Notes: generated from the sequence alone by a model not told the origin. A stretch of DNA of 64,000 nucleotides from Planctomycetota bacterium (GCA_038227875.1 JBBRPR010000044.1:9569-73568), one strand, 5' to 3'; positions 1 through 64,000 are shown, counted from the stretch's first letter. A program made the numbers and translations.

Positions 1-288
1 GGCGGCGCGGGAAGCCATGCCGATTTCGGCCAGTCCCTTTCGCGCGTCAGCCACGCCGCGGGACGAGCCACCGGTCTGCACGTCCACGCGCACTTTCGGA
101 TGCTGTTTTTCAAAGCGCTTGCCCAGTTCTGAAGCCAACGGCGCAATGGTACTCGACCCGGTGAGGACCAGCTTTCCGGTCAGCTCTTCCTCGGCCGCGA
201 TGTTGCCATGCCTCAGCAGAAACATAGCCGCACTGATGGCAAATACCTGGCGGAGAGTCTTGAAAACATTCGCGTTGATATTCCGCAT
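1..288 (-). CDS. pstS: Phosphate ABC transporter substrate-binding protein (PstS/PBP family), 5' part only; runs off the window edge
   Basis: Manual minus-strand translation (not in the ORF track): MRNINANVF...KLVLTGSSTIAPLASELGKRFEKQHPKVRVDVQTGGSSRGVADARKGLAEIGMASR. It carries the PstS-type GSST, GGSS.G and IGMASR motifs. Confidence 0.8.
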   Translation of the reverse strand, partial: MRNINANVFKTLRQVFAISAAMFLLRHGNIAAEEELTGKLVLTGSSTIAPLASELGKRFEKQHPKVRVDVQTGGSSRGVADARKGLAEIGMASRAA

Positions 289-841
289 TTAGCGATCCTT
301 CAAAAATAGCAAGTTCGAGTGGTTCACAACTCGACCATTTGGAACTCTATGCCACAAGATTGCATATTTGCGCTTCTATGCAAATAATTGGCGTCTGCAA
401 CTCCCGATCTAACAATATCCTTTACATACACCGCACAGATTGGAGAATTCAAAATATTGTGCGCATGCGTAACACAGTACTATTAACGCCGTTAGTGTCC
501 GAGACCTCGAAGAACTGAAAATGCGGCGTCTTGGGCTGGCGTCTCTGTGGCCAAAACAATCTTCGCTCCCGTCGCCAATAAAAACACTGCATAACAACGG
601 TTCAATTTTCGTATCATCGTCCACTTTCCAGAGAATGTAGGGCCTCCGGTTAGAACGTATCGCTACTATAAAGTTTCGAACAATGCGTTGGACATGCTGT
701 CGGACACGAAAGCCTAAACCATCCTGGCGGAGTGGGCCGCTGACGCGCTTGGAAAGTTCAGAGACGTTGAGCGCATATTGTTTTGGTGGTTCCGCTTGGT
801 GGTTCCGCTTGGCGATTCACGCCGCTGATAGTCGCCGAGGT

Positions 842-1198
842 TCAAGCGAGTAAACGCAAGAGTTCTTCGTCGGCAAATGGAGTTGGAAGCCATTGGCAGT
901 TGTTTGGGACCGGCAGGGGGACTTTCATCGTCGCCTTTAAAAATGTAAATATGATCCTTGGGCCTGATTCGACAAGGTTAAGCAGTCGTTGGAATTCTTG
1001 ACCCGTCATTCCCGGCAAGGTGTACTCCACTATTACGAAATCAAAGACCTTTGCTCGGGCTGCCCCTGTCACTGCGGTTATGGTCTTAATTGCCTCCACT
1101 TTGCTGTTCACAAATCCCAGTACGAAGTTGTGTTGTGACAGGATTTTATACGCGGCTTCCATTTCTCCAAATTCAGGTTCAACAATGAGAATAAACAT
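842..1198 (-). CDS. Atypical single-domain response-regulator receiver (pseudo-receiver)
   Basis: MFILIVEPE...FDFVIVEYTLPGMTGQEF...IIFTF...WLPTPF follows the receiver pattern. Glu replaces the phosphoacceptor Asp and TP replaces KP. Confidence 0.65.
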   Translation of the reverse strand: MFILIVEPEFGEMEAAYKILSQHNFVLGFVNSKVEAIKTITAVTGAARAKVFDFVIVEYTLPGMTGQEFQRLLNLVESGPRIIFTFLKATMKVPLPVPNNCQWLPTPFADEELLRLLA

Positions 1199-1227
1199 GT
1201 CGGATTCCGCTCCTAGATGCCTGTATT

Positions 1228-1820
1228 TCAGACGAATAACGCGCCAGTCCATAGGACAGTGTTCAGGATGAACTGCGTGGTGAAAATGCAGCAACTATCA
1301 AGCCGACTCGGATAGATCGAAGGTCTTCCACCCGCGTCATAAGTTTTCCGAGTCTCGCGTTCATTCATGGCGGCGCGAAAATGCATCTGTGAACGCGCAC
1401 ATTCGTAGCGGGGACGCTCGTCGACTCTCCTGGACTCAGGAATTTTTAAGTTCGAACTGTCTAATGAACCGGACCCCAGTACACTGCGTTTTAATATATT
1501 TAACCGCAAGTTGTAGGGCTTCGACAAACTGGCGTTCGCACCGTTGTCCGAGTGATTCTGAAGTCGGCGTCGGTTATAAAGGTAGACGTCATGATGACCG
1601 GCGTCTTCCAATTCCTGCGCCTGAGTTCCGTGAGGACGGACAACCCGTCCCTGCCCCGCAGGCGGACGTCCATAATCGCTAGGTCGTAGTTCCCGCTTTC
1701 TAATTCGCTTGCTGCCGCGTCTCCGTCCTCGACGGCGAAGACATGGTTGCCCATGCTGGCGAGAAAGTCAGTCAGCGCTTCCCTCTGTTCACGCTCGTCC
1801 TCCGCGATCAGGATTCTCAT
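1228..1820 (-). pseudogene. Response-regulator receiver, frameshifted near 1555 (pseudogene or sequence error)
   Basis: Frame 1 reads MRILIAEDE...YDLAIMDVRLRGRDGL...TPVIMTS. The missing receiver tail GANASLSKPYNL lies in the neighbouring frame (ORF 1228..1611). The true 3' end is uncertain. Confidence 0.7.
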
Positions 1821-2176
1821 ACCAGCATGAAATAGCGAGAAGCATGCCAAGTTCTTCGGCTCGCAAGTCCCTCTCCGGCAAGGCGTTGCACGGAATATTG
1901 ACGTATTCAGATTCGTAAGGCTGAGAATGTGGTTGGCAGATTAGAGAACAGATATTCATAGCCAGGCTTCGGGTCTTCATTCAGATCTCTCGTTAAACAA
2001 GAGTCTCTAAATTCCGACTCTGGCTGTTGCCCCCTGAGAAAAGTCATCATGCGGCTTCCGGCGCCATTGTTCGGAGATGCTGGTGGGCTGCATTCTGGCC
2101 GGCGCTGGCTGGGGCGGGCTGTAATGCACCATTGTAGAACCAATGGCGGTGGGAAAATGAAGGTCAGAGAACCCGA

Positions 2177-5170
2177 TCAAAAATCGGTTCTCTTGCCGTC
2201 TTTTCCAACTAACCGCGAGACGTCCCAGACCAGCGCTGTGGTGTCCGCGCTTCCGGTCACCAGACGGGAACCATCGGGAGAGAAAGCCAGGCATGTAATT
2301 GCAGCGCCGTGTGCCTTGACCTGCGCGGCCATGTGACCGCTCTGCCATTCATAGATCTGCAGGCTGCCGTCGTTGCTGCCGACAACGAAGAACTTGCCAT
2401 CGGGAGAAAATGCCGCGCCGCCGTGACAGGTGCTCATGTTCGGGCTGCCTTCGATCTCACGGATCTTCTCGCCCGATGCCAGATCGATGAAGACGTAGCA
2501 ACGTACAAGGTCGGGAGCGTCCTTGATCACTTTTGAATTCGTGTAGGCCAGAGTCTTTCCATTCCGTGAGATGCAGAGATTCCACAGCCCCGCGGGGGCC
2601 TCGATGGAGCGAATCTTCTTTCCGGTATTCAAATCCCAGACAGCGATCTCAGGAGGGCCTTCGAAAACTCCCCATCCTCCGATTTTGATGGCCACCACTG
2701 AGCCGTCAGGAGCAAAGCATGCCGCCTGGACGTAGTCGTTGTGCGTATCCTTAATAATTTGCCAGCAGCGCAGTTCTTCACCAGTGCCAGCATCCCTGAT
2801 ATGCAGATCACCATATTGGCCCAGTGAGAGCAATCGGCCGTGGTCGTGCGTGAGGCCCACGAACTTCCTACCCACCGGCAGAGGACCTCCAAAGGGTCCG
2901 TTAGGTGGGGTAGTTTCTTCCGGAAGATCGCGCAGTTCATCGCCGGTTTCCGGATTCAAGAGACGAAGGGCACTCTTATCGGCAGCGACCAGCAGTGATG
3001 AATCAGACGAGACATTCGCAGTGGTCAGTGAGTCTTTTCCACGCGGGCACCACACACGCGGATCACGGGTTTGTCTACCTGATGCCGTATCCCAGAACCG
3101 GATGCTGCGGTCGCCACCGACCGTTGCGATGCTCTGGCCGCTCGGCGCGAAAGCAATCGCGTCGACGGATCCCTGATGACCGATGAGCTGCTCTTTCTCC
3201 CGCCCGGTGGTCAGATCGTAGATCCACAAGACGCCCACTTGTCCCTGGACAGCGACGTACTTGCCGTCCAGTGAAAACGCGCCTTCGTTGAGATAATCAA
3301 GCTTTTCACTCTGCAGGAGTACTTTACGAGAGGGCAGATCCCAGACGACGAGTGTAGAGAAGGCTTCGTCGGTTCCCACGGCACAACCGGCCAGGAGCCT
3401 GGTCCCATCGGGCGAGAAAGACAACACCCGGCCACGGCCGGCCTTCAGCGGCAGCAGTTGGCTTGTTCCGTCGGCCATGGAACGGAGAGCAACGCCACCG
3501 GACTCAAAGTACGCAACGATGCTGTGGTCCGGCGAAATTGCTCGGACGCCATTGCCTGGAATGGGCCACTCGCGGGTGGGTTGATGGGTCGAAGCGGCGG
3601 AACCGGCCAGATCCCAGATGAAGGCGGTGCTGCCTGATTCGAGCACCAGCGCCGAGCGAAGATCACTGGCATACTTCACCATGAAAGGAAGGGTAATCCG
3701 GTCGCCCTGATTTTTCAGCGGACGCTGCGCCTGAAGGGGAGCTATTTCAGTCCCACCGGCCAGTTCCCATTGTCGGATCGTTCCATCCATGCCCAACGCG
3801 GCGAAACGCGTCTCGTCCTCGGAAAATGTCAGCGTCGCCAGATCGATTCCTCGCGCAGTCAGGATTGTGCGGCCGCTTTCGAAGTCCCACACCCGCATAC
3901 AGCTCGGCCAGCTAAGCGCTCCGGGAGTTCCGGCGTTCCAGGTCATATATGATTCTGGTCCGGTCTCGATGGTGGCTGCAAACTTCCGCTTCGGAGAGAG
4001 TGCGTTCAGCGCGGCGCATGGGCGCGAGGCCGCGTTGCCGCTCTCCACATCCCAGGTGTGAAACCCCGACAGCTGCCCCCACCCCCATTCCTTTATCGAC
4101 CCTGACGCGTGAAATGCGGTTATTCCGACAGAGCACAGTTTTCCGGACTGATCGAAGCCCGTCAGACTTCCGTGGTGCCGGTAGCGCGTCGTTCCCAGCC
4201 GGGCGATGGCGCCCGGCGGAAGCGGATCGCCATTCAGATCAAGCGCACCGGCCTCCTCGATTTCCCGCTCATTCTCCGCAGCCGTCTGAGGCGGAGCAGA
4301 TGGCGGTAATTTCGTTCCCATTGCACGCACTGGTAGCTCGGATCGACCGAACCAGACCGCTGCCGAGACCATCAGAGCGATGCCGGCGGCCCACGCCGCA
4401 GAGGTCAGCGCGGATCTTCTCAGCGACAGGCGCACCAGATGGGCTGCGTGCGGTGAGGCGACAGTCATTTTTGCCGAGCCCATGTCGCGGATGCGGCCGG
4501 CGAGTGCGCTGGAAACCGCATTGCAGGGAAGGTCTGAGGAAAGGCCCTGCGCCAGGATGACCGCGAAGCTGCCAACCGGACAGCCGAGCTTGCCGGCGAG
4601 TTTTTTGATCGCTGTGTCCAAGCGTGTGTAAAGCGTCTTCTCCGGACACTGACAGCGGCGTGCGGCTTCGGAGACGGGTAGTTCCTGAAGAAAATGCAGG
4701 ACGATGGCTTCGCGCTGGGGTCGAGGCAGCGATTCGATGGCGCAATCGAGGCGTTGCCGCAGTTCGTTCCAGTTTTCCGCATCTGTAGAAGAACTCTGAG
4801 AGTTCATAGCTCCTGCTTTCCTTTCGTAATAAGCGCGGCGGAGGCATTCGCGTCGCTGGGAGCGGGCTATGTTCACGGCCACCTGGTGGATCCATCTGGC
4901 TGCGGAGTCACCGGCGGGAATGAAGCGCTTGTTCAGGAGAAATAGAAACGTGGCCTGCGTCGCATCTTCGGACCATTCGGAGCAGGCTAGGACGCGTTGG
5001 GCTGCGCCGTAAACGAGACCCGTATAGCGGCGTGTGAATTCCTCAAAACAAGCCTGCTCACCGTGTTCAAAATAACGACCCAGAAGATCGCGATCGGAGC
5101 GCTGATTCAGAGCGGATATCGGTGTCAAGTGACGGGTCTCTCCCGGGCAAGTATCCGTGGTTGTTGACAT
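2177..5170 (-). CDS. ECF sigma-70 factor fused through a TM segment to a WD40 beta-propeller
   Basis: Sigma region 2 (SDRDLL..YF...AEDATQATF-like, WIHQVAVN) and region 4 (AIESLPRPQREAIVLHFLQEL). These are followed by a hydrophobic helix, the DLNGDPLPPGAIARLG motif, and many AFSPDG / GH..SV..IAF / WD repeats. Start is uncertain. Confidence 0.9.
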   Translation of the reverse strand: MSTTTDTCPGETRHLTPISALNQRSDRDLLGRYFEHGEQACFEEFTRRYTGLVYGAAQRVLACSEWSEDATQATFLFLLNKRFIPAGDSAARWIHQVAVNIARSQRRECLRRAYYERKAGAMNSQSSSTDAENWNELRQRLDCAIESLPRPQREAIVLHFLQELPVSEAARRCQCPEKTLYTRLDTAIKKLAGKLGCPVGSFAVILAQGLSSDLPCNAVSSALAGRIRDMGSAKMTVASPHAAHLVRLSLRRSALTSAAWAAGIALMVSAAVWFGRSELPVRAMGTKLPPSAPPQTAAENEREIEEAGALDLNGDPLPPGAIARLGTTRYRHHGSLTGFDQSGKLCSVGITAFHASGSIKEWGWGQLSGFHTWDVESGNAASRPCAALNALSPKRKFAATIETGPESYMTWNAGTPGALSWPSCMRVWDFESGRTILTARGIDLATLTFSEDETRFAALGMDGTIRQWELAGGTEIAPLQAQRPLKNQGDRITLPFMVKYASDLRSALVLESGSTAFIWDLAGSAASTHQPTREWPIPGNGVRAISPDHSIVAYFESGGVALRSMADGTSQLLPLKAGRGRVLSFSPDGTRLLAGCAVGTDEAFSTLVVWDLPSRKVLLQSEKLDYLNEGAFSLDGKYVAVQGQVGVLWIYDLTTGREKEQLIGHQGSVDAIAFAPSGQSIATVGGDRSIRFWDTASGRQTRDPRVWCPRGKDSLTTANVSSDSSLLVAADKSALRLLNPETGDELRDLPEETTPPNGPFGGPLPVGRKFVGLTHDHGRLLSLGQYGDLHIRDAGTGEELRCWQIIKDTHNDYVQAACFAPDGSVVAIKIGGWGVFEGPPEIAVWDLNTGKKIRSIEAPAGLWNLCISRNGKTLAYTNSKVIKDAPDLVRCYVFIDLASGEKIREIEGSPNMSTCHGGAAFSPDGKFFVVGSNDGSLQIYEWQSGHMAAQVKAHGAAITCLAFSPDGSRLVTGSADTTALVWDVSRLVGKDGKRTDF

Positions 5171-6104
5171 GCGAATTTCCCTCGGACTGGTTTTTGTACT
5201 CGAAATCGGTCTCAATTCACTAAGTCTGTCGCAGCTCAATGGCCGCGGGAGGGAGGAATTCTTGAAAAATCTGATGAATATGAGAGCAGTAATCGCTGCT
5301 ACTTGGCCGAATGTGGCGCGGATCTCGGACGCGAAAACCGCCGGCTTGTCTCCGGAGATACTGGACGGCTTGCAGCCGTGGGTGCGCCGAGTCCGCGCCA
5401 AAGTTGACGCGATGCCGAAGCTGGCTGCGGCGCCGACGGCGACGGAAAGCGTCGCCACGATTAAGACCTCACCACTTAAAATTTCGGAACTCCCGGTGCC
5501 TGTTGCGCCGGTGGCAGACAACCACGCCAATGGCCAGGACAAAGCGAAAGAGGAGCCCAGGAATTCGGAGACCGCGAGTGCCATTAAAGAGGAACTGAAG
5601 AAGGCAGGTTGGACCGTGATTGGCGGCTCGTGGAAGAAAAAATCAGAGGGCCTTTACGAAGCAACCAATGCCAGGTTGGAAGCGGCGATCATAAACGGCA
5701 CGATCCGGTTTGCCGTGCAGAAAAGCGGCGGCGGGCGAGTGAGCGCATTTGTGCGGAACAACTACACGATCGAAAAGTCCAAGACGAATGACATGGGCGA
5801 TTTTGCCACAGGATATGGCGTCTGTGTCGATGGAAAGACCTATGGAATCTATATACCCTGGGCGCCGCAGGACGTGCAGCCCACAGCTCGAAAATTGAAG
5901 CCCCACCTTGAACGCGAGGATCACCTGCCAGTCGGTAGCACGCGTAACGAATACGGAGTCACCATGGATGGCCTGCGCCTGCAGATCGACGTGAACGGCA
6001 AGCGCGTGCGAATGACGAAATACGAAATTCCTGAGGCGGGTCCCTTTGTGCTGGTGGTGGAAGGGACGGTGCTGATCGAAAATCCACAGGTCTCGGGAAA
6101 GTAG
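5169..6104 (+). CDS. Hypothetical protein with a C-terminal beta-sandwich-like region; possibly a 5'-truncated gene
   Basis: Long ORF with a Pro/Ala linker and a beta-rich tail (GWTVIGGSW...NEYGVTMDGLRLQIDVNG). Start is unclear. Confidence 0.55.
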   Translation: MRISLGLVFVLEIGLNSLSLSQLNGRGREEFLKNLMNMRAVIAATWPNVARISDAKTAGLSPEILDGLQPWVRRVRAKVDAMPKLAAAPTATESVATIKTSPLKISELPVPVAPVADNHANGQDKAKEEPRNSETASAIKEELKKAGWTVIGGSWKKKSEGLYEATNARLEAAIINGTIRFAVQKSGGGRVSAFVRNNYTIEKSKTNDMGDFATGYGVCVDGKTYGIYIPWAPQDVQPTARKLKPHLEREDHLPVGSTRNEYGVTMDGLRLQIDVNGKRVRMTKYEIPEAGPFVLVVEGTVLIENPQVSGK

Positions 6105-6997
6105 CTATTCGGCCCTACTCCCAGCAAAAGTTGATCTGCATGCCGACAGACCGGCAAGTCCGTCAGTCAACGGCGACACAAAGCGGAATACAGGCGTCAG
6201 CGTGGCGACTGTGAAAAGCATTCATGATGCCCGGTCCGAAAGGAAGCCTCACGTTACTGTGAACTTGCGAAACTGAATCAATCTTCCGATCCTTGTGACA
6301 TTCGCAAGAATGGCTGTTGCTGAACTAGGGAAATCGAATTGAGCAAGGCAGATTTTTGGTGAAATTTATACGCACAAGCTTACTAGCCGACCCACAATAT
6401 CGTGGTCGTCCATGATTGACCTGCCAAATATGAACTCGTCATTTCAAACGTCCGGCAGTTACCCTCGTAATCGTACTGCCGTCCCCATTTCCCTTCCGGC
6501 ATTCAAAAATTGGGGCCAGAGGGTGCCAAAATCGGTCCCTCGCAAGCGTTTTTTGGGTACACTGCCCTTGGAATTCCGAGGTAAAGTTCACCCCGCAACC
6601 CTTCTATTTCTTCTTAATCTCCCCTATAACCCGATGATCTAAAAGTTCTTATATCACAACACATGACGCCTCTCAGTTCGCCTGGAGGCCATCTAAACGT
6701 CGGTCCCCCCTAAACACACTGGACTAACCTTGAAGCAGCAGCGGTGCATGCAAGACGCACTCCTCTTTTCGTCATTTCGCCGCCATTTGAACTCCCTGCG
6801 CCTGCCGTAAGAGGTCACTAAAAACACGGAAGTCCGCCTCCGCAAGCGCGTTGCGCACGTGACGCATAACGTATGCGCATTAATTTTTTTCGGATCCTGG
6901 CGGCCCGTTGAAAAAGGCTTCTTCCTCCAATTTTCTCCGTGAAACGCCTGGCTGTTGATGCGTTTCACGGCGTCGGCCGAGGGAATATCAACAACCT

Positions 6998-8632
6998 CTA
7001 CCGGCGTCCGGAAAGCTGTCCGAGTTGCTTGGCCTTCGCCGCGTCTTTCTTCAAGAGCAATTCGAGGATGCGATTGTATTGTTCGTCGAGTTTCGCGGAG
7101 GAGGCCAGTGCTCCGGCGTGCAGGAGCGCATCAGCGTCGTCGGCCATCAGCGCCAGAGCCACGTGGACCAGATCGGAATCCGTCAGATCGTGCCAGGTGA
7201 GCGGCAGCGCATTTCCGTCCAGGTCGATCGTGACACCTGAAGCCGAGGCGGACTTCACGCGCACATCCTGCTCGCGGCCCATCACATGGATGAATGCCTT
7301 CACATTCGATTTCGCATCGGGGCTCTGAAGCGCCTTGATCAGCGGCTCGCGATGCGTCGCACCATCGACGGCGGGCTTCGTCGTTTCCGAGGCCACCGGC
7401 CGTGATTCTGCGCCTGAGCGCTTGGGAGCGGCGAATTCGAATGCACCCAGATCCGGCTGATCCTTGCGCTTGTGACCGTCGCCATCTTCCTTCACTTCCT
7501 TGAGCGCCACACCCTTGTTAAGCACTCCGGTTGCGGCTGCGGTGAGATGCAGATCACCCTTGGCCAGGTCGGAGAAATACCCGTCCAGCGGCCCGGTATA
7601 ATTGTTCGACTCCGAGCCGCCGCTCAGTTCCAGCGAGCCGCACAGAATATTGCCGGCGACCTGGATGTCTTTGCACAGCGAATCGGCCACCACGCGAATG
7701 CCGCGGCTGGCGGGGTCTTTTTTGATGATCGTGTTGTGCAGCAGCCGGATGTTCTCCGCGCCGCTGAGTTCGATCGCGGCATCGGCGCTGGTCGTCACAA
7801 ACACGTTGTTGCGGCAGACGGCGTCCTTGACGTTCATCGCCGCCTTGGCATTCGATGGGTTGCCCAGCGCCACGCTGCGGTCGCAATCGACGAAGATGTT
7901 GCGTTCGACCACAATGCTCCGCGAATCGACCCAGATGAAAATCGCGCCGCGCGCCTGGCCGTTATGCCCCTTGATATTCTTGAAGACGTTGTCGGCAAAC
8001 GTCCAGTCGTCCAACTTCATCATGTCGATGCTGGTGATGTAGTCGCCATCGAACTGCCAATTGGACGGCGGAATTTTGGTGTTCTCGAAGACGCAGAAGC
8101 GGACCGAGCCTTTGGAAACATTCTTGCCGGAATCGCCCTTCGTGCCCTTGATGCCGCGGATGCCGATGTCACGGAAATGGCAATTGTAGACGTTGATGTT
8201 CTTCGGGCCGCCGTCGGCATTGATCTTCAACCCGTAGGAGTGGACTTCAGTGAACGTCAGATTCGCGATCGTGACATTTTCACTGCTGTCGATCCAGAGA
8301 ATGTCTTCGTTGTCGTGATCGCCGCCCTGGTCCCAGCCTTTGCCACGCAGAATGACTTTCGTCGGATCGCCGGACGCGCCGCGGATCGTGATGTTCTTCT
8401 TATCCTTGAGCCACATCACTGGGACGATCTGATACGTACCGTCGGCGAGCGTGATCACGTCGCCGTCCTTCGCTTGAGAGATCGCCGCGCGCAGTTGATC
8501 GGCATTGCCGACGCCCACGACACGGCCGGCTGGCGGAGGTAATGGTGGAACGGTTCGTCCGGGAATGGTCGAAGATTCGCCCGCGATCGCCGCGCCGCTC
8601 CAGATCAACACCGCAATCAATAGCAAGCGCAT
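6998..8632 (-). CDS. Secreted right-handed beta-helix (pectin-lyase-like fold) protein with a C-terminal accessory domain
   Basis: Signal peptide, AISQAKDGDVITLADGTY start motif, repeated I..N.F.. beta-helix rungs, DGDGHKR...PDLGAFEF cap, a linker, then a ~120-aa C-terminal module. Confidence 0.85.
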   Translation of the reverse strand: MRLLLIAVLIWSGAAIAGESSTIPGRTVPPLPPPAGRVVGVGNADQLRAAISQAKDGDVITLADGTYQIVPVMWLKDKKNITIRGASGDPTKVILRGKGWDQGGDHDNEDILWIDSSENVTIANLTFTEVHSYGLKINADGGPKNINVYNCHFRDIGIRGIKGTKGDSGKNVSKGSVRFCVFENTKIPPSNWQFDGDYITSIDMMKLDDWTFADNVFKNIKGHNGQARGAIFIWVDSRSIVVERNIFVDCDRSVALGNPSNAKAAMNVKDAVCRNNVFVTTSADAAIELSGAENIRLLHNTIIKKDPASRGIRVVADSLCKDIQVAGNILCGSLELSGGSESNNYTGPLDGYFSDLAKGDLHLTAAATGVLNKGVALKEVKEDGDGHKRKDQPDLGAFEFAAPKRSGAESRPVASETTKPAVDGATHREPLIKALQSPDAKSNVKAFIHVMGREQDVRVKSASASGVTIDLDGNALPLTWHDLTDSDLVHVALALMADDADALLHAGALASSAKLDEQYNRILELLLKKDAAKAKQLGQLSGRR

Positions 8633-8746
8633 GCACAGTTCCGCTATGACAGTTCAGAGAGCTTAATCGTAGAAACTACAAGATGGTAATATCCGTGCGG
8701 TGAAGTGCAAGACTTACCTTCGACCCGTCTTGCGGGATTCGCGGGA

Positions 8747-8847
8747 TACCTTGTCGTAAATTTATGACGGGGTATGTCATTTTGATCATCGGATAAATTT
8801 ATGCCGAGGTGTTGTTTCTAACCACCCGGTAAATTTACCGGGTGGTC
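8747..8847. repeat. Triplet of 28-bp NACC-N10|N10'-GGTN palindromes
   Basis: TACC-TTGTCGTAAA|TTTATGACGG-GGTA (8747-8774); GATC-ATCGGATAAA|TTTATGCCGA-GGTG (8784-8811, degenerate); AACC-ACCCGGTAAA|TTTACCGGGT-GGTC (8820-8847). Confidence 0.85.
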
Positions 8848-8851
8848 CGCG

Positions 8852-11800
8852 TTATTTGCTTTCCGCTTCGATCGTCGCCGCGACGGCTTCGCGGAGCCGC
8901 TCGAGATCATCCTCAGACAACTTGCCGAATGTGAATCCGGAATGGCCATCGGGGTTGTCGGCGTGGCGCGTGAGCGCTTGCAGCACCTGGTCGCGGTCCC
9001 AGCCCTTGCATCGGGCGAGGAGATTTAGGTATTCAATGTCCTGCTGCGCGCGGCGCATCGCTTTCATGCGCAGACCGGCGATTGGACCGTCGTAGCTCTT
9101 GCCCGTTCCGGCGAAATTCTTGCCGGTGTAATAGATGCTTAAGTCGCTGAATTTTTTCCACGCGTCGCCTTCGCCAAAATTCGCCCAATACGGCAGCACG
9201 CCCACGCAGCCCCAACTGTAGCGATGGTAGAAATTCCGAATCTGGTTTCCGGTGGGATCGTTAATGCCGATTCCCAGTCCGTAATTCCACCATTTCTCGT
9301 CGGGCAGCATCTTCTGGCGAACCAGCGCCGTCGACGCCACTTCGCTCAGGAAACTGCAGTCCCACAGATTGCAAAGCCCGTCCCACAGTCCGCGGACCAT
9401 GTGTGGATTGGAAATATCCGTGCGGTACTGCACGCGCACGTTGGTGACGCCGGACGCTTCGACGCCACGCTTCGCCAGCCCCAGGAAATACCGGTTCGCG
9501 TCCATGTCGTCGAAATCGACGGGCTCGTCGAGCAGCCAATAACAGCGCCCATTGGGTTTATTTCCACCGCCGACAATCGGATCGACGAAAAAGCTGCATT
9601 TGTAATAATACTTATTGTTGAGGAAGAATTGGAACGCCGTTTTCGACCAGCCTTTTGATGAGAAATGTTTGATCAATTCACTCACAACACTCCTGAATCC
9701 ATCGACGTACGGTTTCTCGATGGACTCGTCGAGCCGCCGGCTTTTCTTCGCCCATGCGCCAAATTCCGGGCGCGTGGGAACGTCGGCCTTGTCCTGATAA
9801 TACGTATCGAGATTCATCGGCCAGTTCTCATGCACGGGCAGATAAAACTGCTCGATCGGCGTATTCATGCCCGGCCCGCGGTATCCGGCGGCCTCGGAAA
9901 ATGCCGAGCCGTCGAAGAGCGGCCCGAAGCGGGCATCCCATGCCGCCCAGTCGGTGACGTGGCGCTCCGCGCCGTCGCCATCCAGCGGCGGCGCCGCGTT
10001 CTCGCTGATCCGTCCGGAATGCGAATACCGCAGAATATTCAGCGTCATGCGGTGCTGATGAGCCAATTGGTAATACCGCCGCTCAATCAGGGCGTGGCGT
10101 TCCGGCTCGCGGCCAAGATCCACGCCCGCGAAGCTGCCGATTCCGGAATACGTATTGAGCTCCACCGGAAACGAGATCTCGTCAGGCACCGCGAAGGATC
10201 GGACGTGAAGCGAAATATTCAGCGTCGCCGGTTTTTCCAAGGAGCTGCTGCCGATCTGAATCGTGCCTGTGTAGTCGCCCGGCGTAGCGTCTTTCGGCAC
10301 GTAGAGGTCAATCCAAACCGCTTGATTGGTCTGCGCCGCACCGACCGGATCGGACGGGATGCTGAACGCATCCGTAAACGGCGCAGTTGCGGTCAGCGGG
10401 ATGCAGGCATCGGGCAGCCAGCGCTTGGTCTTCTCGTCGGCAACGAGATACCACTCGCGAAAGAGTTCAATGTTCTTTGACGCGGAGATTGTGGCGCCGC
10501 CCGGGCCCTGCAGATCGGAGAGGTTGATCTTCACGTCCTTAAGTTCCGCCGCGAGACGCTGAAGGATCAACTGAAACGCGACGACTTCATTGCGCGCAGC
10601 GCGCAGTCGCACAATCTTTTCAGCGCCGGACCAGACGCCATTGGACGAATCGGCTGGAGCGGTGCTCGCTGGATCGACCTTGGCCAGATCGGAGACCGCC
10701 CACACGCCGAGCTTTTTCTCGAAGCTCGCGGCTTCATTCGTCGCTGGCTTGGCGGCGGCGGGAATGTCAACGAACGCCCGCTGTGTCGGACGTGGAATAT
10801 ACACGCCAATATCGCTGTCGGGTCCTTCATTGCCCGCATTGTCTATGGCATGAATTCTGACGTCGCATTCACTTGGTCCCGACAGCGTCATAAGCCGGAT
10901 CGTCTGCCGCAGCCCACTCTGTGTTGGAATCGGCAGCGAATAACGCGGGACTCGTCTATAAACTTTACCTTCTCCACACATGACGGAGACGTCGTACGCC
11001 AGCGCCGTACCCTGATCGCCATTGTCCCCCGGCGCAACAAAGCTGATCGAGACAATTCCCGTGGCCGGTTCGACGCTCGCGATTTTCAGATCGCCGATCA
11101 ACCCCGGCGGCGTTTTGTCGGTGGCTTCGCCGGTAACTTCGAGCTTCGGCGCCAGCGCGCCGTTTTTGGCGTGGCGCGAGTAGATCTGCATTTCAAACGA
11201 CGGATCGTACGTGTACGGCTTGGGATTCTTGTCGAGCATCGCCGCTTCGGCGACCTGACCTTTATCATCGGTCAGCACAATTCCATACGAAACGCCCGCG
11301 GACATCGCGTAGACCAGCGCCGGATCGACCGGAATTTTCAGCCAGCGGATGCCGTCCTTGTCGGTGTAGCGCGCAAGTTGATTAGGTCCTGCGTGCGAGT
11401 AGCGCAGCGCGGGGTGGAGCCATGTGACGCTGTACAGCCCGCTGTCCGGCCACGCCCACCAATTCGCATCCGTGGGCTTCTGGCCGGCAGCGGGCGAGGC
11501 GCGAAAATTCCAGCACGGCGCGCCGGGTTCGACTTGCCCGTCGACCGTCGGTTCGCGCCAGTCGCTGGCGACGGAGCAGATCCCGACGCCGTACAGATCG
11601 TCCTTGGCCATCGCCACATGCAGGAACGCCTGCGAAATCGTCCATCCGTGGATGTCTTTCGTGTCGAACTTCAACAGGATCGTCTTGTTTTCAAAACCCG
11701 ACCAATTCTGATTCTGCCGGATCGCCAGTGTCTCGCCGGATCCCCACGACAGGTCCATGTCATGGCCTTTGTTCGTCCCCGGCCGGATCGACGAAATCCC

Positions 11801-11887
11801 CGCATTGGCAGTCACTGGAAGCGTGACGGATTCTGCATGCGCCGCGTGAAACACCACAAAAATCGCGAGCAGATAAAAGCGTTGCAT
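8852..11887 (-). CDS. Large secreted multidomain glycoside-hydrolase-like protein (DUF4091/GH123-like C-terminal half, FN3-like middle)
   Basis: Signal peptide MQRFYLLAIF...AHA. FN3-like DKTPPG...APGDNG...DNAGN segment. Motifs LRAARNEVVAFQ, VWIDLYVPKDATPGDYTG, DEP and LRMKAMRRAQQDIEY. Confidence 0.7.
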   Translation of the reverse strand: MQRFYLLAIFVVFHAAHAESVTLPVTANAGISSIRPGTNKGHDMDLSWGSGETLAIRQNQNWSGFENKTILLKFDTKDIHGWTISQAFLHVAMAKDDLYGVGICSVASDWREPTVDGQVEPGAPCWNFRASPAAGQKPTDANWWAWPDSGLYSVTWLHPALRYSHAGPNQLARYTDKDGIRWLKIPVDPALVYAMSAGVSYGIVLTDDKGQVAEAAMLDKNPKPYTYDPSFEMQIYSRHAKNGALAPKLEVTGEATDKTPPGLIGDLKIASVEPATGIVSISFVAPGDNGDQGTALAYDVSVMCGEGKVYRRVPRYSLPIPTQSGLRQTIRLMTLSGPSECDVRIHAIDNAGNEGPDSDIGVYIPRPTQRAFVDIPAAAKPATNEAASFEKKLGVWAVSDLAKVDPASTAPADSSNGVWSGAEKIVRLRAARNEVVAFQLILQRLAAELKDVKINLSDLQGPGGATISASKNIELFREWYLVADEKTKRWLPDACIPLTATAPFTDAFSIPSDPVGAAQTNQAVWIDLYVPKDATPGDYTGTIQIGSSSLEKPATLNISLHVRSFAVPDEISFPVELNTYSGIGSFAGVDLGREPERHALIERRYYQLAHQHRMTLNILRYSHSGRISENAAPPLDGDGAERHVTDWAAWDARFGPLFDGSAFSEAAGYRGPGMNTPIEQFYLPVHENWPMNLDTYYQDKADVPTRPEFGAWAKKSRRLDESIEKPYVDGFRSVVSELIKHFSSKGWSKTAFQFFLNNKYYYKCSFFVDPIVGGGNKPNGRCYWLLDEPVDFDDMDANRYFLGLAKRGVEASGVTNVRVQYRTDISNPHMVRGLWDGLCNLWDCSFLSEVASTALVRQKMLPDEKWWNYGLGIGINDPTGNQIRNFYHRYSWGCVGVLPYWANFGEGDAWKKFSDLSIYYTGKNFAGTGKSYDGPIAGLRMKAMRRAQQDIEYLNLLARCKGWDRDQVLQALTRHADNPDGHSGFTFGKLSEDDLERLREAVAATIEAESK

Positions 11888-11988
11888 AGGTACCCCTTTT
11901 AAACGGACATGTGGAGGAAATTGATACTTTACAGTATGGAAAGAGAATCCCAGCTCCAATCTCGATCGCGATCTTTCGAAAGAGTACC

Positions 11989-12894
11989 TCAGACGCCCAT
12001 GGTCAACTGGTACGCCCGCGGCGAAAGACCCATCTCGCTGTGGAAGCGGCGGCTGAAGTATTGCGCGTCGTTGAAGCCCACGGACATCGCGACCTGCTTA
12101 ATGTTCATGCGCGTCGAGAGCAGCCGTTCTTTGGCCACGGCGATTTTGCGCCGCAGAATATACCTGCCGACGGTGAGCCCGGTCTGCGCTTTAAAGATGC
12201 GCGACAGGTACTGCGGATTGATTTCAAGATTGTTGGCCACCTCGTAGAGCGAGAAGTTGATGTTCATTTTCTGCTCGATGAAATCCAGCGCGTGCGCCAC
12301 CAGCAGACCCGAAGAGGACACATCCTGCGGCGCGGCGGTAGCGGAGAGCGCGCGCAGAGTCTCCTGCGAAAGGCATTGCAGGAAGATCAAGAACTGCGCC
12401 TCCGCCGCAATGGCATAACCGTGCTCGGCGGTGCGCTGGAAATGATTCACGCGGCGCAGCGTTTCCAGCAGGACAGTGTTGTTGCGCACGGCCAGTTTGT
12501 CCGGCAGATGCAGTATCCGCGAAAAACCCGACGTCCACGCGTCCATGCGTGAAAGCCGCGACGCCCAGTCGCTCAGACCGGTAATCGTTTTGCTCGCCGC
12601 TACGCGTCCAAAATCAAAATGGCAATGCAGTAACGAGACCGGCCGCTCCGAGCGATGGATGCCAAATTTCTGCCCCGGATAATTCAGGAAGATCTCGCCC
12701 TTTCTGATGACATCGTCCTTGCCTTCGACCACGACAGATAACTCGCTGCCGGTGACGTAGAACAATTCGTATTCCGTCGAAACGCGCGGGGCCATGCCCC
12801 ATGTCGGCTCCGCAATCACGCTCATCAACCGGCTGACATTCAGCGAAATTCCCGGTGCCGGCAGATCGACTGTCAAAATCCGATTCGTGATCAT
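11989..12894 (-). CDS. AraC-family transcriptional regulator
   Basis: N-terminal cupin-like region and C-terminal double HTH: YLSRIFKAQTG...IKQVAMSVGFNDAQYFSRRF...GLSPRAY. Confidence 0.95.
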   Translation of the reverse strand: MITNRILTVDLPAPGISLNVSRLMSVIAEPTWGMAPRVSTEYELFYVTGSELSVVVEGKDDVIRKGEIFLNYPGQKFGIHRSERPVSLLHCHFDFGRVAASKTITGLSDWASRLSRMDAWTSGFSRILHLPDKLAVRNNTVLLETLRRVNHFQRTAEHGYAIAAEAQFLIFLQCLSQETLRALSATAAPQDVSSSGLLVAHALDFIEQKMNINFSLYEVANNLEINPQYLSRIFKAQTGLTVGRYILRRKIAVAKERLLSTRMNIKQVAMSVGFNDAQYFSRRFHSEMGLSPRAYQLTMGV

Positions 12895-13056
12895 TCCGGC
12901 TCTGTCCCCCTGTGAAGCGACGTGAAAAAGTCATAATCGTCCACATCTTCTCCCGTTTCCAATAGGCGTCAAGAGCTACCCCAGTCGTCTACACTCAAGT
13001 GCAATCAATCCGCTTCCGCGGAACGAGGAACAGGGCTCAACCTAGAGGATTATGCA

Positions 13057-16000
13057 ATGGTACGGAGATTCAGTGCGCTGGCAGTGGGAGTACTGTTGGG
13101 AGCGATCGTTCTCGCCGGTCCGGTCGTGCGGGCGGCGGATGTCACGGTTAACGTGGATACCACCCAACCCCGGCAGACGTGGTTCGGATTCGGCTGCACG
13201 CATGAGTCCCAGATCTTTGGCCCCACCGATACGCTGACGGCGTCCCAGCGCGCGCGGTTTGTGGACATGCTTTTCAACCAGGTTCAAATCCGCACCGGGC
13301 AGATCATCAGCGCGCTGGAATCGCCCCAAAGCACCGGCGTGAACTTCTTTGGCGGTCTGGCCAACGACGACAGCGACCCGCAGAACATCAACTGGAGCGG
13401 CTTCAACACCTTCAAGTCCGATGAATTCAAACGCACCGTGGTCGACTTGGCGCCCGCCAGTGCCACGGGGGATCTGTACCCGGACGTGCAAATCAACACG
13501 AAGAATTTCTCCAAATGGATGAATCCCCTTCGGACATCGAACTACAATCTGTTTCTGGATGAATGTGCCGAACAGGTGCTGGCACAAGTCATCAATTTCA
13601 AGAACACCTACGGCCGCGAACCGCAATACGCTCACCTCTTCAACGAACCCACCTCCGGTAATGGTGAATTGACCGGTGGAACCGATGCCATCATCACGGA
13701 TATCGTCAAACGCTGCGGAGACCGCCTGCGCGCCAATAATTTCAATCTGGTTAAATTTGTGGTGGCGTCGCAGGAGACGGAAGAGAAATCGCTGGCCACG
13801 GTGCAGGCTGTTCTCGCCGATCCCAATGCGGCGAAGTACGTCGGCGCCATCGGCTTTCATCCCTATCCCTACGGATCGACCTATTCGTACATTCCCAATA
13901 TCTTGAATACGTCGGGCAAAGGGAATCCTTCTGCGTCGCGCATCGCCGTTCGCAATCAACTTCGCGATCTGGGAAAAGCCAACGGAATCCCCGTGTGGAT
14001 GACAGAAGTGTCGCATGGATATTATGGAAGCACCAACCCCGCCAATATGGATAGTTTTGACGGCGCACGCGGCCGGGCCATCCACATTCACGACGAAATG
14101 CTCTATGCGGAAGTCGCCTCCTATTTTGGCATGGAAAGCGGCTGGAGCGATCAGGCCAGCACGCTTCACGGCGGCGTCACGCCGTTGGGTGAAAACCCCG
14201 ACGACATTGTGTATATCGATCAGAGCCTCGACCGCGTCTACATCACCGGCATGGGGCGAGCCATCGGACACTATGCGCGTTTCATCAAGAAAGGCGCGCA
14301 GATCCTGCCTTCGACCAGCACGAACGCGCTGGTTCAAGTCACGGCGGCACGAGACACGGCCGCCAATACCCTGGCGTTGGTCGTCATCAATAACGATGCG
14401 GTCGCTCATACCATTGCCGTCAACCTCACCGGCATGAGTCTGGGGGGTAACGTCACGGGTGAACAATCCACCGCCGCCGCGTTCTGGCAAACGGTCACGC
14501 CTTTTGCAACCAGCGGCGCGGGTTACACAGTGACCGTTCCGGCGCTCAGCATCACATCCTTGTCTGCGGCGGGAAATTCTCCGGTGCTGACGTCGATCAC
14601 AGTCACGCCGACGCCCTTCACGATGAATATTTCGACGACGAAGCAATTCACCGCCGTGGCCAAAGACCAGTTCGGCAACGCGATGGTACCTCAGCCCACA
14701 TTCACCTGGACGGCTACCGGCGGCACGGTCAATTCGACGGGGCTCTATTCGGCAGGCACCTCGGCAGGAACATTCGCCGTAACGGCGAGCAGCGGTGCAA
14801 TCAGTGGAAGCGCAGCGGTGACGCTGCAGATTCCGCTGGTGCTGACGTCGATCACCGTCACGCCGACGCCCTTCACGATGAACACCTCGACGACGAAGCA
14901 ATTCACCGCCGTGGCCAAAGACCAGTTCGGCAACGCGATGGTACCTCAGCCCACATTCACCTGGACGGCCACCGGCGGCACGGTCAATTCGACGGGGCTC
15001 TATTCGGCAGGCACCTCGGCGGGAACGTTCGCCGTAACGGCGAGCAGCGGTGTCATCAGTGGAAGCGCAGTGGTGACGCTGCAGATTCCGCTGGTGTTTA
15101 CCTCGATCGTGGTTACGCCCACACCCTTCACGATGAATATTTCGACATCGAAGCAATTCACCGCCGTGGCCAAGGACCAGTTCGGCAACGCGATGGTGCC
15201 TCAGCCCACATTCACATGGACGGCCACCGGCGGCACGGTCAGCGCGACGGGACTTTATTCAGCAGGTGCGTCGGCTGGAACGTTCGCCGTGAAAGCCACG
15301 AGCGGTGCGATCAACGGCAGTGCAGCGATAACGTTGCAGAACCCGCCCGTGCTGACCACGATTATCGTCACGCCGTCAACCGCCACGCTCGCGCCAGGCG
15401 CGACCAGGCAATTCACAGCCATCGCCAACGATCAGTTCGGCGTGGCGTTGGTGCCTCAGCCGGCATTCATTTGGACCACGACCACCGGCGCCATTTCAGT
15501 AAGCGGGTTGTTCACGACGCCGGCTTCGGGCGCTGCCACAGTGACGGCCAGCTCCGGAGGCAAGTCCGGCACAGCCAGCGTCGTGGTTGCCAAGTCGCCG
15601 ACGATCGATTCCCCGCCGACGATTCCCGGCACGGTCACCTCCGGTGAACCCATCACGATCACCACCGGAGCGACCGACCCATCGGGCGGCACGCTGACCT
15701 ATCAATGGAATTTCGGCGACGGCGGCACGGGTTCCGGCAGCACCGTGACCTACACATACAACACACCCGGCACGTACACGCTCACGCTGACCGTGACCAG
15801 CAGTACCGGGGTCAGCACCACGATGACAGTTCCGGTCGTCGTGAGCCCCCCGAATTCCAATGGGGGTGGCGGTGGTGGCGGCGGCGCCACTCCGCTGGTG
15901 CCGATGACCTTCTCGAAAATGCTTGGCAGTATGAGCTTCATCGCGCAGGGGAAGGATTCGACTGCCTTCTCCGGCGTGATTCCCAATCTGCCGGCGGGTT

Positions 16001-16344
16001 TCAATCCGGCTGGCGTGCCACTAACGCTGAAGGTTGGCTTGGCGATCGTGCAGTTTACGCTCGATAAGAGCGGTCGGGCGAAGAACGCGCAAGGCTCGAT
16101 CCAACTGACGCTAAAACAGAGCAAGCGCGACCCTAAGACAAAAACATCCGCATTCATCGGCGGAAACGCCGCGGTGAAGGGCAAGCTGCAGCACGGCACG
16201 TGGTCGCAAGCCTGGGGCTTCAACCCGCTGGCCCCCGCCCCATCAACCGTAGCGCTGGAAATCGACGTCAACGGTGTGAACTACGGCGCCACAGTCACCA
16301 TCGTCTCGAAGATGAACACGAAATCGGCGAAGTTCAAACACTGA
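13057..16344 (+). CDS. Secreted clan GH-A (GH30-like) glycoside hydrolase with four Ig-like repeats, a PKD domain and a C-terminal domain
   Basis: Signal peptide. FNEP (acid/base) and PVWMTE (nucleophile) motifs, GFHPY, GHYARFI. Four ~85-aa repeats. PKD motif YQWNFGDG...YNTPGTY. Confidence 0.85.
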   Translation: MVRRFSALAVGVLLGAIVLAGPVVRAADVTVNVDTTQPRQTWFGFGCTHESQIFGPTDTLTASQRARFVDMLFNQVQIRTGQIISALESPQSTGVNFFGGLANDDSDPQNINWSGFNTFKSDEFKRTVVDLAPASATGDLYPDVQINTKNFSKWMNPLRTSNYNLFLDECAEQVLAQVINFKNTYGREPQYAHLFNEPTSGNGELTGGTDAIITDIVKRCGDRLRANNFNLVKFVVASQETEEKSLATVQAVLADPNAAKYVGAIGFHPYPYGSTYSYIPNILNTSGKGNPSASRIAVRNQLRDLGKANGIPVWMTEVSHGYYGSTNPANMDSFDGARGRAIHIHDEMLYAEVASYFGMESGWSDQASTLHGGVTPLGENPDDIVYIDQSLDRVYITGMGRAIGHYARFIKKGAQILPSTSTNALVQVTAARDTAANTLALVVINNDAVAHTIAVNLTGMSLGGNVTGEQSTAAAFWQTVTPFATSGAGYTVTVPALSITSLSAAGNSPVLTSITVTPTPFTMNISTTKQFTAVAKDQFGNAMVPQPTFTWTATGGTVNSTGLYSAGTSAGTFAVTASSGAISGSAAVTLQIPLVLTSITVTPTPFTMNTSTTKQFTAVAKDQFGNAMVPQPTFTWTATGGTVNSTGLYSAGTSAGTFAVTASSGVISGSAVVTLQIPLVFTSIVVTPTPFTMNISTSKQFTAVAKDQFGNAMVPQPTFTWTATGGTVSATGLYSAGASAGTFAVKATSGAINGSAAITLQNPPVLTTIIVTPSTATLAPGATRQFTAIANDQFGVALVPQPAFIWTTTTGAISVSGLFTTPASGAATVTASSGGKSGTASVVVAKSPTIDSPPTIPGTVTSGEPITITTGATDPSGGTLTYQWNFGDGGTGSGSTVTYTYNTPGTYTLTLTVTSSTGVSTTMTVPVVVSPPNSNGGGGGGGGATPLVPMTFSKMLGSMSFIAQGKDSTAFSGVIPNLPAGFNPAGVPLTLKVGLAIVQFTLDKSGRAKNAQGSIQLTLKQSKRDPKTKTSAFIGGNAAVKGKLQHGTWSQAWGFNPLAPAPSTVALEIDVNGVNYGATVTIVSKMNTKSAKFKH
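14584..15590 (+). repeat. Intragenic tandem repeat with 255-bp period (Ig-like/Big domain); about four copies
   Basis: Units start at 14584, 14839, 15094 and 15349. The first three are nearly identical at DNA level and the fourth has diverged. Confidence 0.9.
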
Positions 16345-16386
16345 GTACCGCAGGCTTCCAGTCAGCAAAAATTGTAAATCGCAGAC

Positions 16387-16423
16387 ATGTCCGGGCGCGC
16401 GCAAGCCGCCCGGACATTTTTTT
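16387..16423 (+). terminator. Rho-independent terminator
   Basis: ATGTCCGGGCG/CGCCCGGACAT stem followed by a T-run, downstream of the GH gene. Confidence 0.8.
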
Positions 16424-16540
16424 GGATGAAATAGATTCAAAACATTGAAAAAGTTTCCGAGAAGGTTCGCACGTGCGCGGAATTCAAAGAGATTCGATTC
16501 GGCTTTCGCCTGATCTTGATGTTAATATGAAATCGATCGC

Positions 16541-17767
16541 ATGACGGCGTATATCCCAATTGCCATTGTTAACGAGCGAGAACATATGGACGGTAGCGAG
16601 GCCGCAAGCCCCGGTAACCCGGATGTAACACCAGCGCCGCGGAGCCCCGCTGTCGTCACAGGTGTTGTTCCTCCGCGTCCATCTATGATCGTGTCGCTGG
16701 TTTCGGAATTCTCCGGCCCGCTCTCCGCGGCCGACCTGGCGCTTTTTGCGGAATTGCTGGTGGGTCTGGTGCGCGCGAAACTACCACTGCCGGAAGCACT
16801 CCGACTGCTCGCGCGCGACGCGGACAGCCGGCGCTTGCGCGAGAGCCTCTCCGCCGTCGAAAAGGACGTCGCCTCCGGCACGCCGCTGGGCGAAGCCCTG
16901 CGCCGCCGCGAACGCGATTTCCCGCCGCTCTTCACACGCCTGATCGATCAGGGCATCGCCTCCAACGATCTCCACGCCGCGCTGGTGGAATTGGTTCGCG
17001 AATTCCGCTCGCAGGCGCGCTTCCGCGAAGCGCTCTGGTCACAGCTGTTGTCGCCCATCGCGACGGCGACCGTGCTGGGAACACTTCTTTTCGTGGTCCT
17101 CTTTTCGCAATTGCCTGTGCTGTATGGCGGTATCTACAAGCAACTGCGCATCGAAATTCCGCTACCCACGCGCTTTGCGTTCTGGGCCAGCGATCTGCTG
17201 CACCGTCCCTCGACTGCAATCGCTGCGCTGGGAGCCTTGGGAATTCTGCTGGCGCTCGCGATCCTGGTCTGCATGCGCGTGAACCTGCGCCGTAATTTTC
17301 AAATGTTCGCGCTCAGTCTCCCCTTTATTGGGCCGTTTCTAAAGGCCATGCTGCTGGGTCGGTTCTGCAGGTTGTTGGGCATCCTGCTACATCGGCGAAT
17401 TCCACTCGACGCGGCGCTGGAATTGACGCGCGATTGCTTTCAGCATCTTCCGATGAACAAGGCGATCGACGTCGCGCTGATACACGTTCGAAACGGAGCG
17501 TGCCTTGAAGAGGCGCTCGGTAACTGCCCGCTCTTTCCGCCGACTCTCCTCCAGTTCGTGGCTGGCGCTCAGCTACATGGCGACTTACCGGAAACTCTCT
17601 TCCGGCTCGCCGATCTGTACGAACAGCGTGGTGAACTGGACGGCGCGCGCGTGCGCTATTTGATTTACGTCGTCGCGCAAATTTCCGTCGGAATTGCTGT
17701 AGCTACGGTCGTCATTTCGTTTCTGTTGCCGATGTTTCGTGTTCATGACATGCTACGGACGAGGTAG
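16541..17767 (+). CDS. Type II secretion/type IV pilus platform protein (GspF/PilC family)
   Basis: Two T2SSF repeats: LALFAELL..LVRAKLPLPEAL...GTPLGEAL...FPP and FCRLLGILL...GDLPETLFRLADLYE. Three TM segments. Start is uncertain. Confidence 0.9.
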   Translation: MTAYIPIAIVNEREHMDGSEAASPGNPDVTPAPRSPAVVTGVVPPRPSMIVSLVSEFSGPLSAADLALFAELLVGLVRAKLPLPEALRLLARDADSRRLRESLSAVEKDVASGTPLGEALRRRERDFPPLFTRLIDQGIASNDLHAALVELVREFRSQARFREALWSQLLSPIATATVLGTLLFVVLFSQLPVLYGGIYKQLRIEIPLPTRFAFWASDLLHRPSTAIAALGALGILLALAILVCMRVNLRRNFQMFALSLPFIGPFLKAMLLGRFCRLLGILLHRRIPLDAALELTRDCFQHLPMNKAIDVALIHVRNGACLEEALGNCPLFPPTLLQFVAGAQLHGDLPETLFRLADLYEQRGELDGARVRYLIYVVAQISVGIAVATVVISFLLPMFRVHDMLRTR

Positions 17768-17773
17768 CATGAA

Positions 17774-19168
17774 ATGATTCCATCTTGCTTCTTCGTGAAG
17801 ACCGCGCTCGCCAGTGCTCCGTCGCTAGGCGAGCGCCTGCACCTGGATGAGCGGGAGGCGCTCATCGTGGGTGTCCTGTTCATGTCTTTTCTACTCGTAT
17901 TGGGATACGTCCTATTGCGTACGCTGGATTACTTTCGCGACCGCGTAAAGCAATTCCAGCCCCTCTTCGACGCCATCGATGACAACTACATCGGAATTGG
18001 GCACTACTGCATTCTGCCGATTGGAATGGGATTGCTCGCGGGATTGCTACTGGGGCCCGGCTGGGGAATCGCCCTGTTTTCATTCTCCGCTGTCATCATG
18101 CTGGTTGCCGATCGCGTGGAAGTGGAGCGGCAGCGCAGACGCGTAGCCGATTTATGTGGGGAGATTGCGCAGGCCATCCGCTGCCGGGTGGCCCTGGATC
18201 GATTTTTCGACACCATTTCCCGTGAGCACTACACCAGCACGTCTCTCAAAAAAGTCGGAGAGCGTCTCCGCGAAGGCAGTCGTCTCAGCTCGGCACTCGG
18301 TGAAACCGACCTTCTGCCCCCCTACGGCATTTTAGCCATACAAGCCGGGGAATCCGCCGGGGGAACTCCGTTGGCCGACATTCTTCAGAACCTGTCGGAA
18401 TCCTTGCGCAGAGAAAACCGGTGCGCGGCCAGTTTATTGACCGCCGGATTAACCCCGCTTGCGGGATGGATAGTGACCTTCGCAATCGGCTGGACCGTCT
18501 TTAATTTAACCTGGTCGAGAATGAATGATATTCGCAGGACCTTGCTCGCCACCTGTCCGCCCGGCTTGTTCATTTCGGACGAATTTGTGCAATACCTACC
18601 GTCACTATCGCTCTGCTTGATCGGCGTCATCCTGATCATCATCAGCTACAAGCGCTCGTTGACGCGCGGAAGCAATCTCAGCGTGTTTGCACGCATCGTG
18701 GCCCGTCTTCCAATCTTCGGAAACCGCCTGCGACACCGCTGCCTTGCTCGCTCTTGTCATGCGTTGGCTGCCATGACGCGAAGCAACGTTCCAATGGGCG
18801 AGGCATTGCGACTGGTCTCCCATTCTGGTTTCTCCGGCCCCTACGGCCTTTCATTCCGAAAACTCGCCACCGATCTCGAAGGCGGTATGCCGATCTCCAC
18901 CGCGTTACAAAGCGCATTCCTGCCGGACACGCTGAAAACTTTGATGCGGAGCGGAGCGGCAGGTGGTGCGCTGGCGGATGCCTTCGCGGTGGCGGCGGAA
19001 TGGCATGATTCCCGCGCGGCGCGCTTGGATCATATTCTCGTCGCGGCAATCCCCTGCCTTGCGATTCCAATTACCGGCCTCCTGGTCGGCGGCGTTTACG
19101 GCTGGTTGTTCTGGTTTCTCACGCTAATTCGTGAAACGGTGATGCGGCACGCGGGGATCTGGCATTGA
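17774..19168 (+). CDS. Second, divergent GspF/PilC-family protein with extra N-terminal TM helices
   Basis: LREGSRLSSAL...IQAGESAG, RLPIFG, LAAMTRSNVPMGEAL, LEGGMPISTAL...SGAAGGALADAF. Confidence 0.8.
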   Translation: MIPSCFFVKTALASAPSLGERLHLDEREALIVGVLFMSFLLVLGYVLLRTLDYFRDRVKQFQPLFDAIDDNYIGIGHYCILPIGMGLLAGLLLGPGWGIALFSFSAVIMLVADRVEVERQRRRVADLCGEIAQAIRCRVALDRFFDTISREHYTSTSLKKVGERLREGSRLSSALGETDLLPPYGILAIQAGESAGGTPLADILQNLSESLRRENRCAASLLTAGLTPLAGWIVTFAIGWTVFNLTWSRMNDIRRTLLATCPPGLFISDEFVQYLPSLSLCLIGVILIIISYKRSLTRGSNLSVFARIVARLPIFGNRLRHRCLARSCHALAAMTRSNVPMGEALRLVSHSGFSGPYGLSFRKLATDLEGGMPISTALQSAFLPDTLKTLMRSGAAGGALADAFAVAAEWHDSRAARLDHILVAAIPCLAIPITGLLVGGVYGWLFWFLTLIRETVMRHAGIWH

Positions 19169-19554
19169 TGCAACGCGCGAACGGTTACACCCTGCTTGAA
19201 GTCATCATCGCACTGGGGCTGCTGGTCACCGTGCTGGCCGCGTCATGGTCGCTGCTCCGATCCGGACAACGCAACGAACGGTTCCTGTGGGATGAATTCA
19301 CCGCCAGCGAACTGGCACTCTCCAATCTCGAACGAGCCATTGCCGCCGATGTTCTCGAACTCACGCCAAGTGACGGCCGCGTTATCGATACACTCAATCC
19401 GCAATTACCTGAACTGAAGATCACCCTCTTCGTCACGTCGAGTGCCGAGCGAAAAGATCTTCGCGACATCCGCGTGACCGTCGCATGGACGGACAATTCC
19501 ACGCACGCCACACGCACGCTCGAACGTGCGGCGCGAAAGCGGGTGTCGCCATGA
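19168..19554 (+). CDS. Minor pseudopilin, GspI/PilV-like
   Basis: Class III signal G|YTLLEVIIAL and C-terminal IRVTVAW. Start overlaps the upstream stop (TGATG). Confidence 0.8.
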   Translation: MQRANGYTLLEVIIALGLLVTVLAASWSLLRSGQRNERFLWDEFTASELALSNLERAIAADVLELTPSDGRVIDTLNPQLPELKITLFVTSSAERKDLRDIRVTVAWTDNSTHATRTLERAARKRVSP

Positions 19555-20072
19555 TCCGTCGACCCGCGCGAGGCTACGCATTGCTCAATGAATTGATCTT
19601 CGCGCTGGTGCTGTTGTTTGTCTTCCTAAGTCTCGCCTCAATTGAAATGAGGTCGGTTGCGCGCGCGTCGCAGAACAATGCCAGAGGCGCGACGGAGCTC
19701 CTCGTCGCCACGCGCTTTGCCGAACGGTTCCGCGACGACGTGCGGCAAGCGCGTTCAGTGCAGATAGAGCGCGAGGGCAGTTCCGTGCTGCTGACGGAAG
19801 CCGACGAGGAAGTCGTATATCGCATCTCAACCGAAATGCGCCTGGAGCGCGTACAGGTGAAGTCTGGCGACGTTGACAGCGGCCCGTTCGTGCAGACCTC
19901 CCAGTATGCGCTCGACGAGACGCAACAGCGCCGCTTTCTTCACGCGCGTTGGGAATGCCTGGCGGAGATCGATCCCGCGCAAGACCTCTCCGATCCGGCG
20001 CGGCCAGCGCCGCGTACGCTGATTCTCGATACCGCGCTGCGCGCTGAAGTTGCTGAGGAGCCGAAAAGATGA
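19551..20072 (+). CDS. Minor pseudopilin, GspJ/PilW-like
   Basis: RG|YALLNELIFAL hydrophobic helix and FRDDVRQA. ATGA overlap. Confidence 0.7.
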   Translation: MIRRPARGYALLNELIFALVLLFVFLSLASIEMRSVARASQNNARGATELLVATRFAERFRDDVRQARSVQIEREGSSVLLTEADEEVVYRISTEMRLERVQVKSGDVDSGPFVQTSQYALDETQQRRFLHARWECLAEIDPAQDLSDPARPAPRTLILDTALRAEVAEEPKR

Positions 20073-20524
20073 GCAGAAAACACCGCGGTGTGGCGCTCAC
20101 GTTCGTACTGCTCCTGATCGCCCTGCTGCTGGCCATCGTCTCTGCTGGCGCACTGCTTCTGCCGCTGCAAACGCGGGCGCTCGATGAACATTACGAATAC
20201 GAAGCCTGCCGCGCGCTCTCAGACGCTGCGCTTGAAGAAGCCGCCGCCCACCTCGACGCTGGAGAGTCGCCGGAATTCAGTCGTGAACTTTCCGTCGGAG
20301 GCGAAAAAGGATTCGCCAAAACGTTGCAGTTGGGTAAGTCCGATCGCGAACGCGAACTGATCATCACTACCCGCATGCCTGCCACTCAAGCATCTCGCAT
20401 CGACAACCTGGCCCGCGAATGGAATCTCACCCTGCGAACCACGCTGCTTAAAAGCAAGCAGGGCTGGCGAGTGGCAAGCGTCGCGCTGCTCTCCGCAAAA
20501 ATTGCTGCTGTTTCTCAAAAATAG
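20069..20524 (+). CDS. Short GspK/PilX-like minor pilin
   Basis: RG|VALTFVLLLIALL without Glu5, and the A..LSDAALEEA motif. ATGA overlap. Confidence 0.7.
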   Translation: MSRKHRGVALTFVLLLIALLLAIVSAGALLLPLQTRALDEHYEYEACRALSDAALEEAAAHLDAGESPEFSRELSVGGEKGFAKTLQLGKSDRERELIITTRMPATQASRIDNLAREWNLTLRTTLLKSKQGWRVASVALLSAKIAAVSQK

Positions 20525-20551
20525 TGCGCATGATTTCCCCGCCCACGATGC

Positions 20552-20608
20552 TCTAATAATTTTATTAGACCGAAAAATATTGCTAAACGCACTTCACTGG
20601 TTTATAGA
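20552..20608 (+). promoter_or_regulatory. Putative sigma-70 promoter with an upstream inverted-repeat operator
   Basis: TCTAATAA-TT-TTATTAGA (20552-20569), then TTGCTA-N17-TATAGA (20580-20608), upstream of the second pilin cassette. Confidence 0.5.
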
Positions 20609-20677
20609 GTAGACAGATGGACAGATTGGTCTTTTGCACGTGAAACCTGTAATTTTGACTCGAGAGACGCCTCTGCA

Positions 20678-21268
20678 ATGGTTCGTTGTGTACCTTACTC
20701 TTCACGACGACCGGTCCCAGCGCGCGGGCTCACGCTGATCGAAGTGATGATCGCGATGTTCATCTTTCTTGTCGGCATCATGGGCGTGCTTGCCGCGATG
20801 CCGACCGGCATTGACAGCGCACTGGCCGTGGTGGAACAGGATGCGGCGATCCACCTGGTTCATTCGAAGTTCGCCGAATTCCGCCGTGACCGCGTCGATC
20901 CGCCGACCGATCTGATTCCCGGCAGCGGCTACCTTCCTTCTGGCGGTGGGTACACCGCAGGCGCGCAGGAGCCGTACAATCTGACGTCGGGCGCTCCGTG
21001 GCGCGATTTCGCGTCCGATCCCGGCCAGCCCTACGAATACTTCGATGACATCAAGCGCTACGAGTGGCGCGTCGAGACCAGTCCCGTCACCGCGGAGACC
21101 ACCGGCAATCCGGCGCCTGCGGCCGGTTACCTGGCGCCCAGTGTCTCGGGTGGCGTGGGCACGCCGCTGAATCTCACCCGCATCACCATCGCGGTGCGCG
21201 CGCACAAATCGCTGCGCGAATACACCTTTACGCAATACCTGTGTTCGGCCGATCCGAAAGCGAAATGA
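20678..21268 (+). CDS. Prepilin-type N-methylation protein, PilV/GspI-like
   Basis: RG|LTLIEVMIAMFIFLVGIMGVLAAMPTG. Confidence 0.85.
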   Translation: MVRCVPYSSRRPVPARGLTLIEVMIAMFIFLVGIMGVLAAMPTGIDSALAVVEQDAAIHLVHSKFAEFRRDRVDPPTDLIPGSGYLPSGGGYTAGAQEPYNLTSGAPWRDFASDPGQPYEYFDDIKRYEWRVETSPVTAETTGNPAPAAGYLAPSVSGGVGTPLNLTRITIAVRAHKSLREYTFTQYLCSADPKAK

Positions 21269-22104
21269 AAAACGGGAAAGGACGCGAACACATGGTTCCA
21301 TTGCCACTGGTCTTTGCGACGCGTCGCCGCTTCCCCGCTACTGGCTTTTCGCTGGTTGAACTGCTGCTGGTGATGTTCGTCGTCACGCTGCTCTGCGCGA
21401 TCGCGGTTCCCACGTTCTCCAAATTCGTCAAGACGTCCAAAGTCGATCAGGCTTCCAAGATCGTGATCTCCGCGATGTACCACGCGCGCTCCGAAGCGCA
21501 GCGCTTCCGCACGGCTGTCGGCGTGTTCTACGGCGACACCTGCACGACCTTCTCGCCCGCGCCGCTGCCGGGCGTTGTGCCGCCGGACAGCACCATTGAA
21601 CTCTGGACCGTGCGCACCGTCAGCTACTCCGGTTACGGCACCGAATGCGAACCCTACGCTCCCGAGCAGCCGGCCAGCGATCCGTATCCCGTCTGGTACC
21701 CGTACCGCTTCAAGGACCGCAAGCTCGACCAGACCTACACGCTCCCCTCCGGCATCCGCGTGATGGCCGGGGCCTATACGCCGAGCGGAAACAAGGGATT
21801 CTTCAATTTCGCCTGCTACCGCAAAGATCCCAAGGGCGAGATCAAGCGCCACCACACGGTCTATGACGGCCGCGGCTCGATGCCGTCGTATCTCAATTAC
21901 GCGTACGCTTGGTTTCACGTCGTCGTCTTTGATGAGGCTTCCGGCGATCACGTTATCATTGAAGCCGGGCAGTGGCAGTCATCCACGCGACCGCGCATTC
22001 TTCCCGGCCGCATCACGGACATCGGCGTTTCGGGCAACAGCGTTCATCTCGCGAAGCCCGCCGATCTGGCGCACGCGCTGGATGCCTTCCCGGGAAACTC
22101 ATGA
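21265..22104 (+). CDS. Prepilin-type protein, FimT/GspH-like
   Basis: G|FSLVELLLVMFV...AVPTF...ARSEAQR. ATGA overlap with the previous gene. Confidence 0.85.
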   Translation: MKNGKGREHMVPLPLVFATRRRFPATGFSLVELLLVMFVVTLLCAIAVPTFSKFVKTSKVDQASKIVISAMYHARSEAQRFRTAVGVFYGDTCTTFSPAPLPGVVPPDSTIELWTVRTVSYSGYGTECEPYAPEQPASDPYPVWYPYRFKDRKLDQTYTLPSGIRVMAGAYTPSGNKGFFNFACYRKDPKGEIKRHHTVYDGRGSMPSYLNYAYAWFHVVVFDEASGDHVIIEAGQWQSSTRPRILPGRITDIGVSGNSVHLAKPADLAHALDAFPGNS

Positions 22105-23117
22105 CCATGCCCGCGACCAAATTCCGTGCGGGCTTTACGCTCGTCGAAATGATGCTGGTGCTCTTCGTCTCGATGCTCTTGATGACGATGGTGATGCCGG
22201 TGTTCCGCGTCTCGACCCGCGCCGTCCAGACCATCGAACGCAAACTCGCCGTCTACGAAGCGGCGCGCAACATCCTCGACGTGATCGAGATCGAAATTCA
22301 GCAGGCGGCGCTGAACGAACGCGGCGAACACTTCTCGCTCAAGCGCGTCACCTTCACGGACACCGATCCGTTCACGCCGTCCGCCGTCACCCGCTTTTTT
22401 GGCTCCAAGCGCGAAGCCGGATCGATTAACTACCTCAAGCACCAGCCAGGCGGTTTGAATTACAATTCCTCCACGCCCTACCGCGGCGGCATGCCCTTCG
22501 CGCTCTGCTATTCCACCAGCGCCGGCACGATCAACGAAGGCTACCTCGGCTCGGTCAATTCGACGCTGCTCTACAACGTCACCGATCAGACAGCCAAACT
22601 CGCGGACGTCTCGCAGATCGAATGTAAGCCGCACGCCAATCCTAAAAACGAGCCGCCGTACTATACGACCGATCCGGTCACGCACGTTTCGACCGGCCAT
22701 CTCGGCGACGAACCCGATGACTGGTCCGCGCCCGGACACGAAGTCAACGCGCCCAAGTACATCGAATGCGGCGGCAGCAGTTACTACCAGTTCGACATCA
22801 CGCCGATCAAGACCATCGACATCGTTTTCGCGTACTGGGACGCGACGACCAGCACGTGGAACGACGTCCCCGACGGTTCTGCGATCTATTTCGCGCCGCC
22901 GCCCAAAGCCGTGCGCGTCACCATTCTCGTCTGCGATTTCCAGAAGCGCGCCACCGGCATCTTTTCGCGTGTCGTCGCGCTGCCCTGCGGCTGGGGCAAC
23001 GGCGTCGTCACCGATTCCCGCGACGGTGTACTCACCGATCCGTCTACGCCGCTCTACAACCGCACCAAGGACTTGAAGAAAATCGATCCCGCCATCTTCG
23101 GTACGGCCGGGCCTTGA
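22101..23117 (+). CDS. Prepilin-type protein, PilW/GspJ-like
   Basis: AG|FTLVEMMLVL...ARNILDVIEIEIQQA and C-terminal PKAVRVTI...FSRVVALP. ATGA overlap. Confidence 0.85.
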   Translation: MTMPATKFRAGFTLVEMMLVLFVSMLLMTMVMPVFRVSTRAVQTIERKLAVYEAARNILDVIEIEIQQAALNERGEHFSLKRVTFTDTDPFTPSAVTRFFGSKREAGSINYLKHQPGGLNYNSSTPYRGGMPFALCYSTSAGTINEGYLGSVNSTLLYNVTDQTAKLADVSQIECKPHANPKNEPPYYTTDPVTHVSTGHLGDEPDDWSAPGHEVNAPKYIECGGSSYYQFDITPIKTIDIVFAYWDATTSTWNDVPDGSAIYFAPPPKAVRVTILVCDFQKRATGIFSRVVALPCGWGNGVVTDSRDGVLTDPSTPLYNRTKDLKKIDPAIFGTAGP

Positions 23118-23164
23118 GCGTCAGGAATCGGAATTCGTTCTCGAGCAAGCAGGAGTTGCCAGCG

Positions 23165-25348
23165 ATGTCGAAAGTCAAAACATCAAAATCCCGTTCGCCG
23201 CGAGCGTTCATTCTGCTCGTCGTGGTCGGATTGCTGGCCGTGATGCTCGGCATCTGCATCAGTTTCATCTCGCTGACCCGCACCGAAGTCGCTTCCGTCT
23301 CCCACATCCGCGACAAGGCCGATCTCGCTGATCTGACCGTGACGGCCATCGACTGGACCGCCGCGAACATCCAGCAGGCGCTGATCGATCCAGCGACCAA
23401 CCTGGTCAAATCCAACGCGGTGATCTCTTCCACGCACAACACCGCCGATCCCAATTACTGCTGGTGGTACCGCACCTACGACCAAGGCGTCAGCACGTGG
23501 TTTCCAACCTGCAAAGCAAACGACGAAGCCCAATGGGTCTGGATGCCCCAGTCGCATTTTCCCGGCGGCGGCGTGCGCGGGCGTTTCGCCGTCCAGGTGC
23601 TCGATCCCAACGCCTTCATCAACGTCAACGATTGGCTCAACGACTGCAACCCCACGCAGTGCCAGATGGCCAACATGATGATGGACGCTCTCGGCGGCGG
23701 CTTCATCGAATACCAGCGCGCCAACCGCGACAGCCTCTGGACGCAGGCGCAACAGGATAATTATTGGGCGTGGGTCAAACCACCGTGGCGCTACAACGCC
23801 TGCTGGCGCGTGGCTTCCAGAACCGTGCGCTACGACGGTTGGTCCGCCGATCCGAACCAGATGTCCCCCCACTGGATCACCACCAACACGACGTGGATGA
23901 GCCTCCTCGGACCGGAAGCGCGCAGCCTCCGCGCCTCGGCCAATGCCGACCGACTGTCCCCATGGACGTTCCTGGGGCTGCCGGGCATGAGTGTCTACGC
24001 ATTCACCGATCCGGACACCGGACGCAGTCCGGTCAACGTGAATACGTGTTTCAACTCCGGCGACTCGCAGTTGACCAACGTCTGGGGCGGCGCGCTGACC
24101 TTTACGCTCAACGGCGTCTTCAACGTCGAATCGCTCCGGCGCATCATCAAGATCGGCGATTTCTGGAACGGCACCACCTATCGCAATGCACAGAAGGACG
24201 CCGCCACACTCACCGCTGCCGAAAAAACACAGGTCGAACGCCTGCGCGCGAAACTCGCCTTTCAGTATCAGGAATTGCTCTGCCGTTACTTTTCGGCCAC
24301 CTATGGAGCGGACTACAATTACGCCGCCTATCCTCTGCGCGGCTACGGTCCCGACACCGGTGCCCATGAAAACACATTCTACAATCCGATCGTGCAGCCC
24401 TTCACGGTCGCGAAGAATTATTACAACACCTACGCCGGCTCGATTCCCGCTGCCGAAATCAGCAAAGTCAAACATGCGGTGCAAAAGTCCGACAATTCCG
24501 CGACGCGCTTTCCCTGCGGCCCGTCGACCTTTCGACAGTGGGTCAAGGACGACCTGCGCGTCATCGCGACCAATAATAAGAACAGCAAGTACACTGGCAC
24601 CAACAACGACGGCAAGGAAACCGTCGGCGTCGACAAGAACGGTAACTTCGAAATCGCGCCCGGCAAGATGGACGCCCGCACCGCCAGCGCCGTTTTTGAT
24701 AACATCGTCCCCGGCAAGGCGTATCTGTTCAGCGCCGCCGAAGAACCCAACGTCGAAGTCCGCGACCCGCTCAGCCAGCTCTACGCGCAGCGAATCGGTC
24801 GGGACGAAACGCAGGAGCCGGATCCCACCATGGACGTGCTCGGCTTCGTCGCCGCCGACACGCGCGGCGGTAAGGACATCTCCGGAGCCACCGTGCCCTA
24901 CCGGCAGCTCGTCTTCGGACCGGATTGGTTTTCGACAGAGCTGACCACTGCGTCGACCACGTTTTACCTCGTGATCAACACGCAGTTGATCGACAGCAGC
25001 ACCGCCGCCTCGGCCAATCCGACCGTGCTGCAACAGCACCAGGTTGTCGCGGTCGTCGAAGTCGCGCCGGGATTGGAAGTCACCGATGTCGGCGAAGACG
25101 GCACCGCGAAGGGACTGCACTACTACCGCGACGGCAAGCCCAACTATTTCAAAACCTCACCGGCCGGAAACATCGACAGCATGGACACCGGCTGCAACAC
25201 GCTGCCGCCCAACGATCACACGTCCATTCCCAGCGCCTGGGCCGACTATCATGGCACTGTCAACCCTGCGGCGTTCTATCAGCCCAAGTCCCAGAACAAA
25301 GCACGCGTGACCGTGCGCGCGTTCTGGGACCTCAACGCGATGCAATAA
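23165..25348 (+). CDS. Large PilX/GspK-like pilin-cassette protein
   Basis: RA|FILLVVVGLLAVML..SF without Glu5, GRFAVQVLD..AFINVN and PVNVNT motifs. RBS AGGAG upstream. Confidence 0.75.
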   Translation: MSKVKTSKSRSPRAFILLVVVGLLAVMLGICISFISLTRTEVASVSHIRDKADLADLTVTAIDWTAANIQQALIDPATNLVKSNAVISSTHNTADPNYCWWYRTYDQGVSTWFPTCKANDEAQWVWMPQSHFPGGGVRGRFAVQVLDPNAFINVNDWLNDCNPTQCQMANMMMDALGGGFIEYQRANRDSLWTQAQQDNYWAWVKPPWRYNACWRVASRTVRYDGWSADPNQMSPHWITTNTTWMSLLGPEARSLRASANADRLSPWTFLGLPGMSVYAFTDPDTGRSPVNVNTCFNSGDSQLTNVWGGALTFTLNGVFNVESLRRIIKIGDFWNGTTYRNAQKDAATLTAAEKTQVERLRAKLAFQYQELLCRYFSATYGADYNYAAYPLRGYGPDTGAHENTFYNPIVQPFTVAKNYYNTYAGSIPAAEISKVKHAVQKSDNSATRFPCGPSTFRQWVKDDLRVIATNNKNSKYTGTNNDGKETVGVDKNGNFEIAPGKMDARTASAVFDNIVPGKAYLFSAAEEPNVEVRDPLSQLYAQRIGRDETQEPDPTMDVLGFVAADTRGGKDISGATVPYRQLVFGPDWFSTELTTASTTFYLVINTQLIDSSTAASANPTVLQQHQVVAVVEVAPGLEVTDVGEDGTAKGLHYYRDGKPNYFKTSPAGNIDSMDTGCNTLPPNDHTSIPSAWADYHGTVNPAAFYQPKSQNKARVTVRAFWDLNAMQ

Positions 25349-25371
25349 ATTTTCTGAGAGGAAAGGTTCCG

Positions 25372-26250
25372 ATGCTCGGTTCGCCGCACGTGAAAAAAAT
25401 CGCACCCAAGCCACCCGTGGAACGCGTGCCAGCGCCACCGCGCATCGCCGCGATTCTTCGCCGGCCAGGCAGCACGCTGATCGACGCCGTCGCTGTACCG
25501 GGCGTTCACACCGCCACCGGTAATGCCGACACGGGTCCGGCGCCGCGCGCGCGAATCAGTACACCGCTGCTGATCACTGTCGTCAGCGTTCTAATCGCGC
25601 TGGGCATCGGCGCGGTGATGTACTTCAAGTCCTCCGCGCGCCAGGAACTGAACTCTGCCACCGCCGCCACGCAGCGCGAGATCTCCGAACTGCTCGACGC
25701 CGGCGCGTATCCCGAGGCGTACCAGAAACTGACGCGCATGGAATCCACGCTCAAAGACGGACACGGTGAATGGCGCTCGTCGGTCGCGCAGCAGGCAGTC
25801 GGAGCTGAATACGAAAAGCTCAGCCAGTGGATGCGCACCACCTACGGTGCCAAAACCCAGCTCGAACGCGACGTCGTCCACGCGCTGCTGACCTTCGATC
25901 CCACTGGAGGAACCGGCATCCGCTATACGTCCGTCCGCGTCATCGACAACGTGCTGACGCTCGGCGCCGTGCGTCCGAACACCGCCGCTGTCGCGCCGTC
26001 CACCATCGCCACCGCGCCGGTTCCCAATGCCGCACTCGAACCTCCGCCCACCGACTCCGAGCACGCCGGCACGCGCAGCTTGACCCAGGCCGCCCTCACG
26101 CAGCGCCCCGACGACAACGACAGCCAGCTGATCGCCCACGCGCTCTTCCATTCCTTCCCGTCGCTGGAACGCATCGAGATCGCCTGGACTGGCCCTAACG
26201 GCGAAGCGCTCCCCGCGTTCTCGCTCGCTCAGAACGCAACAATGCACTGA
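25372..26250 (+). CDS. Hypothetical single-pass membrane protein
   Basis: Pro-rich N-terminus, one TM helix (LLITVVSVLIALGIGAVMYF), host-like codon usage; follows the pilin cassette. Confidence 0.7.
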   Translation: MLGSPHVKKIAPKPPVERVPAPPRIAAILRRPGSTLIDAVAVPGVHTATGNADTGPAPRARISTPLLITVVSVLIALGIGAVMYFKSSARQELNSATAATQREISELLDAGAYPEAYQKLTRMESTLKDGHGEWRSSVAQQAVGAEYEKLSQWMRTTYGAKTQLERDVVHALLTFDPTGGTGIRYTSVRVIDNVLTLGAVRPNTAAVAPSTIATAPVPNAALEPPPTDSEHAGTRSLTQAALTQRPDDNDSQLIAHALFHSFPSLERIEIAWTGPNGEALPAFSLAQNATMH

Positions 26251-26323
26251 GCAGTACTTACGTCGCTGGACTTAAAGCGCATCGCTTTCAGAATTTTTTG
26301 TCGCTGAACGCGCGCGTCTCCAC

Positions 26324-26358
26324 TCAATCCTCAGTCCTCAGTCCTCGCTTTTCAGTCC
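26324..26358. repeat. Heptamer tandem repeat (TCAGTCC-type)
   Basis: TCAATCC TCAGTCC TCAGTCC TCGCTTT TCAGTCC, between convergent genes. Confidence 0.6.
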
Positions 26359-27617
26359 TTCTTCTCCCCTACTGCCTCCGCCATCAGCGCGTACCAATGC
26401 AACGTGGTCAAAATCGCGGACGACGGCATGCCCTTGTAGGGATAGCCGGGGAGCGTGACGACGGCGTCCCACTTTTCCCAGCTCGATTTCACCGTCGTGA
26501 CGTGCTCGTCATTCGGACCGTCGTCGGCGACGATCACGGCCGCATCGGCGCCGGCTGTCCGCGCTTTGTCGACAGCCTCCTTGGGAAACGCGAGGTAACC
26601 GACGAACAGCAGCAGATCGCCGGTGTGTAAACCCTGCGGCGCTTCCCAGGTCCACGACGGGCCGAAGACAACCACGCGCGTCAGTTCGGCTGGCACGATC
26701 GCACCGCGGGCGTGGACGTGGCCTTCGGTGATCGTCCAGACGGCGGCCTTGCGGCGTTGCGCGTCGGCGACGCGCGCGGCGGCTTTGCGCAACTGCTGCG
26801 ACTGGCCGCTCTCCAGAAACGCGGCGATCTGGCGGCGACAAACAGTGAGGTACTCGCGGCCGAGCTTGCCGCCGGGGATGGCGTCGATCTTCGGCTCATC
26901 CAGCACCGACTTGGCTTTGATCTTCTCATCGAATTCGTTGGCGCCCGGAGCGAAAATGCTGCCGAGCACCGAGGGTGTCTTGCCCTTGCGCGAAATTGCG
27001 GCGGCGATTTCCGCTTCCAACGCCCACGTCACGGCCAGCGTGCTCATCTGTCCAATCGCGACGGCCTCCATCGATCCGCCCACGGGCGCCTGTGTATCAA
27101 GAAAGTACAGCCCTGCTTTCCAGCGGTCCTTGTTGATCATTTCGCCGAGGCGTTCCAACTGCGGCCAATTGTGGCTGCCGATGTGGACGGTCAGGGCTTG
27201 CGTCAGGCTGCCGTAACTTCCGACAAAAGGTCCGGATCTGAAAAAGCGCGCGCCCTTGTCGCCGGCAGAGATCACGCCGATCAACAGCACGTCATTTTTC
27301 TCCATGCGCTGGACGCCGTTCCACGTCTTCACGCCCGCGAGGCCGCCGGCGCGAAAATCGAGCTCATCGCAGAATGCCGGGTCGCCGGCGATGTAGAGCG
27401 TGCCGCCCGCGATCAGCTTGTCGGCGATGGCTTCAGCAATCGGGACGAGCTCATCGGGTTTGTTGGATTTCAAATACGCATCAATCCACGCGATTCCGGC
27501 CGCGTGAATCTTCTCGGAGACGCCGTCGCCGGATTTGTCGGGAGGAAGTTCCGCACCGAACGAAAAGGACTGCAACAAAACGACAAGCGCTACGAGCATC
27601 AACAGGGTCTGGTTCAC
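26352..27617 (-). CDS. Secreted hypothetical protein with two SIS-like (sugar-isomerase-fold) halves
   Basis: Signal peptide. Parallel segments IAEAIADKLIAGGTLYIAG...RAGGL...NDVLLI and AAARVADAQRRKAAVWTITEGH...GDLLLF. Confidence 0.6.
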   Translation of the reverse strand: MNQTLLMLVALVVLLQSFSFGAELPPDKSGDGVSEKIHAAGIAWIDAYLKSNKPDELVPIAEAIADKLIAGGTLYIAGDPAFCDELDFRAGGLAGVKTWNGVQRMEKNDVLLIGVISAGDKGARFFRSGPFVGSYGSLTQALTVHIGSHNWPQLERLGEMINKDRWKAGLYFLDTQAPVGGSMEAVAIGQMSTLAVTWALEAEIAAAISRKGKTPSVLGSIFAPGANEFDEKIKAKSVLDEPKIDAIPGGKLGREYLTVCRRQIAAFLESGQSQQLRKAAARVADAQRRKAAVWTITEGHVHARGAIVPAELTRVVVFGPSWTWEAPQGLHTGDLLLFVGYLAFPKEAVDKARTAGADAAVIVADDGPNDEHVTTVKSSWEKWDAVVTLPGYPYKGMPSSAILTTLHWYALMAEAVGEKKD

Positions 27618-27701
27618 GTTGCATCTCCTGGGATAAGAATGCGACGGTACCGACTTCCGCTGATTTGCGCAACGGGCGACTGCCTGACCGATTTTGAACG
27701 G

Positions 27702-27851
27702 TCAGTGCCGCTTGAAATACTGCACTTCCCGCTCGTGTTTTTCCGCTGCCGCGCGCGTGTCGAAGGTGCCGAGATTGCGGCGCTTTCCCGTCTTCGCATT
27801 GGTTTTACGCGAATAGAGCCGATAACCGCCCGACGCCAATTTTCGAATCAT
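27702..27851 (-). CDS. Small basic conserved hypothetical protein (49 aa)
   Basis: MIRKLASGGYRLYSRK...GKRRNLGTFDTRAAAEKHEREVQYFKRH, with RBS GGAGG. I recognise this as a widespread small-protein family. Confidence 0.8.
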   Translation of the reverse strand: MIRKLASGGYRLYSRKTNAKTGKRRNLGTFDTRAAAEKHEREVQYFKRH

Positions 27852-27910
27852 GTTGAAGACCTCCCCTGCGTTCGCCCGGAATGCGAATCGCAAAGGTCGG
27901 TCCGTTCATC

Positions 27911-28360
27911 TCACTTCGTTTTCGTCATTTCGAATTTTCCGCGTTCTTCCAGGCTATCGTATTCGCCGCTGAATTTATCGGCCGTCAGCTGCAGTCGAAA
28001 GGTGAGCGTGCCGGCCGGCTTGCCCATGTCGACGGAGCCATTGGTTGAACCATCGGCTTTCACTTTCAACTTCACGGTCACGGCTTCTTTCATAAAGCCC
28101 GGCGCCTTGAAGACTGCAGTGACTTCATTGCCGGTTCCAGCCGTCAGCGTGCAGGCGAGATCGCCGCCCTGGCCGTTGTACTTCCAGATGTCAACCCACT
28201 TGCCGCTCCAGTCGCCCGCCAATTTCGCGGTGTCCGCGGCGGTGGCGTCGGGCTTTTTGCCGGTTTCGGCTTCCTTATCCGCCTCGGCGTGAACCGCTCC
28301 GGAGCAGAGCAGCAGCACGAGGATGAACCAGCGGGCATAGGTGAGCGACGTTCGGAGCAT
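27911..28360 (-). CDS. Secreted small beta-rich hypothetical protein
   Basis: Signal peptide ending AVHA; LAGDWSGKW...FSGEY...GKFEMTK. Confidence 0.75.
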   Translation of the reverse strand: MLRTSLTYARWFILVLLLCSGAVHAEADKEAETGKKPDATAADTAKLAGDWSGKWVDIWKYNGQGGDLACTLTAGTGNEVTAVFKAPGFMKEAVTVKLKVKADGSTNGSVDMGKPAGTLTFRLQLTADKFSGEYDSLEERGKFEMTKTK

Positions 28361-28569
28361 TGTTGCATTCCTCTTAGAAGGGGCGAATTCAGTCTACTGA
28401 CGCGGCGGCGACACATAGCGCGACGACAACCTGATATTCCAATCTTCACACGAACATGACTTGTTTGCACCTCGTTCCTGGGAATAACGGGTGGGGCGAA
28501 ACAATCATTTACCTGTGGCTCATTCTTTGATGAGCTTGGGCGACAATGAAATCCAAGGAGGCGCAGAAA

Positions 28570-29118
28570 ATGGGCATCATCGATCCGATGTTGATGGAAT
28601 TTGATCACGAAATGGGCACCGGGCGCAAGATCCTCGAGATTGTTCCGGAACAGCATTTCAGTTTCAAGCCGCATCCCAAGTCGATGACGATGGGCCAGCT
28701 CGCCGGTCATCTCGCGGAAATTCCCGGCTGGACCACGGTCACGCTGACGCAGGACGTGCTGGAAATGGACGGCTCGTACAAACCCGCGCGCCCCGAAACG
28801 GTCAAGGAACTGCTGGCGCTGTTTGACAAAAATGTCGCCGACGCGAAGACCACGATGAAGGGCATTAAGGATGACCAGTTGATGACGATGTGGTCGATGA
28901 AAGTCGGCGGCAAGGTTGTGCTCTCGATGCCGAAAATCGCGGTGCTCCGCGCGTTCATTTTCAGCCACTTCATCCATCACCGCGCGCAACTGGGCGTATA
29001 CCTGCGCCTGAAGGACGTGGCGCTGCCGCAGGTGTACGGACCCACGGCCGACGCGCAAGGTTTTAACCATAATACCCTGGCGACAATTGTCGCTAGGGTC
29101 CTGTGTTGGTCATTTTGA
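28570..29118 (+). CDS. DinB-family protein
   Basis: FKPHPKSMTMGQLAGHLAE and HFIHHRAQLGVYLRL..V..PQVYGP, with RBS AAGGAGG. The true stop is probably near 29066 (see findings). Confidence 0.9.
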   Translation: MGIIDPMLMEFDHEMGTGRKILEIVPEQHFSFKPHPKSMTMGQLAGHLAEIPGWTTVTLTQDVLEMDGSYKPARPETVKELLALFDKNVADAKTTMKGIKDDQLMTMWSMKVGGKVVLSMPKIAVLRAFIFSHFIHHRAQLGVYLRLKDVALPQVYGPTADAQGFNHNTLATIVARVLCWSF

Positions 29119-29185
29119 CCTTCGGGTCACGTGACCCGAAGGTCTGAATCGTGAAATACACTTGGAGCGAATTCGCTCCAAGGTT
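29073..29185. repeat. Triplet of 28-bp NACC-N10|N10'-GGTN palindromes
   Basis: TACC-CTGGCGACAA|TTGTCGCTAG-GGTC (29073-29100); GACC-TTCGGGTCAC|GTGACCCGAA-GGTC (29117-29144, perfect); ACAC-TTGGAGCGAA|TTCGCTCCAA-GGTT (29158-29185). Confidence 0.9.
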
Positions 29186-29257
29186 CTTGCACGTACTGCA
29201 ACAGGTCAATTTTTTAAAATTGATGATATGGATCGGCTGGCAACGTATTAATACTGT

Positions 29258-29821
29258 GTGACTACAAACACAGCCATGCTCAACGCTCAGCCACACACCG
29301 CCGACCCCGCAGACCCGTTTGTTGCCGGGTGTCTGGAACACTTGGACGAGATCTGGAACTACGTCCGAACCTGCACGCAGTCGCATCACGACGCCGAGGA
29401 CATCACGCATGATGTTTTCGTGCAAGCCTGTGCGATGCGCTACCAGTTTGCCGGCGGCGAACTCGCCGCGTGGCTCTACCGCATCGCCCGCAATCGCGTC
29501 GCGAATCATTACCGCGCCAAAGGCGTTGAACGCCGCGGCCGCCAGGTACTGGAACGCAAAGCGGCGGATGCCATCGCCGACAATGCGGCGCCAACGCCGG
29601 AGAAGCCGGGCCTCGACGACCCGGCGCAGCTCCAGGCAGCGCTGCAGGAATTGAACGAGACGGAGCGCGAGGCGCTGCGATTAAAATTTTCCCAATCCTA
29701 CAGTCATGCGCAGATGGCGCGGCTGCTGGAGATGGACGAGGCCTATCTGGGAGTGGTGATCTTTCGCGCGCTGCGCAAACTGCGCCGCCGATTAGCCGCT
29801 CCGAAAGGAACACACTCATGA
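29258..29821 (+). CDS. ECF RNA polymerase sigma factor
   Basis: DAEDITHDVF...AWLYRIARN (region 2) and ALQELNETEREALRLKF...SHAQMA (region 4). Confidence 0.9.
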   Translation: MTTNTAMLNAQPHTADPADPFVAGCLEHLDEIWNYVRTCTQSHHDAEDITHDVFVQACAMRYQFAGGELAAWLYRIARNRVANHYRAKGVERRGRQVLERKAADAIADNAAPTPEKPGLDDPAQLQAALQELNETEREALRLKFSQSYSHAQMARLLEMDEAYLGVVIFRALRKLRRRLAAPKGTHS

Positions 29822-31293
29822 CCAACGATTCCAGCCGCTTCGACGAGCTTCCGCCCGACGACGCCGCGCAATTTCTGAAGGAGCTCGATGCCGCCCTGAA
29901 AAGCGGCGCGGCCTCCGGCGAACAGAAAGATCTCGCCGAATTCGGCGCTCGCACCGCACGCAGCCTGCGGCAGGAAACACCTGCAACGCCCAGCGCGGAA
30001 CTGCGCGCGCGCGTCGCCGCTCAATTGAACGCTCCACCCGCTGGCGTGGCGCGGGTGGGACGGCTGATGCAGCGCTGGCGCATCGGCGTGCTGGACGTCG
30101 CGGCGCTGTTGGCGCTGGCGGTCCTTTCGGTGAGCCTCTATGCCGCGCTGCGCGACAAGAAATCGCCGCAGGCCGATGTCATCGCGGTTGTGCACGCGCC
30201 TGCCGGAGATGGCGACGACAAGCCGAAAACTCCCGAGACGCCTCCGGTCCCTGAGGATCCGCAGATTGAGGGACTGCGCGCGCAGTTGCAGGCACCGGTC
30301 CAGTTTGATTTCGTCGACATCACGCTTGAAGAAGCGCTCACCGCCATCCGCGGCACACACAAAATGGACTTCATCCTCGACCCCGTGCTGGCCGCCGATG
30401 GCATCCTCAAAACCCCGGTCACGATCAAAACCACCGGAATGACCATGGAAGAAGCGCTGAATTGGCTCTGCCGGCTGAGCGACGTGCGCTACACGCTCAA
30501 AGGCGGAGCAGTATACCTTTGCCGAAAAAACGGTCAGACCCAGGATCAGTACATGGAGGCGTACGATATTTCCAAAACGGGAATGCCGGCCGATCTTCTG
30601 GTGGAACTGATTCGTGATTACGCCTTCCCCAATGAATTCGCGGATCCCGCCCGTTCGATATCGACTGTGAATGGAAAGCTGGTCCTGATTCAAACCGGAG
30701 ACGTGCACAAACGCGTGGCAAAACTTCTCGCGACGCTTTTGGAGAAAGCTGGAAGCGCGGAGATTCCGCTGCTCACCCCTCTGCCACCCGCGGCGTGGGA
30801 GAAGGACATCCAGGACAAATTGGAGAAGCAGATCTCGTTCGATTTTGTCGACACATCGTTGACTGAAGTTCTGGAATTCTTTCGAACTCAGACGGGTGTC
30901 AACATCGTGATCGATCCCCGAGTTCTCGCCGCCGGTCAGGCACCAATCCAACTCAAGATTACGGATCAGAAAGCGAAAGTGGCCCTCGACTGGGCGCTCC
31001 GGCTTGAGAATCTCGAATATACCCTGGTGGATCATGCCCTCTTCATCAGTACGCCGACCCGAAAAGGCGACGTGACGCTCTACAACGTCCGCGACCTGTT
31101 GGGAGAGGACGAAAAGGAGCTGACCAAGCTGCAGGTGCTGATCCAGTCTGGGATCGCGGGCTCAAGCATGGGCGGCCGTGCCGGCATCCTGATCGCCTCA
31201 GGGTCACCGGAGATTCAAGAGAAGGTCCACGCCTTCCTCGCCAAGTTGCGCGGCACCGGAGCAAAGTCCGAAAAGCCTGCGGTGAAGCGCTGA
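29818..31293 (+). CDS. Putative anti-sigma membrane protein with duplicated secretin-N/STN-like periplasmic domains
   Basis: ATGA-coupled to the sigma gene. PSAELRARV motif, a TM helix, then two units of V/ISFDFVD..L.E.L...N/DI/F..DP...I.....AL.W..RL followed by Y.V/I....L....Q/G..E/D..K.V..LLA.L. Confidence 0.75.
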   Translation: MTNDSSRFDELPPDDAAQFLKELDAALKSGAASGEQKDLAEFGARTARSLRQETPATPSAELRARVAAQLNAPPAGVARVGRLMQRWRIGVLDVAALLALAVLSVSLYAALRDKKSPQADVIAVVHAPAGDGDDKPKTPETPPVPEDPQIEGLRAQLQAPVQFDFVDITLEEALTAIRGTHKMDFILDPVLAADGILKTPVTIKTTGMTMEEALNWLCRLSDVRYTLKGGAVYLCRKNGQTQDQYMEAYDISKTGMPADLLVELIRDYAFPNEFADPARSISTVNGKLVLIQTGDVHKRVAKLLATLLEKAGSAEIPLLTPLPPAAWEKDIQDKLEKQISFDFVDTSLTEVLEFFRTQTGVNIVIDPRVLAAGQAPIQLKITDQKAKVALDWALRLENLEYTLVDHALFISTPTRKGDVTLYNVRDLLGEDEKELTKLQVLIQSGIAGSSMGGRAGILIASGSPEIQEKVHAFLAKLRGTGAKSEKPAVKR

Positions 31294-31307
31294 CCGCGGA
31301 CACGGTT

Positions 31308-31790
31308 TCATTCGAATCGCTTCAACGAATTCCCACTGACAATCCGCCGGAAGCCATCGCCGGCGACAGCAATGGCGAGCAGGGGTACGGGAAACGCAAT
31401 CACGTGGAGTACAACGATGCCCACGAGCGTTGCAGCAATCATCACCGCACCGAGCCCGATTTCGGCCAAGCCCCAGACGATCCACTGTTCAGCTGCTCCA
31501 CGGATCTCTGCCTTTCGCGCCTGATAATCCTGCTCCGTATCCCATCGCGTTGCCGCTCCGCAGCGGCAGCAGCAGTCAGCGTCTTTATTGGGATGCATGC
31601 ACTCCGGACAGTACGCGGAACGCACAAACAGCGCAGACGGGTCGAGGCGGGGTTGGTTGCAGCCGGCGCAAATATCTTCTGTGCGACAGGCTTTATGTAC
31701 GGCAGTATTGCAGCGCGCACACCACGTCCCGTCGGGCTGAAAAAAAATCTTCTCCGCACAAACGTTGCAAACCGCGCCGCAGACCTGCAT
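31308..31790 (-). CDS. Cys/His-rich RING/C1-like zinc-finger membrane protein
   Basis: CNVC...WCARC...HKAC...CAGC, then CPEC...CCRC, and two C-terminal TM helices. Confidence 0.65.
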   Translation of the reverse strand: MQVCGAVCNVCAEKIFFQPDGTWCARCNTAVHKACRTEDICAGCNQPRLDPSALFVRSAYCPECMHPNKDADCCCRCGAATRWDTEQDYQARKAEIRGAAEQWIVWGLAEIGLGAVMIAATLVGIVVLHVIAFPVPLLAIAVAGDGFRRIVSGNSLKRFE

Positions 31791-31964
31791 GGTCAAACTC
31801 TCCAAAATCGCTGAGGCTATACGGGAGCGTACTCAAATAACCCATCTTTGCCGCCAAATTCCCCATCATTCCTCGCTGTGATTTGATCTAAGGTCGGCCA
31901 CCAATCCTCACGTCAGTTTCATGAATTGCGCTATACTTGGTGTGCATTCCGTGGAACTGATTCG

Positions 31965-34455
31965 ATGCAGAAGAAATTGCGACTGATCGTGCTGGTCTCC
32001 TCATTGCTCTCGGCAGCCGCATGCCGCGCCGCGGACATCTGGGTTTCGTCGGGACCGGACAATGGTGCGGCGAATGCGCCGCTCCATTCGCTCGCGGCGG
32101 CGGCCAAGCGCGCTCACAAGGGAGACACGATTCACATCCTGCGCGGCAGCGTCATTCGCGAGGGCGGGATCAACATCGACGGCCCGACGGTCATCGCCGA
32201 TGGCCCGGCCGATCAACCCGCTCCCGTGATCACCGGTGCGATTCCGATTACCGGCTTCAGTGCCGCGCCGGGAAGCACGAAGATTCTCGCAGCCCCCTGC
32301 CCCACCAAGCCCCTTCTCTGCGCGGCCGACGGAAAACTGCTGACACTCGCGCGCTTCCCCAACGACGGATTTCTCACCACCAAGGCCGGCACGACGGCGA
32401 CGACGATCACCGACGGCGAGCTGAGCAAACGCGCGGGCACGAACTGGAAGGGCGCGCAACTGCATTGGCGCAAGTGGAGCTGGTGGTGGGAGACGCGCAC
32501 GGTCACGGCCGACACCGGCGACAAGCTGGAACTGTCGCCAACCCCGGTGAAGGATTTGACGAACCTCGTTGGCATCGGTTCGGGCTACTATGTCGACGAT
32601 TGCCGCGCGGAGCTCGATGCGCCCGGCGAGTGGTGGTACGACGCGGCCAGCAAGCAGCTGCTGGTGATTCCACCGGCGGGCATCGACGCGGCCCATCTTT
32701 CCGTGGAAGCGGTCGTCGAGAAGTCCGGCGTCAGTTTATCCAATGCCACAGTGCGCGGGATTACCTTCCGCCACTACATTGATTCGGCTGTGGCGATCGG
32801 CCACACGTCCGTGGTTGAAGATTGCGCCATCGAGCAGATCTGGGACGTGGGACTGAGCGGCAATTGGGAGAGCAACGGTAGCGCGGTGCGCCGCTGCACG
32901 ATTTCCGATGTGCTCAACATCGGCATCAATTGGGGCGAAAACGCCGAGAAAGCCGGCGGCTCGGTGATCGAACACAACCGCCTCGAACGCATCGGCACGC
33001 GCGATGGACTCGGCGGCAGCGGCACGTGGCACGCCTGCGGCATGATCATTCGCGGCAAAGGCGTCGTGGTGCGCTTGAACACGCTCGTCGAGACCGGTTA
33101 CGCGGGCATCATCCTCGGCAACGACGGGCAGACGGTGGAGCACAACGTCTTCGTGCGCTGCATGTCGACGATGAACGACGGCGCGGCCATTTACACCAAC
33201 TGCAATGCCAGCAACATTCGCGGCAACATCATTCTCAACACCGTCGGGAATCTGCGCACGTCGCAGCCGTTTTATCCGCTCGGTCATGGCATCTGGCCGG
33301 AATTCCTGAGCGAATTTCACGACACCAAAATTGTCGGCAACACCATCGTCGGCTGCGGCGGCAATGGGATTTTCATGAGCAACAATTTCAACTGCGAAGT
33401 TCAGGACAATGTCCTGGCCGGCAACCGCCAGGCCGGCATTCAAGTCGGCACCGCCAACAACATCAAGCGTGCGCAAGGCAACAAATTCACCGGCAACATT
33501 TTTGTCCTCGACCCGCGGCTCTTCGTAAAGCCCGCGTGGACCGAGAACATTCCCGCCGATTGGTCTGGCAACGATCATCAGGCCGGCATGCATTACGAAC
33601 GCGGCATCGACTACGGGACGATGAGCGGCTCGACGTTTGTGCTCGCGCCGGGCCTCGCTCTCGCCAAAGCCGACAAGCCGCTCAAGGATGCCGCGGCTTG
33701 GAAAGCCGACGCGCCATGGGCCGATCCCGCGCCGAAAATTCTTCCCGGCCAGGCCATGCTGCTGATCAACGACACCGAGAAGGCCGAGGAGCTCAACGTC
33801 CCAGCCGGTTCGTGGAGTCTGCTCACCGGCGCCGCGTCCGGCAACAGCGTTCACGTCGAAACCTTTCGCCACCGCCGTGCTGGTGAGCGCCTCGCCGCTG
33901 CCCCCGACCGCGCCGGCGTATGTGCTCGCGTCGGGCCGTGATTTTTCACCCGGCGCGTCCGGCGCAACGAAAGGGGGAGCCTCGCCCCTCGCCTCCGCCG
34001 GTGCAGTCAAAAAACAGAAAGAAGAAGCCGACACCAAGCGCAAGCAGGACACCGAAACCAAAGCCGCGAAAGCCACGCCGAAAAAGGAGAGCTGGGACAA
34101 GTACGCGCAGAAGTTGCGCGACCGCATCGTGGCGATGATCGCCGATGGCCATCCGCCGCGCTTCAACTACAGCGCGATGAAAACCGACGTCGACATCATG
34201 AGCCTCAACGGCAGTCACGCGATGCTTAAAATGTCCGGCGACGGCGCGACGATCGACGCGGAGCTCTTCACCAAGCTTGAACCCTCCGACGCCCTGGCGC
34301 TCAGCCGCGCAATGCTGCGTCGCGACAGCCCGGAAGACCACGCCCTCGTCGCCTTCTTCGCGCGCTGCGTCGGCGACTTCACGCTCGCCGACAAACAGCT
34401 CGTGGAAGCCGGCGTCGCCGCGGAAGAAGTGAAGGCCGCCTTCGCCGCGCCGTGA
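31965..34455 (+). CDS. Secreted beta-helix protein with a C-terminal accessory domain, split by an apparent 1-bp insertion at about 33860
   Basis: Signal peptide, LARFPN, ELDAPGEWWYD and DGAAIYT beta-helix motifs. Removing one A from GAAACCTTTCGCC gives VHVEPFATAVLVSA and joins ORFs 31926..33941 and 33877..34455. Confidence 0.8.
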
Positions 34456-34598
34456 GAGGAAAAACTGACATACCCGCCAAATAGCCCATCACATTTCCCA
34501 TTTTACGCATGCACTCCTTACCACACTTTGCTCAAATGCAGGGTAGACAGAAAAGAGCTGCGTTGTACTTCAACCCCAATCCTCTCGAGATTTTCACT

Positions 34599-37500
34599 AT
34601 GGCACACACGACACGTCTCTCGTTTTGCGCACTGACTGTCATCGTCTCCGTGCTCGGATCGGTCCGCGCGGGCGAAGCGTTGACGGTGCTTGAGCCGGAG
34701 AAGAGCGAGACGGTGGCGCCGCGAAAATCGGAGCGCGAACGCTGGGCGTGGAATCAGCCGATGGCCACGATCACGGCCAGCGGCGATCTCGAATGGAAAC
34801 CCGAAGCCTTCAAATTCGAGAAGGGCGCGTCGGTGCGCTACATCGATTTTGACGGCGGCAGCGACGACAAGGATGGCACCTCGACGGCCAACGCGTGGAA
34901 GCACCATCCGTGGGATCCGGCGGCGACGGGCACGGCGAAAGCCGGCTCGGGAATTCAGACCTACGTTTTCAAACGCGGCGTGCTCTACCGCGGCATGCTC
35001 AACGCCAACGAATCCGGCAAGCCCGGCGATCCGATCCGCCTGACCAGCGACCCGGCCTGGGGCGAAGGCGAGGCAGTCATCGCCGGCTCGGAGCGCGTGA
35101 CGGGCTGGAAAAAAGGCACCGACCGCAAAGACATTCCGGAAGGCGACAAGGTCTGGTGGGTCGATGTGGCGTTTCAGCCGCGCAACGTCTGGGAAATCAG
35201 CAAGACCGGCGCCGAGCGCATTCCGCTTGCGCGCGTGCCGCACTGGAAAGTCTCCAACCCCACCGACGTAATGAGCGAATGGTGGTCGTGGGAGCAGCCG
35301 GAATGGTGGACGGGCAAGTGGCACATCGATTTCAAGGGCCATCGCGCCCACATGGGGATCGACACCAAGCATCTCGACAAGGGTGAAGATTACTACGTCG
35401 GCGCAACCGTTCGCACGGAGTTCGCGGTCGTAATGGGCACGCCGTTTCCGACGCTGGTGGAAGGCTTCGATGCGGCGAAGAAGGGTCTCGTCTTCCAGGG
35501 CATCTGGACCGGCGACAGCGAGAACATCTGGACCGGCAACCGCTATTACCTTGAAGACAAGCCGCAGTACCTGGAAGTGCCCGGCGAATTCTGGGCCGAA
35601 CGCAAGGACGGCGGCGCGCGCGTCTACCTGCGCCTGCCCGGCGACCGCGATCCCAATCAGGCCACACTGGAACTCGGCCACCATTGCAATCTGATCGAAA
35701 GCAAGGGACTCAGCGACGTCGTCATCTCCGCGCTCACGTTCCGCTGGACCAACACGCATTGGGACCTCTTCCAGCCCGGCTGGGGCCACCCGGACGTGCC
35801 CAACGCTGCCATCCGCATCCACGGTTCGAGCGACGGCTTGAAAGTCGCCAACTGCAAATTCCAGAACATCGCCGGCAAGGCCATGAAACTCGATGCCGGC
35901 AAGCCTGAAAATCATTTCGGCCGCGTCGCGTTCGACGACAATGAACTGATCGAACTCGACCACGGCGCGATCGAGATCAAGTGCGGCGGGCGCGGCGATG
36001 TCGAAGTCCTCCGCAACAAAATGCATGTGATCGGCCAGCGCCCACACCGCCAGGATTGGGGCCATGCGCTCTGCGTGGAATTCCCCGAGACCATGCACAT
36101 CGCCGGCAACATTCTCGACCGTTGCTACGGCTCGGGAATCTTCGTCTTCGGCGGCAAGGCCAGCGGCGATGTCCGCGACGTCGGCCTTTCGCGCTCGCTG
36201 ATCCACGACAACCGCGTCTTCGATTCGCTGCTGAGCGCCAACGACTGGGGCGGCATCGAAACGTGGCAGTGCGGCCCGCACTATGTCTACAACAACATCT
36301 CCGGCAACGCCGTCGGCTACTGGAACTGCACGTACAAGCCGGAGAACAAAAGCAGCGCGTGCCTGGGCTTCAATTACTACTTCGACGGCTCGTTCAAGAA
36401 CTCGGTCTTCAACAACGTCGCCTACGGCACCACGACGGACCGTACCAACAAATTCTTCTCGCAGGCCGCGTTTTACGAAGCCGTGCCGACGATCGAGAAC
36501 ACGTTCTTCAACAACACCGCCGCGCATTTCGTGCTCGGTTCGAACTGGTCGCCGTCGGGCGGCCGCCACATGCTGCTCGGCAACATCCTGATCGACATCG
36601 TCGGCCCCGTCTTTCAGTGGGGACAGTTGAAGGAGGACAAAGGTCCCGCGCCCGCCGCGTACCCGCTGGAAACGACGGCGCTCTCCAAGAATCTGCTCGT
36701 GAATTGCGGCGGCGGAAAGGCGTTCGCAACTTTCGAAGCCAGCGGCAAGGGCTACCCCGATTTCGCCTCGATGCAGTCCGGGTACGCCGCGCACAAACCG
36801 CTGGCCGCCGACATCGGCACGGCCAGCTCCGCGCCGATCGTGAAGGACGCTGATAAGCAGCACGATTTCCATCCACTCCCCGGTTCGCCCGCGCTGGAAG
36901 CCGGCGTGAAAGTGTTCGTGCCCTGGAGCATCTCGCGCACCGTCGGCGAATGGCACTTCCGCCGCAACAATTCCGATCCCACCGTACTGCTCGACGATCA
37001 CTTTTACGCGACGACGTACTTCGTGTTGCGCGAGAACTACTTCGAGACGCCCGTCTGGCCGCTGAAAGGCGTCAACATCGCCGCGAAAGATTACACGCAA
37101 GGTCCGCTGGAAGACTGGACCGATAGCGCCCTCCAGCTGAACGGCACCGATCAGTACGCGTCGCTCGGCAACGACACGCTGACCAAGCCGTACGATTACG
37201 TGCACGACAAGAAGAAGGTGACGGCGGGTCCGAAAGACCTGACCAGCCCGGATTTCACCACGCAGAACATGCTGATCGAATTCTACGTCCAGCCGAAGGC
37301 CGGCCAGGACGCCTGCGCGATTGTGAGCAAACTGGCGGAGAGCGGCTACCGCGTCGCGCTGAACAAAGCCGGCGGCGTCACGCTGACACTCGCGGCGGCC
37401 GGCGCCAAGAGCGAGTTGGCCAGCGGCGCGAAGATCGCCGATGGCAACTGGCATCACGTCGTCGTCGACGTCGACCGCGCCAGCGGCGCCGCCGCGATCT

Positions 37501-37760
37501 ACACCGACGGCAAGAAGAGCGCCGAAGGCAAGCTGACGCTCGACAAAACCGCGAGCCTCTCCAACGCCTCCGACTTCGTCGTGGGCAAAGGTTTCGCCGG
37601 AGGCATCCAGTACCTGCGCGTCGCGCGCGGCAACCTGTCCGACAGCCACACCACGATCGAAGAACTCTACGATTGGGAATTCGACGGCCCGTTCCTGCGT
37701 GACTTCACCGGCAAAGCACCAGTAGGGAAAAAGCGCAGCGCGGGAGCGTTTGAACCCTGA
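34599..37760 (+). CDS. Large secreted beta-helix protein with a C-terminal LamG/ConA-like domain
   Basis: Signal peptide; YIDFDGGSDDKDGTS..AWKH; YLEVPGEFW; NDWGGIE; LamG-like IADGNWHHVVV.VDR...IYTDG. Confidence 0.85.
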   Translation: MAHTTRLSFCALTVIVSVLGSVRAGEALTVLEPEKSETVAPRKSERERWAWNQPMATITASGDLEWKPEAFKFEKGASVRYIDFDGGSDDKDGTSTANAWKHHPWDPAATGTAKAGSGIQTYVFKRGVLYRGMLNANESGKPGDPIRLTSDPAWGEGEAVIAGSERVTGWKKGTDRKDIPEGDKVWWVDVAFQPRNVWEISKTGAERIPLARVPHWKVSNPTDVMSEWWSWEQPEWWTGKWHIDFKGHRAHMGIDTKHLDKGEDYYVGATVRTEFAVVMGTPFPTLVEGFDAAKKGLVFQGIWTGDSENIWTGNRYYLEDKPQYLEVPGEFWAERKDGGARVYLRLPGDRDPNQATLELGHHCNLIESKGLSDVVISALTFRWTNTHWDLFQPGWGHPDVPNAAIRIHGSSDGLKVANCKFQNIAGKAMKLDAGKPENHFGRVAFDDNELIELDHGAIEIKCGGRGDVEVLRNKMHVIGQRPHRQDWGHALCVEFPETMHIAGNILDRCYGSGIFVFGGKASGDVRDVGLSRSLIHDNRVFDSLLSANDWGGIETWQCGPHYVYNNISGNAVGYWNCTYKPENKSSACLGFNYYFDGSFKNSVFNNVAYGTTTDRTNKFFSQAAFYEAVPTIENTFFNNTAAHFVLGSNWSPSGGRHMLLGNILIDIVGPVFQWGQLKEDKGPAPAAYPLETTALSKNLLVNCGGGKAFATFEASGKGYPDFASMQSGYAAHKPLAADIGTASSAPIVKDADKQHDFHPLPGSPALEAGVKVFVPWSISRTVGEWHFRRNNSDPTVLLDDHFYATTYFVLRENYFETPVWPLKGVNIAAKDYTQGPLEDWTDSALQLNGTDQYASLGNDTLTKPYDYVHDKKKVTAGPKDLTSPDFTTQNMLIEFYVQPKAGQDACAIVSKLAESGYRVALNKAGGVTLTLAAAGAKSELASGAKIADGNWHHVVVDVDRASGAAAIYTDGKKSAEGKLTLDKTASLSNASDFVVGKGFAGGIQYLRVARGNLSDSHTTIEELYDWEFDGPFLRDFTGKAPVGKKRSAGAFEP

Positions 37761-37850
37761 CAGTTTTGAGTTGTGAGTTTTGAATTGACAACCGCGCGAA
37801 GTCCGCGCGGTTGTTATTGCTGTTAACTCAAAACTAAAAATTCAAAACTG
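37761..37850. terminator. Large inverted repeat with heptamer-repeat arms around a GC hairpin; probable bidirectional terminator
   Basis: Arms 37761-37790 and 37821-37850 are complementary at 25 of 30 positions. Inner stem ACAACCGCGCG/CGCGCGGTTGT. Lies between convergent genes. Confidence 0.7.
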
Positions 37851-37853
37851 CCC

Positions 37854-38903
37854 CTAAGAAACCCATTCCCCGCCCAGTCGCATCGACTGCTCGGCTTTCT
37901 CCGTCCAGATCATGCTCTTCAACGCGTCGGAGGCCGGGTAGCGCGGCGGCTTTCCAGCGGCGACGTGAGACAGGAAGTCGTTGTCCTGCGAATTCGTATC
38001 GTAGCCAGGTTGGCCAAATTCCTTCTGCACGTCGATCATGCGGACCCGCTCAGTCAACAGGTCCGCGCGGTGATTGAAGCGGACGACTTCGATCGTTTCT
38101 GTCCACGGATCGTAGGTGGCGGTGCCGGCGTCGCCGGTGATCGAAAGCTCGTTGAAGTGGCCGGCTTCGTGGCCTTCAAAGTGCCGCTCGGGTTTGGCCA
38201 GGCCATCGACCTGCGCGGCACGGCGCGTGTCGAAATTGATGGTGCCCTGCGCGCCATCTTTGAATTGAAAGACGGAGACCACGTTGTCTTCGATCTCGTA
38301 GTGCCGGATGAGCTTCGGCGCGGCGATCGCAATCGTGCGGAGCGGTTCGCCAAAGAAGAAGCGGAAGAGATCCACCTGGTGGCAGAGTTTCTCGTAGAAA
38401 ATGCCGCCAGTCCGCGCGCGCGACATGTAGCCGGGAACGTGATGCGGCCCGGAAAATTGCGTCTGGCTGATGCGGCTGAGCCGGCCCAGCGCGCCGGACG
38501 CAATGACATGCTGCATCGCGCGCATGATGCCGCAGTAACGTAGGAGAAATCCGCACTGAAACGGAATGCCGCGCGCAGCCGCTTCATCCACCAACGCCTG
38601 GGAATCTTCCAGTGTCGTCGAGATTGGCTTTTCGATGAGCACTGCGACGCCGCGCGCGAAACACGCACGCGCCACCTCGGCGTGGCGGCTGGGCGGCGTG
38701 GCGATCACGACGGCCTCCGGTTTGAATTCCTGGAGCAGGCGTTCCACAGTGTCGAACATTGGGATGTTCAACGCCTTGCCGACTTCGTCGCAGACGTCGG
38801 CAGCAACGTCGCAGCCGGCCACTTGCTTCGCGACCGTTCCGCCAATAACGCTCCTCAAATGGGTCTGCCCCATCGCTCTGGCTCCAACCACGGCAACTTT
38901 CAT
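37854..38903 (-). CDS. Gfo/Idh/MocA-family oxidoreductase
   Basis: VAVVGA..MG..H, AVVIATP...H, VLIEKP and GG.FYEKLCHQVD motifs. Confidence 0.92.
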   Translation of the reverse strand: MKVAVVGARAMGQTHLRSVIGGTVAKQVAGCDVAADVCDEVGKALNIPMFDTVERLLQEFKPEAVVIATPPSRHAEVARACFARGVAVLIEKPISTTLEDSQALVDEAAARGIPFQCGFLLRYCGIMRAMQHVIASGALGRLSRISQTQFSGPHHVPGYMSRARTGGIFYEKLCHQVDLFRFFFGEPLRTIAIAAPKLIRHYEIEDNVVSVFQFKDGAQGTINFDTRRAAQVDGLAKPERHFEGHEAGHFNELSITGDAGTATYDPWTETIEVVRFNHRADLLTERVRMIDVQKEFGQPGYDTNSQDNDFLSHVAAGKPPRYPASDALKSMIWTEKAEQSMRLGGEWVS

Positions 38904-39055
38904 GATGCCTCCTTTTGTTGCGACCCAGATCTATAAACACCGCATCAGAGAAACTTCCACTATTAAATTTTATTATCGCAACCTTTCAGGATCTATTTTA
39001 GGTCTTAAATATCTATAAATACTGTTGTTTATGAATTTTAAATTTATTTTAGTAG

Positions 39056-39077
39056 AAGTACCTTTTTAAGTACCTTT
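39056..39077. promoter_or_regulatory. Candidate operator: direct repeat in an AT-rich divergent promoter region
   Basis: AAGTACCTTT at 39056 and 39068, between the oxidoreductase and the regulator. Confidence 0.4.
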
Positions 39078-39102
39078 ATACTACCTCTGGTGTATCCCTA
39101 GT

Positions 39103-40182
39103 GTGATGAAGACCGAAGACCACCGCCTGCTCTATCTTCGCGTCAAAGACACGCTGCTGGAGCAGATCCACAGCGGCGTGCTGCGCGAAAACGCGCTCGT
39201 TCCGGCCAAGGAAGAGCTCGCGAAGTCGCTGGGCGTCAGCGACATGACCGTGCGCCGCGCGTTGATCGAACTCACCGACGAGGGTTGGCTCAAGCGCGTC
39301 CCCGGCCACGGCACGTTTGTGCGCGCGCGCAAACCCAAGCCGGCGCGCAAGGAGAACCTCTGCCTGGCCGTCGTTTCCAACACGGATCTCTCCGGCATCC
39401 GCGGAAGTTTATTTTACGTGCGGCTGTTGCAGAGCATGCATCAGGCCGCCGACACCAGCGGCGCGTTTCTGGCGATCAAGAAAGCGACCGCGCCGTACAC
39501 CGATTTTGCCGCGGCGCTTAAAGCGCAGCACATCTCCGGCATTGTCCTGATGGGCGGCGTCGACGACATGGCGATCACGACGCTGCGGGCCGCGCGCATT
39601 CCCGCGGTGCTGCTCGACAACGCGCCCCTCATCGGCGAACCACTGGACGAGGTCAACCATGCCGGCGAACCCGTCGCCTTCGAAGCCGTCAGCGAATTGA
39701 TTCAACTGGGCCACCAACGCATCGCGATCATGGTCACGCGCGCCACGTCGTACTTTTTCAAGCAGCGGCTCGATGGCTACCGGCGCGCGCTGAATCATGC
39801 GAACATCACGCCGGATCCAAAATGGGTGATCGAAGCGGAGCCCACCAGCCAGGCGGCGTACACCGCCGCGCTCCGCTTGCTGCGCGACGACAAGAGCATC
39901 ACGGCGCTATTCTGTGCCTCCGATGAACTGGCGCTCGGCGCGATGGCCGCGGCGCGGGACAGCGGTCTAAAAATTCCAGCAGACTTCAGCGTCGCCGGAT
40001 TTGGCGACATCGGCCTGTTCTCCGCGCCGGCGCTCTCATCCGTGCGCGTGCCGCTGGAGCAGATGGGCCGGCTGGCGGTCGAAACGCTGCTGCGGCGCAT
40101 TCAAGACCCGTCTTTGCCGCCGCAACAGACGATTTTAGGCTGCGAATGGATCGCACGCGGGTCGACGGGATTGCGGCGGTAA
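39103..40182 (+). CDS. GntR-HTH / LacI-type sugar-binding transcriptional regulator (AraR-like architecture)
   Basis: ELAKSLGVSDMTVRRAL..L..EG..R.PGHGTFV, plus LGHQRIA, TALFCASDELALG and IPADFSVAGF.D. Confidence 0.92.
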   Translation: MMKTEDHRLLYLRVKDTLLEQIHSGVLRENALVPAKEELAKSLGVSDMTVRRALIELTDEGWLKRVPGHGTFVRARKPKPARKENLCLAVVSNTDLSGIRGSLFYVRLLQSMHQAADTSGAFLAIKKATAPYTDFAAALKAQHISGIVLMGGVDDMAITTLRAARIPAVLLDNAPLIGEPLDEVNHAGEPVAFEAVSELIQLGHQRIAIMVTRATSYFFKQRLDGYRRALNHANITPDPKWVIEAEPTSQAAYTAALRLLRDDKSITALFCASDELALGAMAAARDSGLKIPADFSVAGFGDIGLFSAPALSSVRVPLEQMGRLAVETLLRRIQDPSLPPQQTILGCEWIARGSTGLRR

Positions 40183-40208
40183 CCCTGTGGCAAATTTGTC
40201 ACAGGATT
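40181..40208. repeat. Single 28-bp palindrome of the NACC...GGTN family
   Basis: AACC-CTGTGGCAAA|TTTGTCACAG-GATT, overlapping the regulator's TAA stop. Confidence 0.75.
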
Positions 40209-40227
40209 CATTTATGGGAGTAAAACG

Positions 40228-41310
40228 ATGAGCACCAAATCAAGCAAGGCTTTGCGCGTTCTCGTAGCCGGCTGCGGCCGCATGGGCGGCTCGCACGCCA
40301 AGGTATATCACGCACATCCGGAATTCTCCGTCGCCGGCCTGGTCAGCCGCAACGAGAGCAAGGATGCGCTCAACCGCGAACTCGGCGGCGGCATCCCGGT
40401 CTTCTCCGACTACCGCAAAGCACTGGAGACCACGAAGCCCGACGTCGTCAGCATCAACACCTATCCGGACACGCACGAAGACTACGCGGTGCGTGCGTTT
40501 GAATCCGGCGCGCACGTCTTCCTGGAAAAACCGATCGCCTCAACGGTCGCCGGCGGACGGCGCGTGATCGAAGCCGCTCAACGCGCGCGCAAGAAAATGG
40601 TCGTCGGCTACGTACTGCGCCACCACCCGACGTGGACGAAATTCGTCGAAATCGCGCAGGGGCTCGGCAAGCCTCTGGTAATGCGCATGAACCTCAACCA
40701 GCAGAGCCGCGCTGAAACCTGGACGGTCGCGAAAAACCTGATGCTCACGTCGTCGCCGATCGTCGACTGCGGCGTCCACTACGTCGATGTGATGTGCCAG
40801 ATGACCGGCTCGCTGCCAATTCGAGTCTCGGCCATCGGCGCGCGGCTAAGCGACGAAATCGCCAAGGACATGTACAACTACGGCCAGCTGCAGGTCGTCT
40901 TCAAAGACGGTTCGGTCGGCTGGTACGAAGCCGGTTGGGGTCCGATGGTCAGCGAGACGGCGTACTTCGTGAAAGATGTTTTCGGACCCAAAGGCAGCGT
41001 CAGCATCACCGCGCAAACCCACAGCGACGCACGCTCCGACCGCTTCGACGCTCACGCCCGCACCGATTGCCTGAAAGTCCATCACGCGCAACTCGATGCA
41101 AAGGGCGAGTTTGTCAAGAAGGACGAACTGCTCGACATGAGCGACGAGCCCGACCACGCCGAAATGTGCCTGCGGGAACAGCAGTACCTCTTGAAAGCGA
41201 TCCGCGAAGACATCGACCTGACGCAGCACATGACCGACGCGCTGACCAGCCTGCGCATTGTGCTCGCCGCCGACGAATCGGTGCGCTCGGGGAAGACGGT
41301 GGAACTATAG
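40228..41310 (+). CDS. Gfo/Idh/MocA-family oxidoreductase
   Basis: VLVAGCGRMG.SH, HVFLEKP and DCGVHYVD motifs. Confidence 0.93.
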   Translation: MSTKSSKALRVLVAGCGRMGGSHAKVYHAHPEFSVAGLVSRNESKDALNRELGGGIPVFSDYRKALETTKPDVVSINTYPDTHEDYAVRAFESGAHVFLEKPIASTVAGGRRVIEAAQRARKKMVVGYVLRHHPTWTKFVEIAQGLGKPLVMRMNLNQQSRAETWTVAKNLMLTSSPIVDCGVHYVDVMCQMTGSLPIRVSAIGARLSDEIAKDMYNYGQLQVVFKDGSVGWYEAGWGPMVSETAYFVKDVFGPKGSVSITAQTHSDARSDRFDAHARTDCLKVHHAQLDAKGEFVKKDELLDMSDEPDHAEMCLREQQYLLKAIREDIDLTQHMTDALTSLRIVLAADESVRSGKTVEL

Positions 41311-41315
41311 CGCTA

Positions 41316-41343
41316 GACCTTTGTGCCTTTGGGCACAAAGGTC
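41316..41343. repeat. Single 28-bp palindrome of the NACC...GGTN family
   Basis: GACC-TTTGTGCCTT|TGGGCACAAA-GGTC, 5 bp after the stop codon. Confidence 0.8.
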
Positions 41344-41492
41344 TGTCCCAATCCGCACAATTTCTGAAACCCCTTGCTCGAAAACCTTCTCCCTGAGTAG
41401 CATGAGATGCTGCCCAGCCCGTTGATAACCTTTGGGCGGAGAAACGCTGCGGAATTGTGTTTTTCAACGGGCTGCCGAGGAGATTTCCTTCC

Positions 41493-42725
41493 ATGCCATT
41501 CAAATCGCTGCTCGTGCCCCTGTTTCTTTCCCTGTTCCTATTGGCACACGCGGAGGACGCCGTGACGATCGCCGAACAGACGACACTGGCCAACGACACC
41601 AACGCGTTCGCGTTGAGCCTGTATGCAACGGTGAAGAAGGACGAGAAGGCCAATCTCTTTCTCTCGCCGTACAGCGTCTCGGCGGCGCTGGCCATGACCT
41701 ACGCCGGCGCGCGCGAAAACACCGCCACGCAGATGGAGCAGGCGCTCCATTTTACGCTCGGTCAGAAGCGGCTGCACCCCGTCGCTGGCGCGTTGTATCT
41801 CGACTTGAACGCCGCGGAGAAGAACGGCAAGAAGCGCGGTTTTCAGCTCAGCGTCGCCAACCGGCTCTTTGCGCAGAAGAACTACAAGCTGCGTGCCGAT
41901 TTCATGGAGCTGACGCAACACGCGTACGGCGCGGGCGTCGAGGAGCTGGACATTACCGCCGATGCCGAGGCCGCTCGGCAGTACATCAATACGTGGGTCG
42001 AAAAGAAGACCAACACGCGCATCAAGGATCTGATCCCGCCCAAAGGCGTCCGGGGTTCGGTGCTGGTGCTGGTCAATGCGATCTACTTCAAGGGCGATTG
42101 GTCGCATCCGTTTGAAAAGGCCGCGACGGTCAACGCGCCATTTCACGCTGCCGACGGAGACGTCGACGTACCGTTGATGAACCAGACCGGCGAGTTCGGG
42201 TATTTTGAAACGGATGGTGTTCAGGGATTGGAGCTTCCCTATTCCGGCGACGAATTGTCGATGGTCGTGCTGCTTCCCAAGAAGGCCGGCGCGTTGGCGC
42301 AGTTGGAAGACGCTCTGACGCCGGCCGGTCTGCAAACCATGCTCACAGCGCTTGCGCCTCAGGAGGTACAGGTCGGGCTGCCCAAGTTCAAAATCAAATG
42401 GGGCACAGTGAATCTCGCGGACGCGATGCAGAAGCTCGGCATGACCGACGCGTTTCAGGCGAATGCGAACTTCTCCGGCATCACTGACTCGCCGGATGGC
42501 ATGTTCATCGGCGCGATCTTTCACCAGGCCTTCGTCGACGTCAACGAAGAAGGAACCGAAGCCGCGGCCGCCACGGCGGTGGTGATGAAACCCGGCGGCG
42601 CGCCACCGGCACGCAAAGAACCGAAAGTCTTCCGCGCGGACCGGCCGTTCCTCTTCCTGATCCGCGAAAGGGCGACCGGGACGATTCTGTTCATGGGGCG
42701 GGTGCTTAATCCCAAAGGGGAATGA
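41493..42725 (+). CDS. Secreted serpin (serine protease inhibitor)
   Basis: NLFLSPYS, INTWVEKKTNTRIKDL, LVNAIYFKGDW, hinge VNEEGTEAAAAT and FRADRPFLF.I...ILFMGR; signal peptide. Confidence 0.97.
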   Translation: MPFKSLLVPLFLSLFLLAHAEDAVTIAEQTTLANDTNAFALSLYATVKKDEKANLFLSPYSVSAALAMTYAGARENTATQMEQALHFTLGQKRLHPVAGALYLDLNAAEKNGKKRGFQLSVANRLFAQKNYKLRADFMELTQHAYGAGVEELDITADAEAARQYINTWVEKKTNTRIKDLIPPKGVRGSVLVLVNAIYFKGDWSHPFEKAATVNAPFHAADGDVDVPLMNQTGEFGYFETDGVQGLELPYSGDELSMVVLLPKKAGALAQLEDALTPAGLQTMLTALAPQEVQVGLPKFKIKWGTVNLADAMQKLGMTDAFQANANFSGITDSPDGMFIGAIFHQAFVDVNEEGTEAAAATAVVMKPGGAPPARKEPKVFRADRPFLFLIRERATGTILFMGRVLNPKGE

Positions 42726-43300
42726 ACATGGCGTGGGATGAATTCACACGCGATGGCGTGAAGGGCTATACCGGCGACGCGCCAATCGATGCGTTCGCCG
42801 TGGCGCTGGCGGATATCGCGGCGAGCTACGAAGACCAGTTCAAGCGCAAACCCACCGTCGTGGAACTGCTGCGCGCGCTAACCACCGTGCTTCGTGCGTC
42901 GCCGGAGCGCTTCGTATCCGATCCGGCGGGCGTGGATTTCGACAGCCTCTCCGTGAAGCGCGATGCGGCCGCACGCCAGCAGGTCGTGCTCGACTTTTCC
43001 CAATGGGAAGCGGGATATTCCGACCGCGAGAATCCCGGCTATTACGTGGTCTGGAAGAAGAAGAATCCCGATCTTGACCTCTTGCGCATTGAGGATTTCG
43101 GAAAGCCGGCAGAGACGTTGAAATGCGATTTTACCGTGTTGACCACGGAACCGGATCTTACGGACGAAGTCGCTCAGGCACTAATTATTCAAACCGTGTT
43201 GAGGACGTTTACGCAAAACTATTATTCAAAGGCATGCACAACGCTGGTGTTCACGAATCGTAAAACGGGACGATCGTGGACCGTTGCCTTCGCCGGTTGA
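42722..43300 (+). CDS. Hypothetical protein coupled to the serpin gene
   Basis: ATGA overlap with the serpin stop; 192-aa ORF; no motif recognised. Confidence 0.65.
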   Translation: MNMAWDEFTRDGVKGYTGDAPIDAFAVALADIAASYEDQFKRKPTVVELLRALTTVLRASPERFVSDPAGVDFDSLSVKRDAAARQQVVLDFSQWEAGYSDRENPGYYVVWKKKNPDLDLLRIEDFGKPAETLKCDFTVLTTEPDLTDEVAQALIIQTVLRTFTQNYYSKACTTLVFTNRKTGRSWTVAFAG

Positions 43301-43307
43301 AATTCAG

Positions 43308-43523
43308 TTAGTGTTTCTGCGATTTCCGGTCGATTTCGTCGCGATCGGCATCGATCTTCTTCAAGGCCTTGCCAAACATCGCCAGCGCGGAAAGGAAAAA
43401 GACCGCGCCGAAAAGCGCGAAGACATTCGCGGCGGTTTCGTGCGGGTGTTCGGCCAGTGCGTTGACGAAAAAAAGCATAAAACAAACGCCGGCACCCACG
43501 AGCAAGAGCAGTCCCCACTTCAT
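43308..43523 (-). CDS. Small two-TM membrane protein
   Basis: Two hydrophobic helices and a charged tail. Confidence 0.5.
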   Translation of the reverse strand: MKWGLLLLVGAGVCFMLFFVNALAEHPHETAANVFALFGAVFFLSALAMFGKALKKIDADRDEIDRKSQKH

Positions 43524-43684
43524 CGCAAACCTCAATTTCAATCCCAGTTATTTTCAAAGCATATCCGCCTTTGCGTTCGGAAAAATGGATTATCGACGCC
43601 GCGTCACTTCCAGTTTGGTCAATACTTTGCAATTCCCATTTTCGTCCGCATCCCGCTCGGGATGCATTTATTCAGGAGGCGATC

Positions 43685-44086
43685 ATGACACGGTTCATAC
43701 CCACATTAGTGCTGCTCGCCGCGGTTGCGGGACTCTCGTCCTCGCGCGCGCATGCCAGCGACGTCAACGTTTCACTCGGGTTCGGTCATAACCACGGATA
43801 CTACTATCCGTACAGCACCGTCTACGAGTACGACCCGTACGTCACGTACTATGACGACTCGGGCGTCTATCCGTACGCGTACGATACGTACGGCTACTAC
43901 CGGCCGTCGTACAACTGGAACACCAGCGTGAACTGGTACTCCGACTGGCACGGCAGCCACAACTACGATCATTCGTACTGGCGCGGCCGCGACACCGGCT
44001 ACCGCTATGGCCGTTCTAATGCGGTCAACACCGGCACGCGCAGTTCCGCATCGTTCCACAGTGGTGGTGGCAGGGGCCATCGCTAA
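43685..44086 (+). CDS. Secreted Tyr/Gly-rich low-complexity protein
   Basis: RBS AGGAGG, signal peptide ending AHA, then a YYYPYS...YYDDSGVYPYAYDTYGYY tract. Confidence 0.75.
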   Translation: MTRFIPTLVLLAAVAGLSSSRAHASDVNVSLGFGHNHGYYYPYSTVYEYDPYVTYYDDSGVYPYAYDTYGYYRPSYNWNTSVNWYSDWHGSHNYDHSYWRGRDTGYRYGRSNAVNTGTRSSASFHSGGGRGHR

Positions 44087-44123
44087 ATCATTTAACCATG
44101 CGAATTGAAAAGGAGTCGCAGCT

Positions 44124-44738
44124 ATGAATATGAAATTACCGATGCTCGCCGCAATGCTGAGCCTCAGTGGAATGGCGATGGCGTGCGAGTACGACAATCA
44201 GCCCGTGCGGACGAGCTACGCGCCGGAAGTGCGGGACCAGCAGGTCCAGCGCGACGACCGGGACATGCGCGACCAGCGCGATCCACGCCCCGAGAACGTT
44301 GCCGACAATCAGGGTCAGCCGCCGTCGGAACAGGCGCTGGAGCCCAACGAAAACGGCGAGATGCATGAACGCCTCGGCATTCGCCAGCGCATGGTCGCCG
44401 GAAAAATTTCCGACACCAAGGAACTCTCGATTGAAGGCCAGAAGGAAGATCACGTGCTGGCGAAGATCGAAACGATGCACGGCAACACGGTGGTCGTGGA
44501 CCTGGGACCCCGCAAGACGATGCCCAACGTTTCGCTCAACAACGGCGCGGAGCTGGCGGTGTTCGGCACGGTCGGCCGCTTGAACGGCTTCCCGCTGATC
44601 ATCGCTGAAAAGGCGGCTGAGATCCACGAGATCCCGGGACGCCAGGAAGAAGTGAAGGCCCAGGCGGAAAACCAGCCGGGTGGTCCGGCCCCGATTCCCG
44701 CCAAGAGCGTCGATCCCAAACCGAACGACGCTCGTTAA
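44124..44738 (+). CDS. Secreted hypothetical protein with an OB-fold-like domain
   Basis: RBS AAGGAG, signal peptide, VAGKI...VVVDLGP...L..G.ELAV.G. Confidence 0.7.
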   Translation: MNMKLPMLAAMLSLSGMAMACEYDNQPVRTSYAPEVRDQQVQRDDRDMRDQRDPRPENVADNQGQPPSEQALEPNENGEMHERLGIRQRMVAGKISDTKELSIEGQKEDHVLAKIETMHGNTVVVDLGPRKTMPNVSLNNGAELAVFGTVGRLNGFPLIIAEKAAEIHEIPGRQEEVKAQAENQPGGPAPIPAKSVDPKPNDAR

Positions 44739-44765
44739 TGCAACACGGACGTCACGGAAAGGAAG

Positions 44766-44797
44766 CGCGCCTCGAGATTCGAGGCGCGTCTTATTTT
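44766..44797 (+). terminator. Rho-independent terminator
   Basis: CGCGCCTCGA/TCGAGGCGCG stem followed by TCTTATTTT, between convergent genes. Confidence 0.65.
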
Positions 44798-44800
44798 GAA

Positions 44801-46183
44801 TTACTTCGACGATCCGTCGCTGAGATTCTCAAGCGAGAACGATCGCGCGGTCGACGCTTCCGTCAGGACAAGGCCCGCAGCGCCGACACGTTCGCGACAG
44901 AACGCCAGCAGGCTGAGCAGGCCTTCGCGATCGGAATGAAACGTGCGGCCGTGGCCCGGATGGCAGCATGGATACGGCGTCGCAGCATCGAGACACACGC
45001 CGTCCCACGGCTGCGCGGTGAGCAACGCGTCGATCTCGCGTTTCAAAAAGTCGAGCCACCCGCTCTGCAGGCACATCAGTCCGCCGCTGACCTCATTGCC
45101 GCGCCACGACTTGATGATGCCCAGCGACGGCGCGGCGGAGTGCATCCATTCACTGCCGTGCTGCGCGAATTCCGGCGCGGCGGGATGCAGTTCGTGCGCC
45201 GAAATCTTCGCCACGATTTTCAAGCCCTGAGCGTGCGCTGCGTCGACAACCCGGCTCAATTTCGCGGCGTCAGCACCGTGCTCCACGGCGCAGCAGACAA
45301 CTTTTGTGCCCGAGGCCGCCATCGCTTTCAGCGCCTCGTCGCCCGCATTGATTCCAATCTGCGGCGCGGTGAGGCGCGAGGCCAGCGCCGGCAGCGCCAT
45401 GCCCAGCCGCATCGCGATTTTTCCCTGGATGACGGTGGTCGCGCGGCGCTGCGCCATGCAGTAGGGCATCCAATCGATCTGCGTGCCGTCCGGAATCTCA
45501 GCGACGCGGTAGAAGCCCAGGCCCACATCGCTTTTGCAGGCGTAATCCCACGCGGCCAGGTCGGAGCCGGGAAACAGTTCCATCCCTTCGCCCGCGCGGT
45601 CCACGCACTGAATCTGCAGCGGCGTGAAGCGGGTCAGGAACGCGGTGGTGTTGGGAACGAGACTGAATTCCGCGCCCGCGCCGAGCAGATCCGCGCCGCC
45701 GGCCTGCGTCGGATGGAGCCGCACCGAACAGTGCGTCATGCCGCGCCGCAGAATTACGCTCGCGCCACACAGTTCAATCACGTCCGGGCAGCCGCAGTCG
45801 GACATGATCTCGAGCGTCGACCAGATCAGTCCGTGCGCGTGGTACTCCGTCCGTCGGCGGTAACCGACAGGAATGTTCGCGCCGCTTTCGTCGCGGAACA
45901 CGCCCTCGGCAATCACCACCGTTGCGCCGCCGGCAACTTCATGCCGCAGCGTTGCCTTCGTATCGTAACTTTCGCGATAATGGCGCGTGGTGCCATCGGC
46001 ATTCAAGCAGCGGATCGCGCTGGTGATCGGTCCGTTGAGCAGGTTGCCGCTCGTGCCGCGCACCAGCACGATCGCCGTGCACGCGCCGCCGTGGGGCGCA
46101 TGGTGTTCGAACATCCACGTGCCCGTGTTGACACGGAGGCCGTTGGTGAACTCTTCGACTTTGATCGCGGAGGTCTGGGGCAT
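44801..46183 (-). CDS. Hypothetical protein; C-terminal half resembles a glycoside-hydrolase TIM barrel
   Basis: LSRVVDAAHAQGLKI..., MCLQSGWLDFL...WDGVCLD...C.HPGH. No signal peptide. Confidence 0.6.
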   Translation of the reverse strand: MPQTSAIKVEEFTNGLRVNTGTWMFEHHAPHGGACTAIVLVRGTSGNLLNGPITSAIRCLNADGTTRHYRESYDTKATLRHEVAGGATVVIAEGVFRDESGANIPVGYRRRTEYHAHGLIWSTLEIMSDCGCPDVIELCGASVILRRGMTHCSVRLHPTQAGGADLLGAGAEFSLVPNTTAFLTRFTPLQIQCVDRAGEGMELFPGSDLAAWDYACKSDVGLGFYRVAEIPDGTQIDWMPYCMAQRRATTVIQGKIAMRLGMALPALASRLTAPQIGINAGDEALKAMAASGTKVVCCAVEHGADAAKLSRVVDAAHAQGLKIVAKISAHELHPAAPEFAQHGSEWMHSAAPSLGIIKSWRGNEVSGGLMCLQSGWLDFLKREIDALLTAQPWDGVCLDAATPYPCCHPGHGRTFHSDREGLLSLLAFCRERVGAAGLVLTEASTARSFSLENLSDGSSK

Positions 46184-46240
46184 GCGGCGTAGTATGAAGT
46201 AAACATTGCGCGGACGCAAGACGCCGTCGCGGTACTACGG

Positions 46241-47206
46241 TTACTCACCGCTGGTGCCTTCGGCGGGCTGCGCGGTTTCCGTGGGATGCGGTTCGGGCGG
46301 GCGTGTTTCCATGTTCGTCATCGTGTTGCTCTTGCGCGCCTTGAACGCCATCACCATTGCCTTGGCTTCGTCCATCTGACGCAGACCTTCCAGCAGCAGC
46401 GCCATGGTATTGCCTTCGATCGTGCGCTTCTCCGACGGCTCGGTGCCTTCAAAGCGGAACGCTCCCGAGCGCAAATGGAAGAGCAGGAAGAGCGCATCAG
46501 GGCCTTCGATCTCGTTGAGTTCCGCGTGGCGCACCGCGCCTTCGACGAAGTGAATCGTGCCGACGCGTTTGCCGTCGGTGAGCTTGAGTGTGCCGGTCAC
46601 CTTCATCGGTTCGAACATGCTCAGCAGCTTGGTGACGTCGAGCGCGCCGAGTTTCCCGGAGAGAATGCCGGGCGCGTTGAGCAGCTCTTCGGCTTCGCCC
46701 TTGGGACCCGGCGCCATGCCCATCAGCGTCCCGCCCTTCAGCAGCGCCATGGTGCCGGTGCTGGTGACGGACGAATTGGCGGTGGTCGGCAGACCCGTGT
46801 GCGTTTCGCGGACGCTCTTCTGTTCCAGCAGCGCGCGAACGGCAGTCAGAAACAGCTGCGACGAACAGGGCAGCACGAGGTACCCGTCGCGGGCGATTTC
46901 CGGGCCCATCGCGTCGAGTTTCGTGACTTTGTAATCTTTGCGGATCAGGAACAGAAAGGGGATGCGGCAGAATTTATCGGCGGAGCGCACCGCGCGGAAG
47001 AGTGTCAGCGAATCGCCGCTCATCGTGGTCAGATCCAGCACGATGCAGGCGACGGTGCCGACTTTGATGCAATCCCAGGCGTCTTTGGCGTTTTGTGCGG
47101 TCAGTGCGGTTTCGTCGGATTGGTGGAGTATCGCGGCGAGCGCACCAAGGGTGTTGTCGCTCTGACAGACCAGTAAAACACTGCGCGCATTCCCAGCCTG
47201 AGCCAT
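46241..47206 (-). CDS. Atypical receiver domain fused to a DUF4388/PATAN-like domain
   Basis: CIVLDL...IPFLFL receiver fold. C-terminal LSGKLG.L....LL.......TG.L.......G.I.F..G.V.HA...G.DAL..L.....G.F.F...I.....ALLLEGLRQMDE. Confidence 0.85.
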   Translation of the reverse strand: MAQAGNARSVLLVCQSDNTLGALAAILHQSDETALTAQNAKDAWDCIKVGTVACIVLDLTTMSGDSLTLFRAVRSADKFCRIPFLFLIRKDYKVTKLDAMGPEIARDGYLVLPCSSQLFLTAVRALLEQKSVRETHTGLPTTANSSVTSTGTMALLKGGTLMGMAPGPKGEAEELLNAPGILSGKLGALDVTKLLSMFEPMKVTGTLKLTDGKRVGTIHFVEGAVRHAELNEIEGPDALFLLFHLRSGAFRFEGTEPSEKRTIEGNTMALLLEGLRQMDEAKAMVMAFKARKSNTMTNMETRPPEPHPTETAQPAEGTSGE

Positions 47207-47315
47207 AACTTTGTCATCATGGCACCGAAGCACTTGCAATTCAACTACCGTCTACAGCGCATTTGCGCGCTATAGGGTGGAATAACGTCTGGACGCAGGA
47301 AGTTTCTGCCGATGC

Positions 47316-47398
47316 CACCGTGGTTACAATTGTAACAGGGGTACCTCAGGCAAATTTGCCTGAAGGTCGGACCTTGTCGACCGGTGTCGACAAGGGTC
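47316..47398. repeat. Abutting triplet of NACC...GGTN palindromes (28, 27 and 29 bp)
   Basis: CACC-GTGGTTACAA|TTGTAACAGG-GGTA (47316-47343); TACC-TCAGGCAAA|TTTGCCTGAA-GGTC (47342-47368); GACC-TTGTCGACCG|GTGTCGACAA-GGGTC (47370-47398). Confidence 0.8.
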
Positions 47399-47413
47399 AA
47401 ACAATCCGGAAGT

Positions 47414-49669
47414 TCAGCGCCGTGCCACAGTCTGGCGCACCGTCAATTCCTGGAGCTGCTTGATGTAGTCGCGGACGCGCGGGTATTCCGGCGCGACGCT
47501 GAGGATGTTCTGATATTCCTTCAGCGCCTTCGTGTAGTAATCGTTCTGATGCGTCTGCGATCCGGCGTACCAGTAGGCCATCGCCAGCGCGTCGCGGTAT
47601 TTCAAATTGCTGGGCTGACCCTTCAACGCCTGCTCCAGTTCGAACGATTCGCCGACGAAATCCTTCATCAGCTTGTTGAAGACGGCGACCTGCGCATGGC
47701 AATCGGGCCAGAGTTGCGGGTCGAGCTCCGCCGCGCGGCGCGTGGACTGCATCGCCAGGTCCAGTTTCGCGTTGTCGATCCGGTCCGGATTTTCGAGTGC
47801 TTCACGGCCCAGGCACGAGCCCAGATACAGCTGCGCGCGCGCATTTTTCGGATCGGCGGACGCCGCGTCGCGGAACAGTTTCTCCGCCGCGATCCAGCGG
47901 TCGTGATCCTTGATCGACTTGTCCGTCAACACCGCCGTGCCCTTGGCGACCAGCGTATTGGAATCCTTGGGCGTCATGAACCAGCGCAGCGCAGCCAGCG
48001 CCACCATGAAGACCGCAGCCGTGGCCAGCAGCGCCGTGATCGCGCGGCGGTTGCGGATGGCAGCGGCGACAAACTGCTGCACCTTCGGTTGCGTCGCGTT
48101 CTCGAGCGGCTCGCCATTGAGGAACCGCGCGATGTCCATGGCCATGGCGCGCGCATTGGCGTAGCGGCGTTCGGGTGATTTCTCGAGGCAGCGCATGACG
48201 ATGGTGTTGACGTCCTGCGGCACTTTCAGATTGATCGAGCGCAGCGGCGCGGGCTGGTTCTTGGTGATCTTGAGCATCAAGCGCAGCGCGTTCTCGGCCT
48301 GAAACGGAGGCCGCGACGCCAGCATTTCATAGAGCACCGCGCCCAGCGCCCAGACATCGGAGCGCGGATCGACGGCCTTGCCATCGCCGCGCGCCTGTTC
48401 GGGAGCCATGTACGCCGGCGTGCCGCAGACTAAACCCGATGCGGTCAGGCGCGTGATTTCGTCTAATGACTTGACCAGTCCGAAGTCGGCGACTTTCGGC
48501 GAACCAAATTCATCCAGCAGGATGTTGCCGGGCTTCAGATCGCGGTGAACGTAGCCGGCTTCGTGCAGCGCGCCGATGGTTTCGGCGATCGATTTCATCA
48601 GCACGAGACAGTCGTTGACGGAGAGCGTTTTTTCAGGAACGATCTTGTCCAGCGAGCGGCCCTTGACCAGTTCCATCGCCATGTACGGACGCTGTTCGAG
48701 TTCTCCGACGGCATAGACTTGGACCATGCCCGGCAGCGAGAGCGCCTTGGCTGTTTCGCATTCGTGGCGGAAGCGTTCGCGTTCGGCTTCGCCGGCTTCT
48801 TCGCCGTCGAGCAGCACCTTCAGCGCGACCTGCCGGCCGCCCTCGCGTTCGCGCGCTTTGAAGACCGCGCCCACGCCGCCGCGCGCGATTTCACCTTCTA
48901 TGTCATACGGGCCGAAGCTGCCCTCCAGCAGCGGACGGCGGTTCTTCTTCTTCACGTCCGGCGGGCGGTCGACCTTCGCCGGCGGCATCGGTTTTTCCAC
49001 GACCACGGGCGCTGGAGCGGGCTCCGGCTCGGCCTTCTGCTCCACAACCGGATCGGTGGTGTCGTGCGCGGCCTCGGAAGTCTGCGGGTCCGCCTTTTCG
49101 TCGGTCGGAGCGCCTTGAACTTGCGCCGCGGCCGCGTTGACGATCTGCAGATTCGGAATCGGCGCGATCGGCGGCGGCGTGGGGACGCCGATGGTTTCAG
49201 GAATCATCACCGCGACATCGCCCTCGGCTTCGCTTTCAGCCAATGCGGTGGCGCTGCCCTGCCGCTGCGCGGCGAGCGGATGCGAGACGATCAACTTGCG
49301 GCGCGGCAGCGGAGCCAGTTCGCTTTCGCGCACGGCGGCTCGGCGGACGCCTTGGGCGTTGCCGTTGCCATTGCCTGTCGCGTGACTGTGCCCATGGCCA
49401 TGGGTGCCGTCGTCGGTCTCTGCCATGAAGGGCAACCCGCCGGTGCGGGTGGAATCGTGAGCGGGCGGAGGAAAGGCGGAGTATTTTGAAGGCTCGGCGG
49501 CGCCGGGCGCGGAGGCCGGGCGTTTTTCGCCCTTTGCAAAGTCATCTTTCGAGAGGAACGCCGCGGCATTGAATGCCACACCGCACGCCACGCAATTGAG
49601 CGCGAAGTTCACCTTCGAAATATTGGCATCAAAGCCAGTACGGCACACCGGACAAACGACACGCGGCAT
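47414..49669 (-). CDS. Hanks-type Ser/Thr protein kinase with an N-terminal zinc ribbon, a TM helix and TPR-like C-terminus
   Basis: CPVC...CVAC; IARGGVGAV, VALK, HRDLKPGN, DFG, GTPAYMAPE and SDVWALG motifs. Confidence 0.96.
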   Translation of the reverse strand: MPRVVCPVCRTGFDANISKVNFALNCVACGVAFNAAAFLSKDDFAKGEKRPASAPGAAEPSKYSAFPPPAHDSTRTGGLPFMAETDDGTHGHGHSHATGNGNGNAQGVRRAAVRESELAPLPRRKLIVSHPLAAQRQGSATALAESEAEGDVAVMIPETIGVPTPPPIAPIPNLQIVNAAAAQVQGAPTDEKADPQTSEAAHDTTDPVVEQKAEPEPAPAPVVVEKPMPPAKVDRPPDVKKKNRRPLLEGSFGPYDIEGEIARGGVGAVFKAREREGGRQVALKVLLDGEEAGEAERERFRHECETAKALSLPGMVQVYAVGELEQRPYMAMELVKGRSLDKIVPEKTLSVNDCLVLMKSIAETIGALHEAGYVHRDLKPGNILLDEFGSPKVADFGLVKSLDEITRLTASGLVCGTPAYMAPEQARGDGKAVDPRSDVWALGAVLYEMLASRPPFQAENALRLMLKITKNQPAPLRSINLKVPQDVNTIVMRCLEKSPERRYANARAMAMDIARFLNGEPLENATQPKVQQFVAAAIRNRRAITALLATAAVFMVALAALRWFMTPKDSNTLVAKGTAVLTDKSIKDHDRWIAAEKLFRDAASADPKNARAQLYLGSCLGREALENPDRIDNAKLDLAMQSTRRAAELDPQLWPDCHAQVAVFNKLMKDFVGESFELEQALKGQPSNLKYRDALAMAYWYAGSQTHQNDYYTKALKEYQNILSVAPEYPRVRDYIKQLQELTVRQTVARR

Positions 49670-50048
49670 AATTGCTCGCCCCCACCCCTCGACGGACCCC
49701 TAAAAGGGCCATAAACGTGATCGGCAGTTTTGGCGGCGACCTTTAAGGGGGAGATTGGATAAGTGGGAGATTGGACTTCGATTCCTGAGCGTGAGGCCTT
49801 CCCCGCTTTCCCAGTCCAGTCCGGCTAAAAGTAGTCGTTAACAGCACGCGCTACGCTAGCGAAGCGAACCGACTACATTTCGTCGGACAAAATGTGCAAT
49901 GCGTGGATGGCGTCTCCGCCGAGATGACCTTGTATTGGTATAAACGTCCTATAATGTGAGTCCGCCCATTTCCACGGAATACCCGACCGCGCTGGCCACG
50001 TTCATACATGTGCACACTTGCAGTCCCAAGCCCTTTCAGGAGTCCAAA

Positions 50049-50942
50049 ATGCTCAGACGGTTGGTGTCCTCCCTCGCGGTACTTGCCGTCGTCGGCGCCA
50101 TGTCGATACAGGCGCATGAGATCTGGACCGAAAATTATGCCGAAGCCAAGGTCAGCGCCGAAAAGGACAGCAAGGACCTGCTGCTGGAATTCACCGGCTC
50201 CGACTGGTGCCCTTACTGCGTGAAGCTGCGCCACGAAGTCTTCGACACCTCGGATTTCAAATCCAAGGCGCCGAAGGAATTCGTGCTCGTCGAACTCGAT
50301 TTTCCGCAGACCAAGAAACAGGCCGACGCAACCAAGGCACAGAATCAGGAGCTGCAGGAAAAGTACGGCATCGATGGCTTCCCCACCGTGCTGCTCACCG
50401 ATCCCGCCGGCGTCCCCTACGCGAAGCTCGGCTACGGACCCGACACCGCGTCGATGACCGATCACATGATCAGCCTGCGCAAACGCAAAGCGACACGCGA
50501 CGACCTCTTCAGCCGCGCCAAGCTCGCCACCGGAGCCGAGAAAGCCCGCCTGCTCGACCAAGCCATCACCGGCCTGGGCAAGGATGAATTCGTGGCGCGC
50601 TTCGACGACGTGCTCGACCAGATCGTCACCGCCGATTCCGAAAACAAGGCCGGCCTGAAAGCCAAGTACGGCACGCGCGTGGAACTGCGTCCCGTGATCA
50701 AGATGGCCGAGTCCGGCGACGTCGACGGCGCCATCGGCAAGCTCGACGCCGTACTGAAAGAGAAAGACGCCCCCGCTGTGCGCAAGCAGGAAGTGCTCTA
50801 CATGAAGGCGATTCTGCTGCAGTTCAAGAGCGACAAGGACGGCTCCATCGCGAGCCTGAAGGAAGCCTACAAGCTCGACCAGAACAGCGACCGCGGCAAG
50901 GAAATCGGCGAGATCCTGAAGGAAATCGAGAAGGGCAACTGA
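50049..50942 (+). CDS. Secreted thioredoxin-family protein with a helical/TPR-like C-terminus
   Basis: Signal peptide; FTGSDWCPYC; GFPT cis-Pro motif. Confidence 0.92.
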   Translation: MLRRLVSSLAVLAVVGAMSIQAHEIWTENYAEAKVSAEKDSKDLLLEFTGSDWCPYCVKLRHEVFDTSDFKSKAPKEFVLVELDFPQTKKQADATKAQNQELQEKYGIDGFPTVLLTDPAGVPYAKLGYGPDTASMTDHMISLRKRKATRDDLFSRAKLATGAEKARLLDQAITGLGKDEFVARFDDVLDQIVTADSENKAGLKAKYGTRVELRPVIKMAESGDVDGAIGKLDAVLKEKDAPAVRKQEVLYMKAILLQFKSDKDGSIASLKEAYKLDQNSDRGKEIGEILKEIEKGN

Positions 50943-50968
50943 CCGGCAGTTCACGAATATTCCTAATT

Positions 50969-51008
50969 ACAATCGGCTCGTCGCACACGCGACGAGCCGA
51001 TTGTTTTT
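50969..51008 (+). terminator. Rho-independent terminator
   Basis: 16-bp stem ACAATCGGCTCGTCGC/GCGACGAGCCGATTGT followed by a T-run. Confidence 0.85.
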
Positions 51009-51156
51009 GGTGTAATACAAATCGTGATCTACGCCGTTCCTATACGTGCGTGAAATTAGTATCGTTACACCTAATAAATGGCCTCCGCATTGGTAGTAAT
51101 CCATAGCAGCAGCCCCTATTCCGAATTTGCGGCGCTGCACTGCGGAGAAATCCATC

Positions 51157-51597
51157 ATGAACATCACGCGTGTAGCCGTTCTCTTCACTGGTCTGTCCCT
51201 GATCGCATCCGGCGCCCACGCCGACGATCCGGCCACGCCGGCAACCCAGACGGGCACGCATCCCGGTCACCCGCTCGTGCGGCTGATTCTCGCTCACGAA
51301 CAAGAGCTGAAGTTGACCGCCGATCAGGTCACCAGACTGACCGCGCTGGAAGAAACGCCCGTCAAACCGCATCCGCATCTGGACGCTAAAAAAGCCAGCG
51401 CCACAACTGGAGCTGGCACTGGAACCGGGACCGCCACGCCGACGCAGCCCCATCACGAATTGCCGGCGAAGATCAAAGCGATCCTGACGCCCGATCAGCA
51501 GGCCGAAGTGCTGAAGCTGATCGAAGCACATCACCACGGCCACGGCAACCATGGCAAACACGCCGGAGCCACGCGAAGTGGAACGGCCACCAAGTAA
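51157..51597 (+). CDS. Secreted His-rich Spy/CpxP-like protein
   Basis: Signal peptide, two LTxxQ motifs (LKLTADQ, ILTPDQ) and His-rich tracts. Confidence 0.7.
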   Translation: MNITRVAVLFTGLSLIASGAHADDPATPATQTGTHPGHPLVRLILAHEQELKLTADQVTRLTALEETPVKPHPHLDAKKASATTGAGTGTGTATPTQPHHELPAKIKAILTPDQQAEVLKLIEAHHHGHGNHGKHAGATRSGTATK

Positions 51598-51666
51598 AGA
51601 GTCGTCCGCCAAATTCGGGCGAGCGTAATTGTCGGCGGACGAAAAATCAGTACGCTTGTCGGCCCT

Positions 51667-52923
51667 ATGGACAATGCAACGCCCTCCCCCACTCCGCCGG
51701 CTCCGCCCGCGCTGCTGAAAACGCGCCTCTCCGTGCAGATGTTCCTCCAGTTTGCCATCTGGGGCGCGTGGGCGCCGGTGCTCGGAAAGCATCTCGGCAA
51801 CCTCAATTTCATGCCCGCGCAAGTCAACGGCGTTTACGGCGCCGGGACGCTGGCGACGATGATTTCGCCGCTGATCGCCGGGCAGATCGCCGACCGCTGG
51901 TTTCCCACGCAGTGGTTCCTGGCGCTCAGTTATCTGCTGACGGGAATTCTCTTCTTCATCGCGCGCACGTCCGCCGATTACTCGCAACTGTGGTGGCTGG
52001 GCTTCGGCACGATGCTCTTCTTCGGGCCCACTTTAGGCCTGGCCAACTCGATGTGCTTCCATCACCTCTCCGATGCCCGCCGCGATTTTCCGGCCATCCG
52101 CTCGTGGGGCACGATCGGCTGGATCGCCTCCAGCGGCGCGCTCTCCGCGTGGATGAAACTGACCGGCCGCGACATCGGCGATTGCCTGACCTTCGCCGCC
52201 GTGTTTTCGATCATCAACGCGCTCTATTCGGCCACGCTCCCCGCCACGCCGCCCCGGCGCGAAACGCGTGAAGCGTTCGCGGTTGGCAAAGTGCTGGCGA
52301 TGCTCAAGGATCCCTCGTTTGCCGTCTTCAGTTTCCTCGCGTTCGCGCTGATGGTCTTCGCCTCATTCTATTATTTCATGACCGCCAATTTCCTCCCCAC
52401 GATCGGCATCAGCGATTCCGATTTACCGCTGGTGCTCTTGACCGGACAGGTCATGGAAATCCTGACCATTTTCCTGCTGCCCATGGCGATGAAAAAACTC
52501 GGCTCGAAGACCACCATCGCGTTGGGCCTCGGCGCATGGGCCCTGCGCTTTTTCATCTTCGGATTGGGCAAGCCCACCGCGCTGGTCGTGGCCTCGCAGA
52601 GCATCCATGGCGTGGCCTTCGCCTTCGCGATTGCCGGCGCGATGATCTACGCCGAACGCATCTGCGCCCCGGACGTCCGCGGCAGCATGCAGAGTTTCCT
52701 CTCGTGGCTGACCTACGGTCTGGGCATGTACGCCGGCTCCTACCTTGGCGGCGCCGTCGGCCAACACTATTCGCACCTCGACCCGGCGACGCAGGCTGCT
52801 GTTCGCGATTGGCCGCCGATCTGGAACGTCGCGGCCATCGGCTGCACCGCCGTGATGGTGCTCTTCCTGATCGGCTTCCGAGCCCGCGATACACAAGTGG
52901 CGGAAGTGACGCGGATCGAATAG
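51667..52923 (+). CDS. MFS transporter, nucleoside:H+ symporter (NupG/XapB/YegT-like) family
   Basis: RLSVQMFLQFAIWGAW, G.IADRWF, FPAIR.WGTIGWI and GQ..E motifs; about 12 TM segments. Confidence 0.9.
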   Translation: MDNATPSPTPPAPPALLKTRLSVQMFLQFAIWGAWAPVLGKHLGNLNFMPAQVNGVYGAGTLATMISPLIAGQIADRWFPTQWFLALSYLLTGILFFIARTSADYSQLWWLGFGTMLFFGPTLGLANSMCFHHLSDARRDFPAIRSWGTIGWIASSGALSAWMKLTGRDIGDCLTFAAVFSIINALYSATLPATPPRRETREAFAVGKVLAMLKDPSFAVFSFLAFALMVFASFYYFMTANFLPTIGISDSDLPLVLLTGQVMEILTIFLLPMAMKKLGSKTTIALGLGAWALRFFIFGLGKPTALVVASQSIHGVAFAFAIAGAMIYAERICAPDVRGSMQSFLSWLTYGLGMYAGSYLGGAVGQHYSHLDPATQAAVRDWPPIWNVAAIGCTAVMVLFLIGFRARDTQVAEVTRIE

Positions 52924-53161
52924 CAACGGTCGCCATCCCTACTGTTCATGCAAGGTACTAAGCGTGCAAAATGCAACTGCACGTCTTCGCAATTGCCAAT
53001 TCCCAAATCTGAATTCGACATTCCCAGCCGTCGGAGTCGCCGCACTCCCCGTTCGTAGCTGTACGGTCGTTTTCTACGCGGCACAAGCCTTGCGCAACAT
53101 TGTTGGACACATATCCACACGCGCAGCAACTGGTTAAATTCAATCAGGAAAGGAGACTGCC

Positions 53162-54529
53162 ATGAAGTTCACGCTCTGCGCAGTCCTGATTCTGAGCTGC
53201 GTCGTGATACAGAATCATGCACTCGGCAGTGAAGATCCTTTCGACGACTTGGATCATCCCACCAAGGAAAAGGCGAAAAGCAACGACCCCTTCGATGATC
53301 TCGATCACCCCGGAAACAAGGACGATCCGTTCGCGGACATCGACGGCGCAACCAAGCCCAAACCGGCGGCGCCGGCAAAGTCCACAAAGAAAGTGGCAGA
53401 CGATAAGGATCTCTTCTGGCATCTGTTTCACGACAATTTCACATACAAAAAGGAGCTCTATTTTCAGCTCTCGTACAGTTCCGAAAAATCCAAAACGAAA
53501 GATGAATTAATTGAGACGATCTACAGCCGCGAATCTGTCGGTTACGAAATTCTCAAGAAGTTCACGACCGAAACCTCCACCGTCGCCGCGTTCGACATGC
53601 AGGGACGGATGGTCCGGCGCGATCATTTCATCGAAACGCCCAACGATACCGAGGGTAAAAACCGCAACGGCTGGTTCTTCGAATTTCACAATTTGTATTG
53701 GGATTTATACAATATCTTTAATCCCTTTATTGATGACAAAACCCGCGGCGACAATGTCGGCCGCTTCAATTTCCGCGCCGGCCATTTCTATCTTCCATTT
53801 GGATTAAATCTCCAGACCGACACGCACGGCACGCTGCTGCAATTGTCCAACGACCGCAATTTCGGCTTCGAACGCGACTGGTACGCCGGCCTGTGGGGCT
53901 CGATCAACGCGGACGTCAACTACGACGTCTATTACCTGCTCGGCTCCGGCTACAACATCGCCTTCGACGGCCAGCACGGCATGCTCGGTTCGCGCTTCAG
54001 CCTGTCCAACAAATACCGCCTGGAGTACGGCATCGAAGGCGGCATCTCGGTGATGAGCGGACAACGCTCCTCGAAGGAAGGCGTCGAACGCAGCCCGTCC
54101 GTCGCCGTCCACGCTGGTCCCGATCACATCATCAACACCGAACGCTACGGCCTCGATTGGCGCTACACGCGGCTGGTTCCGTCGGGCTCCGTCGCCTTCT
54201 CCACCGAATTGAGCGCCGGACACGACGACAGCGACGCGGTCTTCACGCAATTGCATCAGATCGACTACCTGACCGTCCGCCGCCAGTGGGGCCTGAGCAC
54301 CCAGTACCGCCGCTTCTGGCAGGACATCGGCCACGGCAACATGGCTTCGGCCGACGTTCACAATCACAAGGCCGACACGTCGATCATCGGCGAATTCACG
54401 TGGTACTTCCGCAACGACATAGGCAATTCCAATCTGCATTGGATCAAGGCGAACGTCGAACGGCAGCTCGAACGACAGATGGATAAACCGGGAACCATCG
54501 TGACGCTGCAATATTACCACTACTGGTAG
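53162..54529 (+). CDS. Putative outer-membrane beta-barrel protein
   Basis: Signal peptide, N-F-R-A-G-H-F-Y-L-P-F-G porin-like motif, alternating aromatic strands, C-terminal LQYYHYW. Confidence 0.7.
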   Translation: MKFTLCAVLILSCVVIQNHALGSEDPFDDLDHPTKEKAKSNDPFDDLDHPGNKDDPFADIDGATKPKPAAPAKSTKKVADDKDLFWHLFHDNFTYKKELYFQLSYSSEKSKTKDELIETIYSRESVGYEILKKFTTETSTVAAFDMQGRMVRRDHFIETPNDTEGKNRNGWFFEFHNLYWDLYNIFNPFIDDKTRGDNVGRFNFRAGHFYLPFGLNLQTDTHGTLLQLSNDRNFGFERDWYAGLWGSINADVNYDVYYLLGSGYNIAFDGQHGMLGSRFSLSNKYRLEYGIEGGISVMSGQRSSKEGVERSPSVAVHAGPDHIINTERYGLDWRYTRLVPSGSVAFSTELSAGHDDSDAVFTQLHQIDYLTVRRQWGLSTQYRRFWQDIGHGNMASADVHNHKADTSIIGEFTWYFRNDIGNSNLHWIKANVERQLERQMDKPGTIVTLQYYHYW

Positions 54530-54558
54530 CGAACAGGACGAATTGAGGTGCGACGACC

Positions 54559-55281
54559 ATGAAGAAGATTGCCATCTGCATTGTGCTCGGTCTGGTCTTT
54601 CTGGCGCGAAGTTCCATGGCCGCGATTGGCTGCACACTCAGCAATCCCGGACAGGATTTGAAAGCGCTCTTCCCCGAGATGACCGACTTCAAAGACGAGA
54701 CGCGCGAATTTCCAAAAATCGACAAGGGCAAGGAACTCTACGACAGCCTCAAGGACCGGCTCGGCGGCGATCTCGACTCCGTCTACGAATCCTACGACAC
54801 GCCCTACACCGTCTACAAAGTGTTCAAAGGCAAGGAACTGATCGGCATCGTCCACGGCGTCAACGTGCCGGGAAAGGGCGGCGTCATCCAGGTCTTCCTG
54901 GCGATGGATCCCACGTCCGGCGAAATCAAAAATTTCATCTTCCAACGCATCGACAGCCCCGCCGCGAAAGCGCTGAAGAGCAAGGAATTCCGCGCCCAGT
55001 TCAACGGCCTGACGCTCGCCGATTTCTACAAGCACGATTACTACGGCGCCGCCGATCCCGGCAGTGAGAAGGACAAAGTCGCGAAGATCAAGGAGCCGGA
55101 CGTCGGCGCCGACGGCAAGCCCGATTACATCGCCAGCATCCGCGGCGTGCGCAAGAACCTGATCCTCCTCGACATGTTTTTCTACGAGATGAAATTTGAG
55201 GCCTACTACACGCGCGCGAAGGAAGCCATCGCCAAGGCCAAAGCCGGCAAGTCCGCCGAACCGCCTCCGGAAAAGAAATGA
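54559..55281 (+). CDS. Periplasmic FMN-binding-domain-like (RnfG/NosR N-terminal-like) protein
   Basis: Signal peptide; LKALFP, VPGKGG.IQVFLAMD..GEIK and EFRAQFNG. Confidence 0.6.
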   Translation: MKKIAICIVLGLVFLARSSMAAIGCTLSNPGQDLKALFPEMTDFKDETREFPKIDKGKELYDSLKDRLGGDLDSVYESYDTPYTVYKVFKGKELIGIVHGVNVPGKGGVIQVFLAMDPTSGEIKNFIFQRIDSPAAKALKSKEFRAQFNGLTLADFYKHDYYGAADPGSEKDKVAKIKEPDVGADGKPDYIASIRGVRKNLILLDMFFYEMKFEAYYTRAKEAIAKAKAGKSAEPPPEKK

Positions 55282-55290
55282 GGTAAGGCC

Positions 55291-55668
55291 ATGAAAACAA
55301 TTCTCATCGGTTGCGCCCTGATCGTCATCGGCATCGCCGGATTCGTGGTCTGGCAGAACCAGAAGCCCGACGTCTTCGGCGCACCCCTGCAAGGCATTCC
55401 CAAGGTGGAACTCGCGCAGATCGCGGCGAAGCCCGACGACTTCCTGAAAATGGACCTGCGCGTCGAAGGAAAAATCAGCCGCCAGTGCCCCGTCACCGGC
55501 TGCTGGTTTTACCTCAAGAGTCCCGACGGCAACGATCTGCGCGTCGAACTCGGCCAGGTGGCGCCGAAGCTCCCGCCCCGCGTGGGCCGCACCGCGATCG
55601 TCGAAGGCCGGCTCTTCAAGATAGCCGATCATTACGAAATCGTGGGCAATGGCGTTGAGTTCAAGTGA
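55291..55668 (+). CDS. Membrane-anchored OB-fold protein (DUF4920-like)
   Basis: TM anchor; VEGKI..QCP.TGCW motif; AIVEG. Confidence 0.65.
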   Translation: MKTILIGCALIVIGIAGFVVWQNQKPDVFGAPLQGIPKVELAQIAAKPDDFLKMDLRVEGKISRQCPVTGCWFYLKSPDGNDLRVELGQVAPKLPPRVGRTAIVEGRLFKIADHYEIVGNGVEFK

Positions 55669-55680
55669 GGAGATGCAGTC

Positions 55681-56925
55681 ATGAAATACCTTTCCCTGGC
55701 CTTGAAGAATTTATTGCGCCGGCCGTTGCGTTCGATCCTGACCATCGCCGGCGTGGCGCTGGCCGTCGCCGTCGCCGTCAGCCTCAGCGGCTTTAATCTC
55801 GGCTACAAACGCGCGATCAACGGCAGCATCGAAAAACTCGGCTTCCAGGTCATGATCATGGCCAAGGGCTGCCCGTACGAAGCGGCGACCATGATGCTCA
55901 AGGGCGGCACCGGACTGCTCTATCTCCCGAACGAAGCCTTCGAAAATGTGCGCAAGGACCAGGAGATCAAATCGATCACGCCGATTTTCATCGGCGTCAG
56001 CCAGAAAGAAGGCAGCAACATCAGCGGCGATTCCACCAAGTCCTTCACCATCATCGCCGGCATCGACGTCCCGAGCTTCCGCGACATGAAGCCATGGATG
56101 GATTTCAAAAAAGGCACCGGCTACGACGGCGGCCGCTGGTTCGCCGAAGATTCCAAGCAGGAAATTGTGATGGGCTTCGAAGTCGCCGAATACGAGCAGC
56201 GTAAAGTCGGCGACACCTTCTACGCGTCGATCACGCCCAAGGGCAAGCCCGACGCCGTCATGCGTGAATTCAAAGTCGTCGGCGTCCTCGACCGCACCGG
56301 CACGCAGGACGACGGCACCGTCTTCATGCCCATCGCCGCCGCGCGCACGTACTTCAATCAGCCCAACGATCTCACCATCATCGGCGTCAAGCTGAAGGAA
56401 TTCAGCGGCGTGAAGATCAAGGAATTCGAATCGCGCTGGCTCAAGCTTCCGGAAGTCCAGGTCGTCAGCCTCGAGCAGGTGAAGGGCACGCTCGTCAGCC
56501 TTGTCGGCACCGCGCAGGCCATGGTCGCCGCCGTCGCGGCCATCGCGATCATCGTCGCCGTCATCGGCGTGATCAACACGATCCTCATGAGCGTCTACGA
56601 ACGCACCGGCGAAATCGGCATCATGAAAGCGCTGGGCGCCCGCCGCGGCGACATCTTCCAACTGATCTGGCTGGAGACACTGGCGATCTGCCTCCTCGGC
56701 GCCGCCGTCGGCTGCGTTCTCGCGTTCGTCGGTTCGCAGCTGGTCGAACTGGCGATCAAATCGTTGATCAATCTCGGCGTCACCGGCTCGATCGTCTACA
56801 TCACCGGCGAAGTACTGGCCTGGGCGATGGCCGGCGCCGTGGCGCTGGGTTTCTTCGCCGGACTTTACCCCGCGTGGCGCGCCTCGTCGATGCGCCCAAT
56901 CGAAGCGATCCGCCAGGGCGAATAA
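55681..56925 (+). CDS. ABC transporter permease, MacB/FtsX family
   Basis: NLLRRPLRS.LT, NTILMSVYERT.EIGIMKALGA and YPAWRAS...PIEAIR. Confidence 0.95.
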   Translation: MKYLSLALKNLLRRPLRSILTIAGVALAVAVAVSLSGFNLGYKRAINGSIEKLGFQVMIMAKGCPYEAATMMLKGGTGLLYLPNEAFENVRKDQEIKSITPIFIGVSQKEGSNISGDSTKSFTIIAGIDVPSFRDMKPWMDFKKGTGYDGGRWFAEDSKQEIVMGFEVAEYEQRKVGDTFYASITPKGKPDAVMREFKVVGVLDRTGTQDDGTVFMPIAAARTYFNQPNDLTIIGVKLKEFSGVKIKEFESRWLKLPEVQVVSLEQVKGTLVSLVGTAQAMVAAVAAIAIIVAVIGVINTILMSVYERTGEIGIMKALGARRGDIFQLIWLETLAICLLGAAVGCVLAFVGSQLVELAIKSLINLGVTGSIVYITGEVLAWAMAGAVALGFFAGLYPAWRASSMRPIEAIRQGE

Positions 56926-56957
56926 ATTTTTCGAACCGACCGTTCAAGGAGCAAGCC

Positions 56958-57677
56958 ATGAGCGACATCATCATTCAAGCCCGCGGACTCAAGCGGTACT
57001 ACCAGCGCGGCATTGAAACCGTCAAGGCCCTCGATGGCGTGGACATCAACATCCACACTGGAGAAATGGTCTCGGTGCTCGGCCCGTCCGGTTCAGGAAA
57101 AACGACGCTGATCAATCTCCTCTCGTGTCTCGACGCGCCGAGCGCCGGGACGCTCAGCGTCGCCGGAAAAGAAGTGGGCGGCATGTCCGAGGAAGGATTG
57201 ACGGAAGTGCGCCGCGGCGTGCTTGGCTTCATCTTCCAGAAATTCTACCTGCTTCCCACGCTGACGGTCGCAGAGAACGTCGAACTCCCTCTGCTCTTCC
57301 TCGGCCGCAACCGCGACCGCGCCGCAACGATGGAGGTACTCAAGCAGGTCGGCCTGAGCGATCGTGTCGGACACTTGCCGCGCGAACTTTCCGGCGGCCA
57401 GATGCAGCGCGTCGCGATCGCGCGAGCGTTGATGATCCACCCCAAGGTCCTGATCGCCGACGAACCCACCGGCAATCTCGACAAGGCCAACAGCGAAGCC
57501 ATTTTCAAACTCTTCCAGCACCTGGTCACCGAGCAGGGACTTACCGTGATCGTCACGACCCACAATCTCGCCCTCGGCTACCTCGCCGATCGCGTGATCA
57601 CACTCGAAGATGGCCGCATCCTGAAAGAAGAACGCGGCGTTGCCCATCACGCCGAACCCGAGCTGAGCAAAGTATAA
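56958..57677 (+). CDS. ABC transporter ATP-binding protein (LolD/MacB-like)
   Basis: GPSGSGKT, LSGGQMQRVAIARAL and ADEPTGNLD. Confidence 0.96.
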   Translation: MSDIIIQARGLKRYYQRGIETVKALDGVDINIHTGEMVSVLGPSGSGKTTLINLLSCLDAPSAGTLSVAGKEVGGMSEEGLTEVRRGVLGFIFQKFYLLPTLTVAENVELPLLFLGRNRDRAATMEVLKQVGLSDRVGHLPRELSGGQMQRVAIARALMIHPKVLIADEPTGNLDKANSEAIFKLFQHLVTEQGLTVIVTTHNLALGYLADRVITLEDGRILKEERGVAHHAEPELSKV

Positions 57678-57687
57678 CCCGCGCCAA

Positions 57688-57737
57688 GGATCACTGGCTT
57701 CGAAGTCGAAATATTCACGACTCTGAAGCCAGTGTCC
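57688..57737. terminator. Inverted repeat between convergent operons
   Basis: CACTGGCTTC...AGTCG / CGACT...GAAGCCAGTG. Confidence 0.55.
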
Positions 57738-57742
57738 GGCCG

Positions 57743-60700
57743 TTACTGTCGATCCAGCACCTCTCGTACTTTTGCTGCTACCGAGGTCGGCGAGAGTGGC
57801 TTTTCAAGAAACTCGATTCCCGCGTCAAGGACGCCCCGACTGACGATGGAGTGATTGGTATAGCCGGACATATAGAGCACTTTCATCTCAGGCCTGACGG
57901 GGTGAAGTCTGAGGGCGACTTCTTTTCCATTCAATTTTGGCATCACCACATCGGTCAGCAGCAGTTGGATTTTTCCTTTATGATCTTCGCTGCAACGGAT
58001 GGCCTGCTCGCCATCCATCGCCATCAGGACTGTGTACCCCAGTGACGTCAGAATCTCGCTGAGCAACTCGCGAATTCCCTCCTCGTCTTCCACCAGGAGA
58101 ATGGTTTCTCCACCACCGACAATGGAACTGTGCACGGCGCTGGATCCGCCCGAATGAACCTTTCCCGCCACTTCAGGAAAGTAGACTTTGAAGACCGTGC
58201 CGTGGCTGACCTCGCTGTAGACGTAGATGGACCCGCCTGCCTGTTTCACAATCCCATATACCGTGGACAATCCCAATCCTGTGCCTTTGCCTTGTTCCTT
58301 GGTGGTAAAAAAGGGATCGAAAATCCGGGCGCGGATTTTTTCGTCCATTCCGCATCCGGTGTCGGCGACAGCCAGCATGACGTAAGGCCCCACAGTGGAG
58401 TCGCCATTGTTGGCGCAGTACTCCTCGTCCAAGTGGATATTGGACGTTTCAATCGTGATCTTTCCGCCTTTGGGCATGGCATCCCGCGCGTTGACCACCA
58501 AATTCATGACAACCTGTTGCACCTGTCCCGGATCAGCATTGATTTTGCCGATTTTTGACAGCTTGATGACAAGGTCGATATCCTCGCTGATCAAACTGCG
58601 GAGCATCTCCTGCATTTCAGGAACGAGAATATTCAAATCGATGATCTGCGGCTGCAGCACCTGCTGTCGGCTGAATTGAAGCAATTGCCGCGTCAATACG
58701 GCCGCACGCAATCCCGTTTTATGAATGAGATTGACACTGCGGAGGATTGGCGCAGTCATGTCTTTGCGGCTCTCCAGTAATTGAGCGCGTCCAATAATGA
58801 CCGTCAGTAAATTGTTGAAGTCGTGAGCGATGCCGCCCGCGAGTTGGCCAATCGCTTCCATTTTTGCACTCTGGCGCAGTTGAATTTCACTCGAATGCAG
58901 CGCGGCTTCGGTTCTCTTGCGCTCGGTGATGTCCTGAGCCATGACGACGATGCCCACCACCTTGCCCTCGGCATCGCGAACGGGGACCTTGTCGGTCTGA
59001 ACCCAATGCTCGTCACCGGTATTGTTTCGGAGCGTTTCGACATACTCCAGTTTCGGCACTCCCGATTGCATGACTTCCAGGTCGTCGGCATAGAACCGGG
59101 CTGCGTCATTAGGGTAGATTTCAACGGAGGGCTTGCCTTCAATTTCCTCGACACTTTTGCCCGCGCTCTCGGCGACCCGCTTGTTGACACGGAGGATTCT
59201 GTTTTCCGTATCCTTGAACCAGATCATGGCCGGGATCATGTCGAAGAGCACCCGCAGTTCGTCCTGCTGCCGCTGCAGTGCGGTCTCAGCGCGTTTGCGT
59301 TCTGCGTTTTCTTCCCGCAGCGCCGCATTCGATTTTGAAAGTTCTGTGGTGCGGTCGGCGACTTTGCTTTCCAGCCCGGTTTGGGTGCGGCGCAATGCTG
59401 CTTCCGCGCGCTTATGCCCGTCAATGTCCGTTCCCGTTCCAACCCACTGCACGATTTCCCCATTGTCACCTCGACGCGCGGTGGCCCGGCCGAGAAACCA
59501 ACGGTAGTCGCCGTTCACGCGCTTGAAGCGGTATTCGATTTCGTATGGTTTTCCGGTCGTGAACGAGCGCGTCCATCGTTCCACGCACAGTTTCAAATCG
59601 TCCGGATGAACGACCGCGCCCCATCCCCAATCCTTCGTCTGCTCCAGTGTAAGCCCGGTGTATTCGAACCAAGCCTTGTTGTAGTAATCCAGATTGCCAT
59701 CCGGCCGCGCGGTCCAGATGATCAGCGGCACGGAATCCGCCAGAAAATTGTAGCGCTGCGTGTTTTCGCGCACCACCGCAGCGACTTTCGCCTCCTTCAA
59801 TTCCTGCTCGATCCGGCGCTGTTCCGTAATATCCGTGTGAATGCCGATCCACTGCCGGATGGAACCATCGTCCGCGAGAATGGGCACCGCTCGAACCATC
59901 ATGTTGCGATACGTGCCGTCCCTGGCCCGCACGCGGTGTTCGACTTCGTACGTGGAGCGGCTTTCGATGGCGGCACTCCAGACCTTCGCGGTCTCGCGCT
60001 GATCGTCGGGATGGATGGCCTTTAGCCAGCCCCAACCGCGGTATTCCTTGAAATTCTGTCCGGTGAACGCGCTCCAGCCTGGCTGTTCAACTTCGAATTC
60101 TCCCGAAGCTGGCGTGTCCCAGACGATCGCGGTGGTGGCTTCCACCAGCAAGCGGTACCGTTGCGCATTGAAGCGGACTTCCGCCTCCCGCTGCTTGCGC
60201 TCGGTGATGTCGCGGATGATCTTGGACACCCCGACGACGTCTCCCTCGGGATTCTTAATGGGAGAAATCGTGATCGATACGTCGACACGATCGCCATTCT
60301 TGCGCACACGGATGGATTCCAGGTTCCGGACCAATTCTCCCGGCGCAAAGCCCGCCAAAACATTCACTTCTTCGAAAGAAAGTTCCGGTGGGATGAGCAC
60401 CTTCATCGGCCGCCCAACGATCTCCGCGGCGGAATAACCGAACAAGGTCTCCGCCGCCGGATTCCAACTGGAGATTAGTCCGTCCGTCGATTTACTGATG
60501 ATGGCATCCGCCGACGAGTCCACAATCGCCGCCAGGCGTTTGATTTTGTCATCCGCACATCTTCGTTCCGTGATGTTCAGATGCATGACGACGGCCCCGC
60601 TGGGCCGGTCTTCGGCCAGCGGCGTCACCGTCAAGAGAAACCAGCGCTGCTCCGTTGGCGAGTGGCACGGATATTCGATCGTGTAACTCTTCCTCGTACC

Positions 60701-61120
60701 ATCTAGTACCGCGCGAATGCCAACCCCGACTTCGCGCGCTTCCGCGGAAAAGGCTCCGCGCGCGCGATCGCACACCTCCAGATAGTTGACCCCCAGACCA
60801 TAGTCCGGCCCTTGCAGCCTATTGGCCGTGGCAAACTGCCGCCAGGCCTCGTTCACCGAAACGATGACGCCCTCTTGATTGAGCAGCGCAATGTGAGCCG
60901 GCAGCGCATTGAGGATCGCAGCCTGCTTCTTCGCCTCGGCATGACGGCTCTGTTCCTGCGCGCGGCGCAACAGAAAGGTGTGGCCCTGGCTGTCGGAGAC
61001 CGCGTCCACTTCGCCTCCCGTCAGTTCCTCCAGGCGTTGTTCAGTGGTGTTCAGCGTCTCGATGAGTTCCGAAATCTCATCGCGTGCACCGTTGCTCGCG
61101 GGGGAGTAGTTGGGAGTCAT
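57743..61120 (-). CDS. Cytoplasmic multi-PAS hybrid histidine kinase with a C-terminal receiver
   Basis: About five PAS/PAC units each ending in D/NIT.R-type motifs; H-box AHDFNNLL; NARDAM; DTGCGM; FFTTK..GKGTGLGL; receiver ILLVED...TDVVMP...KP. Confidence 0.96.
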   Translation of the reverse strand: MTPNYSPASNGARDEISELIETLNTTEQRLEELTGGEVDAVSDSQGHTFLLRRAQEQSRHAEAKKQAAILNALPAHIALLNQEGVIVSVNEAWRQFATANRLQGPDYGLGVNYLEVCDRARGAFSAEAREVGVGIRAVLDGTRKSYTIEYPCHSPTEQRWFLLTVTPLAEDRPSGAVVMHLNITERRCADDKIKRLAAIVDSSADAIISKSTDGLISSWNPAAETLFGYSAAEIVGRPMKVLIPPELSFEEVNVLAGFAPGELVRNLESIRVRKNGDRVDVSITISPIKNPEGDVVGVSKIIRDITERKQREAEVRFNAQRYRLLVEATTAIVWDTPASGEFEVEQPGWSAFTGQNFKEYRGWGWLKAIHPDDQRETAKVWSAAIESRSTYEVEHRVRARDGTYRNMMVRAVPILADDGSIRQWIGIHTDITEQRRIEQELKEAKVAAVVRENTQRYNFLADSVPLIIWTARPDGNLDYYNKAWFEYTGLTLEQTKDWGWGAVVHPDDLKLCVERWTRSFTTGKPYEIEYRFKRVNGDYRWFLGRATARRGDNGEIVQWVGTGTDIDGHKRAEAALRRTQTGLESKVADRTTELSKSNAALREENAERKRAETALQRQQDELRVLFDMIPAMIWFKDTENRILRVNKRVAESAGKSVEEIEGKPSVEIYPNDAARFYADDLEVMQSGVPKLEYVETLRNNTGDEHWVQTDKVPVRDAEGKVVGIVVMAQDITERKRTEAALHSSEIQLRQSAKMEAIGQLAGGIAHDFNNLLTVIIGRAQLLESRKDMTAPILRSVNLIHKTGLRAAVLTRQLLQFSRQQVLQPQIIDLNILVPEMQEMLRSLISEDIDLVIKLSKIGKINADPGQVQQVVMNLVVNARDAMPKGGKITIETSNIHLDEEYCANNGDSTVGPYVMLAVADTGCGMDEKIRARIFDPFFTTKEQGKGTGLGLSTVYGIVKQAGGSIYVYSEVSHGTVFKVYFPEVAGKVHSGGSSAVHSSIVGGGETILLVEDEEGIRELLSEILTSLGYTVLMAMDGEQAIRCSEDHKGKIQLLLTDVVMPKLNGKEVALRLHPVRPEMKVLYMSGYTNHSIVSRGVLDAGIEFLEKPLSPTSVAAKVREVLDRQ

Positions 61121-61407
61121 TGCTCGGCGATTTCCAGACCCAACGCCCGCAGCACCGTCTCGATCTGGCTGAGCGTCCCGACAATTCTGCGCGTCGGAAG
61201 CGGTGAGAGCTTAATCAGGGTTGGCGTCATGAAAATGTCGTCCGCCAGCGCGCGCTTGGGTTCCAGCAGCACGTCGACGAATTCGATTTCATGCCGGTCG
61301 GGAAGATACGTGCGGCACAGCGCGATCAGATTGGACTTCGCTTGCGCGCCATTTTGCGCATCGTCCGCGACATACAGCCGGAATTTAAACTGGGCTGGCT
61401 GGCTCAT
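61117..61407 (-). CDS. kaiB: KaiB-family protein
   Basis: FRLYVA...NL..LC...EIEFVDV...P..A..D.I..TPTLIK..P.P.RRIVG.LS. Confidence 0.92.
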   Translation of the reverse strand: MSQPAQFKFRLYVADDAQNGAQAKSNLIALCRTYLPDRHEIEFVDVLLEPKRALADDIFMTPTLIKLSPLPTRRIVGTLSQIETVLRALGLEIAEQ

Positions 61408-63227
61408 CGGCGTATTCCTTTCCGCCCATCTGACACAGCATCCGCCCCACGCAGTTCGCGTATGCGCGTGCGGCCGCGTGAAACTTCGCCCTTGCGGCTC
61501 TGAGTCGTGCGGACCAACAATGACTTTTCGACCTGTTTTGCGAGCAGCTCCGTTTGCAGCGACTTTGAGCGCACTTCCAGCACGGCCTCTTCGGCATCCA
61601 GACTCACCCGCTTGAGTTTTCGGGCGACTTCGGCGCTTTCCTTCGCGACCCGTTCGGCACTTTCCTTTTCCCAGCGCAGGGTGCCCATCAGCACCTCGCC
61701 GCCGGCCGTATAGATGTCGGCCAGGGTTACGCCCTTATCGCTGAGGATCAGTTCACGCACCTGATTGGAATGCGACGTCCCGCGGGACTTGATGATCGAC
61801 AACCCGCGGTTGCGTTCCCCGGCCTGGACCAGGTAGTTGAGGTGAATCCACGTATCCGAAAGCGTGGAAATCTGCAGCGGAGTGCCGCCGTAGATCGAGC
61901 CGGACATCTCGTCCAGCAGACTCGTACAGACCAGGGTGATGCCCGCCGCCTTCGACCAGTCGATCAAGCGCTCGCCCACGCCATGCGCCGTGAGCTCGTT
62001 GCCCGCGCGGGACAACGTCGAGACGGGATCGATCACCAGGCAACGCGCGCGATGTTCTTTCACCAGCGCTTTGATGCGGACCAGCAACGTCTCCGCGCTG
62101 CCAGTTATGGTGCGCGCGGAGACAATGCGCAGCAGCCCGCTCATCACGTAGCGCCCCAGTTGAATGCCGACCGACGTCAGGTTGCGTACCACTTCAGTGC
62201 CATCTGAATCGAATCCGACAAACATCGTCCGCTCGCCGCGGCGGCAGGCGGCCTCCGCGAAAGCACCGCTCAAGGTCGTCTTCGCCGTGCCGGGAAACCC
62301 GGTGATCAGCACGCTGGCGCCGCGGTAGTAGCCGCCACCCAGCATCGTATCCAGACGTTTCACGCCACTGGACACGCGCTCATTAGTGACCAGCGAGTCC
62401 TCGCGTCCAAGCATGCGCGCGACGGCGACGTCGAATCCATCTTTACCGATCACAAACGGCGATTCGTTCTCGTCGAAGGTTGAGCCGCGGTACTTCTGCA
62501 CGCGCAGATTGCGTTGCGAGACGCCCAGTTCCACGCGGTGATTCAAAACCACCGCGCAATCCACCATGAATTGCATGAACCCCAGCGGTTGAGGACTGAA
62601 AGCGCTCGTGTCGTCGCCGCCCGCCTTGACGGTAATAAGGCCGGTCAATTCACGATCCAGCAGCCACTCGTGGAGCCGGTAAATCTCACGCCGTTTTGCC
62701 GCCTCGTCAGGGAGCAGCGCCAGCACGATATCCACCGCGTCGAAGACGATGCGCTGAGCGCCCATTTCATCGATCTTGACACCGAGCGCCGCCAGCATTC
62801 CACCCAGTTCAAACGTCCCCGATTGAATCAAATCGGTGCTCGGCTGAGCGTCGAGGAAGAACAATTTTCCACGCCGTTGCAATTCCGGCAGATTCCAGCC
62901 GAAATCATTGGCGTTGGCGATGATGCGTCTGGCCCGTTCCTCAAAGGCAACGAAAATTCCTGGCTCCTTGCATGTACGCGCGCCGTATTCGAGAAAGCGC
63001 AGTGAAAACAACGTTTTTCCGGAGCCGGGTCCGCCGGCCAACAAGGTCGTGCGGCCGCGCGGCAGGCCGCCATGAGTTAACTCATCAAAGCCTTCAATAC
63101 CTGTGGGCGCTTTAGGCGGAAGTGCGGAAATACTGCCCGTCGGCTTATCTGCACCACGATTGAGTCGTTTTCTTGAAGCGGTTCGACTTTTCCTTGCCGA
63201 CGGAGTGTCCGGGCGTGGTGTTGTCAT
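61404..63227 (-). CDS. kaiC: KaiC-family double-domain ATPase
   Basis: TGIEGFDELTHGGLP, GGPGSGKT, FEE, KYRG; then RVSSGV..LD.MLGGG, GFPGTAKT, ISTLSDTWI, KSRG..HSNQVRE. Start is uncertain (63227 or 63284). Confidence 0.95.
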   Translation of the reverse strand: MTTPRPDTPSARKSRTASRKRLNRGADKPTGSISALPPKAPTGIEGFDELTHGGLPRGRTTLLAGGPGSGKTLFSLRFLEYGARTCKEPGIFVAFEERARRIIANANDFGWNLPELQRRGKLFFLDAQPSTDLIQSGTFELGGMLAALGVKIDEMGAQRIVFDAVDIVLALLPDEAAKRREIYRLHEWLLDRELTGLITVKAGGDDTSAFSPQPLGFMQFMVDCAVVLNHRVELGVSQRNLRVQKYRGSTFDENESPFVIGKDGFDVAVARMLGREDSLVTNERVSSGVKRLDTMLGGGYYRGASVLITGFPGTAKTTLSGAFAEAACRRGERTMFVGFDSDGTEVVRNLTSVGIQLGRYVMSGLLRIVSARTITGSAETLLVRIKALVKEHRARCLVIDPVSTLSRAGNELTAHGVGERLIDWSKAAGITLVCTSLLDEMSGSIYGGTPLQISTLSDTWIHLNYLVQAGERNRGLSIIKSRGTSHSNQVRELILSDKGVTLADIYTAGGEVLMGTLRWEKESAERVAKESAEVARKLKRVSLDAEEAVLEVRSKSLQTELLAKQVEKSLLVRTTQSRKGEVSRGRTRIRELRGADAVSDGRKGIRR

Positions 63228-64000
63228 AAGCGGCACTCTTCTTTCCAATACGTTTGATATTTTCGATTCAGAACTAACGTGCAAGACCCAAACGAAGACG
63301 GCGCGCAGCTCGGTGGAGCCTTATTTCAGCTATGAACGCACATCTCACACCGGTTCAATAGCCGCGCTATAAATTTGCATCGATTGTAAAGAAATACGGT
63401 GTGTGAAAACATGAAAAGGTCGTGGACGTCGAAACCTCGCCGCGGCTCTTTTAGCAAGAAGTTCTGTACGAATATCAATCAGACACATCGATTTTAGCAG
63501 CAGGATGAAGATTCCATCCATGAATCGGGCAGAATGAAGCGCCTCATCGAAACCAATTTGATCATCACGGATTTAGCCACCCATGGAGCACGCCCGCCTA
63601 CAGTTAGCCGCCGAAAACATTCCATCCAAAACCGCTCCGATCCCCCCGATCGGAGACCTGCCCGAAACTCAATGATCCCTACGCTTTAATTGCGAGCTCT
63701 TCCTGAACCTGACGGCAACGAGCCTACGTTGGCGAGAGACTATATCTTTCGAAAGGCGTCACGATCGAAGGCCTGTTGCATTTGCAGGTAATGACTCCAA
63801 AGATTCTCGAGCTCCACAATATCATATTTATCCCCAAACTTCTTGCTTTGCTCGATTGGTCGAGGGAACAGCTCCTTCGAACGCGGATGTCCCATCCGTT
63901 GTTGAAATTGGTTGAACGTCCGTAGCCGAAACCGAAACGTACCTTCCTTTCACGGCCTCGTCAAGGGGCTCGCTTCGTACTGACCGCTTTGTCTACAGGA

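Follow-up and report, generated by a model that had tools for sequence, protein, structure and literature searches.

A 26-bp palindrome family nearly private to one Planctomycetota genome, and the palindrome within its ParB-like genes as a putative docking site

Introduction

In the ParB–parS, Noc–NBS and KorB–OB systems, CTPase clamps of the ParB family dock as dimers on short palindromes, and in Bacillus subtilis a parS site lies within spo0J. Other short symmetric elements are known from quite different settings. The dRS3 repeats and NIMEs of Neisseria are short repeats in which the inverted ends are conserved and the middle varies, and they make up mosaic intergenic arrays; the middle of dRS3 is not self-complementary, and the repeats are integration targets of phages or insertion sequences. 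The attC sites are imperfect sites of 57–141 bp with R and L boxes, extrahelical bases and AAC/GTT triplets, found in cassette arrays beside an integrase, and Xer dif sites measure 28 bp, occur once per replicon and are asymmetric in their central region.

REP/BIME elements, known for example from E. coli and Pseudomonas, are high-copy palindromic units of 20-40 bp, mostly intergenic, with a conserved unpaired GTAG or CGTC tetranucleotide at one end; they form mosaic arrays with conserved linkers and flank the gene of a RAYT, a Y1 HUH transposase. In a survey of REP and RAYT (PMC3733652), the legend to Figure 1 describes families in which stem changes are complementary. A survey of the ParB-CTPase fold covers phage and plasmid ParB-like proteins, many of them fused to DNA methyltransferases; the string 'palindrom' is absent from the passages of it that were searched (PMC12704722).

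The window analysed here is a stretch of 64,000 nucleotides from a Planctomycetota bacterium (GCA_038227875.1, JBBRPR010000044.1:9569-73568), with positions counted from its first letter. A first-pass annotation had described in it eleven palindromes of a fixed 28 bp at five intergenic loci, with conserved ACC and GGT ends and cores that vary and yet remain self-complementary. The observation itself is confirmed, and the interpretation that went with it is partly supported.

Results

The eleven palindromes in the window

All eleven units are present, each start given by the annotation being one base before the ACC. They are listed here with a linker; no strand is assigned to the units, which were folded as single-stranded DNA.

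8748..8773, unit 1 of a three-unit array: 26 nt, ACC...GGT ends, AAATTT centre; fold -3.6 kcal/mol, z -2.1
8785..8810, unit 2: left end decayed (ATC); fold z -1.2
8821..8846, unit 3: perfect 26-nt palindrome; fold -12.3 kcal/mol, 0/200 shuffles as good
29074..29099, unit 4: CAATTG centre, 1 mismatched pair; fold -9.9 kcal/mol, z -5.1
29109..29117, plus strand: linker GTCATTTTG between two units, read in the sequence
29118..29143, unit 5: perfect palindrome, CACGTG centre; fold -11.9 kcal/mol, z -5.5
29159..29184, unit 6: GAATTC centre, left end decayed (CAC); fold -10.2 kcal/mol, z -6.9
40182..40207, single unit: right end decayed (GAT); fold -6.8 kcal/mol, z -4.0
41317..41342, single unit: subfamily ACCTTTGTGCC-TTTG-GGCACAAAGGT; fold -12.4 kcal/mol, z -5.5
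47317..47342, unit 9, first of three abutting units: fold z -1.2
47343..47367, unit 10: 25 nt, left arm short of one base; fold -7.8 kcal/mol, z -4.5
47371..47397, unit 11: 27 nt, one extra right-arm base; fold -11.5 kcal/mol, z -4.7

The fixed length holds for nine of the eleven units, which are exactly 26 nt long, and fails for the other two, of 25 nt (47343-47367) and 27 nt (47371-47397). One end is decayed in three units (ATC at 8785, CAC at 29159, GAT at 40205-40207), and in the unit at 41317 a centre of 4 nt is unpaired. Eight of the eleven folded better than all 200 shuffles, and the units at 8748, 8785 and 47317 are degraded (fold z -1.2 to -2.1); units 1 and 9 are regarded as decayed because each has three mismatched pairs. 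Rfam had no match within the window.

Unit 3 ends 5 nt short of the stop of a minus-strand gene (8852-11959). The first A of the unit at 40182..40207 is overlapped by the TAA stop of a GntR/LacI-type regulator gene (39103-40182), and the unit lies 20 nt upstream of the next gene's start (40228), in a gap of 45 nt between stop and ribosome site. The unit at 41317..41342 is 6 nt downstream of the stop of an oxidoreductase gene (40228-41310). Unit 11 ends 17 nt before the stop of a minus-strand Ser/Thr kinase gene (47414-49669), and the cluster at 47317 is 17 nt beyond that stop, yet also upstream of the next gene's start. Every locus had been placed at or just past a stop codon; this does not apply to unit 4 (29074..29099), which runs over the final codons of a predicted ORF (28546-29118), although genome-wide the copies do crowd just past stops (see below).

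The flanks of the units recur. Unit 2 is preceded by the linker TCATTTTG, and the left flank of unit 3, GTGTTGTTTCTA, is similar to the gene-type tag GTGGTGGATTCTA. The 7-nt CATTTTG linker, present at 29109..29117, also joins units elsewhere in the genome. The subfamily to which the unit at 41317 belongs is the most abundant one, with 23 occurrences of each half-core.

Geometry and covariation in the whole genome

Among units of the whole genome the conserved geometry is 26 bp, ACC-N10|N10'-GGT. The symmetric form with fixed ends was described correctly and the length of 28 bp was not, the base pair flanking the unit being merely biased (R before, Y after). The scan for ACC-N20-GGT that the annotation had proposed gave 230 copies with at most two arm mismatches, 80 of them perfect, whereas spacers of 16-19 and 21-33 gave 0-19 each at the same threshold. 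When up to three arm mismatches were allowed and ACC/GGT ends strictly kept, 271 units were found; further subfamilies of 26-bp palindromes have AAC, AGC or other ends. The enrichment of the ends was equally clear in 1002 palindromes defined by their 20-bp cores, where ACC accounted for 394 of the 2004 half-ends and the runner-up triplet for 71, and 163 perfect palindromes have ACC exactly 13 nt from the centre, against 22 or fewer at any other distance. The 26-bp palindrome family is real and in large excess over chance.

Covariation was examined in 69 sites selected on conserved positions only. The variable pairs 6-21, 7-20, 8-19 and 11-16 use three to four pair types and are Watson-Crick in 61-68 of the 69 sites, where 20.5-33 would be expected, so the variable cores are indeed self-complementary; pairs 4-23 and 5-22 covary less (48/69 and 52/69 Watson-Crick). 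The statement that core sequence is not conserved went too far, as there is a consensus, ACCyTnnnGCmAA|TTkGCnnnArGGT. The 80 perfect palindromes represent 57 distinct sequences, and chimeras of two known half-sites make up 2 of 191 imperfect elements (1-3 mismatches).

Placement, arrays and signals at the RNA level

The copies are scattered over 176 contigs. According to a home-made gene call, on which these classes rest, 198 of the 230 copies with at most two mismatches are intergenic, and most of the 29 'inside' cases are at gene edges. A distance of 0-20 nt from a stop codon was found for 62 of the 214 copies that have a stop within reach, and in tandem gene pairs 70% of copies are closer to the upstream stop than to the downstream start. 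Divergent intergenic regions are depleted, holding 25 of the 198 classified copies (12.6%) against 26% of intergenic length. Units are grouped in pairs (27) and triplets (6), most often at a spacing of 33 nt, which was seen eight times and equals a 26-nt unit plus CATTTTG; a composite present in 14 copies includes the linker GGTACAACACTACCATTAGT. In 460 flank halves the recurrent flanks were TTTTG, TTTTA, TTCTA, AAATG and GTGGA, and the GTAG and CGTC tags were not enriched (20 and 8).

A T-rich tail, counted on either strand as five or more T among the 8 nt that follow the hairpin, was seen in just 12 of the 271 copies, so the absence of U-tails noted in the window extends to the genome. Mismatches on the sense strand comprise 58 G-T and 55 A-C, in agreement with the earlier argument from wobble pairs against an RNA hairpin role. 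There is no sign of RNA-level selection on the palindromes, and the 26-bp family is not one of ordinary (Rho-independent) terminators.

ParB-like genes and the palindrome inside them

The annotation had offered a site for a dimeric protein as one alternative, and this now has a candidate partner, a ParB/Noc-like family that appears to carry a palindrome in each gene. The proteins are predicted to be stand-alone, with a ParB N-terminal domain, a linker and a helix-turn-helix. Their assignment as ParB/Noc-like is a qualified one, based on homologues and a weak profile match, and the genome's own paralogs had no Pfam or NCBIfam match. A profile of 20 homologues matched structures weakly over profile positions 24-185 (Noc, E 2e-5; Spo0J, 3e-4; ParB 6t1f); two of the 20 aligned homologues have PF02195, and of six metagenome homologues scanned, five matched TIGR00180 with scores under its cut-off. 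Homologues are often fused to DNA methyltransferases. Ten paralog neighbourhoods, compared within 4 kb, had no conserved neighbour in common, and so no conserved ParA partner.

A 26-nt palindrome lies 116-122 nt after the RRHLKENQRA motif in all seven full-length paralogs scored by a motif scan, within the linker-coding stretch and directly before the helix-turn-helix. Its sequence differs in each of the seven, and its place is one fixed codon position. An eighth paralog, on C10, falls outside the motif pattern, yet the palindrome is present in the gene.

Each gene palindrome has 2-23 copies elsewhere in the genome within 3-4 mismatches. In the window, unit 2 is one or two letters off the palindromes within the ParB-like genes on C39 and C10, with one mismatch to that on C39 (row C44:18353), and unit 10 (row C44:56910) is related, with three mismatches, to the palindrome in the C31 gene. 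The likeness goes beyond the palindrome itself: near-identical copies between other genes often bring along a dozen or more letters of gene-like flank. Copies of the C15 type agree with the gene over about 16 nt to the left of the palindrome and 14 nt to its right, and most of them stop at two common boundaries; two, C22:111425 and C16:73508, share much more with the gene, and a few copies are long gene-like fragments of 120 nt or more. The dispersed C15-type copies are closer to each other than to the intact gene. A GGVVDSN-coding tag accompanies 42 of the 271 strict elements and the linker type 59 of them; control windows placed 40 nt further out had neither. Broken paralogs were also seen, with stops in C39 and C38 and pieces on C3, C27 and C4/C32. 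As judged from this sequence likeness, the palindrome family and the intragenic palindrome share descent, in either direction, from gene to intergenic DNA or the reverse.

Phage homologues were selected by protein motifs only, and 72 of the 80 loci had the motif. In 48 of these 72 a 26-nt palindrome with at most two mismatched pairs occurs 81-152 nt after it, where 0.075 per window is expected; the other 24 genes are without one. Among relatives, G008 has the palindrome in its ParB-like gene, G001 has a weaker one and G013 has a ParB-like gene without it; in G006 a palindrome lies inside a primase-like ORF. The intragenic palindrome thus appears to be old and general. It was single-copy in all three phage records tested, so dispersed docking sites are not the rule for the clade.

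Distribution across genomes

The pattern matched 178 times in this genome, compared with 0-7 times in 16 genomes of the same family and at most 13 times per genome among 400 genomes of the phylum. The palindrome family is nearly private to this genome. ParB-like matches number 15 in the genome and none within the window, in line with the annotation's remark that no suitable enzyme was visible there. At E<=1e-8, four of the 16 same-family genomes had one or two distant ParB-like matches and 12 had none. The joint expansion of palindromes and ParB-like genes is that of a single lineage (n = 1).

Y1/RAYT transposases

The search for a co-distributed gene, also proposed by the annotation, led to the ParB-like DNA-binding candidate and not to a RAYT. 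The genome has eight Y1_Tnp (PF01797) matches. No member of the family was found within 1.5 kb of the seven Y1_Tnp loci examined, and these genes are flanked by hairpins of their own, one of which is a classical REPIN-like family of 24 copies; the suggested HUH/RAYT link is therefore unsupported. Only five genes lie between two elements, and on inspection of their sequences by eye they look ordinary.

Discussion

The dispersed palindromes match the one inside the ParB-like genes, so they may well be docking sites of these proteins, multiplied like a small mobile repeat in the way REP elements spread; we give this reading an even chance. We infer the binding of the sites by the proteins, the way in which copies are made and any gain or loss to the cell. 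ParB-like dimers would dock on the twofold-symmetric palindromes as in ParB/parS, Noc/NBS and KorB/OB, with one docking site within each protein's own gene, and pieces of 40-60 nt around that site would have spread through the chromosome as REPs or MITEs do. Copies would persist just past stop codons, where a strong hairpin may do little harm. The variable positions would stay self-complementary as both half-sites must fit one protein, and also if a long quasi-palindrome is perfected by hairpin-templated copying during replication; template-switch mutagenesis of quasi-palindromes is known from E. coli.

The twofold symmetry of the sites, the presence of one inside the protein's own gene and the predicted order of a ParB N-terminal domain ahead of a helix-turn-helix all recall ParB, Noc and KorB, and many sites scattered over the replicon are shared with Noc–NBS and KorB–OB. 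Unlike in those systems, the putative sites are 26 bp and not 13-16 bp long, copies run to hundreds and sequence variants to dozens, and about 8-15 paralogs occur in one chromosome; unlike in ParABS, no ParA partner or other neighbour is conserved among the ten paralog neighbourhoods compared. The palindrome copies share flanking DNA with the gene, which makes them duplicates by descent and not independently evolved sites like parS, NBS or OB. With the phage and plasmid ParB-like proteins the paralogs have the N-terminal module in common, and the palindrome is at the same place in the 48 phage genes, but the paralogs here are chromosomal, stand-alone and without a methyltransferase domain, and their palindrome is not single-copy as in the phage records. 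Several findings speak against docking sites, among them the copies in divergent regions, the 24 phage genes without a palindrome and the ParB-like gene of G013. Some tens only of the 271 strict elements are most like a gene palindrome; the 8-15 or so paralogs face 57 distinct perfect palindromes, so most variants lack a cognate gene in this 88%-complete assembly; and G003, G006, G012 and G015 contain a few palindromes, yet no match to the ParB-like query.

It is quite unlikely, in our view, that the ParB-like proteins are the engine of the spread as well, in a partnership of the RAYT/REP kind with a ParB-type protein in the RAYT's place. A nuclease or NTPase with the ParB fold would then load or nick at the palindrome in its own gene and seed short copies chromosome-wide, each paralog tending its own subfamily. 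If true, gene and repeat together would form a system of a new class, and the palindrome inside phage genes for ParB-like and ParB-methyltransferase proteins, which number in the hundreds, would gain a first function.

Ordinary selfish hairpins of the REP/BIME type, moved as single-stranded DNA by an HUH (RAYT-like) or other transposase and tolerated or used as mRNA 3'-end stabilisers, would leave the copies in the ParB-like genes as products of in-frame insertion or gene conversion that have nothing in particular to do with the protein. We consider this rather unlikely, although the resemblance is considerable: high-copy short intergenic palindromes crowd behind 3' ends and lean towards the upstream stop, arrays of 2-3 units have conserved, BIME-like linkers, and the distribution is patchy, with a lineage-specific expansion. 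As in REP/RAYT, each subfamily goes with one particular paralog in a single-gene protein family, and Y1_Tnp genes are present. The annotation had set REP elements apart as conserved in sequence, an unsafe contrast, since complementary stem changes occur in REP families according to the figure legend cited above (PMC3733652). The family nevertheless lacks the GTAG and CGTC tags and has an almost loop-free stem, the associated gene is ParB-like where REPs have an HUH Y1 transposase, and it holds the cognate copy within itself instead of on its flanks; beside the Y1_Tnp genes that the genome does have, there are other repeats and, at the seven loci examined, no family member. The ordinary look of the five genes with elements on both sides adds to this, and random insertion leaves unexplained the fixed codon position in all scored paralogs and in 48 of 72 phage homologues. 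Hairpins that act in RNA, as terminators or protectors of 3' ends whose self-complementarity is held by selection for RNA pairing, would suit the strong folds downstream of stop codons and the depletion in divergent regions; 25 copies are nevertheless divergent, some separate a stop from the ribosome site of the gene that follows, as in the 45-nt gap at 40182, Rfam had no match in the window, and with equal G-T and A-C mismatches and few T-rich tails we find such a role very unlikely. Moreover, the practical absence of copies from the 16 same-family genomes means that they are not the taxon's general terminator.

The gene-like flanks of varying length, the few fragments of 120 nt or more, the broken paralogs and the neutral look of the mismatches could also mean that the palindromes are inert relics of many decayed ParB-like pseudogenes, in which the palindrome outlasts its surroundings through hairpin-templated correction. 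This is very unlikely too: the two boundaries common to most C15-type copies suit a defined unit and not random decay, single genes could not leave behind arrays in which 2-3 different units stand 26-44 nt apart, a bias toward stop codons is unexpected, and it is costly to assume that genes were inserted by the hundred and then deleted almost entirely. Recombination sites, attC-like and folded or dif-like for Xer, have the slightest of chances. Structure is conserved and sequence variable, and the ACC...GGT and AAC...GTT ends recall the AAC/GTT triplets of attC, but length and copy number do not fit: 26 bp leaves no room for attC boxes and bulges, some 270 copies are not cassette-like arrays beside an integrase, and recombination at the centre would yield many chimeras, which are rare (2/191). 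Identity with attC was rejected on the 26-bp length, the near-perfect symmetry and the scatter over 176 contigs, and identity with dif on about 270 copies with symmetric centres. The dRS3 repeats have no tie to a ParB-like gene; what they and the NIMEs share with the present family is conserved inverted ends, a variable middle and mosaic intergenic arrays.

Geometry and genome-wide excess of the palindromes

All eleven units placed at five loci of the window by the first-pass annotation were present on reading the sequence. The fixed length and symmetry claimed for them were also borne out, but the conserved unit measured 26 bp and not 28: it consists of ACC, ten bases, the reverse complement of those ten and GGT, and each of the annotated starts lay one base ahead of ACC. 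Nine of the eleven units were exactly 26 nt long, the unit at 47343-47367 was one base short and that at 47371-47397 had one base extra; three of the eleven carried a mutated end. On folding as single-stranded DNA, eight units beat all 200 shuffles and the other three were visibly decayed.

A scan for ACC-N20-GGT with paired arms, as had been proposed, was performed on the whole assembly (9.34 Mb, 176 contigs, 59.6% G+C, 88% complete). It yielded 230 sites with at most two arm mismatches, 80 of them perfect, and the peak was at spacer 20; the other spacer lengths from 16 to 33 gave 0-19 sites each genome-wide. Perfect palindromes were also scanned blind to their ends: in 163 cases ACC lay at exactly 13 nt from the centre, and no other distance had more than 22. 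When 1002 sites were chosen by a palindromic 20-bp core alone, ACC made up 394 of the 2004 outer triplets (runner-up, 71). The observation of a palindrome family is confirmed.

The core sequence had been described as unconserved, which overstates its freedom, the genome-wide consensus being ACCyTnnnGCmAA|TTkGCnnnArGGT. Positions 4, 6-8 and 11 are highly variable, yet they covary: in 69 sites selected on conserved positions alone, the pairs 6-21, 7-20, 8-19 and 11-16 were Watson-Crick in 61-68 sites (20.5-33 expected), with three or four pair types. A control with the 28-bp geometry gave 11 sites, in which complementarity was absent. The 80 perfect copies comprised 57 different sequences.

Genomic placement and arrays

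Gene positions were taken from a home-made call, which comprised 6131 genes and a coding fraction of 83.5%. Among the 230 elements, 127 lay between genes of the same direction, 46 between convergent and 25 between divergent genes; 29 fell nominally inside genes, most of them at the very tips of ORFs that had been called too long, and three were at contig edges. Divergent regions were under-used (12.6% of classified elements vs 26% of intergenic length). With up to three mismatches allowed, a stop codon was found within -30 to +400 nt for 214 of 271 elements; 62 of these 214 sit 0-19 nt beyond the stop, and TAA overlaps the first A in ten. The unit at 41317 is followed directly by a serpin gene of bacterial type at 41457-42725 of the window (PF00079, E 1.6e-115). 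The neighbouring oxidoreductase is of wide occurrence across phyla, and a scan for DUF1559 yielded no more than weak N-terminal matches. Contigs from four public DNA runs, aligned to 28500-48400 of the window, were short, and among the pieces listed none crossed a palindrome locus.

The units occurred as 199 singles, 27 pairs and six triplets, the commonest spacing being 33 nt, which is one unit plus the linker CATTTTG. Palindrome arrays are often adjoined by another repeat, CGCGTGCGTTTTTGAATTTT(G/T)AATTTT with a T-run and an AT-rich tail, which was seen at 32 places in the genome (e.g. contig C12:96527 and 96765, C17:42584 and 42873) and could represent the real terminator-like module of this genome. 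At 14 places (e.g. C56:31054, C12:96629, and on C2 and C1) we also observed mosaic composites, in which palindromes flank a linker of about 34 nt containing GGTACAACACTACCATTAGT; the linker differs by only 10-15% between copies and the flanking palindromes are wholly different.

ParB-like genes contain a version of the palindrome

One element on contig C10 proved to lie within a stretch repeated on other contigs. Empty sites were sought in paralogous DNA; no joined-flank match across a junction was found, and the five paired-flank cases led to a group of ParB-like paralogs. At least ten palindrome matches from metagenomes also fall inside related ORFs. The encoded protein is ParB-like and contains the motif IDGRHR. 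By tblastn, 15 pieces of this family were identified in the genome, including at least eight full-length genes of 297-374 aa, none of them in the window; the paralogs are solitary, and conserved neighbours were not found.

In each scored full-length paralog a palindrome of 26 nt lay 116-122 nt downstream of the motif RRHLKENQRA, and these palindromes were all different. They lie in a linker-coding stretch ahead of the helix-turn-helix, where the reading frame gives approximately N/D-x-x-A-N-L-x-x-G. Because both arms change in step, the two amino acids on either side change together, and selection at the protein level is no explanation for this joint change. In another genome of the same family, G006, a perfect family palindrome was seen (C1, 1327815-1327840; locus L239) inside a 349-aa ORF with a zinc-finger-primase-like start; this ORF shares the linker-plus-HTH module (…ADPVANLPQGTKARDEAAKVVNVS…), and the module therefore also exists outside ParB-like proteins.

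Genic and dispersed copies share descent. The palindrome of each gene has 2-23 near-identical copies elsewhere in the genome, and the window unit at 8785-8810 is one letter off the version in the ParB-like gene of contig C39. The flanks of intergenic copies match the coding flanks of the gene: the tag GTGGTGGATTCTA, which encodes GVVDS, was matched to at least 75% beside 42 of 271 elements and the linker type beside 59 of 271, while control windows 40 nt further out gave 0 and 0. In the subfamily named after the gene on contig C15 (23 sites), most copies have common ends, about 16 nt to the left and 14 nt to the right of the palindrome, and two reach much further into gene-like sequence. The dispersed copies of this subfamily are more alike among themselves than to the intact gene, and therefore seem to be self-propagating or derived from a lost gene copy.

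Homologues in phages

We selected 80 phage loci from IMG/VR (L248-L327) by two protein motifs alone, and in 72 of them the motif was in frame. In 48 of these 72 ParB-like genes a 26-nt palindrome with at most two mismatched pairs was centred 81-152 nt downstream of the motif; elsewhere in the same loci, 41 such palindromes were found in 109,437 nt, which corresponds to 0.075 per search window. The phage palindromes also lie in the linker-coding stretch and are mostly centred on GCAAATTTGC, which codes for Ala-Asn-Leu, but their arms are quite different between phages and few have the ACC/GGT ends. In three phage records searched for dispersed copies (31.7, 51.5 and 79.5 kb), the palindrome was single-copy in all three. 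Fusion to a methyltransferase (Dam, MT-A70 or N6_N4) is frequent among the homologues, and with a profile of 20 of them matches were obtained to solved structures of Noc, Spo0J and ParB.

Distribution in other genomes

The family pattern gave 178 matches in the study genome vs 0-7 in each of 16 further genomes from the same family; in these the backwards control gave 0-4. With one paralog as query, 15 ParB-like matches were obtained in the study genome; among the same 16 genomes, four had one or two distant matches (40-44% identity) and twelve had none at E ≤ 1e-8. The sole ParB-like gene of one of them, G008, contains that genome's one family-like palindrome. The palindromes and the ParB-like genes expanded jointly; as this happened in one lineage, the two expansions coincide but do not amount to a statistical test. 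Across the phylum, none of 400 sampled genomes exceeded 13 pattern matches, with similar numbers in the controls, and no second high-copy genome was found among them.

A few genuine copies occur in other genera (genomes G003, G006, G012 and G015). In G003 we noticed a small dispersed family, ACCTCGGGACGAATTC..CCCGAGGT, whose five copies resemble one another in their GC-rich flanks (loci L242, L245, L246 and others); the ParB-like query found no match in that same-family genome. In public metagenome contigs, a stricter pattern that fixes 16 bases, so that the evidence lies in five free pairs only, detected palindromes in DNA of 31-68% G+C among the matches listed. A high-G+C metagenome population contributed many matches, among them loci L113, L129, L137, L151 and L166. 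Two metagenome loci of 35-36% G+C (L142 and L156) showed arrays with a period of about 61 nt, in which a constant stretch ending in ACTTATTTTCTAC is followed by ACC...GGT palindromes that vary from unit to unit, a low-G+C counterpart of the arrays in the study genome.

Origin of the palindromes

ParB-family proteins are dimers that dock on palindromes, and a parS site inside the protein's own gene is a familiar arrangement. The simplest reading, to which we give about an even chance, is that the palindromes are putative docking sites of the ParB-like paralogs, multiplied in a REP-like manner. ParB-like dimers would dock on twofold palindromes, one of them inside their own gene; short pieces around the intragenic site would have multiplied in the study genome as REPs do, and the copies would have settled where a hairpin is harmless. 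The symmetry of the variable positions would be kept without selection on RNA, since one protein must fit both half-sites, and template switching in replication could also restore it; in E. coli, quasi-palindromes are corrected to perfect ones by this route. We put docking no higher because the variants, with 57 perfect sequences, far outnumber the paralogs and because the phage relatives are single-site.

Ordinary REP behaviour with some other transposase appears unlikely. The five genes with elements on both sides all looked ordinary, and none transposase-like, when the sequences were judged by eye (an ATP synthase epsilon subunit is suggested in one case and a sigma factor in another). The Y1 transposase family to which RAYTs belong (Y1_Tnp) has eight matches in the genome, and a RAYT link was rejected, as no element lay within 1.5 kb of the seven loci examined, where other hairpins were present. 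It is improbable that the elements act in RNA. In an RNA hairpin under selection G-T mismatches are tolerated and A-C mismatches are not; on the sense strand between tandem gene pairs we counted about equal numbers (58 G-T vs 55 A-C), so the decay of the elements looks neutral at the RNA level, in line with the doubt raised earlier about a simple hairpin role. The reported absence of U-tails held as well, a T-rich tail being found in just 12 of 271 elements; the T-rich flank showed no clear bias with respect to the direction of transcription (29 against 17), and Rfam returned nothing at gathering scores on the window. That the elements are inert relics we regard as decidedly improbable, and a function as recombination sites as extremely so: both arms were known perfect half-cores in just two of 191 imperfect elements (1-3 mismatches), which argues against half-site swapping. 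The interpretations offered by the first-pass annotation are partly supported: the dimeric protein reading ACC-N20-GGT has gained named candidates in the ParB-like paralogs, putative binders whose genes lie outside the window; for the HUH enzyme or co-distributed TnpA/RAYT and for the recombinase, support was not found in these searches.

Relation to known systems

Few non-coding features are more common in bacterial genomes than dispersed palindromes (REPs), for which, to our knowledge, the RAYT transposase is the sole established protein partner. A partnership of a second kind is suggested by the study genome, in which each ParB-like gene holds the putative master version of a repeat subfamily. 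The role of orphan ParB-like proteins could now be tested with a small set of purified proteins and oligonucleotides, as could the purpose of the conserved palindrome in many phage ParB-like genes, and the hundreds of sites are a natural data set on how the symmetry of long palindromes persists under sequence drift. PMC3733652 describes REP families whose stems show complementary changes, which bear a GTAG or CGTC tag and whose partners are RAYTs; the present family has neither such a tag nor a RAYT partner. The ParB-CTPase fold survey of PMC12704722 describes ParB-methyltransferase fusions in phages; a term search of its text, and of that of PMC13229309, returned no mention of palindromes. 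In the full-text literature searched we found no paper on ParB-like proteins with repetitive extragenic palindromes or on an inverted repeat within the coding sequence of phage ParB/methyltransferase genes; known kinds, REP-like repeats and ParB-type sites, are joined here in a manner not found in print within that scope.

Other repeats near Y1_Tnp genes

A classical REPIN-like family, unrelated to the ACC...GGT palindromes, was also observed. It has the stem CACTGGTGGCT, an 8-nt loop and AGCCACCAGTG, and its 24 copies lie at C24:22149-23030 (L008) and 22 other places in the study genome, often as two inverted copies separated by about 140 nt; one Y1_Tnp (RAYT-like) gene has a copy on either side. 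Another repeat of about 50 nt, TTCCAGGGCGGCGGAGC.TGGACGC....GCGTCC.CGCTCC, is present in about 8-10 copies, some of them next to Y1_Tnp genes (loci L002 and L004). Its places in the study genome are:

C3:47303
C9:158812
C48:51678
C28:101085
C37:67602 and 67887
C24:61523
C40:3470
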